Positions 1 through 64,000 of a stretch of DNA of 64,000 bases are shown here, one piece after another. The stretch spans positions 620,001 to 684,000 of the forward strand of contig CDRNVI010000030.1 of NCBI GenBank assembly GCA_977017575.1, written 5' to 3'. A program made the translations under genes and the position numbers. The notes under the pieces are model-generated. The model worked only from the letters and a program-made list of their open reading frames with translations, made no database searches and was not told the DNA's origin. Origin of the DNA: Paramoeba atlantica (taxonomy: Eukaryota > Protista > Discosea). Each line of letters opens with the position of its first letter. Positions within the stretch are counted from its first letter, which is position 1.

Positions 1-621
1 TCGAGAGCAGGCATTTATTTGAACAAGAATTTGCACAATGTCTTTGGCGACAAGACGCCTCCCTAGGAAAGTGTGCTTAACGTACAAGAAACATACGTGT
101 TGCGCTGTGGCTTGGTCCATCCCACAGGAAACAAGCTTTTCTTTCTGTCATCGTGACAATTGTTCGAGGTCTTTCGACGAGGAGCAGCGAGGACATATTT
201 TGGCCAGAATCGGCACGTTTGCGTAATCGCAGTTGGCACATTGCTCTACTTCCACACTTGATTCAGTGTTCCTCTGAATCGGTGTTTCGCAATACAAGCA
301 CCGTCGTGGAGAACATAGCGTGAACGGTGTAACCTTTTCACATTGAACGCAGAACAGAGCAGGGATAACGTCACCTCCAGCCCGAACGCTTTCAGCCATG
401 TCAATGTTTTTGAAGAAATGAAACCTACTACCATCATTTTTAAAACTCAGTTTAAAACGCGCTTATAAACGCAGAAGCCATTCATACTCAGTAGAATCAA
501 TTTACAAACACCAATGCAATAGATTCATGTTACATTCCATATTTTGTTTTCTAAAGATCTACTTAGGAGGATGAAGATTCCTAATTATTATATTATATAA
601 TATAATATAATTGCACAGTGT

Positions 622-897
622 CCAATACGTTCGGTAGGCTTCCATTCATGCCTACGAGTGATTTCCTAAGCGCAAATGTCGGATTGAGTGCTCTGACAGC
701 TAAAATACGCAAAAATGGCCCCATTTTTACCCCAAAATGGGCAATTTTTGGCTATAATCTTTTCGTTTACTTCAGCTTTTCAAGCCAAATTTTCTTTTTT
801 AAGCTCTTCGTTAAACGCGGTGGTAGTTTTCAACGCCAAGCGCGCAGCATGAGTGACTTCTAAGTTGAAAACAACCACCGCGTTTAACGAAGACCTT
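622..897 (+). repeat. Repeat A, partial copy ending in the large terminal hairpin
   Basis: Matches the body and the CTCTTCGTTAAACGCGG...CGCGTTTAACGAAG hairpin of the full copies, e.g. 15518-16421. Confidence 0.85.
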
Positions 898-902
898 AAT
901 TA

Positions 903-1542
903 TTAATTGGTCGCCAAAGAGTTTGTTCACTTTTTCCCCAAATTTGGCCCGGACGTGGCCCGTTTTTTTGCCGATTCCTTTTTAGCGAAAACAAATGTAT
1001 TTGATTTTCAAACTTGAGTTAGGGGAAGTGATACCACACGCCTTGAAGAACATTTTTTACCGACACAACAAGTGGTAACTCTGCGTTGTGCTTGCAGGAT
1101 GTGTCCGGCCCAATTTTCAAAAAAATTTGTGGGGCGACCCAAAAATATTTTTTTGATCGAAACAAAAGTTAAAATAGGTATTTTTTGACGATAAGAAAAG
1201 TCATTTTTTTGCATGAGTGTTTTCAAAGTGCGCACGAGCGGCCGAAGGCCACGAATATCTCCCGGTTTGCAGAGCATTCTGATGTGGCAAAAGGGTCTTT
1301 AACGTGAGATACAGTTCCAGTTTTCTACAAACCTTTTTCTCTACAAACCGGGGGATGCGGTTCCAGTTTTGTGATCGTTTTCCAAAGCGCCTTTGGTATC
1401 TCCCTCGTCCACTTTAGCCTGGGTTATACATACCTATATTTGTTTTTGCTAAAAATAATCGGCAAACAAAAGTGAACAGGTCCGGGCCAGGTCCGGGCCA
1501 AATTTCGGGAAAAGGTGAACAAAATCTTTGGCGACGAATTAA
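903..1542. mobile_element. MITE with ~100 bp imperfect TIRs and TA flanks
   Basis: TTAATTGGTCGCCAAAGA...AAATTTGGCCCGGAC at the left is mirrored by GTCCGGGCCAAATTT...TCTTTGGCGACGAATTAA at the right. TA at 901-902 and 1543-1544. No coding capacity. Confidence 0.65.
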
Positions 1543-1684
1543 TATATGGGAGCGAGGGTGGGTTAAAAGTGATTTTATGGCAAGGTGTGAGGAGGGACCC
1601 CACCCTCCCAGGAAATTTCTGACAAAACATTAATATACGGTAGCGAGGGAGTAGTATCTCCCTCTATATGCGTTATAGGGGTAG

Positions 1685-1883
1685 GTGGCGGAGTGGCAAG
1701 AACTCAAAGTTTGAAGCTCATGGTGCTCAGACGGCGAGTTCAAACCCGCTCATCGCATTATTCCCGGCGGCCTCACTCTAAGAGGCTGGGCTGATAACCG
1801 ACTAGGCCCAGTACTCGGAGGACCGTCTCGGACCCTCCCCTCAGGGAACCAGCTCCCTTACCCGGCTCACACCTCTTGGGTAA
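1685..1883 (+). mobile_element. tRNA-headed SINE-like element abutting and truncating the LINE 3' end
   Basis: A-box TGGCGGAGTGG and B-box GAGTTCAAACC. A close second copy lies at 45420-45618 (minus). Confidence 0.55.
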
Positions 1884-3702
1884 ACGGATTTTCGTTATGC
1901 GCTCTAACTTTTACGCAGTAGAAGCGCTTTGTCCCTCTTAGCGAAATATATGTTTCTTGCAATTTCTGAAGTATAGCGCCTCCCTCAAACGATTTAAATC
2001 CTATGAATCTGAACCTATAGATAGCTCCATGAAAGAAATCCCAAACATACTCAGAGTCCGTGTGCAAAATGACATCTCCGTCGTAGGACAATGCGATGAG
2101 AAGAGCCTCGTGCGCGGCAAAGGATTCGACTTCCTGAATAGATTGAGAGAATGCATGAGGAGGTTTTAACCCAAGAGATATAGAGGGCTCGCGGCGGCGT
2201 AGGCAGACTACCCCACAACCTGTGTGAGTTTCATCATTTTTAACGATTCGTGCTCCATCTGTATAAATGTGTGTTTCATTTGGCCCGATTGGAAATGGTT
2301 GCCGCCCTTCTTCAATGTATTGTAGGGTTTCGTAGCACCCCTTGTTTACCCCCTTTAGCAAAAGATTTTCCCATAGTTTTGAAGTTGTTTTAGTGTACGA
2401 GGGCCTGAGTTCAAGATGATTTTGAAGATTTGCAAGTTTCTTGCACCATTGAGACCGATTTTGACCAAGTTTTAGAATCTCAGATACGTCAGAATGTAAC
2501 TCTTTTGCACATCTTTCTGATAGCGAGGGTTTGGAACTCTCATCATTCGTTCTACATAGTACGGCAGTTACGAATAGAGTAGGGTGACGAATAAGGTGGC
2601 CTACTAGCGAAGCACGTTGTAATTGTATCACAGTATTGGGCTTTAGGTCAGTGGGGTAAAGAGAGTCTACTCTGCAATGCGCCTCTTTCGAGCACTTGAC
2701 TCCCAATACGACCCTACTCATTCTGTTCATTTGGACTTCCACTTCATGTAGCTCTTTCTGATTTAAATTCCAAGTCCCTGGATTATAATAGACCACTGAT
2801 TGAACGAGGGGCTTAAAGATGTGTAATTTGCTTTTTGGTGATATAGTAGAACTCCATACGGATTTGAGTTTGTGCACTATTGCCAAACCTAATCGTACAC
2901 GTTCTTGTGAGTTTGAGCTGCGATCCTCCTCGTTCTGAGTGCTACCCAAGTAGCGATAAGATGTAACTTTTGGTATATTTTTTTTTTGTTTGACTTTTGG
3001 TATATCGCCGAGTGTCACTACTTGCAAAGGTCTTCCATCACCCTTAACTTTACCTAGTGTCATCCATGCCGTTTTGTTTGGTCCGACATTTATTTTCAAA
3101 TTAGCTTTTTCTGCGGAAGTTTTAAGTTTGTGCAACATTGTGCTTAGCTCCTCCTTGGATTCAGAGAAGAGAACTATATCATCCGCATAATTTATATCAG
3201 ATACACGCAGTTCCTTTAGGCCTCTGCTCCTAGTTCCTGAGCTATGTGTCACAAGCCCTAAGCGATTTATGTCGATAGATTCAACCAAAATACGATCAAG
3301 AACCATAATAAACAGGTATGGGGCCAGAACGTCACCTTGAAGAGTCCCCTGTAAAAGTGGAAATGAGTCTGTGTTACCGTATGGTGTTTTCACGTGCGAT
3401 TTGAGATTTTGATAAATACACATGATCGTAGAACTGAGATTTTCGGGAATATCGAAGGCACGTAATGTCTCTTTTATCGCAGCGAATGATAATGAAGGAA
3501 AGGCTTGTTGAAAGTCGACGAAACAGACGAACACCCTAGCCCCTCGTCGTGATTTTTCCATTATTTCTAAAAACGTCGCCTGAGCGCCAGCTGTTGAGCG
3601 GTTAGGTCGAAAGCCGAATTGATTCCAGCGAAGCGAACTTTCCACTGCTGGTTGTATTCTGTCTAAAATGATTCGATTCAAAACCTTCACTACATGATTC
3701 AC
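1867..3702 (-). pseudogene. LINE reverse transcriptase plus RNase H
   Basis: QFGFRPNRST, FVDFQQAF, LQGDVLAP, YADD, YRYLG. RNase H motifs YTDG, EVE and HTDSEY. Confidence 0.92.
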
Positions 3703-3717
3703 AATACAGAGTGGTCC

Positions 3718-4707
3718 TCAATTTGTGAGTGAGCGCAAATTACCTTTCTTTGGCAATGGGACCTGCAATATCGATTTCCAAGATTCATCCGATTTTCCGG
3801 TTTTTCGTACTTCGTTCATTATATCCAGGAGAGCATTACGCAAGTCTTGATCAGCTGAAATAGCATGTAGAGCTTCAACCGGGATATTATCATCGCCTGT
3901 AGCTTTTCCTGACTTAACCTTTACCATCGCAGCAGTTAGTTCCTCCACTCGAAATTCACCATCATCAATTTTTGCCAGTCGTTTTGGTGAAGTAGGTAAA
4001 CTTATTGCTTCATGACCTTTGTAAGCACTACCCCCTAACATGCTGAAATGATTCTTCACTATATTAAGGCTGCTGTTTACCGTAGTTGAAAAGAGAGGAA
4101 AATCTTGCTTCTTGTCCACTACAATTTTTCGAATTGTTCTGTACGCGGATTTTGGAGTTGATTTAAGCTCTTTTTCCAGGGCGTCGCACTCATTTATAAT
4201 AGAGGAGTCCAGCTTTTCAGAGAATTCTTTTGATGCAGTAGCAAACATAGTTTTATTGCCCACAATCTTCAGCAGAGACTTCATGTCAAATCCGGATAGA
4301 TCTGTTTCAGCATCAATGCGAATTTCTTTTGCGTTACTAGTTTTCTTAGGCAGACTAGATGCGGACACTCTAACAGCAGAAGAGAGTCTTGTCCAAGATA
4401 TTTCGCTGGCCTTATCTATTTCCATTTTTGGCGCGTTTTCGGACTTCTGATCCTCCGACCGAATTATTTTTGGCACAGATTTTAATGATTCCTTTACTTT
4501 CGAAACAAACTTATTTCGGATTTCATCATTTTTCAATGCCTCCCAAAAAGGCTTTTGTTGAGACAGTTTTTGAATTTTCCATCGAAAATTGAAGTTCGAT
4601 GTCAAAGCACAATGTCTCATAGGTATTGGTGCGATGTGGCATTTCGTGGGTCGTATAGAAGAGAAAAACATTTTGTTAACAACGATGTGGTCAAGTTGCT
4701 TGGTCAT
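3718..4707 (-). pseudogene. LINE ORF, middle part: end of APE, linker and RT N-terminus
   Basis: QLDHIVV, GKATGDDNIPVEAL and VPLPKKGN motifs typical of LINE ORF2. Confidence 0.85.
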
Positions 4708-4833
4708 TCCCTCTGGATACCGACGCGTTTTAGGAAACCTATACGTCCATTTTCTTCTTGCACAACAGACTTCATGTACAGATTGAGCTCCAAGCGAGCA
4801 TGGTAGCTTTCGTAACTGTTTTGCACGCTTTGT

Positions 4834-5799
4834 TTAACATTTTCTCCCCCCTGGGTTGAGTAGCGACGAATTTAGATCTCCACTAATGATTCTTACCATA
4901 CTATCATCGTCATACCGTGCATCGAATAAGTCTTCGTCAAAACTTTGTTGCGTCGATTTGCTAGCTTTCGCTGTAGGTGAATAGACGTTGTAAATGCAGG
5001 CTTTCGTTTCACCTAGAATGAAGTGTCCACTCATAATGCGATCGCTAATCTTCTGAACAGATAGAGGTTTAGTGCTCAAAAATGCCATGCCATTGTACCC
5101 GTTGATTGCACTCATCAGGTAGAGGTGAAGTGAGATTCCTTTTAAAAAGAGCTGCCTATGTAAAATAGAATCCTTATCATCAAATTTTAACCTTGTTTCC
5201 TGAAGCGCCATGAGGTCAACATGTTGACTCCTCATGAAACCTGCCACTTGATATAGTATAATCGACTTCCGGAGCGTGAAAGTATCAGTCGCTTTGACTT
5301 TCAAGGTGTCCACGTTTAGGGTACTTATCGTAAAACCCCCTCTCTTAGCATTCTTCTCGGATCCCTGGCCCCGGTAGCCACTTCGAGGACAGTTGGTGCG
5401 TTTCCTATTCCGTTTGGATTTCCATTTTCCCAAGAAACCTACCCTACCACCCAGAATTTGAACTCGTTCATCTTTCGGAGGAAACAGGAAAAGGCGATCA
5501 TCCACTAAATCATACTTCACTAGGCGTCTACCGTCCGGAAGTATAGATTTAACAGTCCCCTCCGACAACCTCGTACGTAAATCATATGACATACTCCAGG
5601 CAACAGCAAAGCGTTTTCCAGGAGAAGAAAGACATGACATTCGAAACAGGTCCCGCGGCCGGAGTTTGGCTACTCCCCATTTCCGCTTTTTAGGTAGAAA
5701 CAGGTTTCCCCGACAACACGTGGCCAATCCGAGTTTTTCTTTGACCGCCAAGAAACCCCCAAAAGGTCCGGACGCCTCCGCCCATTTATTAATTGCCAT
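4834..5799 (-). pseudogene. LINE ORF, N-terminal part: basic leader plus AP-endonuclease
   Basis: TLNVDTL, DLMALQETR, NVYSPT and SGDLNS motifs. The APE C-terminus (WTYRFP, QLDHIV) continues in the next frame. Confidence 0.85.
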
Positions 5800-5802
5800 T
5801 AA

Positions 5803-6520
5803 TCGTTAAACACGGTGGTTGTTTTCAACTTAGAAGTCACTCATGCTGCGCGCTTCGCGTTGAAAACTACCGACGCGTTTAACGAGGAGCCTAAAAAAGA
5901 AAATTTAGCCTGGAAAACGGGAAGATTATAGCTAAAAATAGCCGAATTTCGGGTAAAAATGGGGTGATTTTCGCGTATGTTTGCTGTCAGAGCACTGAAT
6001 CCGACATTTGCTCGTGGGAAATCACTAGTAGGCATGAATGGAAGCCTACTGAACGTATTGGGTAGAGTGCGACTCCAACCATACCATTCTTTCGACACAA
6101 AAATGCCCCTTTAGGTCCGAAAAATACCTTTTCACCTTTTTTAGTCAAAAATGGGTCATTTTGAGGGGCGCACCACGGTTCGAAGAATGGATACCTTGCG
6201 AAAACAACTGCGGAGAAAGCTAGTGTAGGTCCCAAACTATCAAAATACAATAGGGGAAACGATCTTGGAAAAATATTTTTTTACCATTTTTTCCGCCAAG
6301 TTGAACTTTTTTATTCCGAAAAATTTCGAACTCGGCGGACCCCTCCTGCGGATACGCAGGGGGGTCACCCCCGGGTAGGGGGGTGGAAAATGCGCGCCAA
6401 GACCCCGGCTACCCTTTCTGCGGTTTTGTTTTCGAAAAAAATTGCTCGACCATGACCCCGCCCTGGGCCCCCCATTTTTTTCAATTTTTTTTTTCCAATT
6501 TTGGACCACAGGAGCCCCCT
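5803..6520 (-). repeat. Repeat A copy split by the 6521-15253 insertions (remainder at 15254-15366)
   Basis: GGAGCCCCCT (6511-6520) joined to TTTATATTTTTTTCTTC (15254 onward) restores the consensus with no duplication. Confidence 0.85.
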
Positions 6521-7132
6521 TTCACACACCATGCTTAATGGGCTTCCTTAACTCCGCTTAACCTGTCCAAAGCCAGGTACTGGGCCCCTAAGCCCAGAGG
6601 AGGAGGGGGGAGATATAATTGGAAGAAATCTAATTTGGGTTACAACGCTTTACTGTGTTATTACCTCACTTTATTGGTTATTATCAGCACTAACATTTAA
6701 TGCTAATACATGTATAACTTGCAACTGTATAGCTTGTAAGTGAAAGACAATGCCGATATCCTGTGAAGTAATCGTCGGGGTATGTTTCCCCGAGGAGTAG
6801 ATGCCGGGGCGTGTTTTCCCCGAGGAGTAGATGCCGGGGCGTGTTCCCCGAGGAGTGGATGCCGGGGCGTGTTCCCCGAGGAGTAGATGCCGGGGCGTGT
6901 ATTCCCCGAGGAGTAGATGCCGGGGCGTGTTCCCCGAGGAGTAGATGCCGGGGCGTGTTCCCCGAGGGGTAACTGTGGGGACGTGTTTCTCCGAGGCATA
7001 GCATGCCGAGTCATGATTGATCAGTTTTTCCAACAGGTTTTCATAAGCAGCATGTGAAGCCTTATAGACCTATGCCTGTCTATGTACAGGTAGCGCTGGA
7101 GTTAAGGAAGCCCATTAAACATGGTGTGTGAA
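6521..7132. mobile_element. MITE-like element with 35 bp TIRs containing a 28-bp minisatellite
   Basis: TTCACACACCATG(C/T)TTAATGGGCTTCCTTAACTCC is inverted at both ends. Confidence 0.7.
6786..7010. repeat. Minisatellite, unit TCCCCGAGGAGTAGATGCCGGGGCGTGT (6 near-identical plus 2 degenerate copies)
   Basis: Direct tandem units, each a CCCCG/CGGGG hairpin, with no spacers. Confidence 0.9.
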
Positions 7133-7538
7133 CTAAAGGTTTTCTGTCCTTGGGCGGAAAACTATATTTCACACACAAGCGCAGAGGGCTGATCTCATAA
7201 TACAAGATCGTGAATATGTATATGGTGACAGATTAGTAATGCTATGATATACATGTAAGGTAGCGTGAGTACATACAGAATGAAAGTATGGTTGTTTTGG
7301 GGTTGGTGTGGAGGAGATCAAAAAAAATGTGTCTGTATCAGCCGCCCGGTGGCTGAAAGTATTTACATTTTCGTGACAAGGAAATGAGACGAGGAATGCG
7401 ACTTTCCTACTATGAAGCAGTTGTAATTTAAGTCTTTGGGCTATTTCAGAGCAATCGGTGTTGACAGTAGAAAAATTGTTTTTCAATCGTGCTCAAACGC
7501 TGGGTATTACATTATACATTTTACTTTACTATTAGTTT

Positions 7539-8677
7539 ATGGCAGCCAAAACTCAAAGGCCGAAGGCCTCGAATTCAAAAGGAAAGGGTGTGCGCATTCC
7601 TCCGTCGTCACAAGCTGGAGATATGAGTCGGAACATGGTCCCTCCTTCTCCTCTACTCACGCGCAAAACGCGAAGAGGCTCGCGATATCCCCCCTGGTCT
7701 TCAGTATCATCATCCACTGAATCGGAGGTCCCTGAAGATTGCCGTGAAGAGAAAAATCTAGAAAATGAGAAAAGGGAAAAAATGCGCGATAAACATGAGA
7801 AATCTCTTGGTATTGTATGCCGACGTCTTTTGCAACAGGCACGCAATGACATTGGAACTCTTGAGTTTCCCAAAGTATCACCATCATTCCTTGAAAAACT
7901 TCGGCACCTGCGCAGTTTCCCGACTGAGGTTGGCGAACTTACCGGCGGGTTACGCCAAGTGGTTTTCTTGCGTTCCCGAATCGCTGCCGAAGGAGTCTTT
8001 TCAAAAACGATTGTGGAACTGGAGGCTAACCCATGCGGTGGTAGAAACTGGAAGGTTGCTCCAGCGTCAGACCGTCTCTCGTTTTTCTCAATCTTGGCAG
8101 ACTTGTTTTCTCTTGTGTCTTTGCGTCGTCGTCAGCAGCAGACGAACGACTACGTATGCTATGATAGTTTGTATCAAGCATTGATCGGAGACGAAACAGT
8201 TCAGTGTGAACTGGCTACTGATAAAGGCTTCCGTGGAGGACTTTTGTCTCCTATAGGACTCTCAGTACTTTGTTATCGGGGTCTCCTAGAGTGTGGAGAT
8301 CGTGAGAAATTTGTGCAAGTGGTACATGGTTGGGGTACAGCTTCATTCACCTTGAAGGGCGCGGGCGCGTGTCTCGATGATCGTCCTTTTCAGCCAATGG
8401 GGCAATCTACAATGGGACCGCAACGTGTGTCTTACAGTCCTCGCTTTCCATATGCTCGACGTGGAGGGTCGCATGGATTTCGAGAAGATGGACGGCATCG
8501 TGTGATCCGATGTTTCAGCTGTGGTAAAAAATGGTAATAGGTCATCGAAGTGGAAACTGTCCCACTCAAGAAGGCTCCTCGCACAAGCTGAGGCGGGAGG
8601 ATGCATACGTGAAGGATGCATACGTGAAGGATGCATATGTGAAGGAAGCATATGTAAAGGAGGGAATAGAAAAGAAG
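7539..8677 (+). pseudogene. gag-like ORF with CCHC zinc knuckle, broken by an 8-nt insertion at 8532-8539
   Basis: Removing 8532-8539 yields CFSCGKKGHRSGNC (CX2CX4HX4C) followed by (D/E)AYVK x4. End coordinate approximate. Confidence 0.75.
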
Positions 8678-8861
8678 TGAAGTAGACAACGTTTTTTGCG
8701 CAGCCTGAAGTCCACGAAAACGAATTACCATGATGTCGCCTCTGTTCTTCAACGAAATGAAATTATAATAAACCAATTAATTTCCTTATTCGCACTACGA
8801 AAATAATTAGCTGGCGTAGAAATACTTAAACCCTAGTGGAAACTGCAAAACCTTAACAAAT

Positions 8862-9276
8862 GAGCGGTGTGGGCGTATTTGGTAGACGGTGGGCCTTACA
8901 ACCTGCAGGTTGCTTGTTCGATTCCCGCTATCGACAAAACTCGCAACCTGGCGGCCTCACTACAAAGGGAAAGCGATCAGGAGTGCCTTCAAGGCCCACA
9001 CCCAACCCCGATCCCCTGGAGGACCGACCCGGAACCAGCGAGCTGAACCAGGCTCTAGCGCAGCCGCTAAATTGCGAGCTGCTTACGCAAAGGAGGCTTG
9101 AGACACAGCCTACACGATGCAACGGGGTGGACGCCCGTCCTGGTAGCTACGGTTGGGTAGCCGTGCTCGGGCCGCAAGGCGTCGAGTGCCGTCGGGGAAG
9201 GGGGTAGCAAGACAATGAAGGTCGGTGACCTGAGACTCTACCCTAACGGTTGGCGCTGCAGAGCCTTCCGTGTCTT
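8862..9276 (+). mobile_element. tRNA-derived SINE, 415 bp, with 10-bp TSD
   Basis: CTTAACAAAT at 8852-8861 and 9277-9286. The 5' ~75 nt is tRNA-like (CTTACAA loop, B-box GTTCGATTCC, ends ATCGACA). GC-rich structured body. Confidence 0.75.
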
Positions 9277-9625
9277 CTTAACAAATTAAAAAAGCTATAA
9301 TTATATTGCCACGGGGGGCTTTTCAACAAGAATAACATTAACCAGTGAAGAATGCATTGTTGGTTCTTTTGAAGGATTCTGTTACAAAAAACTAATGACT
9401 AAACGTATCAAGTTTTATGAGCCTGAGGTATGTAGTTTCTTACGATGTTAACAATTCGCAGCATAATAAAGTACTTTAGTATCAAAACTTGCTGGGCAGG
9501 CCTGAATATACGGGAGAGGCTTGGACAAGACTACTGGCTTATATTTGTTTTGATGTGGGCTTGAATAAAGAAAAACGCTTCGTTCTGTATCCTAGAAAAA
9601 ATATTGCATTGCTCTTACAGAACTC

Positions 9626-10578
9626 ATGACACAGCCTAAGAAATTCTCAGCCTCAGGCGCCTCCATCGTCCATACTAAGAAAGAACGTAACATCTTAATG
9701 AAAGCGTCAGTAAAAACGTCCACACTAAAAACTTATGAAAGAAATTTGAAGCCTCTTCGTGCGTTTCTAGCGAACACCAGGAAGACCAGAAGTGTGCCTG
9801 TGGAAACCTGCTCCGAAAAGGAATTCTTGTCTTTTTTAGTAAGTTGGAAAGTACAAGGTCTCTGTTCTCCGGCCGGGGTCTGGAGCGCGCTGGCGTTTGC
9901 CATACGCTGCAATTCAGTACAAAGTCCTTGGCTGTTCACAAGTGAGATGAGAAAAATGGTTAATGGGGCGGGCCGCGAAGGAAAGCATGAGATTCGAGGT
10001 GTTTTAACGCCACAAATGACATTAGACTTTATGAGTCTGATAAAAAATGATATCTGATAAAGTCAGATATCGGTCGAAATTGTTCGTGGCGCACAAATAA
10101 AGGAATTGTTCACGATAAAAAGTTTCGAAACATGCTCCATGATGCCACCCAATTATTTTTGGAAGCACCCATTCGACCAGGTGACCTTCGTTATCTAAAA
10201 TTGATTGACCTAGATAAAACTTCGATTCACATATCTCGTCTAAAAACGGCATCGTCGGGTGGATGGATCGAGTGTTCCGAGGCTGGTATGTGCTTATTGC
10301 GGCAACGGCCAACATCGAACGATTTTCTTTTTTCGCGTTGCATATCCACCCACCTATCAATGCTACTAAAATTAGCGGAAGAAAGATTTAGATGGCCAAG
10401 TGGGCTTGTATTCTCCACGCATTGTCTCCGTCACACGGGACACACAGCCCGGAAACGGAAAGCTACAGACACATTTGCCGCTGCCCTTTGTGATGCCACG
10501 ATACCATCTCTCCAACACTACACCCGAGGGCTAGACAAACGAACTCATAAGCAGAAGAGTAAAGTATTGGAACATTAA
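9626..10578 (+). pseudogene. Tyrosine recombinase (frameshifted near 10055)
   Basis: N-terminal core-binding-like region (TLKTYERNL) and catalytic signature R (IRPGD), K (RLKT), HxxR (HCLRH), Y (QHYT). Confidence 0.85.
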
Positions 10579-10641
10579 TTATTGGAACACGAATTATTTA
10601 AAAACCTACATTTCAATAACTAAAACTATTAATAATACAAA

Positions 10642-12860
10642 CATACCCCTGCCGGGTCGATGGGTAATTACCCATTAGCGGGTCTGTGCGGGTAAATTAC
10701 CCGGGTCTGTGACCCAGTTACCCGCACCGACCCACACAGACACGCATCGGCGCACTAGCCATTAAATACAAAATAATTTCCTCTCAAGTGTGCTGATTTG
10801 TAGGATTGGCACGGAATGCTCTATGTACAGAAACGGTATCTTTAGCGTTGAGGAATTCCTTCCATAAGAAGAATTCCCTCTACTGATTTGCTTGTGTCGC
10901 CCATCTATTTTTTTTATTTTTTTTTTGGTGTGAACCCCCTAGGCCAACAAGAAGCCTACCCCTAACACCGCAATGGTACCAATTTTCTTTATTTTTTTTT
11001 GGCCAGTCGAGTTTACCCTCGAGTCCTAGCAACTAAGGTGAAACTATAAAGAATCACCACATAGAAAACATTTAGAGGGCTGAAACCAGTAAAATGCAAA
11101 CCCAGGCAAACCCAGTCAGGTCCCAAGAGAAACCAATGGCAAAGGTACTTGGCGTTTTTTCGGCTATGGTGTTCGCTGGAGGATCCGGGTGGGGGTTCCC
11201 GGGGGTGGAAGGCGGGTCCAGGTGGGGGGTGCAGGGAGACTAGTTCGAGGTCCATGCAAATCGTACGAAATTATCATTGCTTTCAGTGTCAACTACTAAT
11301 ATCAATCTGTCCATACATACATGTACATGGCTACTAAATGTGACTGCTTCATTCACCTTGCTTAAATTCCGAAAGAGCTTGACGATTAAGCCGTTCGCTT
11401 TTTTTCCTTCGTTCCTGCTGATCAATTCTTTTCTGAATTCTTATTTCAGAATCTCTGTCCTTTATCTCGCTCTTCGTCAATCTCTCATACGTAGTTTTTC
11501 CTTTTAACCCGTGTGCAGGACATTTACCAGGGCGCACTCCGACCATATGAACTAGTAGTTTAGTATGATCGCGATACTTTTTGATATACGCTTGATCTTC
11601 TTTATCATCCTTATGAAACTTACAGGAGCAGAAACTTCGTGTCTTCCACTCAGCGACTCGCGAATCACTTTCCTTTAAGTGTTCCACGGAATCGGGGTAA
11701 AGATTTGGATTTTCGACTTCCCAGTGAATGCACTCAGCGTTCCATAGCAAGCCAAAGAATGAACGTAGAACGTGCTTCTTATGGCGATTGTTATAGAAAA
11801 GTTGATGCTGCTTTAAGCGAGCAATGAAGCGTTCGACTATGTTTCGGATCCTACGAAACTCCATGTCATAGGCTTCCTCTATGTTGGATCCGATTTCCTG
11901 ACAAAGACAGTGTCGAACATTTGGTTCTCGCACGGTATAACGTCTTTCCGTTCTTGCCAAGTTTCCAACCCGATCAGAAGCCTTTAAGACAGGAAGAACA
12001 TTCTTTTTCCACACCCATGTAGGGGGTGTGGAACTTCACAATAGTGGTGCCACTTCTTTAAATTTGATTCCGGAAGGTCTCTTTTTATCTTTGTTCCAGG
12101 TACATCAGGGCGTAAATCCTCGTACTTATGCACGAGCCAGAAAAACCGACTAGAAGAAAGATTCGTTAGGGTCTGTAAGCATGGCAGTACTTTTCCTACG
12201 AAGCGCTGTACAATTACTCCCTGATTGTTCGCACTCGCCACCTGTGCCAATCGGGAATTTTCAAGAGATCTTGAGCACTCGCGGCGATGCTTGTGATACA
12301 CATTTTTATAACGAGAGTGAGATTCAAAAGCGCATCCTTCCTTGGTACATATGAAATGAAGCTTTTGGCCCAAAGGATCGGTGAGAATATCTGTGTGCGT
12401 GGGTGCTTCCGGGAGGACAGCGCACGAGCACGAATTGCCCAGATAAGGATTCTACAGTCATTTTGTGCCGTATAGTATCGCGATGCTTCATTTTTTTTGA
12501 CTCAGGGGTATTACCATCGTCAGTATCAGATGAAGAAAATAATTCAGGCGTGCTAGGTGTCTGCTCTAATCGTCGTTGACGAGCCATGAGTACAGATAAG
12601 TTTAAGTAAGAAGAGATTAGTTAGTGCGATCAAACACAAGAGTAATATGATTATTGATTTCTTACTTAGCCTTAAAACACTTCACCATAAGGTCCGAAAC
12701 AAAGATGCACGTTTATTTCCCGATGACAAGATACAACAAACAGATGTATACATGTATATGTAGCTTTCTAAGACGACCTGTCAATGCGGGTCGGTGCGGG
12801 TCGGTGCGGGTAACTGGGTCGCAGGCCCGGGTAATTACCCATTTACCCGGCAGGGGTATG
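10642..12860 (-). mobile_element. DNA transposon with CATACCCCTGCCGGGT TIRs and 6-bp TSD (TACAAA); degenerate DDE_Tnp_4-like transposase
   Basis: TSD at 10636-10641 and 12861-12866. ORF fragments 11349-12587 contain a C2HC finger (CTKEGC...KHRREC) and RNIVERFIARLK, a PIF/Harbinger/ISL2EU-type third catalytic motif. Confidence 0.85.
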
Positions 12861-13040
12861 TACAAAGGATATGTTTACGATATTAGGGACTTAATGATAC
12901 TACTATATTAGCGGAATTCTATACGAACGGCTTAACGTTCGTCAAAGGGTTTGATGTTATGGACGTTCAAATGGTCTTGTACACTAAATGAAACCAGTAC
13001 TACTACTCTTGTACATCTTATTGATAGGATATAGTCCGGC

Positions 13041-14810
13041 ATGTACATCCCTCTTCTGTCGGGAAATAGTCATGACATTGGACAGAGAGCATCGTATCGA
13101 GGGAGCATTAATAATCCTTCTACACCTTTAGATAAATTAGTTAATGTGAAGGGGGCTATCCTTAAGACATCTGAGGACAAGTCAACCGGAACAGTCATCG
13201 CAATGCCCGTCGTTTGTCAAGCCCTGTAACTACTCCAGGAAGATCCTGTTTCGGAAGATAGATTTGAAGATCTGTGTATTTCGCGTCCCGCCAACACAAA
13301 GTGGGCAGCTCATCTAAAATACCTTTGGGACGTAGGTGTTTTTGATCCCTACGTCCACGTGGCTGGGTCCCGGGGGCCGATATTGAGTCGTTATTTCGGA
13401 GTAAATAAAACAGAAAACTTGGCACGAGCTATTTTTGATCCCCGCGAATTAAACAGCATGTCGAGCAACTCCACGATAGCATTTTCATTATTAAATATCG
13501 AAGATATGCTTCAAGTTTTGAGCTCAACCGATACTTCTCTTTGTCGTCTCAGGGCAATACATTTTGACATAAGAAACGCATACTATCAAATTCCAATTGG
13601 AATAGCCTTACGGCGACGTTGCTGTGTTCGTCTGGGAAATATTGTCCTACAGGCCTGTGTTTTGCCAATGGGTTATTCTAAAGCGTGCGGCATATGCCAG
13701 GCGCTTGTCTGGGGAGTGTTAATCAAGCTTACACATGCCGAGCGAGTTGAGCTTCATGTACCGGAAGAAGTCCTATCATGGAAGGAAGCACCAAGCGTTT
13801 TACGCTTGGAAGATGGAGGCTACATTATAGTAGTATACGATTCAGTTTGTATGCACGTCTCTGCCTCTTGCCAGAAACGTTGGGAACTAGTATTGAAGCG
13901 CAATTTTATATCTCGTGCAAAAATGCATCTAAAATATATTAAGTCAGAATCGACTTGTTCTGTGTTCAATTTTTGCGGCATATCTATCCAGCAATCCTCC
14001 GTGGGACTGTCTTGGTCTATAGAGAATTCATCGCTTGAAAAATGGCAGGCGGCTGCTAAGTTTCCAGTTCGCCCAACCCCACGTACATATTTTAGTTTTC
14101 TTGGATTCGTACGCTTCGCTCTCCCTTTGTTTCGTCTTCCTAAGAGAACTTTAGGAAGATACACGAAATTGCAAAGTGTTTTGGGAAAAATCGATCCAAA
14201 TTGGGACCGAGAGGATTCTCGCATTATTGTATTGCTCGGGGGTCTTGTAGACTTGATTCTATCTTTTAAAAGGGTATGGTCCTACGCGGGTTCGTTCAAC
14301 TCATTCACAAAGAATGGCTTTGATTTAATTGCTTGCGATGCGACGCCTTTTCGATGGGCGGAATGGACCTTAACAAGGGAAGATGTAGTTCAAGAAAAAC
14401 TGGAGGGTAGTTTTGCGAAAGAAATTCGGATTGAGAGTGCCGAAACTTACGCGCTTCACAAAGGAATTGAAGCGGCGCTCCGCAGAAAGTCAAAAGCTAT
14501 AGCAGTTTCGACGGACAATACAGTAGCAGGTCGTTCTCTGGAACGCGGCTATTCAAGATCAGAAGAAGTAGACAATATTGTTCGTAGTATATGTCAAAGC
14601 TTGGAGGGCTGTAACGCCTCCCTCACAGTTGCTGATTTACGCACTACCGACAACATTGCTGACGTCGGAAATAGGCCGCATAAAGAATATCACTTTTTGG
14701 ATGAATCCTCTCGAATGGATTCAACGGTTAAAGCATTAGATGCTGCTATTCATGACTATCTTAGATATGGTAGGACGTATCTAAGCAGGTGTGACCTTGA
14801 ACACAGTTAG
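13041..14810 (+). pseudogene. Reverse transcriptase plus DIRS-type RNase H (5' part disrupted; main ORF 13359-14810)
   Basis: HFDIRNAYYQ, LPMG, and VVYDS at the RT catalytic position. RNase H motifs CDAT, E, TDNT and NIAD. Confidence 0.85.
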
Positions 14811-15517
14811 AGAAAACTCATACATGTATTTGCCGAGTACATTTAGAGGCACATACTGAGCGCATCAAATAGTGAACTTTGTCCGTCCTGTTCGAGAGTA
14901 GAGAATAATGTGATACAGGTTTGGGGCAGGGGATAATGCAGTAGGAATTACCAAGTGAATAACCAATGGTGCGGAACTATGCGTCCGTACTGTGCGGCTC
15001 ACTCCAGGTACCCTGCTGGCGGTAATGCCCGCCGGAGGAGGTCCAGGACACCCCTGCCCTTTTTTTGATCTCCTCCACACCAACCCCAAAACAACCATAC
15101 TTTCATTCTGTATGTACTCACGCTACCTTGCATGTATATCATAGCATTACTAATCTGTCACCATATACATATTCACGATCTTGTATTATGAGATCAGCCC
15201 TCTGCGCTTGTGTGTGAAATATAGTTTTCCGCCCAAGGACAGAAAACCTTTACTTTATATTTTTTTCTTCTACTATATTACTGTGTTCCTCTTTATATTT
15301 TCACTTTTTTTGTTCACTTAGTTTTCAATAATCGAGGGTAGAGCGGTAGTTTTACAACCACCGCAATAAAAATATCTTAATAAAAATTGTTATCTTAATA
15401 AAAATTGTTATCTTCATAAAAATTGTTGAGAGTTTGGAGCCTTCTATACCTGTATACTCTCCCTCTCATTAATTTTTATATATTATAAATTATAACAAGA
15501 AGTGAGTTATAATTATA

Positions 15518-16421
15518 TTGCGGTGGTTGTAAAACTACCGCTCTACACTCGATTATTGAAAAAAAAGTGAACAAAAACAGTGAAAATATATAATAGAGGA
15601 ACACAGTAATATAATAGAAGAAAAAAATATAAAAGGGGGCTCCGGTGGTCCAAAACTGAAAAAAAAATTTGAAAAAAATGGGGGGTCCATGGGGGGGTCC
15701 AGGGGGGGGTCCAGGGGGGGGGGCATGGTCGAGCAAATTTTTTCGAAAAAATTAGTTTTCGAAAAAAAACCGGAGAAAGGGTAGCCGGGGTCTTGGCGCG
15801 CATTTTCCACCCCCCTACCCGGGGGTGACCCCCCCGCGTATCCGCAGGACGGGTCCGCCAAGTTCGGATTTTTTCGGAAAAATTTTTTTGAAAAAAAGTT
15901 CAACTTGGCGGAAAAAATGGTAAAAAAATATTTTTCCAAGATCGTTTCCCCTATTGTATTTTGATAGTTTGGGACCTACACTAGCTTTCTACGCAGTTGT
16001 TTTCGCAAGGTATCACTTCTTCGAACTGTGGTGCGCCCCCCAAAATGACCCATTTTTGACTAAAAAAGGTGAAAAAGTATTTTTCGGACCTAAAGGGGCA
16101 TTTTTGTGTCGAAAAAATGGTATGGTTGGAGTCTCATTCTCTACCCAATACGTTCGGGAGGCTTTCATTCATGCCTGCGAGTGATTTCCCACGCGCAAAT
16201 GTCGGATTTAGTGCTCTGAGAGCAAATCTACGCGAAAATCACCCCATTTTTACCCGAAATTCGGCTATTTTTGGGCATAATCTTTCCGTTTTCCAGGCTA
16301 AATTTTCTTTTTTAGGCTCTTCGTTAAACGCGGCGGTAGTTTTCAACGCGAAGCGCGCAGCATGAGTGACTTCTAAGTTGAAAGCAACCACCGCGTTTAA
16401 CGAAGAGCCTAAAAAAGAAAA
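15518..16421 (+). repeat. Repeat A, full copy
   Basis: Starts TTGCGGTGGTTGTAAAACTACCGC (small hairpin), has poly-G tracts and ends in a ~117-nt hairpin. At least 15 copies or fragments in the window. Confidence 0.92.
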
Positions 16422-16459
16422 TATAAAAATTAATGATCCCGTATAAATGACCGCTATTC

Positions 16460-16650
16460 CAAAAAAAGGTCGGCTTTAGTACGATCTGTAAGATGGTAGT
16501 GCCAGGGAAGACCGCGAGTAGGTCCCGACCATGCTTCCCCATGCTGTTTTTTTTCAGTGAATCGCGTTTTACAAAAATCAGTATCTTCATCTCAGAAAGA
16601 AAATCCCCCCCAAAAAGATTGTCTTTTCCCCTACATGTGCATTTTTTCAC
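16460..16650. repeat. Diverged fragment of the 48842/63263 element family
   Basis: AAGGTCGGC.TTAGTAC.ATCTG...GGGAAGACCGCGAG.AGGTCCCGACCATGCTTCCCCATGCTG is shared with 49020-49100. Confidence 0.7.
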
Positions 16651-17222
16651 GAATCAATCTAATATCTGAAGCTGAGCGGGTTGAAACTAGAGATTTACGA
16701 TCCCGACCGATCCCACCTGTCCTGGTTGAATTTACGTGGAAGAAAAGACTTGGTGAAAACGCGAGTTCTAGAAGAACTCCTAGGATCCGGCAGTGCAATA
16801 TGCATTACGACATAGGATTGCGACCGAGCAACGAAGACGCTCCTTCGGACAAATTAGGCCCGCAGTCGGCTGGGCGACTTATCCGCTTTTTCCTATTTTT
16901 TCGACTTTTTGGCAGGCTAAGTCAAGGGAGGGGGGGTGACGGTACATCTAAAAACGCATAAAAGAAACATTTCTTTAAGAAAGTAAGTGATATTACATGC
17001 CTTCTATGCCTCCAGCATAGAAATCAACCATTTGCGCTTTTCTGTAAGAAATTTCTTCGAAGCGCGTCCATCCACGTTCACAAAATAATCCATCTTAAGT
17101 AGAATAACAGAAAAAATTCTTTGGTTTACAAAAAAATTAAGAAATAGCGTTCGATAAATTTCATGGTCGAGCAATTGACATTTCATGTCATGGTCGAGCA
17201 ATTTTTTATGAAAAAAATATTT

Positions 17223-18787
17223 GGGTCAACTGCAGTCAAAATGTACCCTAAATTTGTTTTTTCTAAAAACTGTATATTTCCATCACATATGTGTTCCTTT
17301 TTTGTTTTTACGCAAATTTGCATATGAATAAGACAATTTACCGATAATTCCTGCCTCGTCTACAACAAATTCGATAGGTCTTCTGATGAAAATTCCGATT
17401 TTAATAGAACTGAATGGTTTTCATCCACCCCAAGTTCCCGCATCAAAATGAAATATATATGCTTACATCGATTGCCCAGACGTCCGTCACGGCAAGTGCA
17501 TCGAGCACCACCAGGACCAACATAAATAGTGTAGTGGCGGTCAGTGGCACTTTTTATCATATACTTGTGGAATCCCATTTCATCCCTTCCATATCTGCGT
17601 TTGAGTCTTATATGTTCAGTGAGCGCTCGACCTAGTCGCGTGGTTGGGCTTTCATAATCTTCCTGAAAGTCCTCACTAGAGTCACTGGAAACTTCCGCAT
17701 CTTCTTCATTTGACTGATCTCCGTATACCGCGCTATTGTCAGAGGAGTATCTCGCCATAACAGTCATAAGGTTCTGAAAACGCTTTTTAGCTTCCGCCTT
17801 GAAGAAGACTGTGCAAATAAAATGCGCTCGTGCCTGAGAGCTTTCCAAACTTCTGCCCCATTTGTGAAAAAAACGCTTGCAGTAACCCTTTACACTGGCA
17901 TGGGCAGACTCTGCGTTGTTGATATGAATGTTGACGTGCGGGGAGTGCTCTCGCGAGAATGCATCAGCGTGGCAAATAGTGTAATGTCGGCAAAAGGCAT
18001 CGATTCCACGATATGCAGCCCATTCATCAGTAATTACCATGGCATTTCTATTTTCTATGACTGATCGGACAAATCTGTGGCAAACCTCTCTCGTTCGGCG
18101 AACCGTTGCCTCCCAGTATGTTTGCAATGATTTCCCGGTGTTTGGATCAACCTCTGTAGCCGTCATAAACCAGAACTTTTGTTTGCGGACTTGTCTCCCG
18201 CGATGGTGCAGGCGTTTCCCAATGTATGTCTCATCCACCATAACGTACTTCATGAGCATGTGCGGGGAACGGGGAATGCTGAATATGCGTTCAATTTCAC
18301 TTAGGTCTGTAAGAACTGAACGAAGAGACCTGAGCGCTTGCAAAGCTGCGTTCAAGGGCAGGTTACCTTGCGCTAGAAGCAGCCAACATCGAAATTTATC
18401 AACAATTCGACAGTTTAAAGGAAAAAAGGGGCCAAATTTCGGAATTTTTAGGCGGCACTTCGAACCGTCTTCGAGTTTTTTGAAGCATTGATCGCTTCTC
18501 GGTTTCTCTTTGCAGCGAAGACACTGTGTATAAGCCCCGAAAGAGTGATTTACTAGCCAGGAAACAACATTCTCTGACGTTATTTGCAAAATTGACGTAA
18601 GTAGCGTCAAGCACGCAAAAGGTCTACACCCTGAGCAGTCCATTCAATGGTTTCAGACGTAAACAAAGCTTAAAAGTGGGTGAAAATGACTCAAAACTAT
18701 CAAGTAAATAATTAATCACACATATTTTTTTGACAAAAAAAAGTAAAAAAAAATGAAATTTAGGGTACAGTTTGACTGCATATTACC
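17223..18787 (-). mobile_element. Merlin (IS1595-like) DNA transposon inserted in a Repeat A copy
   Basis: TIRs GG(G)T....TGCAGTCAAA.TGTACCCTAAATT. AAAATATTT is duplicated at 17214-17222 and 18788-18796. Flanks join to Repeat A (17162-17222 plus 18788-19361). Confidence 0.85.
17360..18643 (-). CDS. Merlin/ISXO2-like transposase with C-terminal SWIM zinc finger
   Basis: VDETYIG, ITDEWAAY, HINNAES (DDE), then CTCRDGRLGNRCKH (CxCxnCxH). Uninterrupted frame. Confidence 0.85.
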   Translation of the reverse strand: MDCSGCRPFACLTLLTSILQITSENVVSWLVNHSFGAYTQCLRCKEKPRSDQCFKKLEDGSKCRLKIPKFGPFFPLNCRIVDKFRCWLLLAQGNLPLNAALQALRSLRSVLTDLSEIERIFSIPRSPHMLMKYVMVDETYIGKRLHHRGRQVRKQKFWFMTATEVDPNTGKSLQTYWEATVRRTREVCHRFVRSVIENRNAMVITDEWAAYRGIDAFCRHYTICHADAFSREHSPHVNIHINNAESAHASVKGYCKRFFHKWGRSLESSQARAHFICTVFFKAEAKKRFQNLMTVMARYSSDNSAVYGDQSNEEDAEVSSDSSEDFQEDYESPTTRLGRALTEHIRLKRRYGRDEMGFHKYMIKSATDRHYTIYVGPGGARCTCRDGRLGNRCKHIYFILMRELGVDENHSVLLKSEFSSEDLSNLL

Positions 18788-19366
18788 AAAATATTTTTCG
18801 AAATAAAGTCGCAGAAGGGGTAGCCGGGCTCTTGGCGCGTATTTTCCACCCCCCTACCCGGGGGTGACCCCCCTGCGTATCCGCAGGACGGGTCCACCAA
18901 GTTCGGATTCTTTCGGATTTTGTTTTTGAAAAAAAATTCAACTTGGCGAAAAAAATGGCAAAAAAAATATTTTTTCAAAATCCTTTGCCCTATTGTATTT
19001 TGATAGCTTGGTTTCCGCACCGTTGTTTTCGCAAGATATCCCTTCTTGCAGCCGTGGTAGGCCTCCCAAAATAACCCATTTTTGAATAGAAAAAGTGAAA
19101 AAGTATTTTTCGGACCCCAAGGGGCTTTTTTGTATCCAAAGAATGGTGTGGTTGGAGTTGCATTCTCTACCCAATATGTTCGGTGGGCTTTCATTCATGT
19201 CTACGGGTGATTTCCCACACGCAAAGGTCTGATTTAGTGCTCTGAGAGCAAAAATACGCAAAAATGACCCCATTTTTACCTAAAAATCGGCTATTTTTGG
19301 CTACGATCATTCCGTTTCTTCTAAGTTGAAAACAACCACCGTGTTTAACGAAGAGCCTAAACAAAA

Positions 19367-21788
19367 TTGCGGTGGTTGTATAGCTACCGCTCTACCCTCG
19401 ATTATTGCCAAAAAAAGTGAACAAAAACAGTGAAAATATAAAGGGGAACACAGTAATACATAGCTTGGACTAGTAAACTAGTAATTACTAAAAGTAGTAA
19501 ACAGGCTAGTAATTACTACTAGTAATTACTAAAGTTACTACTTTTTTGGTCACGTACTTTTGGTCAGATTTAGGTAACATGTTAAGCTTTGGAAGAGCTC
19601 TACTTTACAGAAACGGTATTTTTATTGTTGTGGAGACTGAATATCACCATCCTCCATTCATCTGAATATCTCAATACTATTCTCAACATTAATATTTCAA
19701 TATTGATGTGTACTACAAAACATACTCCAAAACGTAAGCTCCGATAAATAAACTGATATCAATTTTTAAACTTAGTCATTCTGTTCACATGGGGGAAAAC
19801 AAAGCGATTGAATAGAGCCCACGGAAAAAATCCACATGAAAACAGAAGCAAAACTCGTAAGCACAATCGAGCACATAATTTAATTTTTACCAGCTCCGAA
19901 AATGACATGCTCGCCCAAGTTCAAAGTCCGTCCTGCATATCTCGCACAATGATGCAAAAAGAAAAAATGATGATAATTCAAAATCGAGGGTTCGCCCAAG
20001 TTCGAAATCCTTCGTACAGTTTGCGCACAATAGAGTAATGCAAATAAGAGTTCTACAAAACCCGTAAATTACCTCGAAGAAACATCTGCGTTGACACAAC
20101 GTCAGTACCAATAGAAGCTTGGCGAGCTGAGTACTTGTGACCTAATATGGAGAGTATAGAGTCACAGCCACAAAGTAGCCTTTGTGCTTGGGGTGGTAAA
20201 TCGGGGGCAGTACGAAATGCTTACGACCAACGTACAAAATCGCAATCAGGACATGCTCATGTAATACGGTATCAACCCCACCATCCACTGCCATGCCAAA
20301 AAACGTTGCTCGATCAAGCTGTTCATTGACCAAGGCCCACACCTTGTCGGCGACGCGGCGTTCGTAGCGGTGAAACACCTTCGCACTAGGTGTTGCGTCG
20401 ATGACATCCTTTGAAACTATTTTCGAGGGGCGGAGAGCTTCATATTCTGCAACGAACTTAAGGAAAGCATCCGTCGACAGACTATGTTTCGCGGCAAGAC
20501 GTGGCCAATCAATTTGTACAAACTGCTGGACTTGGGCTTTCTGTGATTTCGCATCTACTTGTGCGTCGTTGTCGCTGATTGCGCCTGTGCAAGTCTTTAA
20601 GTGCTTATAGCACAATGCTTCAATCCTACTGTGTGTTATAAAAGAGCATTGCGTACATTTCACGTGTCTAGCGTGACCCATGCTGTCGCATTTAATGGTG
20701 TTGACGGGGTTTTCGGCATTTTTTACGGCCCAAGCTTCACATCCTTTTTCAGCGCATGTGAAGTCACATCTCTCATAAACCAAGATGTTTTGATTTCTGA
20801 GAGAATCGAACGATAGGGGGTCATTTCCAATATTGCTTCTTCCTCTACGAGGGCGAGGAGAATCCTGGATCAACGCATTTTCCGCGTTAACCGCTATTTG
20901 TGTTGGAGTTGTTTCTAGTCGCTCCATTACGGCAGCCGCGTTTTCTCGATGAGCTTGCGCAGTGGCGTTCCTGCGTCTTCGAGTGTTCGGGGGAGAAGGG
21001 TACTCGATCGGACTTTTCATTTTGTGAAAAAGTGCTGGAGCTTAAAATAAGTTTAGAACGTCAAATAATGAGGATGTCACGTACATTCTATTTTCTTCGC
21101 ACTAAATTATTTAATACAATGTATATTTAAAATATACATTGTATGCAAAATTTACGTGTGGGAAAAAAGTAGTAATTACTACTTTTTAAGTAGTAACTTT
21201 AGTAACTACTATAGTAATTACTAGTTTACTAGTCTAAGCTATGGTAATATAATAGAAGAAAAAAATATAAAATATTAGATATGGGATCGGGTGGTCCAGA
21301 ATTGCAAAAAATAGAGGGTCCATGGGGGGGTCCAGGGGGGGGGCATACGTCGTTTTTTGAAATTTGCAAACTCTCGATTTTCGAAATCGAGCGCTGGGGT
21401 CCGACAAGGTGAAAATTTCCGAAATGTTTGGGGTGACCAAAAAAAACATTTTTTTGACCCAAAAAAGAGTAGAAATATTAATTTTACAAAATCGTGTCCT
21501 AAAACGTATTTTAAGAGTTTGGGACCTCAGCTACCATTTTACGACGTTTTTGTCGACAGATTCGACTCCTGCTCCTACTGGTAATACATCAAAAACGGCC
21601 CAAATTCGGTTTGAAATTTCGCAATTTTCGCCGAATAATCCAGCTTTTTCACCCAAAAAAATAGATTATTCATCTAATCCCCATCTATCTTAAGCCGATT
21701 TTTCTTTTTCAGGCTCTTCGTTAAACGCGGTGGTAGTTTACAACGCGAAGCGCGCAGCATGAGTGACTTCTAAGTTGAAAACAACCAC
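19367..21788 (+). repeat. Diverged Repeat A copy (19367-19458 plus 21244-21788), head-to-tail with the preceding copy and split by a transposon
   Basis: Begins 5 nt after the previous copy's hairpin. Consensus CACAGTAATATAATAG is restored on removing the insertion. Confidence 0.75.
19459..21243 (-). mobile_element. DNA transposon with CATAGCTT TIRs (~80 bp, TAGTAATTAC-rich) and 6-bp TSD (GTAATA); truncated hAT-like transposase (20142-21020)
   Basis: TSD at 19453-19458 and 21244-21249. The ORF has a C2HC finger (CTQC...KHLKTC) and FFGMAVDGGVD...VLIAILY, resembling the first catalytic Asp motif of hAT/DUF4371 proteins. Confidence 0.8.
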
Positions 21789-22372
21789 ATGAGCTCGCTT
21801 TCCTTTGATGGCATGTAAAGCACCAAATTAAAGTTATAAAAAGGAAATATGGCAAATATTGGGCAAAAAAATTTAAAATAGTAATTCGGAGTTTATACTA
21901 CCTTAATATATCGATCTCACGCCCCCAAAAGATCTTTTATGTTACACACTTACAAGAATAGGAACGTACTTACCTACTTTCTTACTTACACTTGGCATTC
22001 TCCACCCTATTTACGTAGGCTTAATTCTAGCGTACCACTTACCTTGGTATTAGCAACAATCTTTGCACGCTTGCTTGTACGTTCTTCAGGAATATCATCC
22101 ACTTCCAAAACTTCAACCTCTGTTTGGGATCCGCTACCTCGTTTCATCTTCATCACATGACATTCCGGTATAAAAGCTGCACGATTTTGTAAGAGAACGT
22201 CTAGGGTCTCTTGTGGAGACATACTTTCCAAATCCAAACCTTTGACGCGACCGAGACATGTAATCTTAATCTTTAACCCCCCCCCCCCCCCCACAGTTAT
22301 TATTCACATTCAAAAGCAGATGCTTTGTGAATAATAAGTGTAATTGTGAATAATATGTGGAACTGACACTTA

Positions 22373-22671
22373 TTGAGGTGGTTGTAAAACTACTGCTCTA
22401 CCCTCGATTGTTGAAAAAAAAGTGAACAAAAACAGTGAAAATATAAAGAGGAACACAGTAATATAATAGAAGAAAAAAATATAAAAGGGGGCTCCGGTGG
22501 TCCAAAACTGAAAAAAAAAATTGAAAAAAATGGGGGGTCCATGGTGGGGGGGTCCAGGGGGGGGTCATGGTCGAGCAAATTTTTTTGAAAAAATTAGTTT
22601 TCGAAAAAAAACCGCAGAAAGGGTAGCCGGGGTCTTGGCGCGCATTTTCCACCCCCCTACCCGGGGGTGAC
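22373..22671 (+). repeat. Repeat A, partial copy
   Basis: Small-hairpin end plus the first ~300 bp of consensus. Confidence 0.85.
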
Positions 22672-22914
22672 TTTTGATATCGACTTTAGAGGACCGTAGA
22701 GGAGGAAGGGGGAACAAGGCACAAAGCAGAAAGCGGATTGCTAGGGGGGATAGTATATAAAAAGCAGCCCCGAAGGGTACTCCGCGTATATAACTCATGA
22801 TAGAAACACGCGCCGCGAAGCGGCGCGAAATTTTTTTTTCACCCTTTCTTTTGACCCGGCTACATAAACGCAATTTTAGGCCAAAACCTGGTTGCGTCTA
22901 AGTGGGGGGGACAG
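22672..22914. mobile_element. Right-end fragment of the 43589-44734 element family
   Basis: Ends TAAGTGGGGGGGACAG|TA and has a CGCGCCGC-GAA-GCGGCGCG hairpin like the one at 44641-44659. Confidence 0.55.
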
Positions 22915-23055
22915 TATGTACAAAATGCAAACCGTGTTTTTGGTGGCCAGCTGGCCAATTTTTCGAGAAAAAAAAATCTGAAAAAAAAATTGTTCCGAAT
23001 TTGTTTTTTTGGCGATCTTGAGCAAATAATTTTTTTTTCGATTTTTTTAGTAAAA

Positions 23056-23130
23056 TGTCGATGTCGGGAATCGAACCGCGGACTTTCAGCGTCAAAATGG
23101 AACCCCTTTACCAACTGGACTACTCAAAGC
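23056..23130 (-). pseudogene. tRNA-like pseudogene (possibly Val-derived)
   Basis: A-box TAGTCCAGTTGG, B-box GGTTCGATTCCC, 3' ATCGACA followed by TTTT. Acceptor and anticodon stems do not pair well. Confidence 0.55.
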
Positions 23131-23540
23131 ACGCTCCTTAGTCAACCAGTTTGTCGTATCGCAGACGTTTGCACACGCACTTTGTTTTACGAAAAACGTT
23201 CTAAAATTTGAGAAATAAGGTTGTTTTAGATGATTTTTAGAGTATTTAAGAGTTCATCTAATGACCTACTGCTACGTTTTGGAATTTTGAAAAAACTCGA
23301 TCTTATGCTTCTTTGGCGATCTTTTTCAGTTTTTGGAATTAACATTAGTAAGCGAGTTAGATACTCCGTATCTCCCTCAATTTCAATATTATAGTGTTAA
23401 TTTGAATAAAGTAGCGCCCTGATTAGCGAAAAATATGATTTTGGTGGATGACAAAGCAAAGGTTTGTCTAAAATCCGGTTCATCATGCCAAAAATTAGCG
23501 ATTTGAATATTATAGCGTTATTTGAATAATATAGTGTTAA

Positions 23541-24417
23541 TTGCGGTGGTTGTAAAACTACCGCTCTACACTCGATTGTTGAAAAAAAAGTGAACAAAAA
23601 CAGTGAAAATATAAAGAGGAACACAGCAATATAATAGAAGAAAAAAATATAAAAGGGGTCTCCGGTGGTCCAAAATTGAAAGAAAAATTGAAAAAAATGG
23701 GGGGTCCAGGGGGGGGGGGTCCAGGGGGCGGGCCCAGGGGGTCATGGTCGAGCAAATGTTTTCGAAAAAAAAACCGCAGAAAGGGTAGCCGGGGTCTTGG
23801 CGTGCATTTTCCACCCCCCTACCCGGGTGACCCCACTGCGTATCCGAAGGACGGGTCCGCCGAGTTCGAATTTTTTCGGAAAAATGTTTGTGAAAAAAAT
23901 TTCAACTTGGCGAAAAAAATGGCAAAAAAAATATTTTTCCAAAATCGTTTCCCCTATTGTTTTTTGATGGTTTGGGACCTACACTAGCTTTCTCCGCAGT
24001 TGTTTTCGCAAGGTATCCCTTCTTCGAACCGTGGTGCGCCACTCAAAATGACCCATTTTTGACTAAAAAAGGTGAAAAAGTATTTTTCGGACCTAAAGGG
24101 GCATTTTGGTGTCGAAAGAATGGTATGGTTGGAATCGCATTCTCTACCCAATACGTTCGGTAGGCTTCCATTCATGCCTACTAGTGATTTCCCACGCGCA
24201 AATGTCGGATTTAGTGCTCTGACAGCAAAAATACGCGAAAATCACCCGATTTGTACCCGAAATTCGACTATTTTTGGCTATAATCTTTCCGTTTTCCAGG
24301 CTAAATTTTCTTTTTTAGGCTCTTCGTTAAACGCGTCGGTAGTTTTCAACGCGAAGCGCGCAGCATGAGTGACTTCTAAGTTGAAGACAACCACCGCGTT
24401 TAACGAAGAGCCTAAAA
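23541..24417 (+). repeat. Repeat A, full copy
   Basis: Both hairpin ends present. ATATTATAGCGTTATT occurs on both flanks. Confidence 0.92.
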
Positions 24418-24657
24418 TATTATAGCGTTATTAAATAATATACCGTTCCCCGGGCTATATGTTGCAGCAAAGTCGGTATCGACCCATTGCAGACAAGAAG
24501 TACACCCGGAAGGAATAATGCAGGGCATGCAACCTACACCCCAGTCAAATTTTATTGTCGCTAATATTCATGGTACAAAAATTATTGAATTTTTAATTAA
24601 AAATGGTCGTTTTTTGCCTGCGTTTTATTTATTTTTATTTTTTGTCAACCGCTCGAG

Positions 24658-25994
24658 ATGGTCAACCAGGACATTGCTCAGCATTTTTTGGTAGCGAATT
24701 CGATCCATCAGACGAAGAAAAGTCAGCCGTCCTCGAAAGGTTTAGCGACGGACGAGCGCGAATGGCTTTTTGACAACACTCGAGGTGCATGTAAAAATGC
24801 ACTAGTTATGGAGAGATTTTTGGATCAATTTGGACGAGTAATTTCGGCTGCTTGCGTTTCTTAATATAAGGGCATGCGCTCAGTAGTCGCGGCCGGCGTG
24901 GCCTACTTACGGGAGAGGAATCTTCACTTGTCCAAGCTTTCGACAAAATGAGGGAGCAAGCTGTCCCAGTGTACGCGGCTCTTGTAGCTAGTGTGGCCCG
25001 CGGTATCAAAGAGCAATCTTCCCCGAAATCCACATCCCTAAAGAGGGGTCCTCTGAAGTTTTCGCTATCATGGGCAAAGGACTGGATGAAGCAAAATAAC
25101 ATTCGTGTCCGCCACGCTACTAGCGATCGAACTGTTACGCCGAATGAAGTTGTTGAGGCATCTAAAACATTCTTTTCACAGCTTGAAAGCTATAAAAATC
25201 GTTGCGAAAAAGGGCTTGTGTTTAACACAGACGAATTCTTTGTGTGTCTGGGATTAGGACAAGCAAATGCCACTTGGACCTGGGAACGCATTGATCCAGG
25301 CGAGTCCCGCACAATTTCAGTTCGTCGTGAAAAGCAGGGTTTCACTTGCAACGTTCTTTCATCTGCAGCTGGAGAAATCAAAATGTTACAGTTTATATTC
25401 CAGGGAACGAGTCGCGTATTCGTCAATGTTGGTAGCGACCCACGTGTTCTACAATGTGCCCCGAAAGGATCTCATTTTCAAGACGCCTCGACGTGGGCAA
25501 CTTTTTTGAGTCGCTTTAAGGAGAGACTTGCCTCCGAACGTGAAGCTATGAAGAAGCCCGTTGCCCCCGCCCTTTTGATTATTGATGAAGCCACTCAGCA
25601 TAGTGGTACTGATGAGATTCTTATTGGTTCTTCTTGCGACGTAGTTCGTATTCCCAAGAAAATGACGCATGTCTTTCAACCTGCAGATCAGTTTGTAATC
25701 TCTGGCCTAAAACAACGCGCTATTCAGCTCTACAACGATGATGTATCCCGCATCTTTGCGCGTTCCGACCTCAATTCAGCCATCTCCAACGTTATTTGCA
25801 CATCGCGAACACTTTTCCGAGAGAAAAAAGTGTCGTACATTGTGCAGGCTATGCAAGAACTTCCCCAAGCTCAGATTATGGCCTCCTGGGAAATAACCGA
25901 AATTCCAGTGGTGTTATTTGGCAGCAAAAAAAACCGACCGTCACGTCTCGATGCCTACAAGCATTTGCAAACTCATTTACATATGTCTACGTAG
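24658..25994 (+). pseudogene. pogo/Tigger-like (CENP-B HTH plus DDE_1) transposase, lesion near 24860
   Basis: FSLSWAKDWMK, FNTDE, LLIIDEATQH and THVFQPADQ motifs. A downstream frame (25918-26331) carries an AT-hook-like RKRGRPRK. Confidence 0.85.
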
Positions 25995-28359
25995 TGGTGC
26001 GATTTTCTTGGATGATGAAGGTTCCGACGAAATTAATACCTCATCCATGGGGAACGCAGAAGGGGACGTCAATATAATAGAAGAGAACGAAAATTCGACA
26101 GCAAACGCCACAATCGAAAGAAGCGCACCTGGAGAAAAGCGAAAACGCGGCCGACCTCGTAAGGTACTCTCAACTGAAGAACTGGAACTCCAGAGACGAG
26201 AGGCTGAAGATATCACGAATCTACGCCAGCGACTTCGTGGAATGACGCGAAGACAAAAGGAGCGCTATAAATCCGCTCAGAGTCTGACGTTTACTCCTCT
26301 CTCATCGTACGGAATCGGTCCTAAAGTTTAGTTGCTGTGACTCCCCTTTTGATGAGCACCTCCAAAATATTTTTGAGTGTATTGAATTTTCTGATGGTAT
26401 TGAATTGTGAAAGTGCGCAATAACATTTACTCAGATTTTATGCTGATATTTTGTGGGTTTTTTTCCATGTTTTGTTCTATCGGTCTACACTTTTTCCCCG
26501 CACTAGATATTAAAATGAAATATTTTAACGCGCGCCCTTTTTTTTATTCACCTTTGTACGCAACATTAGCTGCATTGTTTTAATACATGCATTGCTTTTA
26601 TCTACCAATAAGAGTACAATGATAAATTCTCTGTTGGAATGCACCCTCGCACCATTTCACTCCTACCTGACGAAGGCCATGAGACGAGCAACCCGCCAGC
26701 CCACGGTAGTCAATAAGAACGTGAAAACACTACGACGGGCGCTTAATTTCCCACAGCCCAAGATTTGCGCATGTACACATTTCTACAAAAATTATTGGCA
26801 CAAAAATTGAATTTAAAATTAAAAGTTGTCCGGCTTCGACACCAATTAAAAATTCAATAATTTTTGGCGGCAGTTTCGCAAAGACCGTTGAGCGAACCTT
26901 CTGTTAAGTGAACTCGGCAAGAATCCAAAACTGCAATGCCGCGCTCAAGGTGGAGCTGTCCCAATTTATGTTTCAAAGAAGGAAGAAATTTATTTTGATA
27001 AAATTCAGCGTTCACAACACCCTTGGGTGTCCAGGCCCTCCAATGTGAATAATAAAAAATGTGAATAACAACTGTATTTGTGAATAATAACTGTACTTGT
27101 GAATAATAAAAAATGTGAATAATAACTGTGAGGGGGGTCTACTTTTTTGTCTATCTGATGAACCTTCACCTGCACGCTCGGCCGATAAGGCAGACTTTCC
27201 TTGTTCATCCAGAGCTCGCCACATGTTCTTAATGAGGAGAGACATGGGACGCTCATCGTCTGGATGAAGAGCTGTCTTGAAATGATAAAGCGCGAGGAAA
27301 CGTGATGCACGAATATAGGCATCTTGCGGCCCCATTTTTTTGCACGTAGTTCCTTGCCAAAGAATTTAGGCGACATCATCGGAAGTCAGCTGTTTCATGC
27401 ACAACCTGTATTTACTGTATGTGCAGCAAACCCGTTGTGCGCTTTCCACATTGATGCCCACGGCACTCAGCTTTTCCTTGAATGCACGAGATATCTCCTC
27501 AATATTTTTAGGAGCGGTACATACGGGACATACAGGTGTAAACTTCCATCTGGGGGGGGTCTAAAATGGTTGTTCTTTAATCTTCCCTGGCAAAGCATAA
27601 GAACGGGCGTTCGAAACACCATGAGAATTCCTTGAGCGAAGTCGCTTTTGGGGCGTAAAATGGGACAAAAATGAAAAATTGCCATATTTTCACAAGAAAA
27701 AAAACATGTTTTTTTCTCATCTGGTTAAATCTTTCAAGCCGAGCGTTCCGAATACGCCAAAGACATACAACTCTGCGAGATCTCTCCAATGCGCTATTAT
27801 TTTCCAAAATTGGACAATTTTTACAAAATTTAGATCCCCCCCAGATGGAAACCTGTATGTTGGCGGTGGCGGGCACGTTTTTGTAGTTACAGCGCAGGCA
27901 TGTCTCTACATCCACAATGGTAGATGCTGTGTCTTCTGGTGCTTGACACACGAGACAGCGCCTAGGCGCCAACACGGAAAAAAAACGTTTTCTTTTCGCA
28001 TTCCGCACAATACAGCTGCGGAAGAGAATCTTGCCCAGACATAGCTACAGAGGAGGAAATCATGATACAGAGTTTGCTTGGTAAATTATTTTCTCTTCTT
28101 TTGTATTCAGAAACGTAATCTCAAAGAGTACCAATTTCAAAAATATTAATTAAAGAAAGATTTTTTTTGAAAATAATTTACCCAGTGCAACCTGTGCTAC
28201 CCAGTGTTACCCATAGAAACTTCTAAAAAGGCGAACTTGTAGAAGGTCCAATTACGGGACACTTTTGACCAAAAAGGGAGTATCCCTTAATTAAGGTGTC
28301 CCGTAATAATGTTACGCACTGTACATTTAGAAATTCTTCCTTACCAAAATTTGAGGTAA

Positions 28360-28681
28360 TTAATTATTTGCCAATAGTGGGTGATTGCCAATAGTGGGTG
28401 AATTTGACAATAGTGGGTGATTTCCAATAGTGGGTGATTACCAATAGTGGGTGTACCTCCCCTTTAATTATTTGCCAATAGTGGGTGATTACCAATAGTG
28501 GGTGAGTTTGCCAATAGTGGGTGATTTCCAATAGTGGGTGATTTCCAATAGTGGGTGATTACCAATAGTGGGTGTACCTCCCTTTAATTATTTGCCAATA
28601 GTGGGTGATTGACAATAGTGGGTGAATTTGCCAATAGTGGGTGATTTCCAAGAGTGGGCGATTGCCAATAGTGGGTGTACC
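28360..28681. repeat. Minisatellite CCAATAGTGGGTGATT in three higher-order blocks
   Basis: Each block starts TTAATTATTTG and ends GTGGGTGTACC. Confidence 0.9.
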
Positions 28682-29628
28682 CCCGCTTTATATCCTTACT
28701 TTTCTTCAATTCTTTACTTTTGGTAGCCCATACATACATAAAAATTAGTCATCCGCTGCCATCCAGTGCCATCCAGATCTTTATAGTGTCCATTCGTTCC
28801 TGATCTTAGGTTTCTCATGTCTCTGCTGTGACTCATTGCGAATGTCCGGTTGGGCTGCTCATCTGAAGGTTGGACGCCTTCATCGGATAGATTTTCCGAT
28901 GAGTGTTCGGGAGCGCCTCTTGAGTCGTAGGAACTGCTTTCATCGCGTTTTTGTAATTTGCTTCAGTGCCATTTTTCAAAAATTTGAGAGATTAAAAGCC
29001 ATGTAAATAATAAAAGTGTGTAAATATTAAGTGGGAGGGGGGTTTATTCTTTTCATCTCCCTCGCTCACTTTAGCCTGTTTTTTTGATGAAAAAATAAGG
29101 AAAAATGAGAATCCATTCAATTTTTACGAAAAAAAGAGCTGCCAACGTGCACCAGGTCAATTCTGAAAATAGTGAAGAAAATTCGCAAAGAAGTGCTTTT
29201 TTACGCGGCAGTGTGCAACTGACCATTCTCAAAATTGGGACTTTTACTGTATACAACCACCGCAATTATCCAGAAATAAATGCTATCGTAAATACCTCTT
29301 CACCTGGAAACATGGTTCAGGCACACAACATTGTCTTCACCCGGTACATTTGCCCAAATGGTTTCCACGTAAACTATAACTTAACCACGTAAACATTAAC
29401 TTAACCGCAGACTGTAAGATAAAATTCGCAATGGCAAGAAAAATTCCCAGACGCCAGAATCGTGCTGTATTCGCACGGACAGACGATAAAGTGAAGGCGT
29501 GTGCGGAAAGTTTCTACAGAAGATTTGCGAAAGCTCGTTCAATGGACTCTGTTGCAAAGCTCGATTTTTCTTGTGTAAAATCTTTAGATCCTAGGTGTAA
29601 ATATTCGACGTTACACGCTGTGTACTGC

Positions 29629-30531
29629 TTATCCATGTAGCTCATAATTCGATATGGCTTGATGGGGCCTTCCGTCGAAACCACAGTAACCGAAGTGTAG
29701 TACAGGTACCGAGACACCAGAGACTAGATTACCTTCATGATTATGAACACGGAGTAAGTCAAAATGAGTACCATGTTGTGTCTGACACTTTACGAGATAA
29801 GGAGTATCATTCTTTGTAACCTGCACAGATTCTTGCACTAACCTAGGGCTGAATTGAAAGACGGGACGGTCAGAGGTAAATGTACTCCGAGCAGCGACAA
29901 AGCGGGCTGCGTTAAACACAACACCAGTACTCCCGTGAGGTCCAGGTATCCCCCGCGTGTTTCGGTGAAACAATGAGGCAACCTCTTCGTTCAATATAGT
30001 AGAGGTATACTGTGCACAGTAAATATTTTCGAAACGCTTTTTACCAAATAACAACCACCACAGACCCTTGGCTCTATCCTCTATAGGAGTCGAACAGGAC
30101 ACGTGTATAGGACAACGATGATGTAGAGAGGAGGGAAGGATATCAAGCAGATGCAGTCGCATGTTGCGTAGGATATGTTCTGTCGTGTGGTTAGGAGTTT
30201 CCGAAAAAAGCGCATGAGTACATTGCGCTAAAGAGAATGTAGAATCTAACGCGGTCCAACAAAGTTCAGCTTCAATTTTGAGATGTGGTACCTCCGAACG
30301 GTTGAGCAAAGCGCGAAATGGCTCAAATAACATGCTGAGCGGATGCTTTTGGCGAGGCGTAATTCTACTATACGGACTAGGAAACGGAAATTTGATTTCT
30401 TGATAAGAAATGACGCAAGGGATGCCGCAGGTAAGAGGTATTGTCATCCATTTGTTCTTTCGTATCCACGGAGTGTCAAGGGTCAGGTAATCCCATGTGG
30501 GAAGTCGGACAGGTGTTCTTCCAGGAATCAT
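29629..30531 (-). CDS. Hypothetical protein (300 aa), no recognised domain
   Basis: Long ORF in non-repetitive sequence, on the same strand as the host genes. Confidence 0.4.
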   Translation of the reverse strand: MIPGRTPVRLPTWDYLTLDTPWIRKNKWMTIPLTCGIPCVISYQEIKFPFPSPYSRITPRQKHPLSMLFEPFRALLNRSEVPHLKIEAELCWTALDSTFSLAQCTHALFSETPNHTTEHILRNMRLHLLDILPSSLHHRCPIHVSCSTPIEDRAKGLWWLLFGKKRFENIYCAQYTSTILNEEVASLFHRNTRGIPGPHGSTGVVFNAARFVAARSTFTSDRPVFQFSPRLVQESVQVTKNDTPYLVKCQTQHGTHFDLLRVHNHEGNLVSGVSVPVLHFGYCGFDGRPHQAISNYELHG

Positions 30532-31206
30532 TTTATAAGGGCTTAAAATAAAAAAAGCAAAGCGTAAAAATAAAAAGAAATAGAGATACCGTGACCCCCC
30601 CTTAGTTATCTGTCATTTTTGGTCCAAAATTTTTTTGATAAGTAGCGTACGTATCGAAAAAACTGCTCAAAGGGATGACTTATCCAAAAATCTCTGATCT
30701 CGAAATTTAGTAATCTGCTGGGGTCTTCAAGTTTTTTTTAGCACCACATGCTGCAGCATCAGTGAGTATGAATATACGAAACCCTTATACGCTCACAGTT
30801 GGGCCTTGCTCGCAAACGGGGACTTTTGCCTCCAGAAGTGGGCTTCGCTGACAGTTGGGCCTTGCTCGCAGACGGGGGCGTTGATTGCAGACTTGGGCTT
30901 CGCTGACAGAACGCACTGCCCGTTCGATGAATTTTCATCGAATGCCCCCCCTGCCCCGCACCCTCAGGGGAGACACCCCATTACAGGGTACTCGCTCCCT
31001 ACACACTCTCTGCACCATCCTATATAATAAATCCTAATAAAATCCTAATAAAATGTCGGCATGGGTTTCGCGCTGCAGCTCCTATAAATTTCGAACACTC
31101 ATTCAGATGAGTGGCTGCGGGTGGGGAGGTTTCACGAGGTTTCACCCGTAGCCCCTCAGATATGCAAAAGGAAAAAGAAATAAAAAATACAAAAAAATGC
31201 GAATAA

Positions 31207-32078
31207 TTTTAGGCTCTTCGTTAAACGCGGTGGTTGTTTTCAACTTAGAAGTCACTCATGCTGCGCGCTTCGCGTTGAAAACTACCGACGCGTTTAACGA
31301 GGAGCCTAAAAAAGAAAATTTAGCCTGGAAAACGGGAAGATTATAGCTAAAAATAGCCGAATTTCGGGTAAAAATTGGGTGATTTTCGCGTATTTTTGCT
31401 GTCAGAGCACTAAATCCGACATTTGCGCGTGGGAAATCACTAGTAGGCATGAATGGAAGCCTACTGAACGTATTGGGTAGAGAGTGCGACTCCAACCATA
31501 CCATTCTTTCGACACAAAAATGCCCCTTTAGCTCCGAAAAATACCTTTTCACCTTTTTTAGTCAAAAATGGGTCATTTTGAGGGGCGCACCACGGTTCGA
31601 AGAAGGGATACCTTGCGAAAACAACTGCGGAGAAAGCTAGTGTAGGTCCCAAACTATCAAAATACAATAGGGGAAACGATTTTGGAAAAATATTTTTTTA
31701 CCATTTTTTCCGCCAAGTTGAACTTTTTTTTTCCGAAAAATTTCGAACTCGGCGGACCCCTCCTGCGGATACGCAGGGGGGTCACCCCCGGGTAGGGGGG
31801 TGGAAAATGCGCGCCAAGACCCCGGCTACCCTTTCTGCGGTTTTTTTTCGAAAACTAATTTTTTCGAAAAAATTTGCTCGACCATGATCCCCCCCTGGAC
31901 CCCCCCCCCTGGACCCCCCATTTTTTTCAATTTTTTTTTTCAGTTTTGGTCCACCGGAGCCCCCTTTTATATTTTTTTCTTCTATTATATTACTGTGTTC
32001 CTCTTTATATTTTCACTGTTTTTGTTCACTTAGTTTTCAATAATCGAGGGTAGAGCGGTAGTTTTACAACCACCGCAA
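31207..32078 (-). repeat. Repeat A, full copy (an internally deleted copy follows at 32154-32582)
   Basis: Both ends present. AAAAAAATGCGAATAAT occurs on both flanks. Confidence 0.92.
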
Positions 32079-33097
32079 TGGTGTATTTGCGAATAATAAG
32101 TGTATTGCGAATAATAAAAAAAATGCGAATAATACCTGTATAGTTGGTTTAAAAGGCTCTTCGTTAAACGCGGTGGTTGTTTTCAACTTAGAAGTCACTC
32201 ATGCTGCGCGCTTCGCATTGAAAACTACCACCGCGTTTCAAAAAAAAGTTTCCGAAAAAATCCGAACTTGACAGATCCGTCCTGCGGATACGAGGGGGGG
32301 TCACCTCCGGGTAGGGGGGTGGAAAATGCGCGCCAAGACCCCGGCTACCCCTTCTGCTATTTTGTTTCGAAAAGTAATTTTTTCAAAAAAAATTCGTGCG
32401 GTATGCCCCCCCCTGGACTCCCCAAGGGTTCGATTTTTTTTGAAAATTTTTGGACCACCGGAGCCCCTTTTATATTTTGTTCTTCTATTATATTACTGTG
32501 TTCCTCTTTATATTTTCACTGTTTTTGCTCACTTTCTTTTTCAATAATCGAGGGTAGAGCGGTAGTTATACAACCACCGCAATTATTAGTCTAATAACTG
32601 TGTACACTGTATCTCCCTGCACGAAGTTCTCTCCGAGCTAGCAAGATCAAAGACAATTCTAAACTACTCTGTATATTTTAGTTTAAAGTAGCTACAGGGG
32701 GGAAATTAAGTTATGTCAACAAAAGTCGTGTTAATTTCTGAGATTAGCACGACTTATGTTGACACATCTTATGTTGCGACAACATATGTTCACTTTTTTA
32801 CCAAACTTTACCAATTCTTATTGTTTGTTAGAAAAACACGCCCATTGAAGAACAGTTTCATTTAGTCACTCATTTTACAAAGAAAATTGGAAACTTCAAA
32901 CGCAATAAAATATTTATTAGAGCACGGGTCCATGTACAGAAGATTCCAAAAATATATATTACAATTTACAAAAGACAATTACCAATCAATCGAGTGACAT
33001 TTTGTAGCGGAACTCGCGCTCTTTAGCCGCTCGGACTATCAAAGGTGACCGTTTTAAGATGTGTCATCATGAACTTTTCCTCTAGGAAAGAAGGGTA

Positions 33098-33462
33098 CAG
33101 TGCGGGATTTTATTACGGGACACGCTAATTACGGGACAACTCAATTACGGGACAACTCAATTACGGGACACTTAATTAAGGGACACTTGGGTCTTGGAGT
33201 GAGTTTCGCTCCCACTTCCTGGAACGAAGTGTGTAGGATCAGGCTAGGCCGGCGTATTCTCCGCAAAACAGTTTTACATGCCCAAATAAGCAGTGTATAA
33301 AAATAACAAAAAATATAACAACAGAACCTTTAGTACAATCACTCACTACATTTCACAGATCATCTCACAGGTCAAAGCTAAGGGACACTTAATTACGGGA
33401 CACTTTTGACCAAAAAGGGGGTCTCCCTTAATTAAGGTATCCCGTAATAATGTTCCGCACTG
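33098..33462. mobile_element. Tc1/mariner-type MITE, TA TSD
   Basis: TA|CAGTGCGG...ATTACGGGA and TCCCGTAAT...CCGCACTG|TA, with subterminal ATTACGGGACA repeats. A related right end lies at ~28252-28322. Confidence 0.8.
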
Positions 33463-33676
33463 TACTGCTTTGGGGTCTCTATGGAATTTAGGTCGCCCAA
33501 GACCTTCGCTTCAAGGGGGGTGAGCAAATATGCATCCATTTTTTAAAAAAAGAAAACAAAATCTATTTTTTAACATACTTTTGTTCCTCACCACCTTTTT
33601 CGCATTAACACGACTTTTGTTGACACAACTTTTGTTGCTTCGACTTTGTTGCGATAACCTTTTTTCCCCCCTGTAA

Positions 33677-36079
33677 TTAGCAAGCATTAACCACTTCCTG
33701 TACCAATGTTAAGACCGAATCAAAGGCAAGATGGGAAAGCCTACACCAGTACGGAGCCAAACAGCCGATACCTCTATGTATTGAAGGAGTCGAAATGCCG
33801 TAAAGAACTTTACAATATTGAATAGGAGAAAGGGTCAACTCCTTTGCACTTTTTACCAAAGAACGTACACACGATTCATTCTCATTGCTGATTGTTTGGG
33901 AGTTAAGCATGTACATATAATTATCGGAAATATCATCTTCGCCAGAACAACTTGGGCGAAGAGAACTCATGTAATGACTCAAAGACTCGTGAGATTTTTC
34001 AGAATCTTGATTCAAGAAAAGCGAAAGCAATATTCGGTAAAGTTTATCTAATCGTGTGAAATCCAAAGCTCTACGATCAGAAAGCGCACGAACGAGATTA
34101 CGAGATAGAAAGCTTAGTGTATCAACTTGAACATCATTTGAGAGAACTACACTAGGTAGTGGACGGTAAAATCGTACGTAAAGATTTCGTTCTTTTGCGT
34201 ACTGCCGCAATCGCTCGGATAAATTGTCGTACTGCAGTTGGGTAACACAGCAAGCATGATAGAGATCAATTTGTTGAGCGGCCCCAGTTTGAAGAGCGCC
34301 TTCGAGTTCTTGCATATAGGATAAGAAATAATCGGGAATAGCTAGTTGATTAAGAATTGAACTAACCCCTATATCCTTTGTACACGCGGATGACAGAATA
34401 GATTTACGGAAGGATTGGCTGCGACGAGCGCAAAGTGTCGCAAGTGAAGCACGACAGGGACCAATTCGTAGAGCAGAGGGCAACATGCGATATAAGATAT
34501 AACATATTCCCATGACGTGGGATTCATCCACGTCCGCTACAACAGAGAGATCAGAAACATCAAGTGCGGCTTCAAAAGGATATTGAACTTTGCTCCTCTG
34601 ATGGGAGGGTTTCATCAATCGTACGCAAAGTGCCTCGGCATGCGGACAATCCAAAGCAGGGGCAATAAAGCGCCTGAGATGATTGGCATAGGTTGCACGA
34701 TCTATAATAACATGACAGTGTGAAATCTTACCGTCACGCCCAGCGCGTCCGATTTCTTGAATATATTCCTCTATGGAAGAGGGCATGTAAAAGTGAATTA
34801 CGGCCCGAACGTCCGGTTTGTGAATACCCATACCGAACGCTACGGTGGCCACGACGATTTGTGTATCATTCTTAAGAAACGATGATTGACATTCCATACG
34901 ATTTTTGCGCGACATACCCGCATGATAACATCGAGCCAGAAAAGTGTGCTGCTTCGCCAAAAATGTCGCTACCTCTTCCGACAGTCGCTGTGTTGATACA
35001 TATATAATTATGGATTCTGACGAATTAACGCTTTGAAGAATCGAAAGCAGCAAATCAAGCCTTTTTTGGAATAGAAACGAATTTTCCACGAAAACAGAGC
35101 CGTATGCGGAAGTATCCAATAGGTGAGAATGTAAAAGTAAATTGGTGCGTAGTGAGAGCTGAGAAACCACTGAGCACGGCTTCAACATACGTTGCAGGTC
35201 TTGCGTCACTCGGCAAGTAGCAGTGGCCGTCGTTGCCAATATAGGCTTTGTAGCCGTCAAAATTTCTTGGATACGTGAACACAAGCCCAAATAGCTAGGG
35301 CGAAACTCGTAACCCCACTGGCTAATACAATGAGCCTCATCAACACAAACAAAGGCGCATAACTCGCGAATCTGAAGCAGTCCCTGAAGAAATATTTGAT
35401 CGGTCGAAAAGCGTTCCGGTGAAGTAAATACTACGGCACACTTTCTCGAGCGTATGTTATTAAAAACATTTTCCGTTTTTCGCGAACCTGTCAGCACTAC
35501 ACCAGGAATAGAAGCAGGGAGATGACCAACTTGGTCATGCATCAACGAAACTAGAGGAGAAATCACTAAGCAGAAACACGAAGGATGGTGCTCTCGAAGG
35601 ATGGCCACTGGAAGTTGATAACATAATGACTTTCCCGAACCCGTGGGCAACAATGCAATCACAGAGCGACCATGTAGAACAGATTGAACTACCTCCAGCT
35701 GTCCCGGTAGAAAATCATCAAATCGAAAATACGTTTTAAGTTTTTCCCGAAGGTGTTCTATTGTAAGCGATGTTACAGTGAGTAATGGATGAGCAGTAGA
35801 TAAAGTGTTTTTCTGATCGTTGCAACTGTCGTGCGGTAACTCTGCACACGAGGAATCGTGAGTTGCGTTCGTGAATTCCACGTTTTGTACGAATTTTGAC
35901 TGCTCTTTTGAATTCGATCTCCTTTTTCTTCTTTTCGGAGAAGAAACAGACTCGAATATTTCATTTTCTTCTATGGAAGACGTCGGTACCACATGCGATA
36001 CAGAATTATCAATACTAGGGGAATATACGTCTGAATGGTGCAAATGAGCTGCGCCTGGAAGGATAAGAGAATTTGTCAT
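33677..36079 (-). CDS. RECQL4: RecQ-family ATP-dependent DNA helicase, RECQL4-like
   Basis: LPTGSGKSLCYQ, DEAHCISQWGYEFRPSY, VATVAFGMG, QEIGRAGRDG. C-terminal LYGI.TP...W motif is RecQ4-like. Intronless, with a pyrimidine tract plus AG just upstream. Confidence 0.88.
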   Translation of the reverse strand: MTNSLILPGAAHLHHSDVYSPSIDNSVSHVVPTSSIEENEIFESVSSPKRRKRRSNSKEQSKFVQNVEFTNATHDSSCAELPHDSCNDQKNTLSTAHPLLTVTSLTIEHLREKLKTYFRFDDFLPGQLEVVQSVLHGRSVIALLPTGSGKSLCYQLPVAILREHHPSCFCLVISPLVSLMHDQVGHLPASIPGVVLTGSRKTENVFNNIRSRKCAVVFTSPERFSTDQIFLQGLLQIRELCAFVCVDEAHCISQWGYEFRPSYLGLCSRIQEILTATKPILATTATATCRVTQDLQRMLKPCSVVSQLSLRTNLLLHSHLLDTSAYGSVFVENSFLFQKRLDLLLSILQSVNSSESIIIYVSTQRLSEEVATFLAKQHTFLARCYHAGMSRKNRMECQSSFLKNDTQIVVATVAFGMGIHKPDVRAVIHFYMPSSIEEYIQEIGRAGRDGKISHCHVIIDRATYANHLRRFIAPALDCPHAEALCVRLMKPSHQRSKVQYPFEAALDVSDLSVVADVDESHVMGICYILYRMLPSALRIGPCRASLATLCARRSQSFRKSILSSACTKDIGVSSILNQLAIPDYFLSYMQELEGALQTGAAQQIDLYHACCVTQLQYDNLSERLRQYAKERNLYVRFYRPLPSVVLSNDVQVDTLSFLSRNLVRALSDRRALDFTRLDKLYRILLSLFLNQDSEKSHESLSHYMSSLRPSCSGEDDISDNYMYMLNSQTISNENESCVRSLVKSAKELTLSPIQYCKVLYGISTPSIHRGIGCLAPYWCRLSHLAFDSVLTLVQEVVNAC

Positions 36080-36264
36080 TGTAGCTGGGGTGGTCTAATA
36101 AAAACAAAACCATAATCCGAGATCAGTATAATATTCATACCTACCGGTCTAGCAAAAAATTAGACATTTTTTTTAATTTGGCCCTTCGAGCTCGAAGAAG
36201 AAGTCGGACCAATGTTTGCGGACCAAAATTACTGTGGATCAAAATTATTGGGGCCAAAGGTTTC

Positions 36265-37618
36265 GGTGGAATTAACCCAATATTGCACAAAAAATATTTT
36301 TTTTTTCCTCAATTTTTTAACACTTTTCCAATTTTTCTTTTCGTCTCGTAAAAACATTAGACATCCTTTTTTAGCATATTTTTGTTCATTTTTATCTTAC
36401 AACAGCCATTTCCGCACGACTTACGAAAATTTTACTCCGGTTTGCGCAAGATGCCCGGATATTTCTTGTGCTCAGAGCATGGTCATAAGCAAAGTTGGCT
36501 CCTGGGATGCAGGTGACTGCATTTTATGGCTCAGGGGGCACAAACTAATAGGTCAAACCGTGAAATGTAAACGAGGACATTAACAAACCACGCGTGTTAT
36601 CAAGGGGGGAGGGGAGCGATGGGTATGTCCCGTGCGTACTTGTCGCGCCCGCTACGCGCTGGAGTCTCCTCTTCTCTCCTCTAAATGTCGACTCACCCCC
36701 ACACAAGTTATCCTAGGCCACATGTGAACGAGGACATGTGTTATCAAGGGGGGAGGGGGGCGATGGGTATGTCCCGTGCGTACTTGTCGCGCCCGCTACG
36801 CGCTGGAGTCTCCTCTTCTCTCCTCTAAATGTCGACTCACCCCCACACAAGTTATCCTAAGCCTCATTGGGTATTCAAGCTCAATGAAAGAAAAGGATGT
36901 AGCCGAAGAGTGCGGGCTCTCTGAACAAGCGACGTGCAGGTTTCGTCAGATGTTGGACCACATCATGTCGTGGGCTCACCAATATCGAAGACAAGAGGCG
37001 GAGGGAACCCTTGACTTTATGCAAGTGGACGAAACGTTTTTTTCCAAGATTAAAGTAGGAGGGACTAACCGTAATCGTAGAGTCCGTCAGGCAGGAAGCG
37101 ACATTGCACAAACTCTATGCGAAACCTCCAGGGATGGTAAGCTAAAAGAAATTTTTACCACGCCTGTCTCGGATAAAAAAGGAGAAACTTTGATTCCGCT
37201 TGTGGCTGAGATGGCTCGCGGCCACGAACCAGGATATGGACGGATGGGGCGGGACACAATGCTCCAGGCTTCGCCGAACATTATCGATTGAAACAAGTGA
37301 TCCATCGGGATGAACGGGTGACAGAAGACGGGGTTCATACTAACACGGTGGAAGGGGCAAATTCTATGCTTAAAAAGCGATTGACATCCGAGGGGGGAGT
37401 CTGGGAAGAAATGAGGACTCTCGAGAGGCACGCCTGCGTGTTATAGCCGAAAAGTGGAACGGTTCGTTAAAAAAGTATCAAAAATACCCCCGAAAAAGAA
37501 TATTTGAGGACATACAATACTTCTTTTCAGAGATAATTTTGTGTTAGGCATTTGCTTTCATCGAAAATTTCAAAATACATTTTTTTTCGAAAGTGTGCAA
37601 TATTGGGTTAATCTGACC
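36265..37618 (+). mobile_element. Merlin transposon, frameshifted transposase (36776-~37400), internal ~127 bp tandem duplication
   Basis: TIR core ATTAACCCAATATTGCACA at 36271-36289 and 37594-37612. QVDETFF, then WTDG and HTNTVEG in a shifted frame. Flanks AAGGTTTC/AATTTTTC may be a decayed 8-bp TSD. Confidence 0.8.
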
Positions 37619-37921
37619 AATTTTTCGTGCATTGAAACATAAAAAAAATATCTTCCAGGCCTCCCTCGAGGTTTGACGTTGTTATTCAATTTTTCGTTTT
37701 CCAGAAAACGAAAGACCGCACTTTTAGGTTTTTTGCTTTGTGCGCTGTTCCAGTAGCTCACAACACTTGCGACCTTTTGTGTCATACACAATTCACAAAT
37801 TGCTCTAACTTCAGCCACAGTATATTTGTTAATTGCAGTGGTTATGTAACTACCGCTCTATCCTCGATTATTGAAATAAAAAGTGAACAAAAACAGTGAA
37901 AATATAGAGAGGAATAAAGTA

Positions 37922-38513
37922 CAGTGGTCGTCACCAATCTGAGAGTCACGAAAATGAGAATGACCCTCTGAAAAATGACAAATGATCGTGTCAACGTTCA
38001 ACTCAAAAAGCCCCTTGAAAATGAGAATGTATCGAAAGTGAAGAAGAAGACACGGAGGGCTCTGCAGCGCCAGCCGGAATCGGAATCTCAGCGTCTAGGC
38101 ATTATGGTTTAAAAAAAATTAGCATCAGAACTTTAATTAATTTGTAAGTGTAAAATGCCTTCTACTGCGGCTTCTCCCTCTGCAACTTCAGATTCTGAGT
38201 CACTCACTTAAATGAAGTCTTCAACGTCTATTGAATCCTGCAAGGAATTCGGTACTGTGGGAAATTTAGTTCCTTCGTCGGGCTGCGTGCGGAGCCATAC
38301 TTCTTGTTTCCTACCCAGTTGCCCAATTTTTCGTAATAGCCACCGCTCTCCCAGCATGACTTTATATTGATTTTTTTTCTACTTCTGTTCTATTTCTTGT
38401 CAACGTTCAACGGCAAAATCAACGCGAAAATGAGAATGGTCGCGAAAATGAGAGAGAATGAAGAATTCCTGTCAATGTTCAACTACGGATTCTGAGAATA
38501 GTGACGACCACTG
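37922..38513. mobile_element. Tc1/mariner-type MITE, TA TSD, inserted in a Repeat A end fragment (37833-37921)
   Basis: TA|CAGTGGTCGTCAC and GTGACGACCACTG|TA, with subterminal AAAATGAGAAT repeats. Confidence 0.8.
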
Positions 38514-38712
38514 TAATATAATAAACCCTGTTCCGGGTTATTGTGCCCCCCCTGCACAATAACTGGCTCTATACGTGACACAATACGTGGCTCTAGGAGA
38601 AATACGTGGCTCTATTCATGAAGCACATGCATATAAGCGTATAAGAAAGTATTTGTATCGATACCTGCGTGTATTCGTTTTGAATTAAAAAATATGGAAT
38701 GCTTTCGTATTT

Positions 38713-39592
38713 CTATTCTGAAAACTTATCCTTCTTACCTTTGCCTGGTTTCTTTGGGTCGTACGGAACATCACAAATGTGTTGTTTTAGAAAATTACGA
38801 CGCAACCTTATCGGCTCCACTACACCACACCCCCGACTACACCAACACATAGTGGATTCATCTATCTTTCGCAATGACTTAACAACGGAGTTATCTACAT
38901 CATATTGAGGGTCATCATATTGAGGATCTATACCAGATTGAAGGTCCGAAGCAGTGGTTGCAACCGATATAACCAAGATCTCCGGGAAACATTTCATCCT
39001 TGTGATGATCGAAAAGTGGAGTTTTGTGTGTCGTAGTGCTACTATAAATCTTGGAATCATATATGCTACCATTCACGGGTCCTCGAAAAAAGGAAGGAAC
39101 TCCCGCCAATGTCATCCAAAACTCAATTTTAAAACAATGCTCTTGATGTTTTCCAGAGTACGTTTCATCTCTTTGTACGTACTCCCCCCGCTTGCTATCC
39201 CAAACAGTGTTGGTCCTGCGTACAGTGTTGGTCCTGCGTACAGTGTTGGTCCTGCGGCAAGGAATCGTCGTGACATCCATGATACATATCACATCAGAAA
39301 GCCATGGAACACCGTGGCGAAACCGCAAATTCGGATTCATTAGTTTGGGGAAGGAAAGCAGTCTTGCAGTACGGGTGAAATCTTTACGTAGTGTACAAAT
39401 AGAGACTGGCGGGTGATCTGGGCTTGTCCAGATCCCTTGCAAGTCATGCAGCTGTTCCCACGTGCAATTCAAGGCGCACATACAGAGGGAAGATTTCGAA
39501 CGCCTCATGTCTGTTTCTCCTACATAGGCGCCGTGAACCTGCTGTAATTCAGAAAAGACTTGAGTAACCTGTTGATGTGTTATTCCGTACAT
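38713..39592 (-). pseudogene. DDE_Tnp_4 (PIF/Harbinger/ISL2EU-like) transposase remnant
   Basis: IMDVTTIP, YSGKHQEHCFK, GSIYDSKI, GDLGYIG. An 18-bp unit is triplicated (RRTNTV x3). Cys-rich C-terminus in another frame. Confidence 0.8.
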
Positions 39593-39905
39593 TAAAAGGT
39601 AAAAGAAAGATGTATGAACAGAGAAGTGTCAAGAAAAGATATTTTATCGAGGTTTTCAATCTCATACACGCTATTCCTCAGCATATAGGAGTACAAACCG
39701 GCTTTAGAACACCAAAAAACAACCCGCTGTTTCGCGCTGTTTCGCGGTGTTTCACAAATCTAACACGCCGCCCCTCATATATTTCCGCCCCCCGGGTTAA
39801 AAAATTCTACTGTATCAAGGTCGAATCACACAATGAAAATATGCTTACAACGATACCGCAGATTCTTTAGACAAAAAGGCGTGCAAGCTGGAAGGAAATG
39901 AACTA

Positions 39906-40214
39906 CCGTATACCCCCCCACCCAGTAAGATACCACACTAGTAAGAGAGATTTGGCCCTTTTTGGGATGACCCCCAGTAAGAGAGATTTGGCTCGGGAGC
40001 CCCACAGGGGGCGTATAGGGGATAGGGGGCGGGTGTCTGCATGTTGGGGGCCTCGGGGGTAAGCGTTTTAACACATTTTCACAAGAAAAAATGAAAAAAA
40101 TAGACAAAAAAGTTGGGAGAAAAGAGGTAACTGGCCAAAAAAGCATATCCCCCCAGTAAGAGAGATTTGGCCATTTCGACCCAAAACCTATTCTCTTACT
40201 GGGGGGGTATACGG
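39906..40214. mobile_element. MITE with CCGTATACCCCCCC TIRs and TA TSD (pogo/Tc2-like ends)
   Basis: TA at 39904-39905 and 40215-40216. Internal CAGTAAGAGAGATTTGG repeats. A related right end lies at ~62085-62149. Confidence 0.75.
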
Positions 40215-40542
40215 TAGCCATAAAGTACTACGGGGACATATTGCACGGCAATGGAAAGAGAAAATCAGAGCAAAATAATACCTCAAAATGTCTTAAAACT
40301 CAGCGAACTAGAAAAGGCACAAGCCAAAGAGCAGTACCTGTATCTACGGGACATTCTTTGTTGGAAAAGTCAATCGATTCACGTTCAACGAAACAACCCA
40401 AACGGAGCATTCGAATACAGTGCGTGGTGTTATTACGGGACGGATTACCGGTGAAACTTTAATTAAGAATAACATTAATTAAACCGGGGGACGGCACAAT
40501 ATTAAGTTGTTGCAACTCAATAATAACTTGCCAACTTAATAA

Positions 40543-42139
40543 TTTCTTTTTTAGTCTCTTCGTTAAACGCGGTGGTTGTTTTCAACTCAGAAGCCACTCA
40601 TGCTGCGCGCTTCGCGTTGAAAACTACCGACGCGTTTAACGAAGAGCCTAAAAAAGAAAATTTAGCCTGGAAAACGGAAAGATTATAGCCAAAAATAGCC
40701 GAATTTCGGGTAAAAATGGGGTCATTTTCGCGTATTTTTGCTCTCAGAGAACTAAATCCGACATTTGTGCGTGGGAAATCACTCGTAGGCATGAATGGAA
40801 GCCTACCGAAAGTATTGGGTAGAGAATGCGACTCCAACCATACCATTCTTTCGACACAAAAATGCCCCTTTAGGTCCGAAAAATACTTTTTCACCGTTTT
40901 TAGTCAAAAATGGGTCATTTTTGGCGCACCACGGTTCGAAGAATGGATACCTTGCGAAAACAACTGCGGAGAAAGCTAGTGTAGGTCCCAAACTCTCAAA
41001 ATACAACACCGGAAACGATTTTGGAAAAATATTTTTTTTGCCATTTTTTTCGGCAAGTTGAAATGTTTTTCAAATTTTTTTTTCCGAAAAAATCCGAACT
41101 TGGCGGACCCATCCTGCGGATACGCGTGGGGGTCACCCCCGGGTAGGGGGGTGGAAAATGCGCGCCAAGACCCCGGCTACCCTTTCTGCGGTTTTTTTTC
41201 GAAAACTAATTTTTTCGAAAAAATTTGCTCGACCATGATCCCCCCCTGGACCCCCCCCATGGACCCCCCATTTTTTTCAATTTTTTTCTTCAGTTTTGGT
41301 CCACCGGAGCCCCCTTTTATATTTTTTTCTTCTATTATATTACTGTGTTCCTCTTTATATTTTCACTGTTTTTGTTCACTTAGTTTTCAATAATCGAGGG
41401 TAGAGCAGTAGTTTTACAACCACCGCAATTTTCTTTTTTAGGCTCTTCGTTAAACGCGGTGGTTGTTTTCAACTTAGAAGTCACTCATGCTGCGCGCTTC
41501 GCGTTGAAAACTACCACCGCGTTTACAAAGATTATGGCCAAAATTAGCCGAGTTTCGGGTAATGGGGTGATTTTTGCGTATTTTTGCTCTCAGAGCACTA
41601 AATCCGATATTTGCGTGTGAGAAATCACTCGCAGGCGTGAATGAAAGCCGACTGAACGTATTGGGTAGAGAATGCGACTCCAACCACACCATTCCTTTGA
41701 CATAAGAAGGGGTATCTGGCGAAAACGACGGTGTAGAATAGGTCCCAAACTATAAAAATACAATAGGGAAAAAAATGTTGAAATTTTTTTTTTTTACCAT
41801 TTTTTTCATCAATTTGAGTTTTTTTTCAGCTTTTTCTTCCGAAAAAATCCGAACTAGGCGGACCCTTCCCGCGGATACGCGGGGGGGTCACCCCCGGGTA
41901 GGGGGGTGGAAAATGCGCGTCAAGACCCCGGCTACCCCTTCTGCGCTTTTGTTTCGAAAAATAATTTTTTCAAAAAAGTTTGCTCGACCATGACCCCCCC
42001 CATGGACCCCCATCCTAGACCCCCCATTTTTTTCAATTTGTTTTTTCAATTTTGGACCACCGGAGCCCCTTTTATATTTTTTTCTTCTATTATATTACTG
42101 TGTTCCTCTTTATATTTTCACTGTTTTTGTTCACTTTTT
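40543..42139 (-). repeat. Two Repeat A copies in direct head-to-tail tandem (40543-41428, 41429-42139)
   Basis: CAACCACCGCAA is followed immediately by TTTTCTTTTTTAGGCTCTTCG. Confidence 0.9.
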
Positions 42140-42409
42140 GGTCAAAAGGGACTTTGTTTCCCCCAAAAACGTTTAACTTCGTACTTCCCTTAATAAAATA
42201 TACCAAACAAGAAAATGTATGAGCTATATCTTGGTTCTGGTTCTGAGCCTGGACAATAATTTCAAATTCCTTAAACAGCGGATTACAAGAACTCCTTAAT
42301 TCACATCGTACGGTACAGGCTTCTATCATCACGTCATCCAAGGTTCCCAAAAATCCATTACAAAGAAAATCCATTTTTTCCAATTTTTCAGAGCTTTTTT
42401 TCTTTATAA

Positions 42410-42628
42410 ATGGTTTCTCATTCAATGAATTTGTGGGATACTCCCGTTAAATCTACACAAGGACAGTATGCCAACTCTCCCAAAAACAAAACACCCCCAA
42501 TCACTCATAAAATAGTGCGATGTACCCTCCCAGAGGGCCTTGAAATTGTCCGCCAATGTAAAAAGGAGCTTAGTGTTCATGAGTTGGCCAAAAATTTTGG
42601 CAGAGACAGAGAAACTATACGTGATATC
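42410..42628 (+). pseudogene. HTH fragment resembling a pogo/Tigger transposase N-terminus
   Basis: LEIVRQCKKELSVHELAKNFGRDRETIRDI, cut by the CATACCC end at 42629. Confidence 0.4.
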
Positions 42629-42747
42629 CATACCCTGGGCTTAGCTCCGAGTAATTTACTCGGCATGAATCAATGATGCTTAATTTACTAAACTACATAC
42701 CCATTTAACATACCCCCCCGGTATGTTATCAAGGTATAGGTATGTTA

Positions 42748-42779
42748 CGATAAAGATACAGTTTCTGTACCTTGTTGGT
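42748..42779 (+). ncRNA. 5'-truncated kinetoplastid-type spliced-leader exon with GT donor
   Basis: CGATAAAGATACAGTTTCTGTACCTTGTTG|GT. GATACAGTTTCTGTAC and the 7-nt spacing to TTG|GT match trypanosomatid SL RNAs as recalled (T. cruzi ...GATACAGTTTCTGTACTATATTG|GT). Confidence 0.7.
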
Positions 42780-43588
42780 ACATTTTGCTAGCCCTTCATT
42801 TCTTTTCCCGGAAACGGGCATACATTTTCCTTTTAAATGCCCGTTTCCGGCTGACGGCTAGCAGGGACTGTCCCTCTTTGCCGTGGAAGTAGGGGACGTA
42901 CTTCCGACTTTTCACCCCTCCCCGGCTCACTCCTTGAGTGAGTTTTCTTCCCTCCCCGGCTTTCTTCTTCTCGCGCCTGTCTCTTCCCGGGAGCTATGCG
43001 CCATGGTGGCCTCCCTTGAGGACCACTGGGCGTGACTCTGCCTCGCATTATCGCGAGGCAGCGGTCGGTTGCAGAGCGCCCCTCCGGCTGCGTAAAGAGG
43101 TGGTGAGTTGCCTGGACCACCTCTACCGACTGGGACCGAGTCGGTTGCAGTACGCCCCTCCGGCCGCGTAAAAAGAGGGCGAGTTGCCTGGACCTCCTCT
43201 ACCGACCGAGTCCGTGTCGAACCCCCTTTGGCGACATCCGTTGTGGGCGGATTATGTGCCGATGATATCGGCCGTCGCATTAAGGGGATTATCTCTGCGC
43301 CAAAGAGCGCATGATAAACAAACTCTAGTGAAGATATATAAAAAAGAAGAAAAATACTTTCACTGTTAGAACCTGTATCTAAAGATGTACCACGCGTAGT
43401 ACCAAATGCTAAAACGTATAAAAATACATCTAAAAACGCATAAAAGAAACATTTTGTTAAAAAGTACGTGATATTACGGTTGGATTTTTGAACCGTTGCA
43501 CAAAAAAGCCGTGGGACGAGGGGGGGTATGTTAAGTGTCGCAGGCCATAATAACATACCCCCCCGGTATGTTATCCAAGGTATAGGTA

Positions 43589-44734
43589 CTGTGCCCCCCC
43601 ACTTATTTGTCACCACTTTTTCAAAAAAAGGACAATTAAGTGGGGGAGGTCAATTTATTTGGTTAGATGAAACAAAAGTCCCAAACTTTTTTCATTATTT
43701 TAGGAATCTCCAATGCGTTCGGATAAAGTTGGCTTTACAGAAACGGTATCTTTATCGAATGAGTAGTTTTTCTACCTTTCCCGTACTAGTAAAGTTTATA
43801 GTAGTAGTAGTTTCTTTTGTCAAACCGCTATAAGGTATGGGGTTTGATAGAGCACCGACTCGTGGGGCAGGAGGCCATATTGTAACCCAAGCATCAAGGC
43901 GGCATGGGCGAGACGACCGGGATGGTGGTGGGAAATGACTGTTCGCAGTGAAGGAAGAAGGGAGTGGTGGTGGTGGGGAATGGTTGTTCGCAGGGAGGAT
44001 TCCAAAATTTTACAGGCGTACTGGAAAGAACCAAAACCATTCTGCGAAAGTCTGAAGGCCAATTTTGGGGAGTTGAATACGAATGGAAGAAGGACATTCT
44101 TTTTTGGCGAGTTCGTAGTGAAACGGTCTCATCGCGGGTGACACCAAAGTCTACTTATGATGACTTTACTGTTCGTACGGCAGTACGCTGGCTTGCCTTT
44201 GGGTACTCAGAATCGCACGCAAACCGCTGTATGAAGTTGATTATGCTATGGAACTCCTCTTCGAATGTACAAGTCAGGCGCATGTCCATAATTGGGATTC
44301 AAGATTATCTAGCGTACTTCTCTTGCAATGGAACACTGGAAAATCGGATATTTTCCGATTGGCCATAAACCGAACCTGGAACCAAGCCAGCAAACCGCGC
44401 ACAACAGGAGTAACTCTTTATACTTCCACAGACGCGTCACTCTTCCACTCTGTGGAAGAGGTGGACTAAGTTTCAAAGAAAAAAAAACGTAGCTAGGTAT
44501 AGCGTATTGTGATATGAAAAACTTGAAGTAGAAAGTATATACAAACAATACTACTTACTGACACCGGGTTCTGATACACTGTATGTATGAGGTTCGTAGG
44601 GAAAAATTGCCCCCCCCCCCCCCCCAAAAAAAAAAATTCCGGCGCCGCTTCGCGGCGCCTCCTGCCCAGTCTCGTCAAAAAGGACAATTACGTGGGGGGG
44701 GGGGGGACTACGACAAATAAGTGGGGGGGCACAG
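43589..44734. mobile_element. Non-autonomous DNA transposon, perfect 23-bp TIRs, TA TSD
   Basis: CTGTGCCCCCCCACTTATTTGTC and its reverse complement at 44712-44734. TA on both sides. No recognisable transposase. Confidence 0.8.
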
Positions 44735-45419
44735 TACGTTAAACGGGTATGTGGTGTACTTTTGAATTGATCATTAAGTCATAGGAACCCATGCAGACCG
44801 CCACTGTGAGCCAGTGACAAACGCTGCCAGCCACTGCGAGCCAAAAACGTCCTCTGAGAGCCTTTCTCCCTGAAGCAAAACCATCTGGTTACTCGAACAA
44901 TTAGTCCTTCATGTCTTGAAGGTACGCTTCAAGGTCGGCGGTTGAGTACGCGCTCCGAGAGCGGACGCTAAGAAGCAGATGGCCCCGGAGGTCAACCAAG
45001 TGAAACAGGACACGAGTCACGATGCACGAGGTCAATTCAATGCCACACACAGAGCGCGCAAAATATAGGAAGTTGTCCACCGTGCATGAAACGCGCCCCG
45101 CGATTTCATCCACTTTACTACTAAGCTCCGCATTGCTTATCTCCAATCGTTGCTCGGAGAAAACGTCGGGCCTCTTTGTAAAGACCCGGACTGTCGAAGC
45201 CATGATGACATCGAAGAGTTTGTCTTCGGCACTTGTCTCAGGCAAAAAAAAATCCAAATCATTCCGGATTGCTCCGGATGGTCACTGGCAAGCCAGACCC
45301 TTCACAGATAGATTTGGAAGTTTCGAGGCCGAAGTCCTCTACCTGTTTTCGTTAGTACAAGGCGGCACCAACGTGCTGTTGCCAACACGCTGCGTCGACG
45401 AACTGTACGTCAACACGGC

Positions 45420-45618
45420 TTACCCAAGAGGTGTAAGCCGGGTAAGGGAGCTGGTTCCCTGAGGGGAGGGTCCGGGACGGTCTTCCGAGTACTGGGCCTA
45501 GTCGGTTCTCATCTCAGTCTCTTAGAGTGAGGCCGCCAGGAATAATGCGATGATCGGGTTTGAACTCGCCGTCTGAGCACCATGTGCTTCAAACTTTGAA
45601 TTCTTGCCACTCCGCCAC
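45420..45618 (-). mobile_element. Second copy of the 1685-1883 tRNA-headed SINE-like element
   Basis: Collinear and highly similar over ~200 nt, including A/B boxes. Confidence 0.6.
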
Positions 45619-46000
45619 TTGTCTCAGGCCCAAGAACCAAAAAATACAAATCATTCCGGATTGCTCCGGACGGTCACTGGCAAGTCGGACCCTGCACAGA
45701 CAGATTTGGAAGTTCCGAGGCCGACGTCCTCTACCAGTTTCCGCTTGTCCAAGGGGGCGGAGGTGGCGGAGTGACAAGAATTCAAAAACAGGAGAAACGT
45801 GCTGAACACGCATGCCGATGCATGTAAGTGCATCTAAAAGGAAAAAGCAAAAAGCGGAAGGAACGGGATTAAGATTGGTAAGGAGTCAAGGGTTCGAATG
45901 AAGCTTTTTTAATGGACAAATTTTACTGTTTTTCTGAGTTTTTTTCCGTGCACGTTTCCTTATTTTTTAATCCACTTTTTCCCCATCATATTTTTTCTTA

Positions 46001-46997
46001 TTGCGGTGGTTGTATAACTACCGCCCTACCCTCGATTATTGAAAAAAAGTGAACAAAAACAGTGAAAATATAAAGTGAAACACAGTAATAAATATTTTAT
46101 AATAGAAGAAAAAATTGTAAAAGGGGGCTCCGGTGGTCTAAAATTGAAAAAAAAAATTGAAAAAAATGGGGGGTCTATGGGGGGGTCTAGGGGGGGGCAT
46201 ACCGCACGATTTTTTTTTTGAAAAAATTATTTTTCGAAAATAATCCGCAGAAGGGGTAGCCAGGGTCTTGGCGCGCATTTTCCACCCCCATACCCGGGGG
46301 TGACCCCCCTGCGTATCCGCAGGACGGATCCGTCAACTTCGGATTTTTTCGGAAAAAAAAAATTAAAAAAAATTTCAACTTGGCGAAAAAAATGGCAAAA
46401 AAATTATTTTTCCAAAATCTTTTCCGGTGTTGTATTTTGAGAGTTTGGGACCTATACTATTGAATAGGTAATATACTATTGTATTTACTATACTATTGTA
46501 TTTAATATAGGTAATATACTATTGTATTTTGATAATTTGGGACCTACACTAGCTTTCTCCGCAGTTGTTTTCGCAAGGTATCCCTTCTTCGAACCGTGGT
46601 GCGCCACTCAAAATGACCCATTTTTGACTAAAAAAGGTGAAAAAGTATTTTTCGGACCTAAAGGGGCATTTTTGTGTCGAAAGAATGGTATGGTTGGAGT
46701 TGCATTCTCTACCCAATACGTTCGGTAGGCTTCATTCATGCCTACTAGTGATTTCCCACGCGGAAATGTCGGATTTAGTGCTTTCAGAGCAAAAATACCC
46801 AAAAATCACCCGATTTTTACCCGAAATTCGACTATTTTTGGCTATAATCTTTCCGTTTTGGTCAATTTTCCAGGCCAAATTTTCTTTTTAAGGCTCTTCG
46901 TTAAACGCGGTGGTAGTTTTCAACGCGAAGAGCGCAGCATGAGTGACTTCTAAGTTGAAAACAACCACCGCGTTTAAAGCGAAGAGCCTAAAGAAAA
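46001..46997 (+). repeat. Repeat A, full copy with internal duplication and filler at ~46430-46545
   Basis: Both ends present. GTATTTTGA.A.TTTGGGACCTA is duplicated around AT-rich filler. Confidence 0.9.
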
Positions 46998-47719
46998 CGC
47001 ATACAAATTTTTGTAGCACGTCACGTCGATCGTAGTCATTTTTGTGGAACGGTACAAAAATCCAACCGTAGTATCACGTACCTTCTTAACAAAATGTTTC
47101 TTTTATGCGTTTTTAGATGTATTTTGATACGTTTTAGCATTTGCTACTACGCGCGGTACATCTTTAGATACAGGTTCTAACAGTGAAAGTGATTTTCTTC
47201 TCTTTCCTATTTCATTGCCAGTCTACTTAACATACCTATACCTTGATAAACATACCTATACTTTGATAACATACCGGGGGGTATGTTAAATGGGTATGTG
47301 GTTTAGTTGTGCTTAATGATGCTTAATTTACTCGGAGCTAAGTCCAGGGTATGAAAATATAGCTAGAAGCGTATACCGAATCGGAAATTGCACATAAAAA
47401 TAATAAACAAATGTAAACGTTTGCCAGTTTTTGTATTTCTTCCCACCGAAAATACAAACCGCGGTCTCGTTCGAAGTACCCGCAGCCCCTCAACTACCGC
47501 GTTTAACGAAGACCCCAAAAAAGAAAGTTAATTTCTATACGTCATTTTTGCGTGTCATACGCCGCCATATACTGCCGTTCGCTGTCAAACGCTGCCAGCC
47601 ACTGCGAGCCAAAACTGCATGGGATCCATTGCACCCAAAAAATAATTCCTTTCTTTTATCACCTCTTTTCCTTTTTTCTGCTTGTGAAACTTTGTTAGTT
47701 TGATTTCAGTTGAAAATCT

Positions 47720-48620
47720 ATGTCCGAGTGCGCTTGCAAAGACCTAAGCTGTATCCTTACTTGGCGCAATGATGGGCATATTCCATCAAATTTTATGAGG
47801 TTTCTGATTTCGCACAAGGTTTTGCACGAAGAAGTTTGCTCTGAGCATAGAGCGAGTGGAACCCCAGGAAAAACAAACCCTATGCTAAACATATGCTGGA
47901 AAAGGAAGGGCAACAATAAGTGTCGGAAGCGCCTTTCTCGTCTTTCACCGTATTTTTCTTCAAAGCATAAACGAGCCAAAGAAAAATTCTTGTTCTGGAT
48001 TAAGATCTGCCAAAAAGTCGATGCACAAGCATCTGCTTCGCAACTTTGCGTCAATAGGGACACAGTAACAGAGTGGAAGCGTGAAATGTTGCGCTGGGTG
48101 TGGAAGTCTTCAAAGGTACAGAATGAGACTGTCTTGTTTTCTCTATGTGCAGCGGACGAAATATTTTTCTTTAAGCGGAAGTATAAGGAAGGACTCGAAG
48201 TCAATCCTTTTGGATGCTCACAAGGTGGTTGCACTTCGACAATATGGTACCGCGTGGCGAAAAGGGACGCTGTAACACTGCAAAATTTAGTGAAAAAACA
48301 CACTGTGCAGAGTAAAAGAACAGTAGTGTACACCGATGGATGGCGTGCTTATAGAGGCCTGGGCGATACAGTGCGACATCGAACTGTGAACCATTCCAGA
48401 AGCGTAAAATACCGGTTTGTCACAGAGGAGGGGGTGCACACGAATCATGCAGAATCAGCTCACTCGTCGGTGAAGCGCTGAGTCCGAAGGCAAGGAAGGT
48501 TGTCTATGAATCCGAGAGAAGCAGAGAAATGCATTGCCTTATATACACTTTGGTTCAAAAGAACCACGTGGCAGAAACGTCTGCAATCATTATTTCTCTG
48601 TCTAAAATTTCGGTAATGCC
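47720..48620 (+). pseudogene. Merlin/ISXO2-like transposase, in-frame stop at 48479-48481
   Basis: AADEIFF, VYTDGWRAY, GVHTNHAES. The frame continues past the stop (VRRQGRL...). Confidence 0.8.
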
Positions 48621-48841
48621 TGCCGAATATAGAAGAAGAGGACAATGAAAGTGAAACAGAAGAGGAACAATGTGAGCAATTTATGGAAGAGGAGGAAGAA
48701 GCAGCAACGGAGGCAGAAGACACAGAAACATGGAACATGATCCAGAGTTTCATGAATCTGTGAAGGAATGTGTGAAGTGAGTGGGGTTTTAAGGAGTGTT
48801 GTTAAGTTAAAGAGTGTTGTTAAGTTAAGAAGTGTGAATTA

Positions 48842-49575
48842 CAGTGCTCGAAAAAATTAGCAAAACATTTATTGTAAAATAGTAAAAAAGTTTTACTAAT
48901 TAAAAATTCACTAATTTTTGTTTTACTAATTTTTGCACTGCCCCAAAAAATTTGCCAACTTGATAAAATCAATTTTTACAGAAACGGTATTTCTGTCGCT
49001 TGAGTAGGCTGCCTCCTCTAAGGTCGGCGTTAGTACCATCTGCAAAATGGTAATGCTAGGGAAGACCGCGAGGAGGTCCCGACCATGCTTCCCCATGCTG
49101 AGTGTGTCAGGCTTCAGTGAAGCGTATTACAAAGAAAATCCTTACAAAGAATATTCCCCCAAAAGGGATTGACTTTTACCCCCTCCCATACAATGTCCCT
49201 ACATGAGTATTTTCTTAAATATGAAAAAAATCTCTTAAATACAAGAGAGCGATGTTTCGCGTTCGCGGAGCGGAGAAAGTCTTTTAAAAATAGGAGTATA
49301 ACGAACAAGAAAGTCGGAGATTCAGAAAAAAATCAGGAGCGGGGAAAGTAACATGTGTCTGTAGCACAGAGTAAAAAACACCCCCAAAAAATAATATTAA
49401 TAAAAATCTTGCTCACAGAAATCTTGCTCGCTTTCGTGCGACATAATCTGAATAATAGTAATCTGAAAACGTTTCGTAAAAAAAGATAGAATTCCGAAAA
49501 AAACAAAAAAATGTAAGGTGTAAAACCTGAATTTTGCAAAATGTTTTACTAATTAAGAATTTACTAATTTTTAAA
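48842..49575. mobile_element. Non-coding element starting TA|CAGTGCTCG, near-identical to 63263-64000
   Basis: ~730 bp direct match with few substitutions. Tc1/mariner-like left end. No inverted right end seen. Confidence 0.75.
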
Positions 49576-50445
49576 ATATTAATTAAGAATAACATAAATT
49601 AAGGTAACTTTTTTTTGGCACATAATTATTACCTTAATTTCTGGTACCTTAATTATTATTTGGAGCTCATATTTCCGATGTCGATATCCTTCGAAACTTG
49701 AATAAAATTTAGTTGAAAGTACCTACAACACCTTTGACCAGATGAGTTAGAATATTAGTCCATACAGAATATAGTCCATGCGTAGAATCATCATTCGGAA
49801 TTAGAACATTAGATAACACACCTTTAAACTCGCGCACCTGTGTATTTAAGTAAGCAATGTTCAGCCTGGTTTAGCCCAAATACGTGTAAGTTGGTAGTAG
49901 CATTCACATTACTCTGGTTAGCTCGCGTTTTAAACATGCCTACCTTGTACGATTTTTGAATGCACGCTGATAGATTCTAAGTTGAAAATAACCACCGCCT
50001 TTCACGAAGCGACTAGAATAGAAATTAATTATTACAGCAGATTTTCGGAAAAATGAGTGACACATAATTATTACCTTACTTTCTGGTACCTTAATTTTAA
50101 TTACCTTAATAAGTGTTTTGACGGTAGGATTTATGGTGAAGACGTGGTCAATTTTTATGATTTTCATAATTATTTGTGACAGAAGTGAAGTCCTAAGGAA
50201 GTTTGTACTCGAAAATATGGTATAAAACAAAGTTTTGTGTTAAAAAATGAAGTTACGTCTGAAAAATGTATGATCAGGTTTTTTTATGTTTTTTTTAGGA
50301 ATGGGTGCAATATAACCCGTCTGTAGCCAAAAAATGAGAATGCGTCTCTGAATGACCACGTCAACGTGCAACTCCATTTGAATACCAAAAATGAGAATGA
50401 CCAAAAAAGTTCCATACAGCTTCTGCACTTCCTCTTTATACCTAA

Positions 50446-51024
50446 AGGGGGGGCTCGTTTATTGTTAACATTTTTTTCGAGCATTTTTTGCTAACAATAA
50501 TCGAATGTTAACAATAATCGAACTTTTACCCCCCAATGTTAACATTATACGAGTTGCAATGAAAGTTCGAATATTGTTAACAATGAGGAGTATTTGGGCA
50601 CTCTCTGGAGGTCACTGAAGGTCACTGGCAATCGCCAGAGCTACTAACGACTCTCCAATGACACCTCTTTAGGGAACTGCGCAGTTTTCAATTGCCATAC
50701 AGTTTCATACAAAACTGAGTTATGCGAATCGAAGTGCGATGTCGGGTGAGGTACCGTTTACTTGCCTTCTCAACGTTTTATCTCTGGAGGCTGCCATCGT
50801 CGGGCGACTGAAAGTTGTTTCAATAACATAGTTTCGAATATCGTTAAGCGCATCATTTTTCTTATCATGAACGCTATAAAACATGACCATAGGGAACAAA
50901 AAAATTCAAAAGCCACACGAAAAAACCGAAATTAATTCATTGTTAACAATAATCGAATGTTAACAATAAATGAATTTATTGATTGTTAACAATAATCGAA
51001 TGGTAACAATAAACGAGCCCCCCT
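50446..51024. mobile_element. MITE with AGGGGGGCTCGTTTATTGTTA TIRs (Kolobok-like ends; CTAA/TTAA flanks)
   Basis: Inverted termini plus subterminal TGTTAACAATAATCGAA repeats. Confidence 0.7.
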
Positions 51025-51142
51025 TTAATATTACTCCCCCTATCCTAGAGTTGCCTCGTTTGCCTTCAGTGAAAAGGGGTACCGTTGCTGAGACTGGAAA
51101 AGAATTAATTATAGCTGACAAAAAGTTCTTATTGAATGATCG

Positions 51143-53335
51143 CTAATGCGTTGCCAATGTGATGTCTGTGGAAAGCAACATAAAGAAAAATGACGGAAAA
51201 GTGGACGTTTTCGAGTTATTCGACGAGTCCAGTCGCAAATCAGTGAAACCTTTGAACATAATTTTAGAGAAAGAAGCAACCACAGCTTCCACTATGGATC
51301 TGTCCGTGTCCTTATCATTACCCAACAAATACTTCAGATATGACACGACATGCAGAAAACTATGGTAATTTACCTTTGGGAGCAGGGAAAGGACACGAAC
51401 ATATTCAGTTGGATGACTTTCTGAAAAAAGGTGCTGATAAAAAAGCGGTACAATTGGATCTTGTAGTGAACTTAAAAAATGGACAAAAATGGAAGCAATT
51501 GTTTTTGCGTCACAAGTTGCTAGAGCGGCAAAGTTTCCACAATCCAGGTCGTAAAAGAAAGGATTCAATGTGTCGATATGATCAATTGTTTCAAAATCAG
51601 CGAAACGAACATTTGTAGTATAAAGGCAATTAATTAAGTGCCAGAGTTCCTTTACGGAGTAAAATTCATGTGAAAATTCGGTCTTTCTCAGATTCCTAAA
51701 TCCCTCGATACATGAAGTAAGTCCTAAGGAGTGAATGTTATCTAAAGTGTTGCCGAAACAAGAGGGATACAAATAAGCAGAAGCCAGAATATGTTTCGGA
51801 GGCCCATAAGAGGGTTGCAAGACGATGCATTTGCTTATTAAAAAGCGCTCAACGCCACAAAAGGGTGGATAGTGCTTTTGAAATTGCAGGCTTTCTGTAT
51901 CTATTATGGCTTCAAAAGTAAATGAAACCTCTTCAGAAGGAAATATAATTCTTTCCAATGGAGTAACAGAAAGCCATTCGGATTGAATCAAAGGTGTATG
52001 GGCATTAAAGGGCGGTATTTCCGTGGAAGATGCCGGATACTCAAAGCGATAAGCGTTAACTTTGATAACTGAATGCCCCAAGTTCCTTGCAAGAACTATC
52101 ATTTTCTTTTTTGCACCGTAGAACAACTTTTCGAACAGAACTGTATGTGTGTTTAGTTGCAGACCAGGAACAATTACGTTATCATAGCCCTGAGAATCAA
52201 TTTGCTTTCTAAGAGACTGAATCACTATGCTCCGTTTGCGGGGCACTTCCTTTAGAACTGAAAGGGAAAAAACTGCTGACAAAGGCTTGTGATCACTGCA
52301 TTTGATGTCACTGAAAGTATTTACTTGACGCAATTGAACCATGCACCCTAAAGACGAATTTCGAACAGCGGTGTTACGCACCCACCACAAAATACGATCT
52401 GTATAGGCCGGAACTCTTTTCTTTTCGGATGAATCAAAAGTAGAAGAGCCTGGATCATAACGGTACGTAGGAGGAAAATTTGGTGTAGCTTCTGAAAAAT
52501 TAGTCCAGCAAGAGCAACGAGAAGCTAGCTGCTCATGCAGTTGGTCTTTTTCCATCAAAAGATCCCAACGTTTTTGCTTAACAAGTAGAGAAGCTTGCTC
52601 CTGAGTATATCCTTGGACACGATAATTCAAATCTCCGAAAACAAGAAGAATGTCATGATCCTTCGGTAGAACAGGACATCCAGAATTACTGCTCTCTACA
52701 ACGAGGCTCTGCAAAATAGACTCGAAGTCGCGGTTCCTTTTGTTCACCTCGCTTACATGTGCGGCTAAGTGCAAGTTTACGAAAAGTATCGAAGTGCGAT
52801 GAATAACGAGTCGAATGCCGATGGCACCTTTGTTTCCTAAAGTGCCCATCATTGAACCGGTAGCAAGCGTTGTGACTTGTACATCTTTCACGGAATTCTT
52901 TAAAGAGTTGTGTGCAAATACAGCCAGATAAAGTCCAACCATTTGTTTGGATGTTAGCAACTCGTATTCAGCTTGCTTTTTAAAAGCAGCTGATCTGGTG
53001 TAGGAGGTAAGCAAGTTGGTCCAATACAAGGATGCGTCCGTTTCATTGCGCACCAATGCTTGAGGACTCATATCAATTTCTTGCAAACCAACAACAAGGA
53101 GCGCAGGGTTCGATTCAATTCGAAGCCACGAGCTAAGATCCTCAGTCGTCCGGCGCTCATTGACATTAAATGTACACACCACAATAGGTATTTCAATTCG
53201 CTTGGTAAAATTTATGTAGTAGTAGTCCAATTGCTCCGTAATCCATTCCTGGGCGCTCTTAGGTAAACCCCGCTCATCACCAGAGAAAATTGGAGGTAAA
53301 ATTTTAGACATACATGTACATAGGAAAACCATCAC
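51143..53335 (-). CDS. Inositol polyphosphate 5-phosphatase, OCRL/INPP5B-like (5-phosphatase, ASH, RhoGAP-like)
   Basis: TFNVN, GLQEID, GNKGAI, FGDLNYR, PPTYRYD, PAYTDRILW, SDHKP, then a C-terminal RhoGAP-like helical region (FLSSLQDPIVP). Confidence 0.9.
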   Translation of the reverse strand: MMVFLCTCMSKILPPIFSGDERGLPKSAQEWITEQLDYYYINFTKRIEIPIVVCTFNVNERRTTEDLSSWLRIESNPALLVVGLQEIDMSPQALVRNETDASLYWTNLLTSYTRSAAFKKQAEYELLTSKQMVGLYLAVFAHNSLKNSVKDVQVTTLATGSMMGTLGNKGAIGIRLVIHRTSILFVNLHLAAHVSEVNKRNRDFESILQSLVVESSNSGCPVLPKDHDILLVFGDLNYRVQGYTQEQASLLVKQKRWDLLMEKDQLHEQLASRCSCWTNFSEATPNFPPTYRYDPGSSTFDSSEKKRVPAYTDRILWWVRNTAVRNSSLGCMVQLRQVNTFSDIKCSDHKPLSAVFSLSVLKEVPRKRSIVIQSLRKQIDSQGYDNVIVPGLQLNTHTVLFEKLFYGAKKKMIVLARNLGHSVIKVNAYRFEYPASSTEIPPFNAHTPLIQSEWLSVTPLERIIFPSEEVSFTFEAIIDTESLQFQKHYPPFCGVERFLISKCIVLQPSYGPPKHILASAYLYPSCFGNTLDNIHSLGLTSCIEGFRNLRKTEFSHEFYSVKELWHLINCLYTTNVRFADFETIDHIDTLNPFFYDLDCGNFAALATCDAKTIASIFVHFLSSLQDPIVPLFYQHLFSESHPTEYVRVLSLLPKVNYHSFLHVVSYLKYLLGNDKDTDRSIVEAVVASFSKIMFKGFTDLRLDSSNNSKTSTFPSFFFMLLSTDITLATH

Positions 53336-54020
53336 ATGGCTTCATTGAAAATAAAGAGAAACACAGTAGTGCCGTGACGAACATACAGTGGTAATTACGT
53401 TGAAGGTAATAGCATACCCCCGCGCGCATTAGTTACATAGTATTTTGGCCTATTTTACTAATAGGTGATATGTATTTAATAAGTGACTTTTTAATTTCTC
53501 GTAACTAACAAGTGATTTTTCAAGACGTCGAATTTGAACTTTATGAGTTATGAGTAAAAGTGTTTCACAGAACTTTTGACGATACCTTGTCCCCCCGATC
53601 TTGCTTTAAATGTGCAGTAATCAGCTTACTGAATTACTGGTCGAACAAAAAATTTGACATTTTTTTCGAGTGATGATTGTTAACGAGGTCAACAACGTGC
53701 GCAGGGTAAACATCTTGATCAAGGGTTTGCTGCACCCATTCAACAGACTGAGACATTACAAGAGAACAAAAAAAGAAGTGTCGCTTGGAAAAAGCAAAAT
53801 TTTCTAATGACTTGTTCTGAACTTTGAAAATGACCGACAATAAAGTCAAAAAGTATTTTGGTCCGCCGCGGAAGGAAAAATAAAGTCGGACCAATATTTA
53901 TGTTGACCAAATTTATTGGGGCCCAATAAAAGTGGACCAAATTTTCTGCTCGGACGGTATTATGCTTCTTATAATCATATTATTTATTAGCAGAATAACA
54001 AGTTCGTTCGATTCTTCGTC

Positions 54021-54413
54021 TCACCTGAGAACAGAAAAGCGAGAAAATTCGGTCTCAAACAAGCTCAAAAATGTAGTCAATTCTGCTATAGCACAATCCG
54101 CAGCTTGAAGAAGTGCCTCCTTGGGCCCACCACTTTTTTCAGTATCCCTTACAATAGTTTGGACCTTTAGTAGAACCTTGTGCTCAATGGGATGCTGTAC
54201 CTTGTAAGCTGAAAAGGCAACTGAGTTATCATCATTTAATCGCATTCGAAGTAAATTTGCTAACGTATGATCTTCTTTGTTAATCACAACATTGAGCGTA
54301 CTGGGCATTTTGTCATCAACAGCAATACTTACCTTAGGACCATCCTCCGGCATATCTACATTTGTTCCGCGCGGGAGGAAATTAAATGGAATACGTTCTG
54401 CGTGTACACTCAT
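54021..54413 (-). CDS. RPB11: RNA polymerase II subunit RPB11
   Basis: DDKMP...INKEDHTLANLL...YKVQHPIEHK...VQT fits RPB11 better than the AC19 paralog. Confidence 0.85.
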   Translation of the reverse strand: MSVHAERIPFNFLPRGTNVDMPEDGPKVSIAVDDKMPSTLNVVINKEDHTLANLLRMRLNDDNSVAFSAYKVQHPIEHKVLLKVQTIVRDTEKSGGPKEALLQAADCAIAELTTFLSLFETEFSRFSVLR

Positions 54414-54798
54414 GTGAAAATGGACTCAATAAGAATTTTGAATGAAAAGTTTGATGTGTATATCACTGTATTACTCTAAAATACAGGAAATGTAGCTCGA
54501 AAACTCCTCTGAAGGGAAAAAAATAGAAAGAAACGAGGGTGAAGATGACACGTGGAGCATGCTACAACAGCTCATCTTGTAAAACGAAAGGGAATAAACC
54601 GAAAAATCAGGTTATAGTTTAGAAAAAAGACGAAAAGAAAAATATTGTGAAAGTGGATACTATACGTTCGTTGTCTGCACCGGTAATCTTATTTTCCTAA
54701 ATTGAACTAAAGTTAACAATTTTATAGTAACTCCCTGAGAGTCAGACCTGAACCCCTGTACGTATTGGGAACAGAGAAAAAGATTCGAAGTTGAAAGA

Positions 54799-55749
54799 TT
54801 AAGGTTTGTGATAGTTTTGAATAGATTTGGTGCTGCTTACCGTGAATGAAGAGCGCATATTTCCAGCGGTTTTCTCAAGGCAAGGAGAACCACTACGATC
54901 TTTGACAGAGGTCTGGTTTAGTGTATTAAAGGCGAATTTTGATTCCTGTTTTTCGATGATACGGTTCTTTACAAAAAAACGCTCTTTTGGTTTCGAAGGT
55001 TTCTCATCTGTTTTTTTTACGGATCGAAGACTCTTTTGTACTGAAGTTTCGCGTGGCGCTATAGACTCTCCATGTTTTTTTTCTCCATCGAGTGTTTTAT
55101 TTGATAACTTTACAGATTTTTTGGATTCAGGAACTTTTTTCGTTTTCTTTGTGTTCTCTTTTGCCTTTTTTCTTTCTCTGGAAAATTTGAATTTTACGCT
55201 TTGCTTCCTAAATACGCGCTCTAAAACGTCTTGAACCAGTACTGTCACTTGTTTTTCATTTTCTTCTGATATTTTTGTTTCTAGCCACTCCACAACATTT
55301 CGGGGGATTGGAGAAAGAGCAGGGTCAGCGCTTCGCACAAAAGTCTTGTAATGTGTCTCATTCGATATATTGCTAGTCACAGGACGAAAAGGAGTGATTG
55401 TAGCTTGTACGGGAGCGTATTCGATATAGAGGTTGTGCGGTGTCCCCTTCTTGTCATACACTATGACCCCATTGAGACGAGTTGCCAGAGAGCGAATTGC
55501 AGTTTCAGAATTCATGTACACCAATGCGTATGAGTATCGAAGCGGTTTATGTTCATTTGACGGCGAATGTCCGGCAACAAAGTGATGCCAAGTTACTTGA
55601 GCTCGTTGGTCACCAATAAGCTTGACAAATTCCTTCTCTTTCATGTCTGGCGGAAGGTGTCTTACGGTAATTTTTAAAGACAGACATTCCCGCGACATTA
55701 AAGCGACAAAGTAAAGAATCAGGGGATAACCTACGATTGGTGGGAACAA
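54799..55749 (-). CDS. UPF3: Smg-4/UPF3-family nonsense-mediated decay factor
   Basis: KITVRHLPP, YSYALV, IEYAP.Q RRM-like signature and HYKTF, followed by a basic low-complexity tail. Confidence 0.75.
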   Translation of the reverse strand: MFPPIVGYPLILYFVALMSRECLSLKITVRHLPPDMKEKEFVKLIGDQRAQVTWHHFVAGHSPSNEHKPLRYSYALVYMNSETAIRSLATRLNGVIVYDKKGTPHNLYIEYAPVQATITPFRPVTSNISNETHYKTFVRSADPALSPIPRNVVEWLETKISEENEKQVTVLVQDVLERVFRKQSVKFKFSRERKKAKENTKKTKKVPESKKSVKLSNKTLDGEKKHGESIAPRETSVQKSLRSVKKTDEKPSKPKERFFVKNRIIEKQESKFAFNTLNQTSVKDRSGSPCLEKTAGNMRSSFTVSSTKSIQNYHKP

Positions 55750-56558
55750 ACATTTTAATGAAAAACTTCATAGGTGTATTAAACCACATTCCCGATTACG
55801 GAGGGGAAATTAAGAGGGGGGGCACGCGTCTGTGGTGATCGGCAGAATATGGCAAAAATGGGCAATAATCTGCTGTTAACGAGGACTGCGGCGGAGAAAA
55901 AAATGTTTCATGTCGAAAAAAATCGAAATTTGCGATACCCATCTATCTTCTAAAGGTGTCGTAACTTGTCTTTTTTCATCATTTTCATTTGGCAGTAGAC
56001 AGGGGTATGGGCGGACTGCCCGAAATATCACCTCGCATACAACATAGTCGTCGTAGGTACAAACATTGAAAAACAAAATTGAATTAAATGGGGGGTCTAG
56101 GGGGGGGCAGAGGGGGGCAAGGGGGGGAACACGTACCCTTATAACGCATAAAACTCGCACCCTTAGAGGGGTGAAACTTAAGAAAACGTCACCTGGACGA
56201 ACCGAAGCGAACCGACCCAATCCCATTGAAACCAATGGCGATTTCTACTTGGCGTTTTTTTCAAAGCTTGCTGCCAACTTTTCATGTTCAAAAATAATGT
56301 GCACTTCTATATCATTTTCTTGTATACTCCCATATTATACGTTGCAGTCCTAGAGGCACAGTTCTGTCTCTGAGAAGTGTAGTCTTTACTGAAAGAGAGA
56401 GAAAACCTCTAGTATCATGGAAAATTTCCTTGCAGTATGGAGGTGCCGGTGATGGTACGGACGCATGTACTTTCCCTCTCATTACCGGTGAAACTTTAAT
56501 AAAGCGTAACATTAATTAACGTAATGTCTGGTGAGAAAAAAATGTTTACGTTAATTAA

Positions 56559-56675
56559 TTTCTTTTTTAGGCTCTTCGTTAAACGCGGTGGTTGTTTTCA
56601 ACTTAGAAGTCACTCATGCTGCGCGCTTCGCGTTGAAAACTACCACCGCGTTTAACGAAGAGCCTAAAAAAGAAA
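56559..56675. repeat. Stand-alone Repeat A terminal hairpin
   Basis: 44-bp arms with one mismatch and a 29-nt loop. No Repeat A body adjacent. Confidence 0.9.
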
Positions 56676-56700
56676 AATTGGTAAAAGATCATGAATAAAC

Positions 56701-56915
56701 ACTTCTTATTACGCGGCTAGTTCTCATTTAACCCTGCTAAACCGGTCCAAAGCCCGGGGTCACCATCTGTTGTGTTTCACATCAGTGGTAAAAATGGGGA
56801 TGGAAGGAGGATTACGAATATTGCAGGGCAGAAAAAGAGAGGTGGGGGGTTGAGGCGTCCGACTATGGGCTTTGACCAGCAGGGTTAAAGGAGAACTAGC
56901 CGCGTAATAGGAAGT
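56701..56915. mobile_element. MITE with 38-bp TIRs
   Basis: ACTTC(T/C)TATTACGCGGCTAGTTCTC(A/C)TTTAACCCTGCT is inverted at both ends. No clear TSD. Confidence 0.75.
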
Positions 56916-57304
56916 TATGCTTCACTAGAACCTGCTCAGGGCAGTGATGCGCACTTCCTGCAACGGGCGGAGGTCGGACGCCTAGCCTGGTACTGCAGCG
57001 CAGAGGGCTACTGTGAGTCCTAATGTATATTTTTAAAAAATCATTATCAGAATGACGACGGCATTTCATTTCTGAGACTAGGTAGTAATATCCAGATAAT
57101 ATCGCACATTCTTACAATTTTTGTAAATTTATTTTCTATAACTAGGTTTTAGATAAAAACATTCTTCATAATACATGGAGCATACCGCATATGCATCAGA
57201 AGAAATATCCCATAGATACCACTCAGTGAGGAGTTATTTAGTTCGCCATAGGGCGTATTGAGTCCTCGACTCTCATAGATACCACTCAGTTAGGAGTTAT
57301 TTAG

Positions 57305-57636
57305 TTTTTCCAAAATCGTTTCACCTATTGTATTTTGGTAGTTTGGGACCTATACTAGCTTTCTGCGCAGTTGTTTTCGCAGGCTATCGCTTCTTCGAGC
57401 CGTGGTATGCCCGCGAAATTGGTCCATTTTTGAATAGAAACGGTGAAAAAGTATTTTTCGGACCCCAAGGAGACTTTTTGTGTTGAAAGAATGGTGCGGT
57501 TGGAGTCGTATTCTCCACCCAATACGTTCGATAGGTTTTCATTCATGCCTACGAGTGATTTCCCGCACGCAAATGTCGGATTTAGTGCTCTGAGAGCAAA
57601 AATACGCAAAAATGACCCCATTTTTACCCGAAAATA
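57305..57636 (+). repeat. Repeat A, internal fragment (a diverged fragment also at ~61365-61655)
   Basis: Matches the central consensus. Confidence 0.8.
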
Positions 57637-57732
57637 GCAATCTTTCGTAAATAACTCGGTGTACTGTGCATAAGTAATGTAGTAAATAGAGCAACTTGGT
57701 TTTATTCTCCTATTGTAGATTTTTGTTCTACT

Positions 57733-58615
57733 ATGCACAGTACACCGAGTTATTTACGAAAGATTGCCATTGAAAAACTTGAAAACGGATCTGCACTTCG
57801 TGGAGTGGCCGCCGATTTAAACTTAAGCGTAGGAAATGTCAGCCGCATTATAAATAAATATCTTCCATCGCTATCTAGACAACCAACCGGTCGCCCACGT
57901 AAGCTGAGTGATACTTGCCGTAGGCGCGTCCGCCTTCTTATCACTAGCGGCGCCACAAAAGACGCAGTTGCCGCCAGCAAAAGGTTGAGAGACGAAGGTA
58001 TTGCGGATGTTTGCCCGGAAACCATTCGGGTTTCCCTTCGTAAGTGTGGTATGAAGGGAAAGAAGAGGGTCAAGAAGCCCTACCTTACGAAACGTCACAA
58101 GGCTCTACGTCTTGCTTTTGCAAGAAAGTACGAGCATTGGACGCACGCCGACTGGGGACGTGTACTTTTCACGGATGAAACGAAGATCTGCCGTTTCGAG
58201 TCGAATGGTAGCCGGTGGGTTTGGGTAGACTTTGGGGAGGAGCTGTCTGAGCGAAACACACAAGGTACGCTCAAGTATGGTGGCGGCTCCATCATGATAT
58301 GGGGTTGCATGATGGGGCACGGTGTGGGAACCATTGAGCTGGTTCACGGGAATATGAACGCCGAGCAGTACGTTCAAATACTGCAACAAAATTTGCCCCC
58401 TTCCCTACAAAAGCTGAGTGTCACGAAGGATTGGATCGTCTTCCAACAGGATAACGATCCGAAGCACACGAGTAAGAAGGCTCGCGATTTTTTAAATTCG
58501 CAGGAGCTGTGTGTGCTTGACTGGCCCCCTCAGTCTCCCGACTTAAACCCCATAGAAAACCTATGGGTTGAACTGAAAAAGGCAACGGCAGATTACCCCG
58601 ACCCACCCGCAGGAA
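57733..58615 (+). CDS. Tc1-family DD34E transposase, C-terminally truncated and read through to 58713
   Basis: VLFTDETK, GGSIMIWG, FQQDNDPKH, WPPQSPDLNPIENLW. Confidence 0.92.
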
Positions 58616-58619
58616 TGAT

Positions 58620-59824
58620 TTATCCCCCGTTTTTTTCTCGAAGAAGTCTGATTCGGGACGGGAAGCTCGTCAAAGTATTATTATACGATGCTTTCATATC
58701 AGATAATAGATAATCAAACGCTTTTGGAATTGCAGCTTGTAGTTCCTTACGGTTTGTTGGGCGGAGAGTAAATTTTATGTGGTGAGCCATCATGCTCCAC
58801 AAATTTTCAATTAAATTTAAATCCGGCGACTTGGCAGGCCAATCAGGAATGCTGATACCCATGTCTCTGCCGACGCGGCGAGCGTTTGAATGGGAACCCC
58901 CCATTCAAGGCTCACCGCCATCCAAATATGAACCCCCTTTCCTCCGAAATATTTCTCAACATCTTTTGGTACCTCAAGGGGTTCATCTGACCTTTTGCAA
59001 ATGTACCAAATATTGCGTGAGTGGTACCCGCATTTAAAAATCTTTTCATCCGTCCACAGAATACGGGCGTATTGAAAAGGGGTGAACCTCTCCAAACGAT
59101 TTGCCAACTCCAGGCGGTCGAATTTGTGCTGAGGCGTGAGATGAGGAACTTTCCTCATTTTTCTGCTTATGTACCCGCTCCTTTTCAGTGATCTTTTCAC
59201 AGACGAAAGAGAGCATGGGTACTTGGTTTGATCGATCTGGCGGTGAACCCACCTCCAAGATGGACAGCCAATGGGACTACGTTGATTTTCTTCATCTACA
59301 ATAGATTCTAACATTATTCGAAAGTCTTCATTATCAATCGCATTCTTACGTATGTATTTTATACGTTCTAACCCTCCTGTCTCCCGGTGGCGTTTAACCC
59401 ATCGAGAGACAGTTACTTCACTGCATTTCATAAGAGCAGCAGTGTCTGTAATCGAACGTCCCTGGTTTTGTACCTCATGGACGCAAATTACACGTGTTTC
59501 ATAAGTGATTTGTTGCGTCGAGAGGGTGCGCCTCTGGCGGCGAAGTGTTTTCGGCATAAAAGATGTGTTAGAAAGAGTTAAGTGGTATTTTATTCATAGA
59601 TTAATGGGCTAAAATGATAAAAAATGATAAAAATCTGATTTTTTGCAGAATTTTCAGGTAAAAAATTCAGTAAAATTTTATCATGACGTCATATCAGCTT
59701 CAGGGGCGGCAACAATGGTGCCAGTAGTCTTAAAATTTCGAGATCTGTTGAATGCCGAAGGAATTAGGTCAAAAGCTCGCACGGTACAAATTTTAGACCC
59801 CCCACTTTTTTCGTGATCCCCCTG
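58620..59824 (-). mobile_element. Second Tc1-family element, internally deleted transposase, left TIR CAGGGGGATCACG at 59824
   Basis: ILWTDEK, VHIWMAVS, then a shifted frame with WPAKSPDLNLIENLW. TA at 59825-59826. Confidence 0.85.
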
Positions 59825-60121
59825 TATACTACAGCGTTATCCTCTGATTCTCTTTGGTAAAAAATAAAAACATTAAAAAATTTCGAAACATTTGAACACT
59901 TTTTTGAGTTACTCAAGTACAGTCCAGGTATACTGGGTCCAGTTGTACTGGCCTTTAGTACTGGTCTTTAGTAGATTTGACTGGAGTATCCCTCAAATTC
60001 ATAGAATGAGAAACCATGTTCGAATAAAAAACTCCCAAATTTTTGAAATATTGGGATTTTTTAGTAAAATCATGCTATTTTTTCGTGTTTTTTCCTAAAT
60101 ATTTTTGACCCAGGGGGGGGG

Positions 60122-60607
60122 GTGATAGGCAAACAAACGGCGGTAAACGCTCTAATTTTCGTGCTTCTCATGCACCGCTTGCGACACGAGGGTGCTGCTG
60201 TGTCTGCAGAGACACTCGAACACCTCATGCTCGACGACGCCAGCGAAACCGGCAATAAAGCGATTGTCGCCATCCTTTCTGGGCACGAACGTGCGCTAGC
60301 AATTGTTAACCGCAGTGCGGCCGTCGTCAGCAAAACATATTCTGTATCATCTCCTTTCGTCTCTCGTGCTCCAGCGGCACGAAATTCCTACAAGCGGGTG
60401 GCCTCCAATACAGGCACCTCATCGATCAAGCTGTGGAATTATCCCCACGATCCGCACGGTACTTGCCGTCATTGCGGGAAAAAAGGGCACGAAATCCGGG
60501 ATTGCAGGGCGAAACACGTGCAAACTCATGATTCGCACGCGCCAGACAAAAACTATAAGCGTGGTAACGAAAGCGAAGCCCGGAACGACGAATTTCGCAA
60601 GCCGTAG
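60122..60607 (+). pseudogene. gag-like fragment with CCHC zinc knuckle
   Basis: CRHCGKKGHEIRDC. No pol domains seen downstream. Confidence 0.6.
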
Positions 60608-62161
60608 CCTTGTGAGATGAGTTCAGATAAGTGCATTATGTACCTATTGATTTACAGAAACTAATACTGATATGGGCGTCTGTTATCTTCGTCTGCATAT
60701 AAAAAACTTCTACAATGTTTTTAAATTGGGGTAAACCCAGATAAAACCTAGATAACTTGGGCTTCAGGCAACAAAAATCCAACCCTTGAAAAAGAGCAAT
60801 CCATTCACCATCTCATTCAATAACACAATTCTTGGAATTATCATTTTTGGGCGTATCAATCTGTTTTTACGGTATCCGTGTCGTTCAAGAATGAGAACTA
60901 ATGTACTTACCCGAGCTAGTTTCATGAGACTCAGTTCGTATTCAATATCATCTCAGCCTGGGCCATGGGTGGAAAAAATAATTATTAATTGCCTGAAAAT
61001 GCCAAAAATCGACGAAAAATAATTATTCCCTTAAATAAATTAGTGTTTCCTTAATTGGCTTCAGGGTGAAGCAAGTAAAGGGGCTGAAGCCTCACCACCA
61101 CCCCAAGAATACAATCTTCCCTTGTATTCGGGGGCTAGCCCCATCGCTAAGCGTTGGCCATTTTAAGCGTGTAAAAATACACCATCACCCGCCTAAGAGG
61201 GTTGAAACCTATGAAAGGCAAAACCTGGCAAAACCCACATATTCCTCATTGACGTGGCGAAGAAAAATACTTTGTCAAAAATAGTGAAGAACATACTTGG
61301 TCTCCATCGTGCGCTGCAAAACATTTTTTGCGCCACAAAAAATGAAGATTTTGAAAATAATATTTTTCGAAATACACCCCCAGAAAGGGTAGCCGAGGTC
61401 TTGGCGCACATTTTCCACCCCCGTACTCGGGGACGACTCCCCCTGGTATCAACAGGGCGGGGCCGCCAAGTTCAGTTTTTTCTGAAAAGAAAACTAAAAA
61501 AAGTCAACTTAGCGAAAAACATGGCTTAAAAAATAGTTTTTCAAAATCGTTTCACCTATAGTAGTTTGAGAGTTTGGGACCTATACTAGCTTTCTACGCC
61601 GTTGCTTTTACTAGATACCCCTTCCTGAAGCCGTGGCACGTCTCCCAAAATGGCGCCCCAAAAAATAGGTGTCCTGGCAAAACCAGGTAAAACTTGGCAA
61701 ATCCTGGCAAAACCTAACAGGTTTTAACCATCTTAGTGTTCCCTTAATTGGCGTTCCCTTATTTAATGTGTCTCTTAATTAATGTTTCCACGGTATAACA
61801 AAAAAGAAAATTTATAATTATATTCATTAGAATTAATGAGAGAGGGTAGGTGGAAGGACATGATATACAACACTTTAGCTGATAGGATGATCAAATTTGT
61901 TTCGCTGTAAGGATAGAATTCGGGTAAACAAAGATGATAATTATGAGATGTTAACGATAAATATTTGCTTAAGTGCCCATAGAGTAATGAAGGGAGGGCT
62001 AAGATACAAAAGGCAGATCTGCACTTTCTGGAGAAAAATGCACCCATGAACCAAAAAGGTCTTTTCCCACCAAAAAAGCATACCCCCCCAGTAACAGAAA
62101 TTTGACCATTTTGGCCCAAAATCGATTCTATTACTGGGGGGGTATACGGTATACGCCGATT

Positions 62162-62760
62162 CATACCCTGGAGTTTACCCGTAGTGATTCACTACACGGG
62201 GTTAGCTCACTACATTTATGTAGTGAATCACTACTTTTGGTTCACCACATTAGTTCACAATGAGTCCAATGCGGAATTTCCTTGTACTGAAATAATAGCT
62301 CTTCGTCGTGACAATCGGTCCTTGATTAACTCTACAGCCGTTTACAGACCCCGTATCTTTACCATTTTGCGGACCATTGCACGCATTTTGTCTTTGATTT
62401 GAACCTCCAAACTCTTTTTTTATTTGTTTTTGGCCAGTCGAGTTTTCATCGAGTCCCAGCAAAATAAAAAACAAGTAATAGTACAAGAAAACAAAACGAG
62501 TCATAGTACGAAACTATGGGAAATCTGAACAGGGGAAGATAGAGACGGACTCCGTTGCCAATATTTTCCACGTCCAGACTCCCAACTGGGGAAACCCGTT
62601 CATAAAGTTTTTTTAATTCTTTTTGTGTTGCAGCACGGGCGACATGGTTGACCGGGCAACCATTCCTCCTGCCCCACAGTCGGTGCTCTATAAAACCCCA
62701 TACCTTATAGCGGTTTGATAAAAGAAAACCCAAGTACATTGCCGCCCGAGAAAAAAATTA
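62162..62760. mobile_element. End of an element related to 10642-12860 (CATACCC terminus); right limit approximate
   Basis: Starts CATACCCTGG. TTTTGGCCAGTCGAGTTT...CGAGTCC.AGCAA is shared with ~10995-11032. Confidence 0.55.
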
Positions 62761-63262
62761 TAACACACAATCATTTAACTACTCAACAGAAGCTGGCTCT
62801 ATGTCAATCTGATGAGTCGAATCCGATGAGAAGCTCGGCGAAAAATACTCGGTAAGTGTTCGCGCGGTTTCCAGGATCAAGAAGGGTGCAGCTTTTTTTC
62901 AAGCCATTGTGAATAATGGCGGTAGACGAAAAAAAAGAGAAAGGGGCTTTAACTACGAGCGGCAACATACAGTGAAAAAAGTTGACAAAGATGTTACTGA
63001 TCTAATTGAAAAACACAAGGTGATATTAAAAGAAATAGTTTTTGACAACATAGAACGCCACGGAGTGTTTAGAGGTAATTTGTCGGAGAGAAGGAAAGAA
63101 CACATAAACCCCCCGCAGTCAAAAGTCACCCCACCTAACTTTTCAGCCAAGTGTCCGTTTGAACTGATTTTTGTTGCATTTTGCAGATCTCAACACAAAG
63201 GCTTTGCGCGCTAAAAACCGGAATCAAAAAAATTATTCATGATAGTTTATATTTAACATTTA

Positions 63263-64000
63263 CAGTGCTCGCAAAAATTAGTAAAACTTTTATTGTAAAA
63301 TAGTAAAAAAGTTTTACTAATTAAAAATTCACTAATTTTTGTTTTACTAATTTTTGCACTGCCACAAAAAATTTGCCAACTTGATAAAATCAATTTTTAC
63401 AGAAACGGTATTTCTGTCGCTTGAGTAGGCTGCCTCCTCTAAGGTCGGCGTTAGTACCATCTGCAAAATGGTAATGCTAGGGAAGACCGCGAGGAGGTCC
63501 CGACCATGCTTCCCCATGCTGAGTGTGTCAGGCTTCAGTGAAGCGTATTACAAAGAAAATCCTTACAAAGAATATTCCCCCAAAAGGGATTGACTTTTAC
63601 CCCCTCCCATACAATGTCCCTACATGAGTATTTTCTTAAATATGAAAAAAATCTCTTAAATACAAGAGAGCGATGTTTCGCGTTCGCGGAGCGGAGAAAG
63701 TCTTTTAAAAATAGGAGTATAACGAACAAGAAAGTCGGAGATTCAGAAAAAAATCAGGAGCGGGGAAAGTAACATGTGTCTGTAGCACAGAGTAAAAAAC
63801 ACCCCCAAAAAATAATATTAATAAAAATCTTGCTCACAGAAATCTTGCTCGCTTTCGTGCGACATAATCTGAATAATAGTAATCTGAAAACGTTTCGTAA
63901 AAAAAGATAGAATTCCGAAAAAAACAAAAAAATGTAAGGTGTAAAACCTGAATTTTGCAAAATGTTTTACTAATTAAAAATTTACTAATTTTTGTTTTAC
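63263..64000. mobile_element. Copy of the 48842 element, running off the window end
   Basis: Near-identical direct repeat. Confidence 0.8.

Follow-up and report, generated by a model that had tools for sequence, protein, structure and literature searches.

A putative spliced-leader exon mimic at a fixed place near one end of several DNA transposon lineages

A conserved, outward-facing cassette

The 64-kb window, i.e. the whole stretch of DNA analysed here, harbors six DNA transposons (elements A to F) that carry a short common sequence near their left end. The 14-mer core of this sequence, ATACCGTTTCTGTA, has five exact occurrences on the minus strand, read on the plus strand as TACAGAAACGGTAT at 10826, 19606, 43736, 48977 and 63398. 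When up to two mismatches were allowed, the window yielded six core matches versus 0.33 expected by chance, a number reached by none of 100 shuffled windows; the sixth match is a version with A instead of C at the variable position, located at 42756 on the opposite strand. A profile search retrieved an additional, decayed cassette at 62341-62371 (E 8e-5). The five exact copies and the degenerate sixth listed by the initial annotation were hence all recovered.

From the start of the core to the left terminus, the distances are 184, 147, 147, 135, 135 and 181 bp in elements A to F, in good agreement with the range of ~135-185 bp proposed initially, and the copies of the window are directed outward from the left transposon end. 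An additional ~145 kb of the same assembly was examined beyond the window, for a total of 209 kb; this sample is small, was chosen through transposon proteins and provides n = 7 strong copies. Two of these lie on other contigs with the same geometry (155 and 239 bp inside the terminus), and all seven independent strong copies point outward from 135-239 bp inside an identified terminus. The place and orientation of the cassette are thus fixed across several families of terminal inverted repeats (TIRs), as had been claimed. Each element contains a single cassette, and its opposite end gives no profile match.

Carrier elements

Element A (10642-12860, minus strand) displays CATA...TATG ends, a 6-bp target-site duplication (TSD) TACAAA and broken minus-strand ORFs; its cassette (10825-10852, minus strand; profile E 4e-7) consists of CTCAACGCTAAAG, the exact core and CA. 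Element B (19459-21243, minus strand) has ends of the same type, the TSD GTAATA and a 292-aa zinc-finger ORF on the minus strand. Its cassette (19604-19631, minus strand), with an exact core and a profile match, is also present in a second assembly copy, L001. The B protein is homologous to the 129-aa ORF of A (35% identity, E 5e-13), while the agreement between the two TIRs is limited to CATA. In both elements the motif follows the ORFs on the strand that encodes them, and it is thus indeed downstream of the transposase where one is present. The C-terminal 221-aa ORF of A matches DDE_Tnp_4 weakly, below the Pfam threshold, and none of the CATA-type transposases searched (B, P0002-P0004 and P0278) has a Pfam match above threshold. 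Another protein, P0100, was discarded, as it originates from a different assembly (ERZ26859043) without any sequence resembling a spliced leader (SL). Element F has a putative left terminus at 62162-62200 (CATACCC...) and shares a 49-nt inner block with A; 4/14 core positions are changed in its decayed cassette (62341-62368, minus strand), and its right end was looked for and not found.

The other carriers, C, D, E, G and H, are of the TA type, as candidates for Tc1/mariner-like TIR elements, and all these copies are non-coding. Element C (43589-44734) has a TA duplication and perfect 26-nt TIRs (CTGTGCCCCCCC...), and it contains the longest cassette (43734-43768, minus strand), with an exact core and a profile match. 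Element D (48842-50124) is a polymorphic 1283-bp insertion with a TA duplication and the left end CAGTGCTCG; its right end is truncated by the ~17 outermost nt of the inverted repeat, and its cassette (48975-49004, minus strand) again combines an exact core with a profile match. Contigs of three read sets (X1, X2 and X4) join 48839 directly to 50125, with 2 letters shared at the joint, and an empty allele of D therefore exists. Among the best-supported differences listed (112 more exist besides), other D-family copies differ from D at 48999, 49009 and 49012 and leave the core unchanged. Element E (63263-64000), a second D-family insertion with TA before its terminus, extends past the window end and is 99.3% identical to D over 731 bp; its cassette (63396-63425, minus strand) also has an exact core and a profile match. 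C, D and H each have TA at both flanks; both ends of H were seen, and G and E are known from their left ends. The contrast between 6-bp (A, B) and TA (C, D) duplications reported by the initial annotation is thus confirmed.

In D, the cassette belongs to a 262-bp segment (48965-49226) that also comprises a repeat, R1, and is flanked by AAAAT; this segment is missing in some D-family copies (joint 48964 to 49227), and R1 occurs without a cassette at 16466-16645. No TSD was seen around the cassettes.

The carriers reduce to three lineages, characterized by CATA...TATG ends with 6-bp duplications, by TA with poly-C ends, and by TA with CAGTGCTCG ends. Several TIR families are involved, but the initial description of several unrelated families is not upheld: A and B encode proteins 35% identical to each other, and D and E form one family. 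Only two or three independent acquisitions of the cassette may have taken place, which weakens the case for convergence. No autonomous partner for C, D, E, G and H was identified in the DNA examined. The cassette is missing from the Tc1-like copies with intact genes (L024-L026 and 57.7-59.6 kb of the window, where the gene lies at 57733-58713), from a B-like element in L002 and from about two D-family copies. Such absence from many relatives indicates that the module is dispensable.

Relation to the spliced leader

We read the motif as the core of a ~30-nt mimic of the host SL exon. The comparator is a genuine SL exon copy at 42748-42782 (plus strand), outside the transposon system, which has A at the variable position and the full CCTTGTTG end followed by GT; the complete SL end is present in the window only at 42761-42777. 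Copy C matches this exon (42748-42769) at 21/22 positions, in support of the proposal that the motif is derived from, or imitates, the SL, and the mimic spans roughly SL positions 3-33. Two other genuine copies were found, in L021 (16892-16916) and L004 (12903-12926). All three have the A, keep the ...CTGTACCTTGTTG end entire and stand at the head of retroelement-like inserts, in two cases a retroelement with a 10-bp TSD.

The cassettes differ from these copies in a consistent manner. The variable position is C in 7/7 cassettes versus A in the three genuine copies, as initially noted for every strong copy, and the SL match of every cassette ends at CTGTA, the last 8 nt and the TTG/GT donor being missing; in most copies, A's follow (short runs, 0-6 A). 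On the fixed C and the missing 8 nt, the cassettes do not look like relics of a retroposed trans-spliced RNA. They derive from the SL, with features that set them apart from ordinary SL relics, and the shared C is most simply explained by common descent or a common source. SL relics vary among themselves (GATTACAG versus GATACAG, CGAT versus CAAT), and SL-bearing RNA has very often been copied back into DNA in this genome. A literature search with SL strings returned trypanosomatid SLs only, and neither the C-version nor the ...CCTTGTTG end.

A working mini-gene would be another way to account for these sequences. The transposon would then encode a small RNA or a variant SL RNA, transcribed outward, whose 5' portion is the cassette, with either a ~30-nt leader ending in ...CCGTTTCT and spliced at the retained GTA, or an RNA ended at a T-run; use of the donor would show as RNA reads joining ...ATACCGTTTCT to exons. 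GTA does follow the core in all copies, so that the absence of the TTG/GT donor, correctly reported at first, does not extend to GT itself. T5+G(G/A) runs occur within 160 nt downstream in 4/7 copies versus 10% of random windows, and D has a hairpin and T6GG within 40 nt downstream of its cassette. However, on the opposite strand the T-runs read as a CCAAAAAAG motif, which we take to resemble the published Tc1 terminal repeat, and they are confined to TA-type elements; this enrichment was therefore not counted. Against the mini-gene also stand the loss of the TTG/GT donor, the AACTA start kept in copy C only (the others begin with CTCAA, CACAA or CTAGG), the lack of any 8-mer common to 5/7 upstream regions, the absence of any resemblance, downstream of the cassettes, to the intron-like sequence that follows the genuine donor at 42778, and an Rfam search at a permissive threshold that found neither SL RNA nor any other family at any cassette. 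We regard it as very unlikely, and a functional SL RNA gene was rejected on the same grounds of donor, start, promoter, intron and Rfam.

Among the roles suggested by the initial annotation, an SL-type outward promoter gains no support from the upstream regions of the seven copies, which share no such sequence, and the retention of AACTA in C alone argues against a cap4 signal. At the permissive threshold, Rfam matched only MITE-like hairpins that resemble miRNA families of plants and, below threshold, twister (two hits); a tRNA search gave none. A plus-strand splice acceptor, given the (T)nACAG shape of the cassette, was discarded because no plus-strand ORF follows in A or B; the pyrimidine-rich plus-strand stretch after the antisense cassette is weak (P about 0.012). 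A presumed RNA run covers only 54733-54800 (68 bases), and element D is not covered.

The cassettes may alternatively be targets or half-sites of SL-headed or SL-targeted retroelements, left over from landing or recombination and of no service to the DNA transposon. The B-like transposon in L002 has an empty site made of ATTCTGAATT then GATAAAGATACC, with the same C, and L021 and L004 have a ~4.8-kb SL-headed RT element with a 10-bp TSD exactly at that site. Yet 0/7 cassettes are interrupted or flanked by a retroelement end, each cassette is followed by subterminal sequence particular to its family with no element end in common, and the fixed distance and orientation are left unexplained, which makes this explanation highly improbable.

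Conservation against diverged flanks

The core is conserved against randomised flanks. None of the between-family flank pairs aligns above shuffles, except A-F, and the cassette is an island of identity amid flanks that cannot be aligned; the possibility raised at the outset, that the subterminal regions all descend from a single ancestral ~200-bp segment, is thus not what was found. Over the six copies that have not decayed, 2/84 core positions are changed, versus 7/48 among the adjacent eight SL-like positions. The gradient inside the cassette matches that of real SLs. A 14-letter core that stays intact though its surroundings no longer align looks like a working signal. As the cores of A and B are identical at 14/14 positions despite 35% protein identity, the conservation speaks for selection to preserve a signal that is recognised by the host or the SL machinery and not by the transposases. 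Element F is old and broken and its cassette is decayed, as expected after selection ends.

The cassettes could instead be neutral relics, with one or few old SL captures fixed in ancestral elements and then inherited without function. Abortive gap repair generates internal deletions and filler DNA just inside the ends of non-autonomous elements, and capture may have followed this route, as filler DNA in gap repair after excision with breakpoints just inside the cis-required ends; the cassette does lie where such events arise. The shared C would then reflect common descent or a variant SL source. A single origin would fit the C and the CTGTA end common to all copies, the carriers reduce to three lineages, SL-bearing RNA is very often written into DNA in this genome, its relics are variable, and many relatives have no cassette. 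Drift, however, would not keep an identical 14-nt core while flanks, TIRs and proteins diverge to 35% or beyond alignment, nor does it account for the single orientation and narrow distance range in all copies or for the faster change of the adjacent SL-like positions. Neutral inheritance is, in our view, rather unlikely.

A metagenome scan with the 19-mer TAAAGATACCGTTTCTGTA returned 16 loci, most of them in two low-GC contig groups; flanks are unrelated in all and common within a group, and the SL-like 5' part is absent from all 16. These loci are no cross-species evidence in either direction.

Discussion

We tentatively favour, with a probability of roughly 0.45, that the SL-exon mimic serves three or more cut-and-paste lineages as a cis-module, kept under purifying selection and read by a factor that does not co-evolve with the transposases. 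The module consists of a piece of the SL exon with one fixed A-to-C change and its last 8 nt lost, usually followed by A's. It is placed just inside the zone of terminal and subterminal repeats, at a single end, and is directed out of the element; where a transposase remains, the two have the same sense. Purifying selection would maintain it, and its reader would probably be host-encoded and would not track each transposase; candidates are the host factor that normally recognises the invariant SL block, as SL-gene DNA or RNA, or the SL machinery itself. Should this cis-module exist, our leading guess for its role would be an end-specific signal on outward RNA, such as a read-out start or processing signal; a somewhat less favoured guess would be a site in the DNA bound by a host protein, which would aid transposition or keep the end accessible, and other roles would make up the remainder.

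Related associations are known elsewhere. Slamovits and Keeling reportedly described in 2008 relic SLs from retroposed trans-spliced mRNAs in dinoflagellates. Those relics are, as here, DNA copies of an SL exon outside an SL RNA gene, but they lie at the 5' terminus of a retro-copy and reproduce the true SL in full, down to the final base. The cassettes, by contrast, differ from it by a fixed substitution and by the loss of the last 8 nt, are located close to one end within DNA transposons, and have stayed conserved amid unconserved flanks. SLACS, CZAR and CRE are trypanosomatid non-LTR retrotransposons inserted within SL RNA genes; they too are mobile elements physically tied to SL exon sequence, while in the present case DNA transposons bear the SL-like piece internally. 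Outward promoters are found in transposon ends, notably in maize Mu1 TIRs and bacterial IS junctions, and these likewise are directional signals that face out near one terminus. The cassette, known here from DNA sequence alone, differs in that it resembles the leader of host RNAs and not the consensus of a promoter.

Dada transposons offer a parallel in layout: their TSDs measure 6-7 bp, and a portion of a small-RNA gene (U6, U1) recurs letter for letter in short subterminal sequences set at a constant distance from the terminus (PMC3706591, Kojima and Jurka 2013). They share with A and B the TSD length and with all carriers a subterminal small-RNA-like sequence. However, Dada elements are inserted in the mimicked gene and carry inverted copies of the repeat at their two ends (PMC3706591), whereas the cassette elements have unrelated insertion sites, a mimic at one end only, and include elements with TA duplications. 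Target mimicry of the Dada kind was accordingly rejected: no SL sequence flanks A, B, C or D, and there is no mimic at the second end. In the open literature searched, the first report of DNA transposons in kinetoplastids dates from 2021, going by the title of PMC8101967.

In a kinetoplastid-type genome, gene-specific promoters are nearly absent and all mRNAs receive the same leader, and we know of no account of how DNA transposons cope with such a one-leader, promoter-poor genome. The block ACAGTTTCTGTAC is, to our knowledge, invariant in known kinetoplastid and diplonemid SLs, and we know of no reader of it. A near-copy of this block kept in several lineages while its surroundings decayed would be a natural experiment pointing to a reader, and its sole tolerated change, A to C, would show which position can vary. 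Even if neutral, the cassette would still mark how repair builds SL-bearing nucleic acids into transposons. A more specific picture, in which DNA transposons of an early-branching kinetoplastid would be plugged into the SL system through a mimic at their downstream end, read by the host's SL-recognising machinery to start, cap or process outward RNA, strikes us as doubtful. If it were true, the mimic might serve to limit polar damage to the host polycistronic unit or to keep the end active, and it would represent a new kind of transposon-host interface as well as a handle on the reader of the invariant SL block.

Carrier elements and their relationships

Inverted-repeat and flank analysis delimited the transposons that carry the motif in the window. 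Elements A (10642-12860; target-site duplication, TSD, TACAAA) and B (19459-21243; TSD GTAATA) both have CATA...TATG ends, element C (43589-44734; TSD TA) has a perfect 26-nt terminal inverted repeat (TIR) starting CTGTGCCCCCCC, and element D (48842-50124; TSD TA) has the left end CAGTGCTCG. The D family is inserted a second time as element E, which starts at 63263 and is 99% identical to D across 731 bp. For element F the left end, at 62162, reads CATACCC; its right end was searched for and not found. The initial annotation spoke of several unrelated transposons; TIRs and TSDs (6 bp versus TA) do differ, but A and B are homologous (35% identity between zinc-finger regions, E 5e-13), F resembles A in end type and has a 49-nt inner block in common with it, C belongs to its own group (ends TA/CTGT(G/A)..CCCCCCC), and D and E form a third, so that the carriers represent three lineages. 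For the transposase class of the CATA type, Pfam yields just one sub-threshold match, to DDE_Tnp_4, on A.

D is a recent insertion despite its damaged right end, where the outer ~17 nt of the inverted repeat are gone. The stretch 48801-54800 (6,000 letters) was compared with read sets of this organism, all of them contigs; in three of the sets 48839 is joined straight to 50125, the joint sharing two letters. D is thus a real mobile unit and its insertion polymorphic, the D-less allele having a depth near single copy. The one set that may be RNA covers 68 bases of the stretch. The reads also reveal copies of the D family without 48965-49226; this 262-bp segment is flanked by AAAAT and holds both the cassette (a ~30-nt spliced-leader-exon mimic) and R1, a ~180-bp repeat starting AAGGTCGGC on the plus strand. 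In both D and E, R1, with no tRNA or Rfam match, adjoins the cassette; at 16466-16645 it stands alone. A 64-nt unit, 95% identical between its copies inside C (43800-43880, minus strand) and beside F (62665-62727, plus strand), is another small repeat shuffled among these elements. Long perfect hairpins at 16300-16426, 31206-31310, 40533-40667 and 46883-46997, with low-score Rfam matches to plant miRNA families, look like one abundant MITE family, and sub-gathering matches to the Twister-P1 ribozyme occur on the plus strand at 6545-6611 (34.6 bits) and 56725-56807 (29.8 bits).

A spliced-leader mimic at one transposon end

Several lineages of DNA transposons carry, at one end, a distinct and conserved mimic of the spliced-leader (SL) exon. 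Its 14-mer core, TACAGAAACGGTAT in plus-strand letters, occurs exactly at 10826, 19606, 43736, 48977 and 63398 in the window, and a profile built from the motif copies recovered a decayed one in F (62341-62368). As initially described, the motif points outward near the left termini, on the minus strand in all six elements, the core starting 184, 147, 147, 135, 135 and 181 bp inside A to F, respectively; in A and B the remaining minus-strand ORFs lie upstream of it, in agreement with the position downstream of the transposase that was initially described. Allowing up to two mismatches, the window holds six matches to the core versus 0.33 expected, a number reached in none of 100 shuffles. The sixth, on the opposite strand at 42756, reads ATACAGTTTCTGTA, the canonical kinetoplastid form, and runs on as ...CCTTGTTG, then GT.

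Eight independent loci were fetched from the same assembly (ENA ERZ24900291), giving 209 kb with the window; reached via paralogues of the B protein and of a Tc1-like protein, they form a non-random sample. Two further cassettes, both outward and bearing the C discussed below, were found: G (L003 4519-4548), at 239 bp from a terminus reading TA/CTGTGATCCCCCCCCC, and H (L021 1627-1652), at 155 bp from the TA/CTGTACCCCCCCCC terminus of a ~842-bp element whose opposite end has none. There were no strong profile matches away from a terminus in the 209 kb, and a metagenome scan returned chance matches alone. The cassette is not universal among relatives, being absent from Tc1-like copies whose genes are intact (L024-L026; window 57.7-59.6 kb) and from a B-like element in L002, though the latter is 79% identical to B over the last 75 bp. 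The initial observation is thereby confirmed and extended, and its interpretation partly supported.

Comparison with the genuine spliced leader

The 209 kb contain three genuine SL copies (window 42748-42782, L021 16892-16916 and L004 12903-12926), all with A at the variable position and a complete ...CTGTACCTTGTTG end; the SL read from them is ...AACGATAAAGAT(T)ACAGTTTCTGTACCTTGTTG. They vary (GATTACAG in L021 versus GATACAG in the window; CGAT versus CAAT), which may reflect heterogeneity of the host SL or of the gene copies encoding it. Set against this SL, the cassette consensus CTCAA(A)CGATAAAGATACCGTTTCTGTAAA spans nearly the whole exon, minus the first few and last eight bases; the cassette of element C agrees with the copy at 42748 in 21 of 22 positions and also begins AACTA. 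Every cassette differs from every relic (a genuine SL copy written into DNA) in three ways: C replaces A, the similarity stops at CTGTA, and A's rather than CC usually follow. The initial annotation had recognized both the C and the missing donor. The A-to-C change disrupts a small SL palindrome, TACAG/CTGTA.

These three differences argue against an ordinary relic of a retroposed mRNA. Against an SL RNA gene stand the missing donor, the restriction of AACTA to one copy, the lack of a motif common to the upstream regions, the lack of similarity to intron-like sequence past the genuine donor and the lack of an Rfam match. In Dada elements, subterminal repeats match part of U6 or U1 exactly (PMC3706591); Dada, however, resides in the mimicked gene and has the repeat at both ends, which argues against target mimicry of that type here. 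The cassette is thus probably none of these three. A transposon-borne small RNA is a further, quite improbable reading. Seemingly enriched downstream T-runs proved to be the complement of a CCAAAAAAG motif, restricted to TA-type elements. No description of SL mimics in DNA transposons was found in the literature searched.

At 42706-43575 in the window, the genuine SL exon copy and its GT donor stand at the front of an insert of ~800 bp that has a ~38-bp direct repeat (TAACATACCCCCCCGGTATGTTATC...) on either side, and C sits directly after the second repeat copy. In L021 and L004 the SL copy forms the 33-nt head of an RT-encoding element that is ~4.8 kb long and has a 10-bp TSD. Its empty site is kept inside the B-like transposon of L002 (7633-7649, minus strand; ATTCTGAATT/GATAAAGATACC...), and the insertions in L021 (12074-12090 and 16892-16916, minus strand) and L004 (8078-8094 and 12903-12926, minus strand) lie exactly at this position. 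Directly past the TSD, the target is an SL-like 12-mer bearing the cassettes' C. SL-headed cDNAs may be drawn to SL-like DNA; that the cassette itself serves as a landing pad seems improbable to us.

Host and transcriptional context

The mitochondrial HSP70 beside one locus matches EukProt PhF_6, which we take to be a free-living prokinetoplastid, at 88% identity, trypanosomatid proteins at 74-78% and the Diplonema protein at 69%; the host of this DNA is a kinetoplastid, probably an early-branching one. The window's three recognizable host genes (DEAD helicase, inositol 5-phosphatase, UPF3) all lie on the minus strand, so the six cassettes there are in sense with host transcription, which is only a hint since G is antisense to its neighbouring genes. 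On the plus strand the cassette reads (T)nACAG, with pyrimidine-rich sequence within the next 70 nt (P about 0.012); no ORF follows this acceptor-like shape.

Drift or constraint

A single ancestral ~200-bp segment behind all the subterminal regions would, by the initial annotation, have spoken against its reading, but between families these regions do not align. In pairwise local alignments of upstream and downstream flanks, no between-family pair beat shuffled controls except A with F (a real 49-nt block in one comparison, merely an A-run in another), making the cassette an island of identity. A and B agree at 14 of 14 core positions, with TIR agreement limited to CATA and proteins 35% identical. 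Among the six non-decayed copies, the core is changed at 2 of 84 positions versus 7 of 48 in the adjacent eight SL-like positions, and F, a broken element, has four core changes.

Neutral, inherited relics are a somewhat unlikely explanation. The shared C and shared end point, most simply suggesting one origin or one source, speak for it and count against selection, and independent acquisitions may number two or three at most. On the other side, core conservation and its gradient form the pattern expected if active lineages are under purifying selection. Fast-evolving, family-specific transposases cannot, from these comparisons, be the reader of such a signal; the natural candidate would be a factor of the host or else the SL machinery. 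We give a probability of about 0.45 to the reading that the cassette is a selected cis-signal, read by the SL-recognising machinery of the host.
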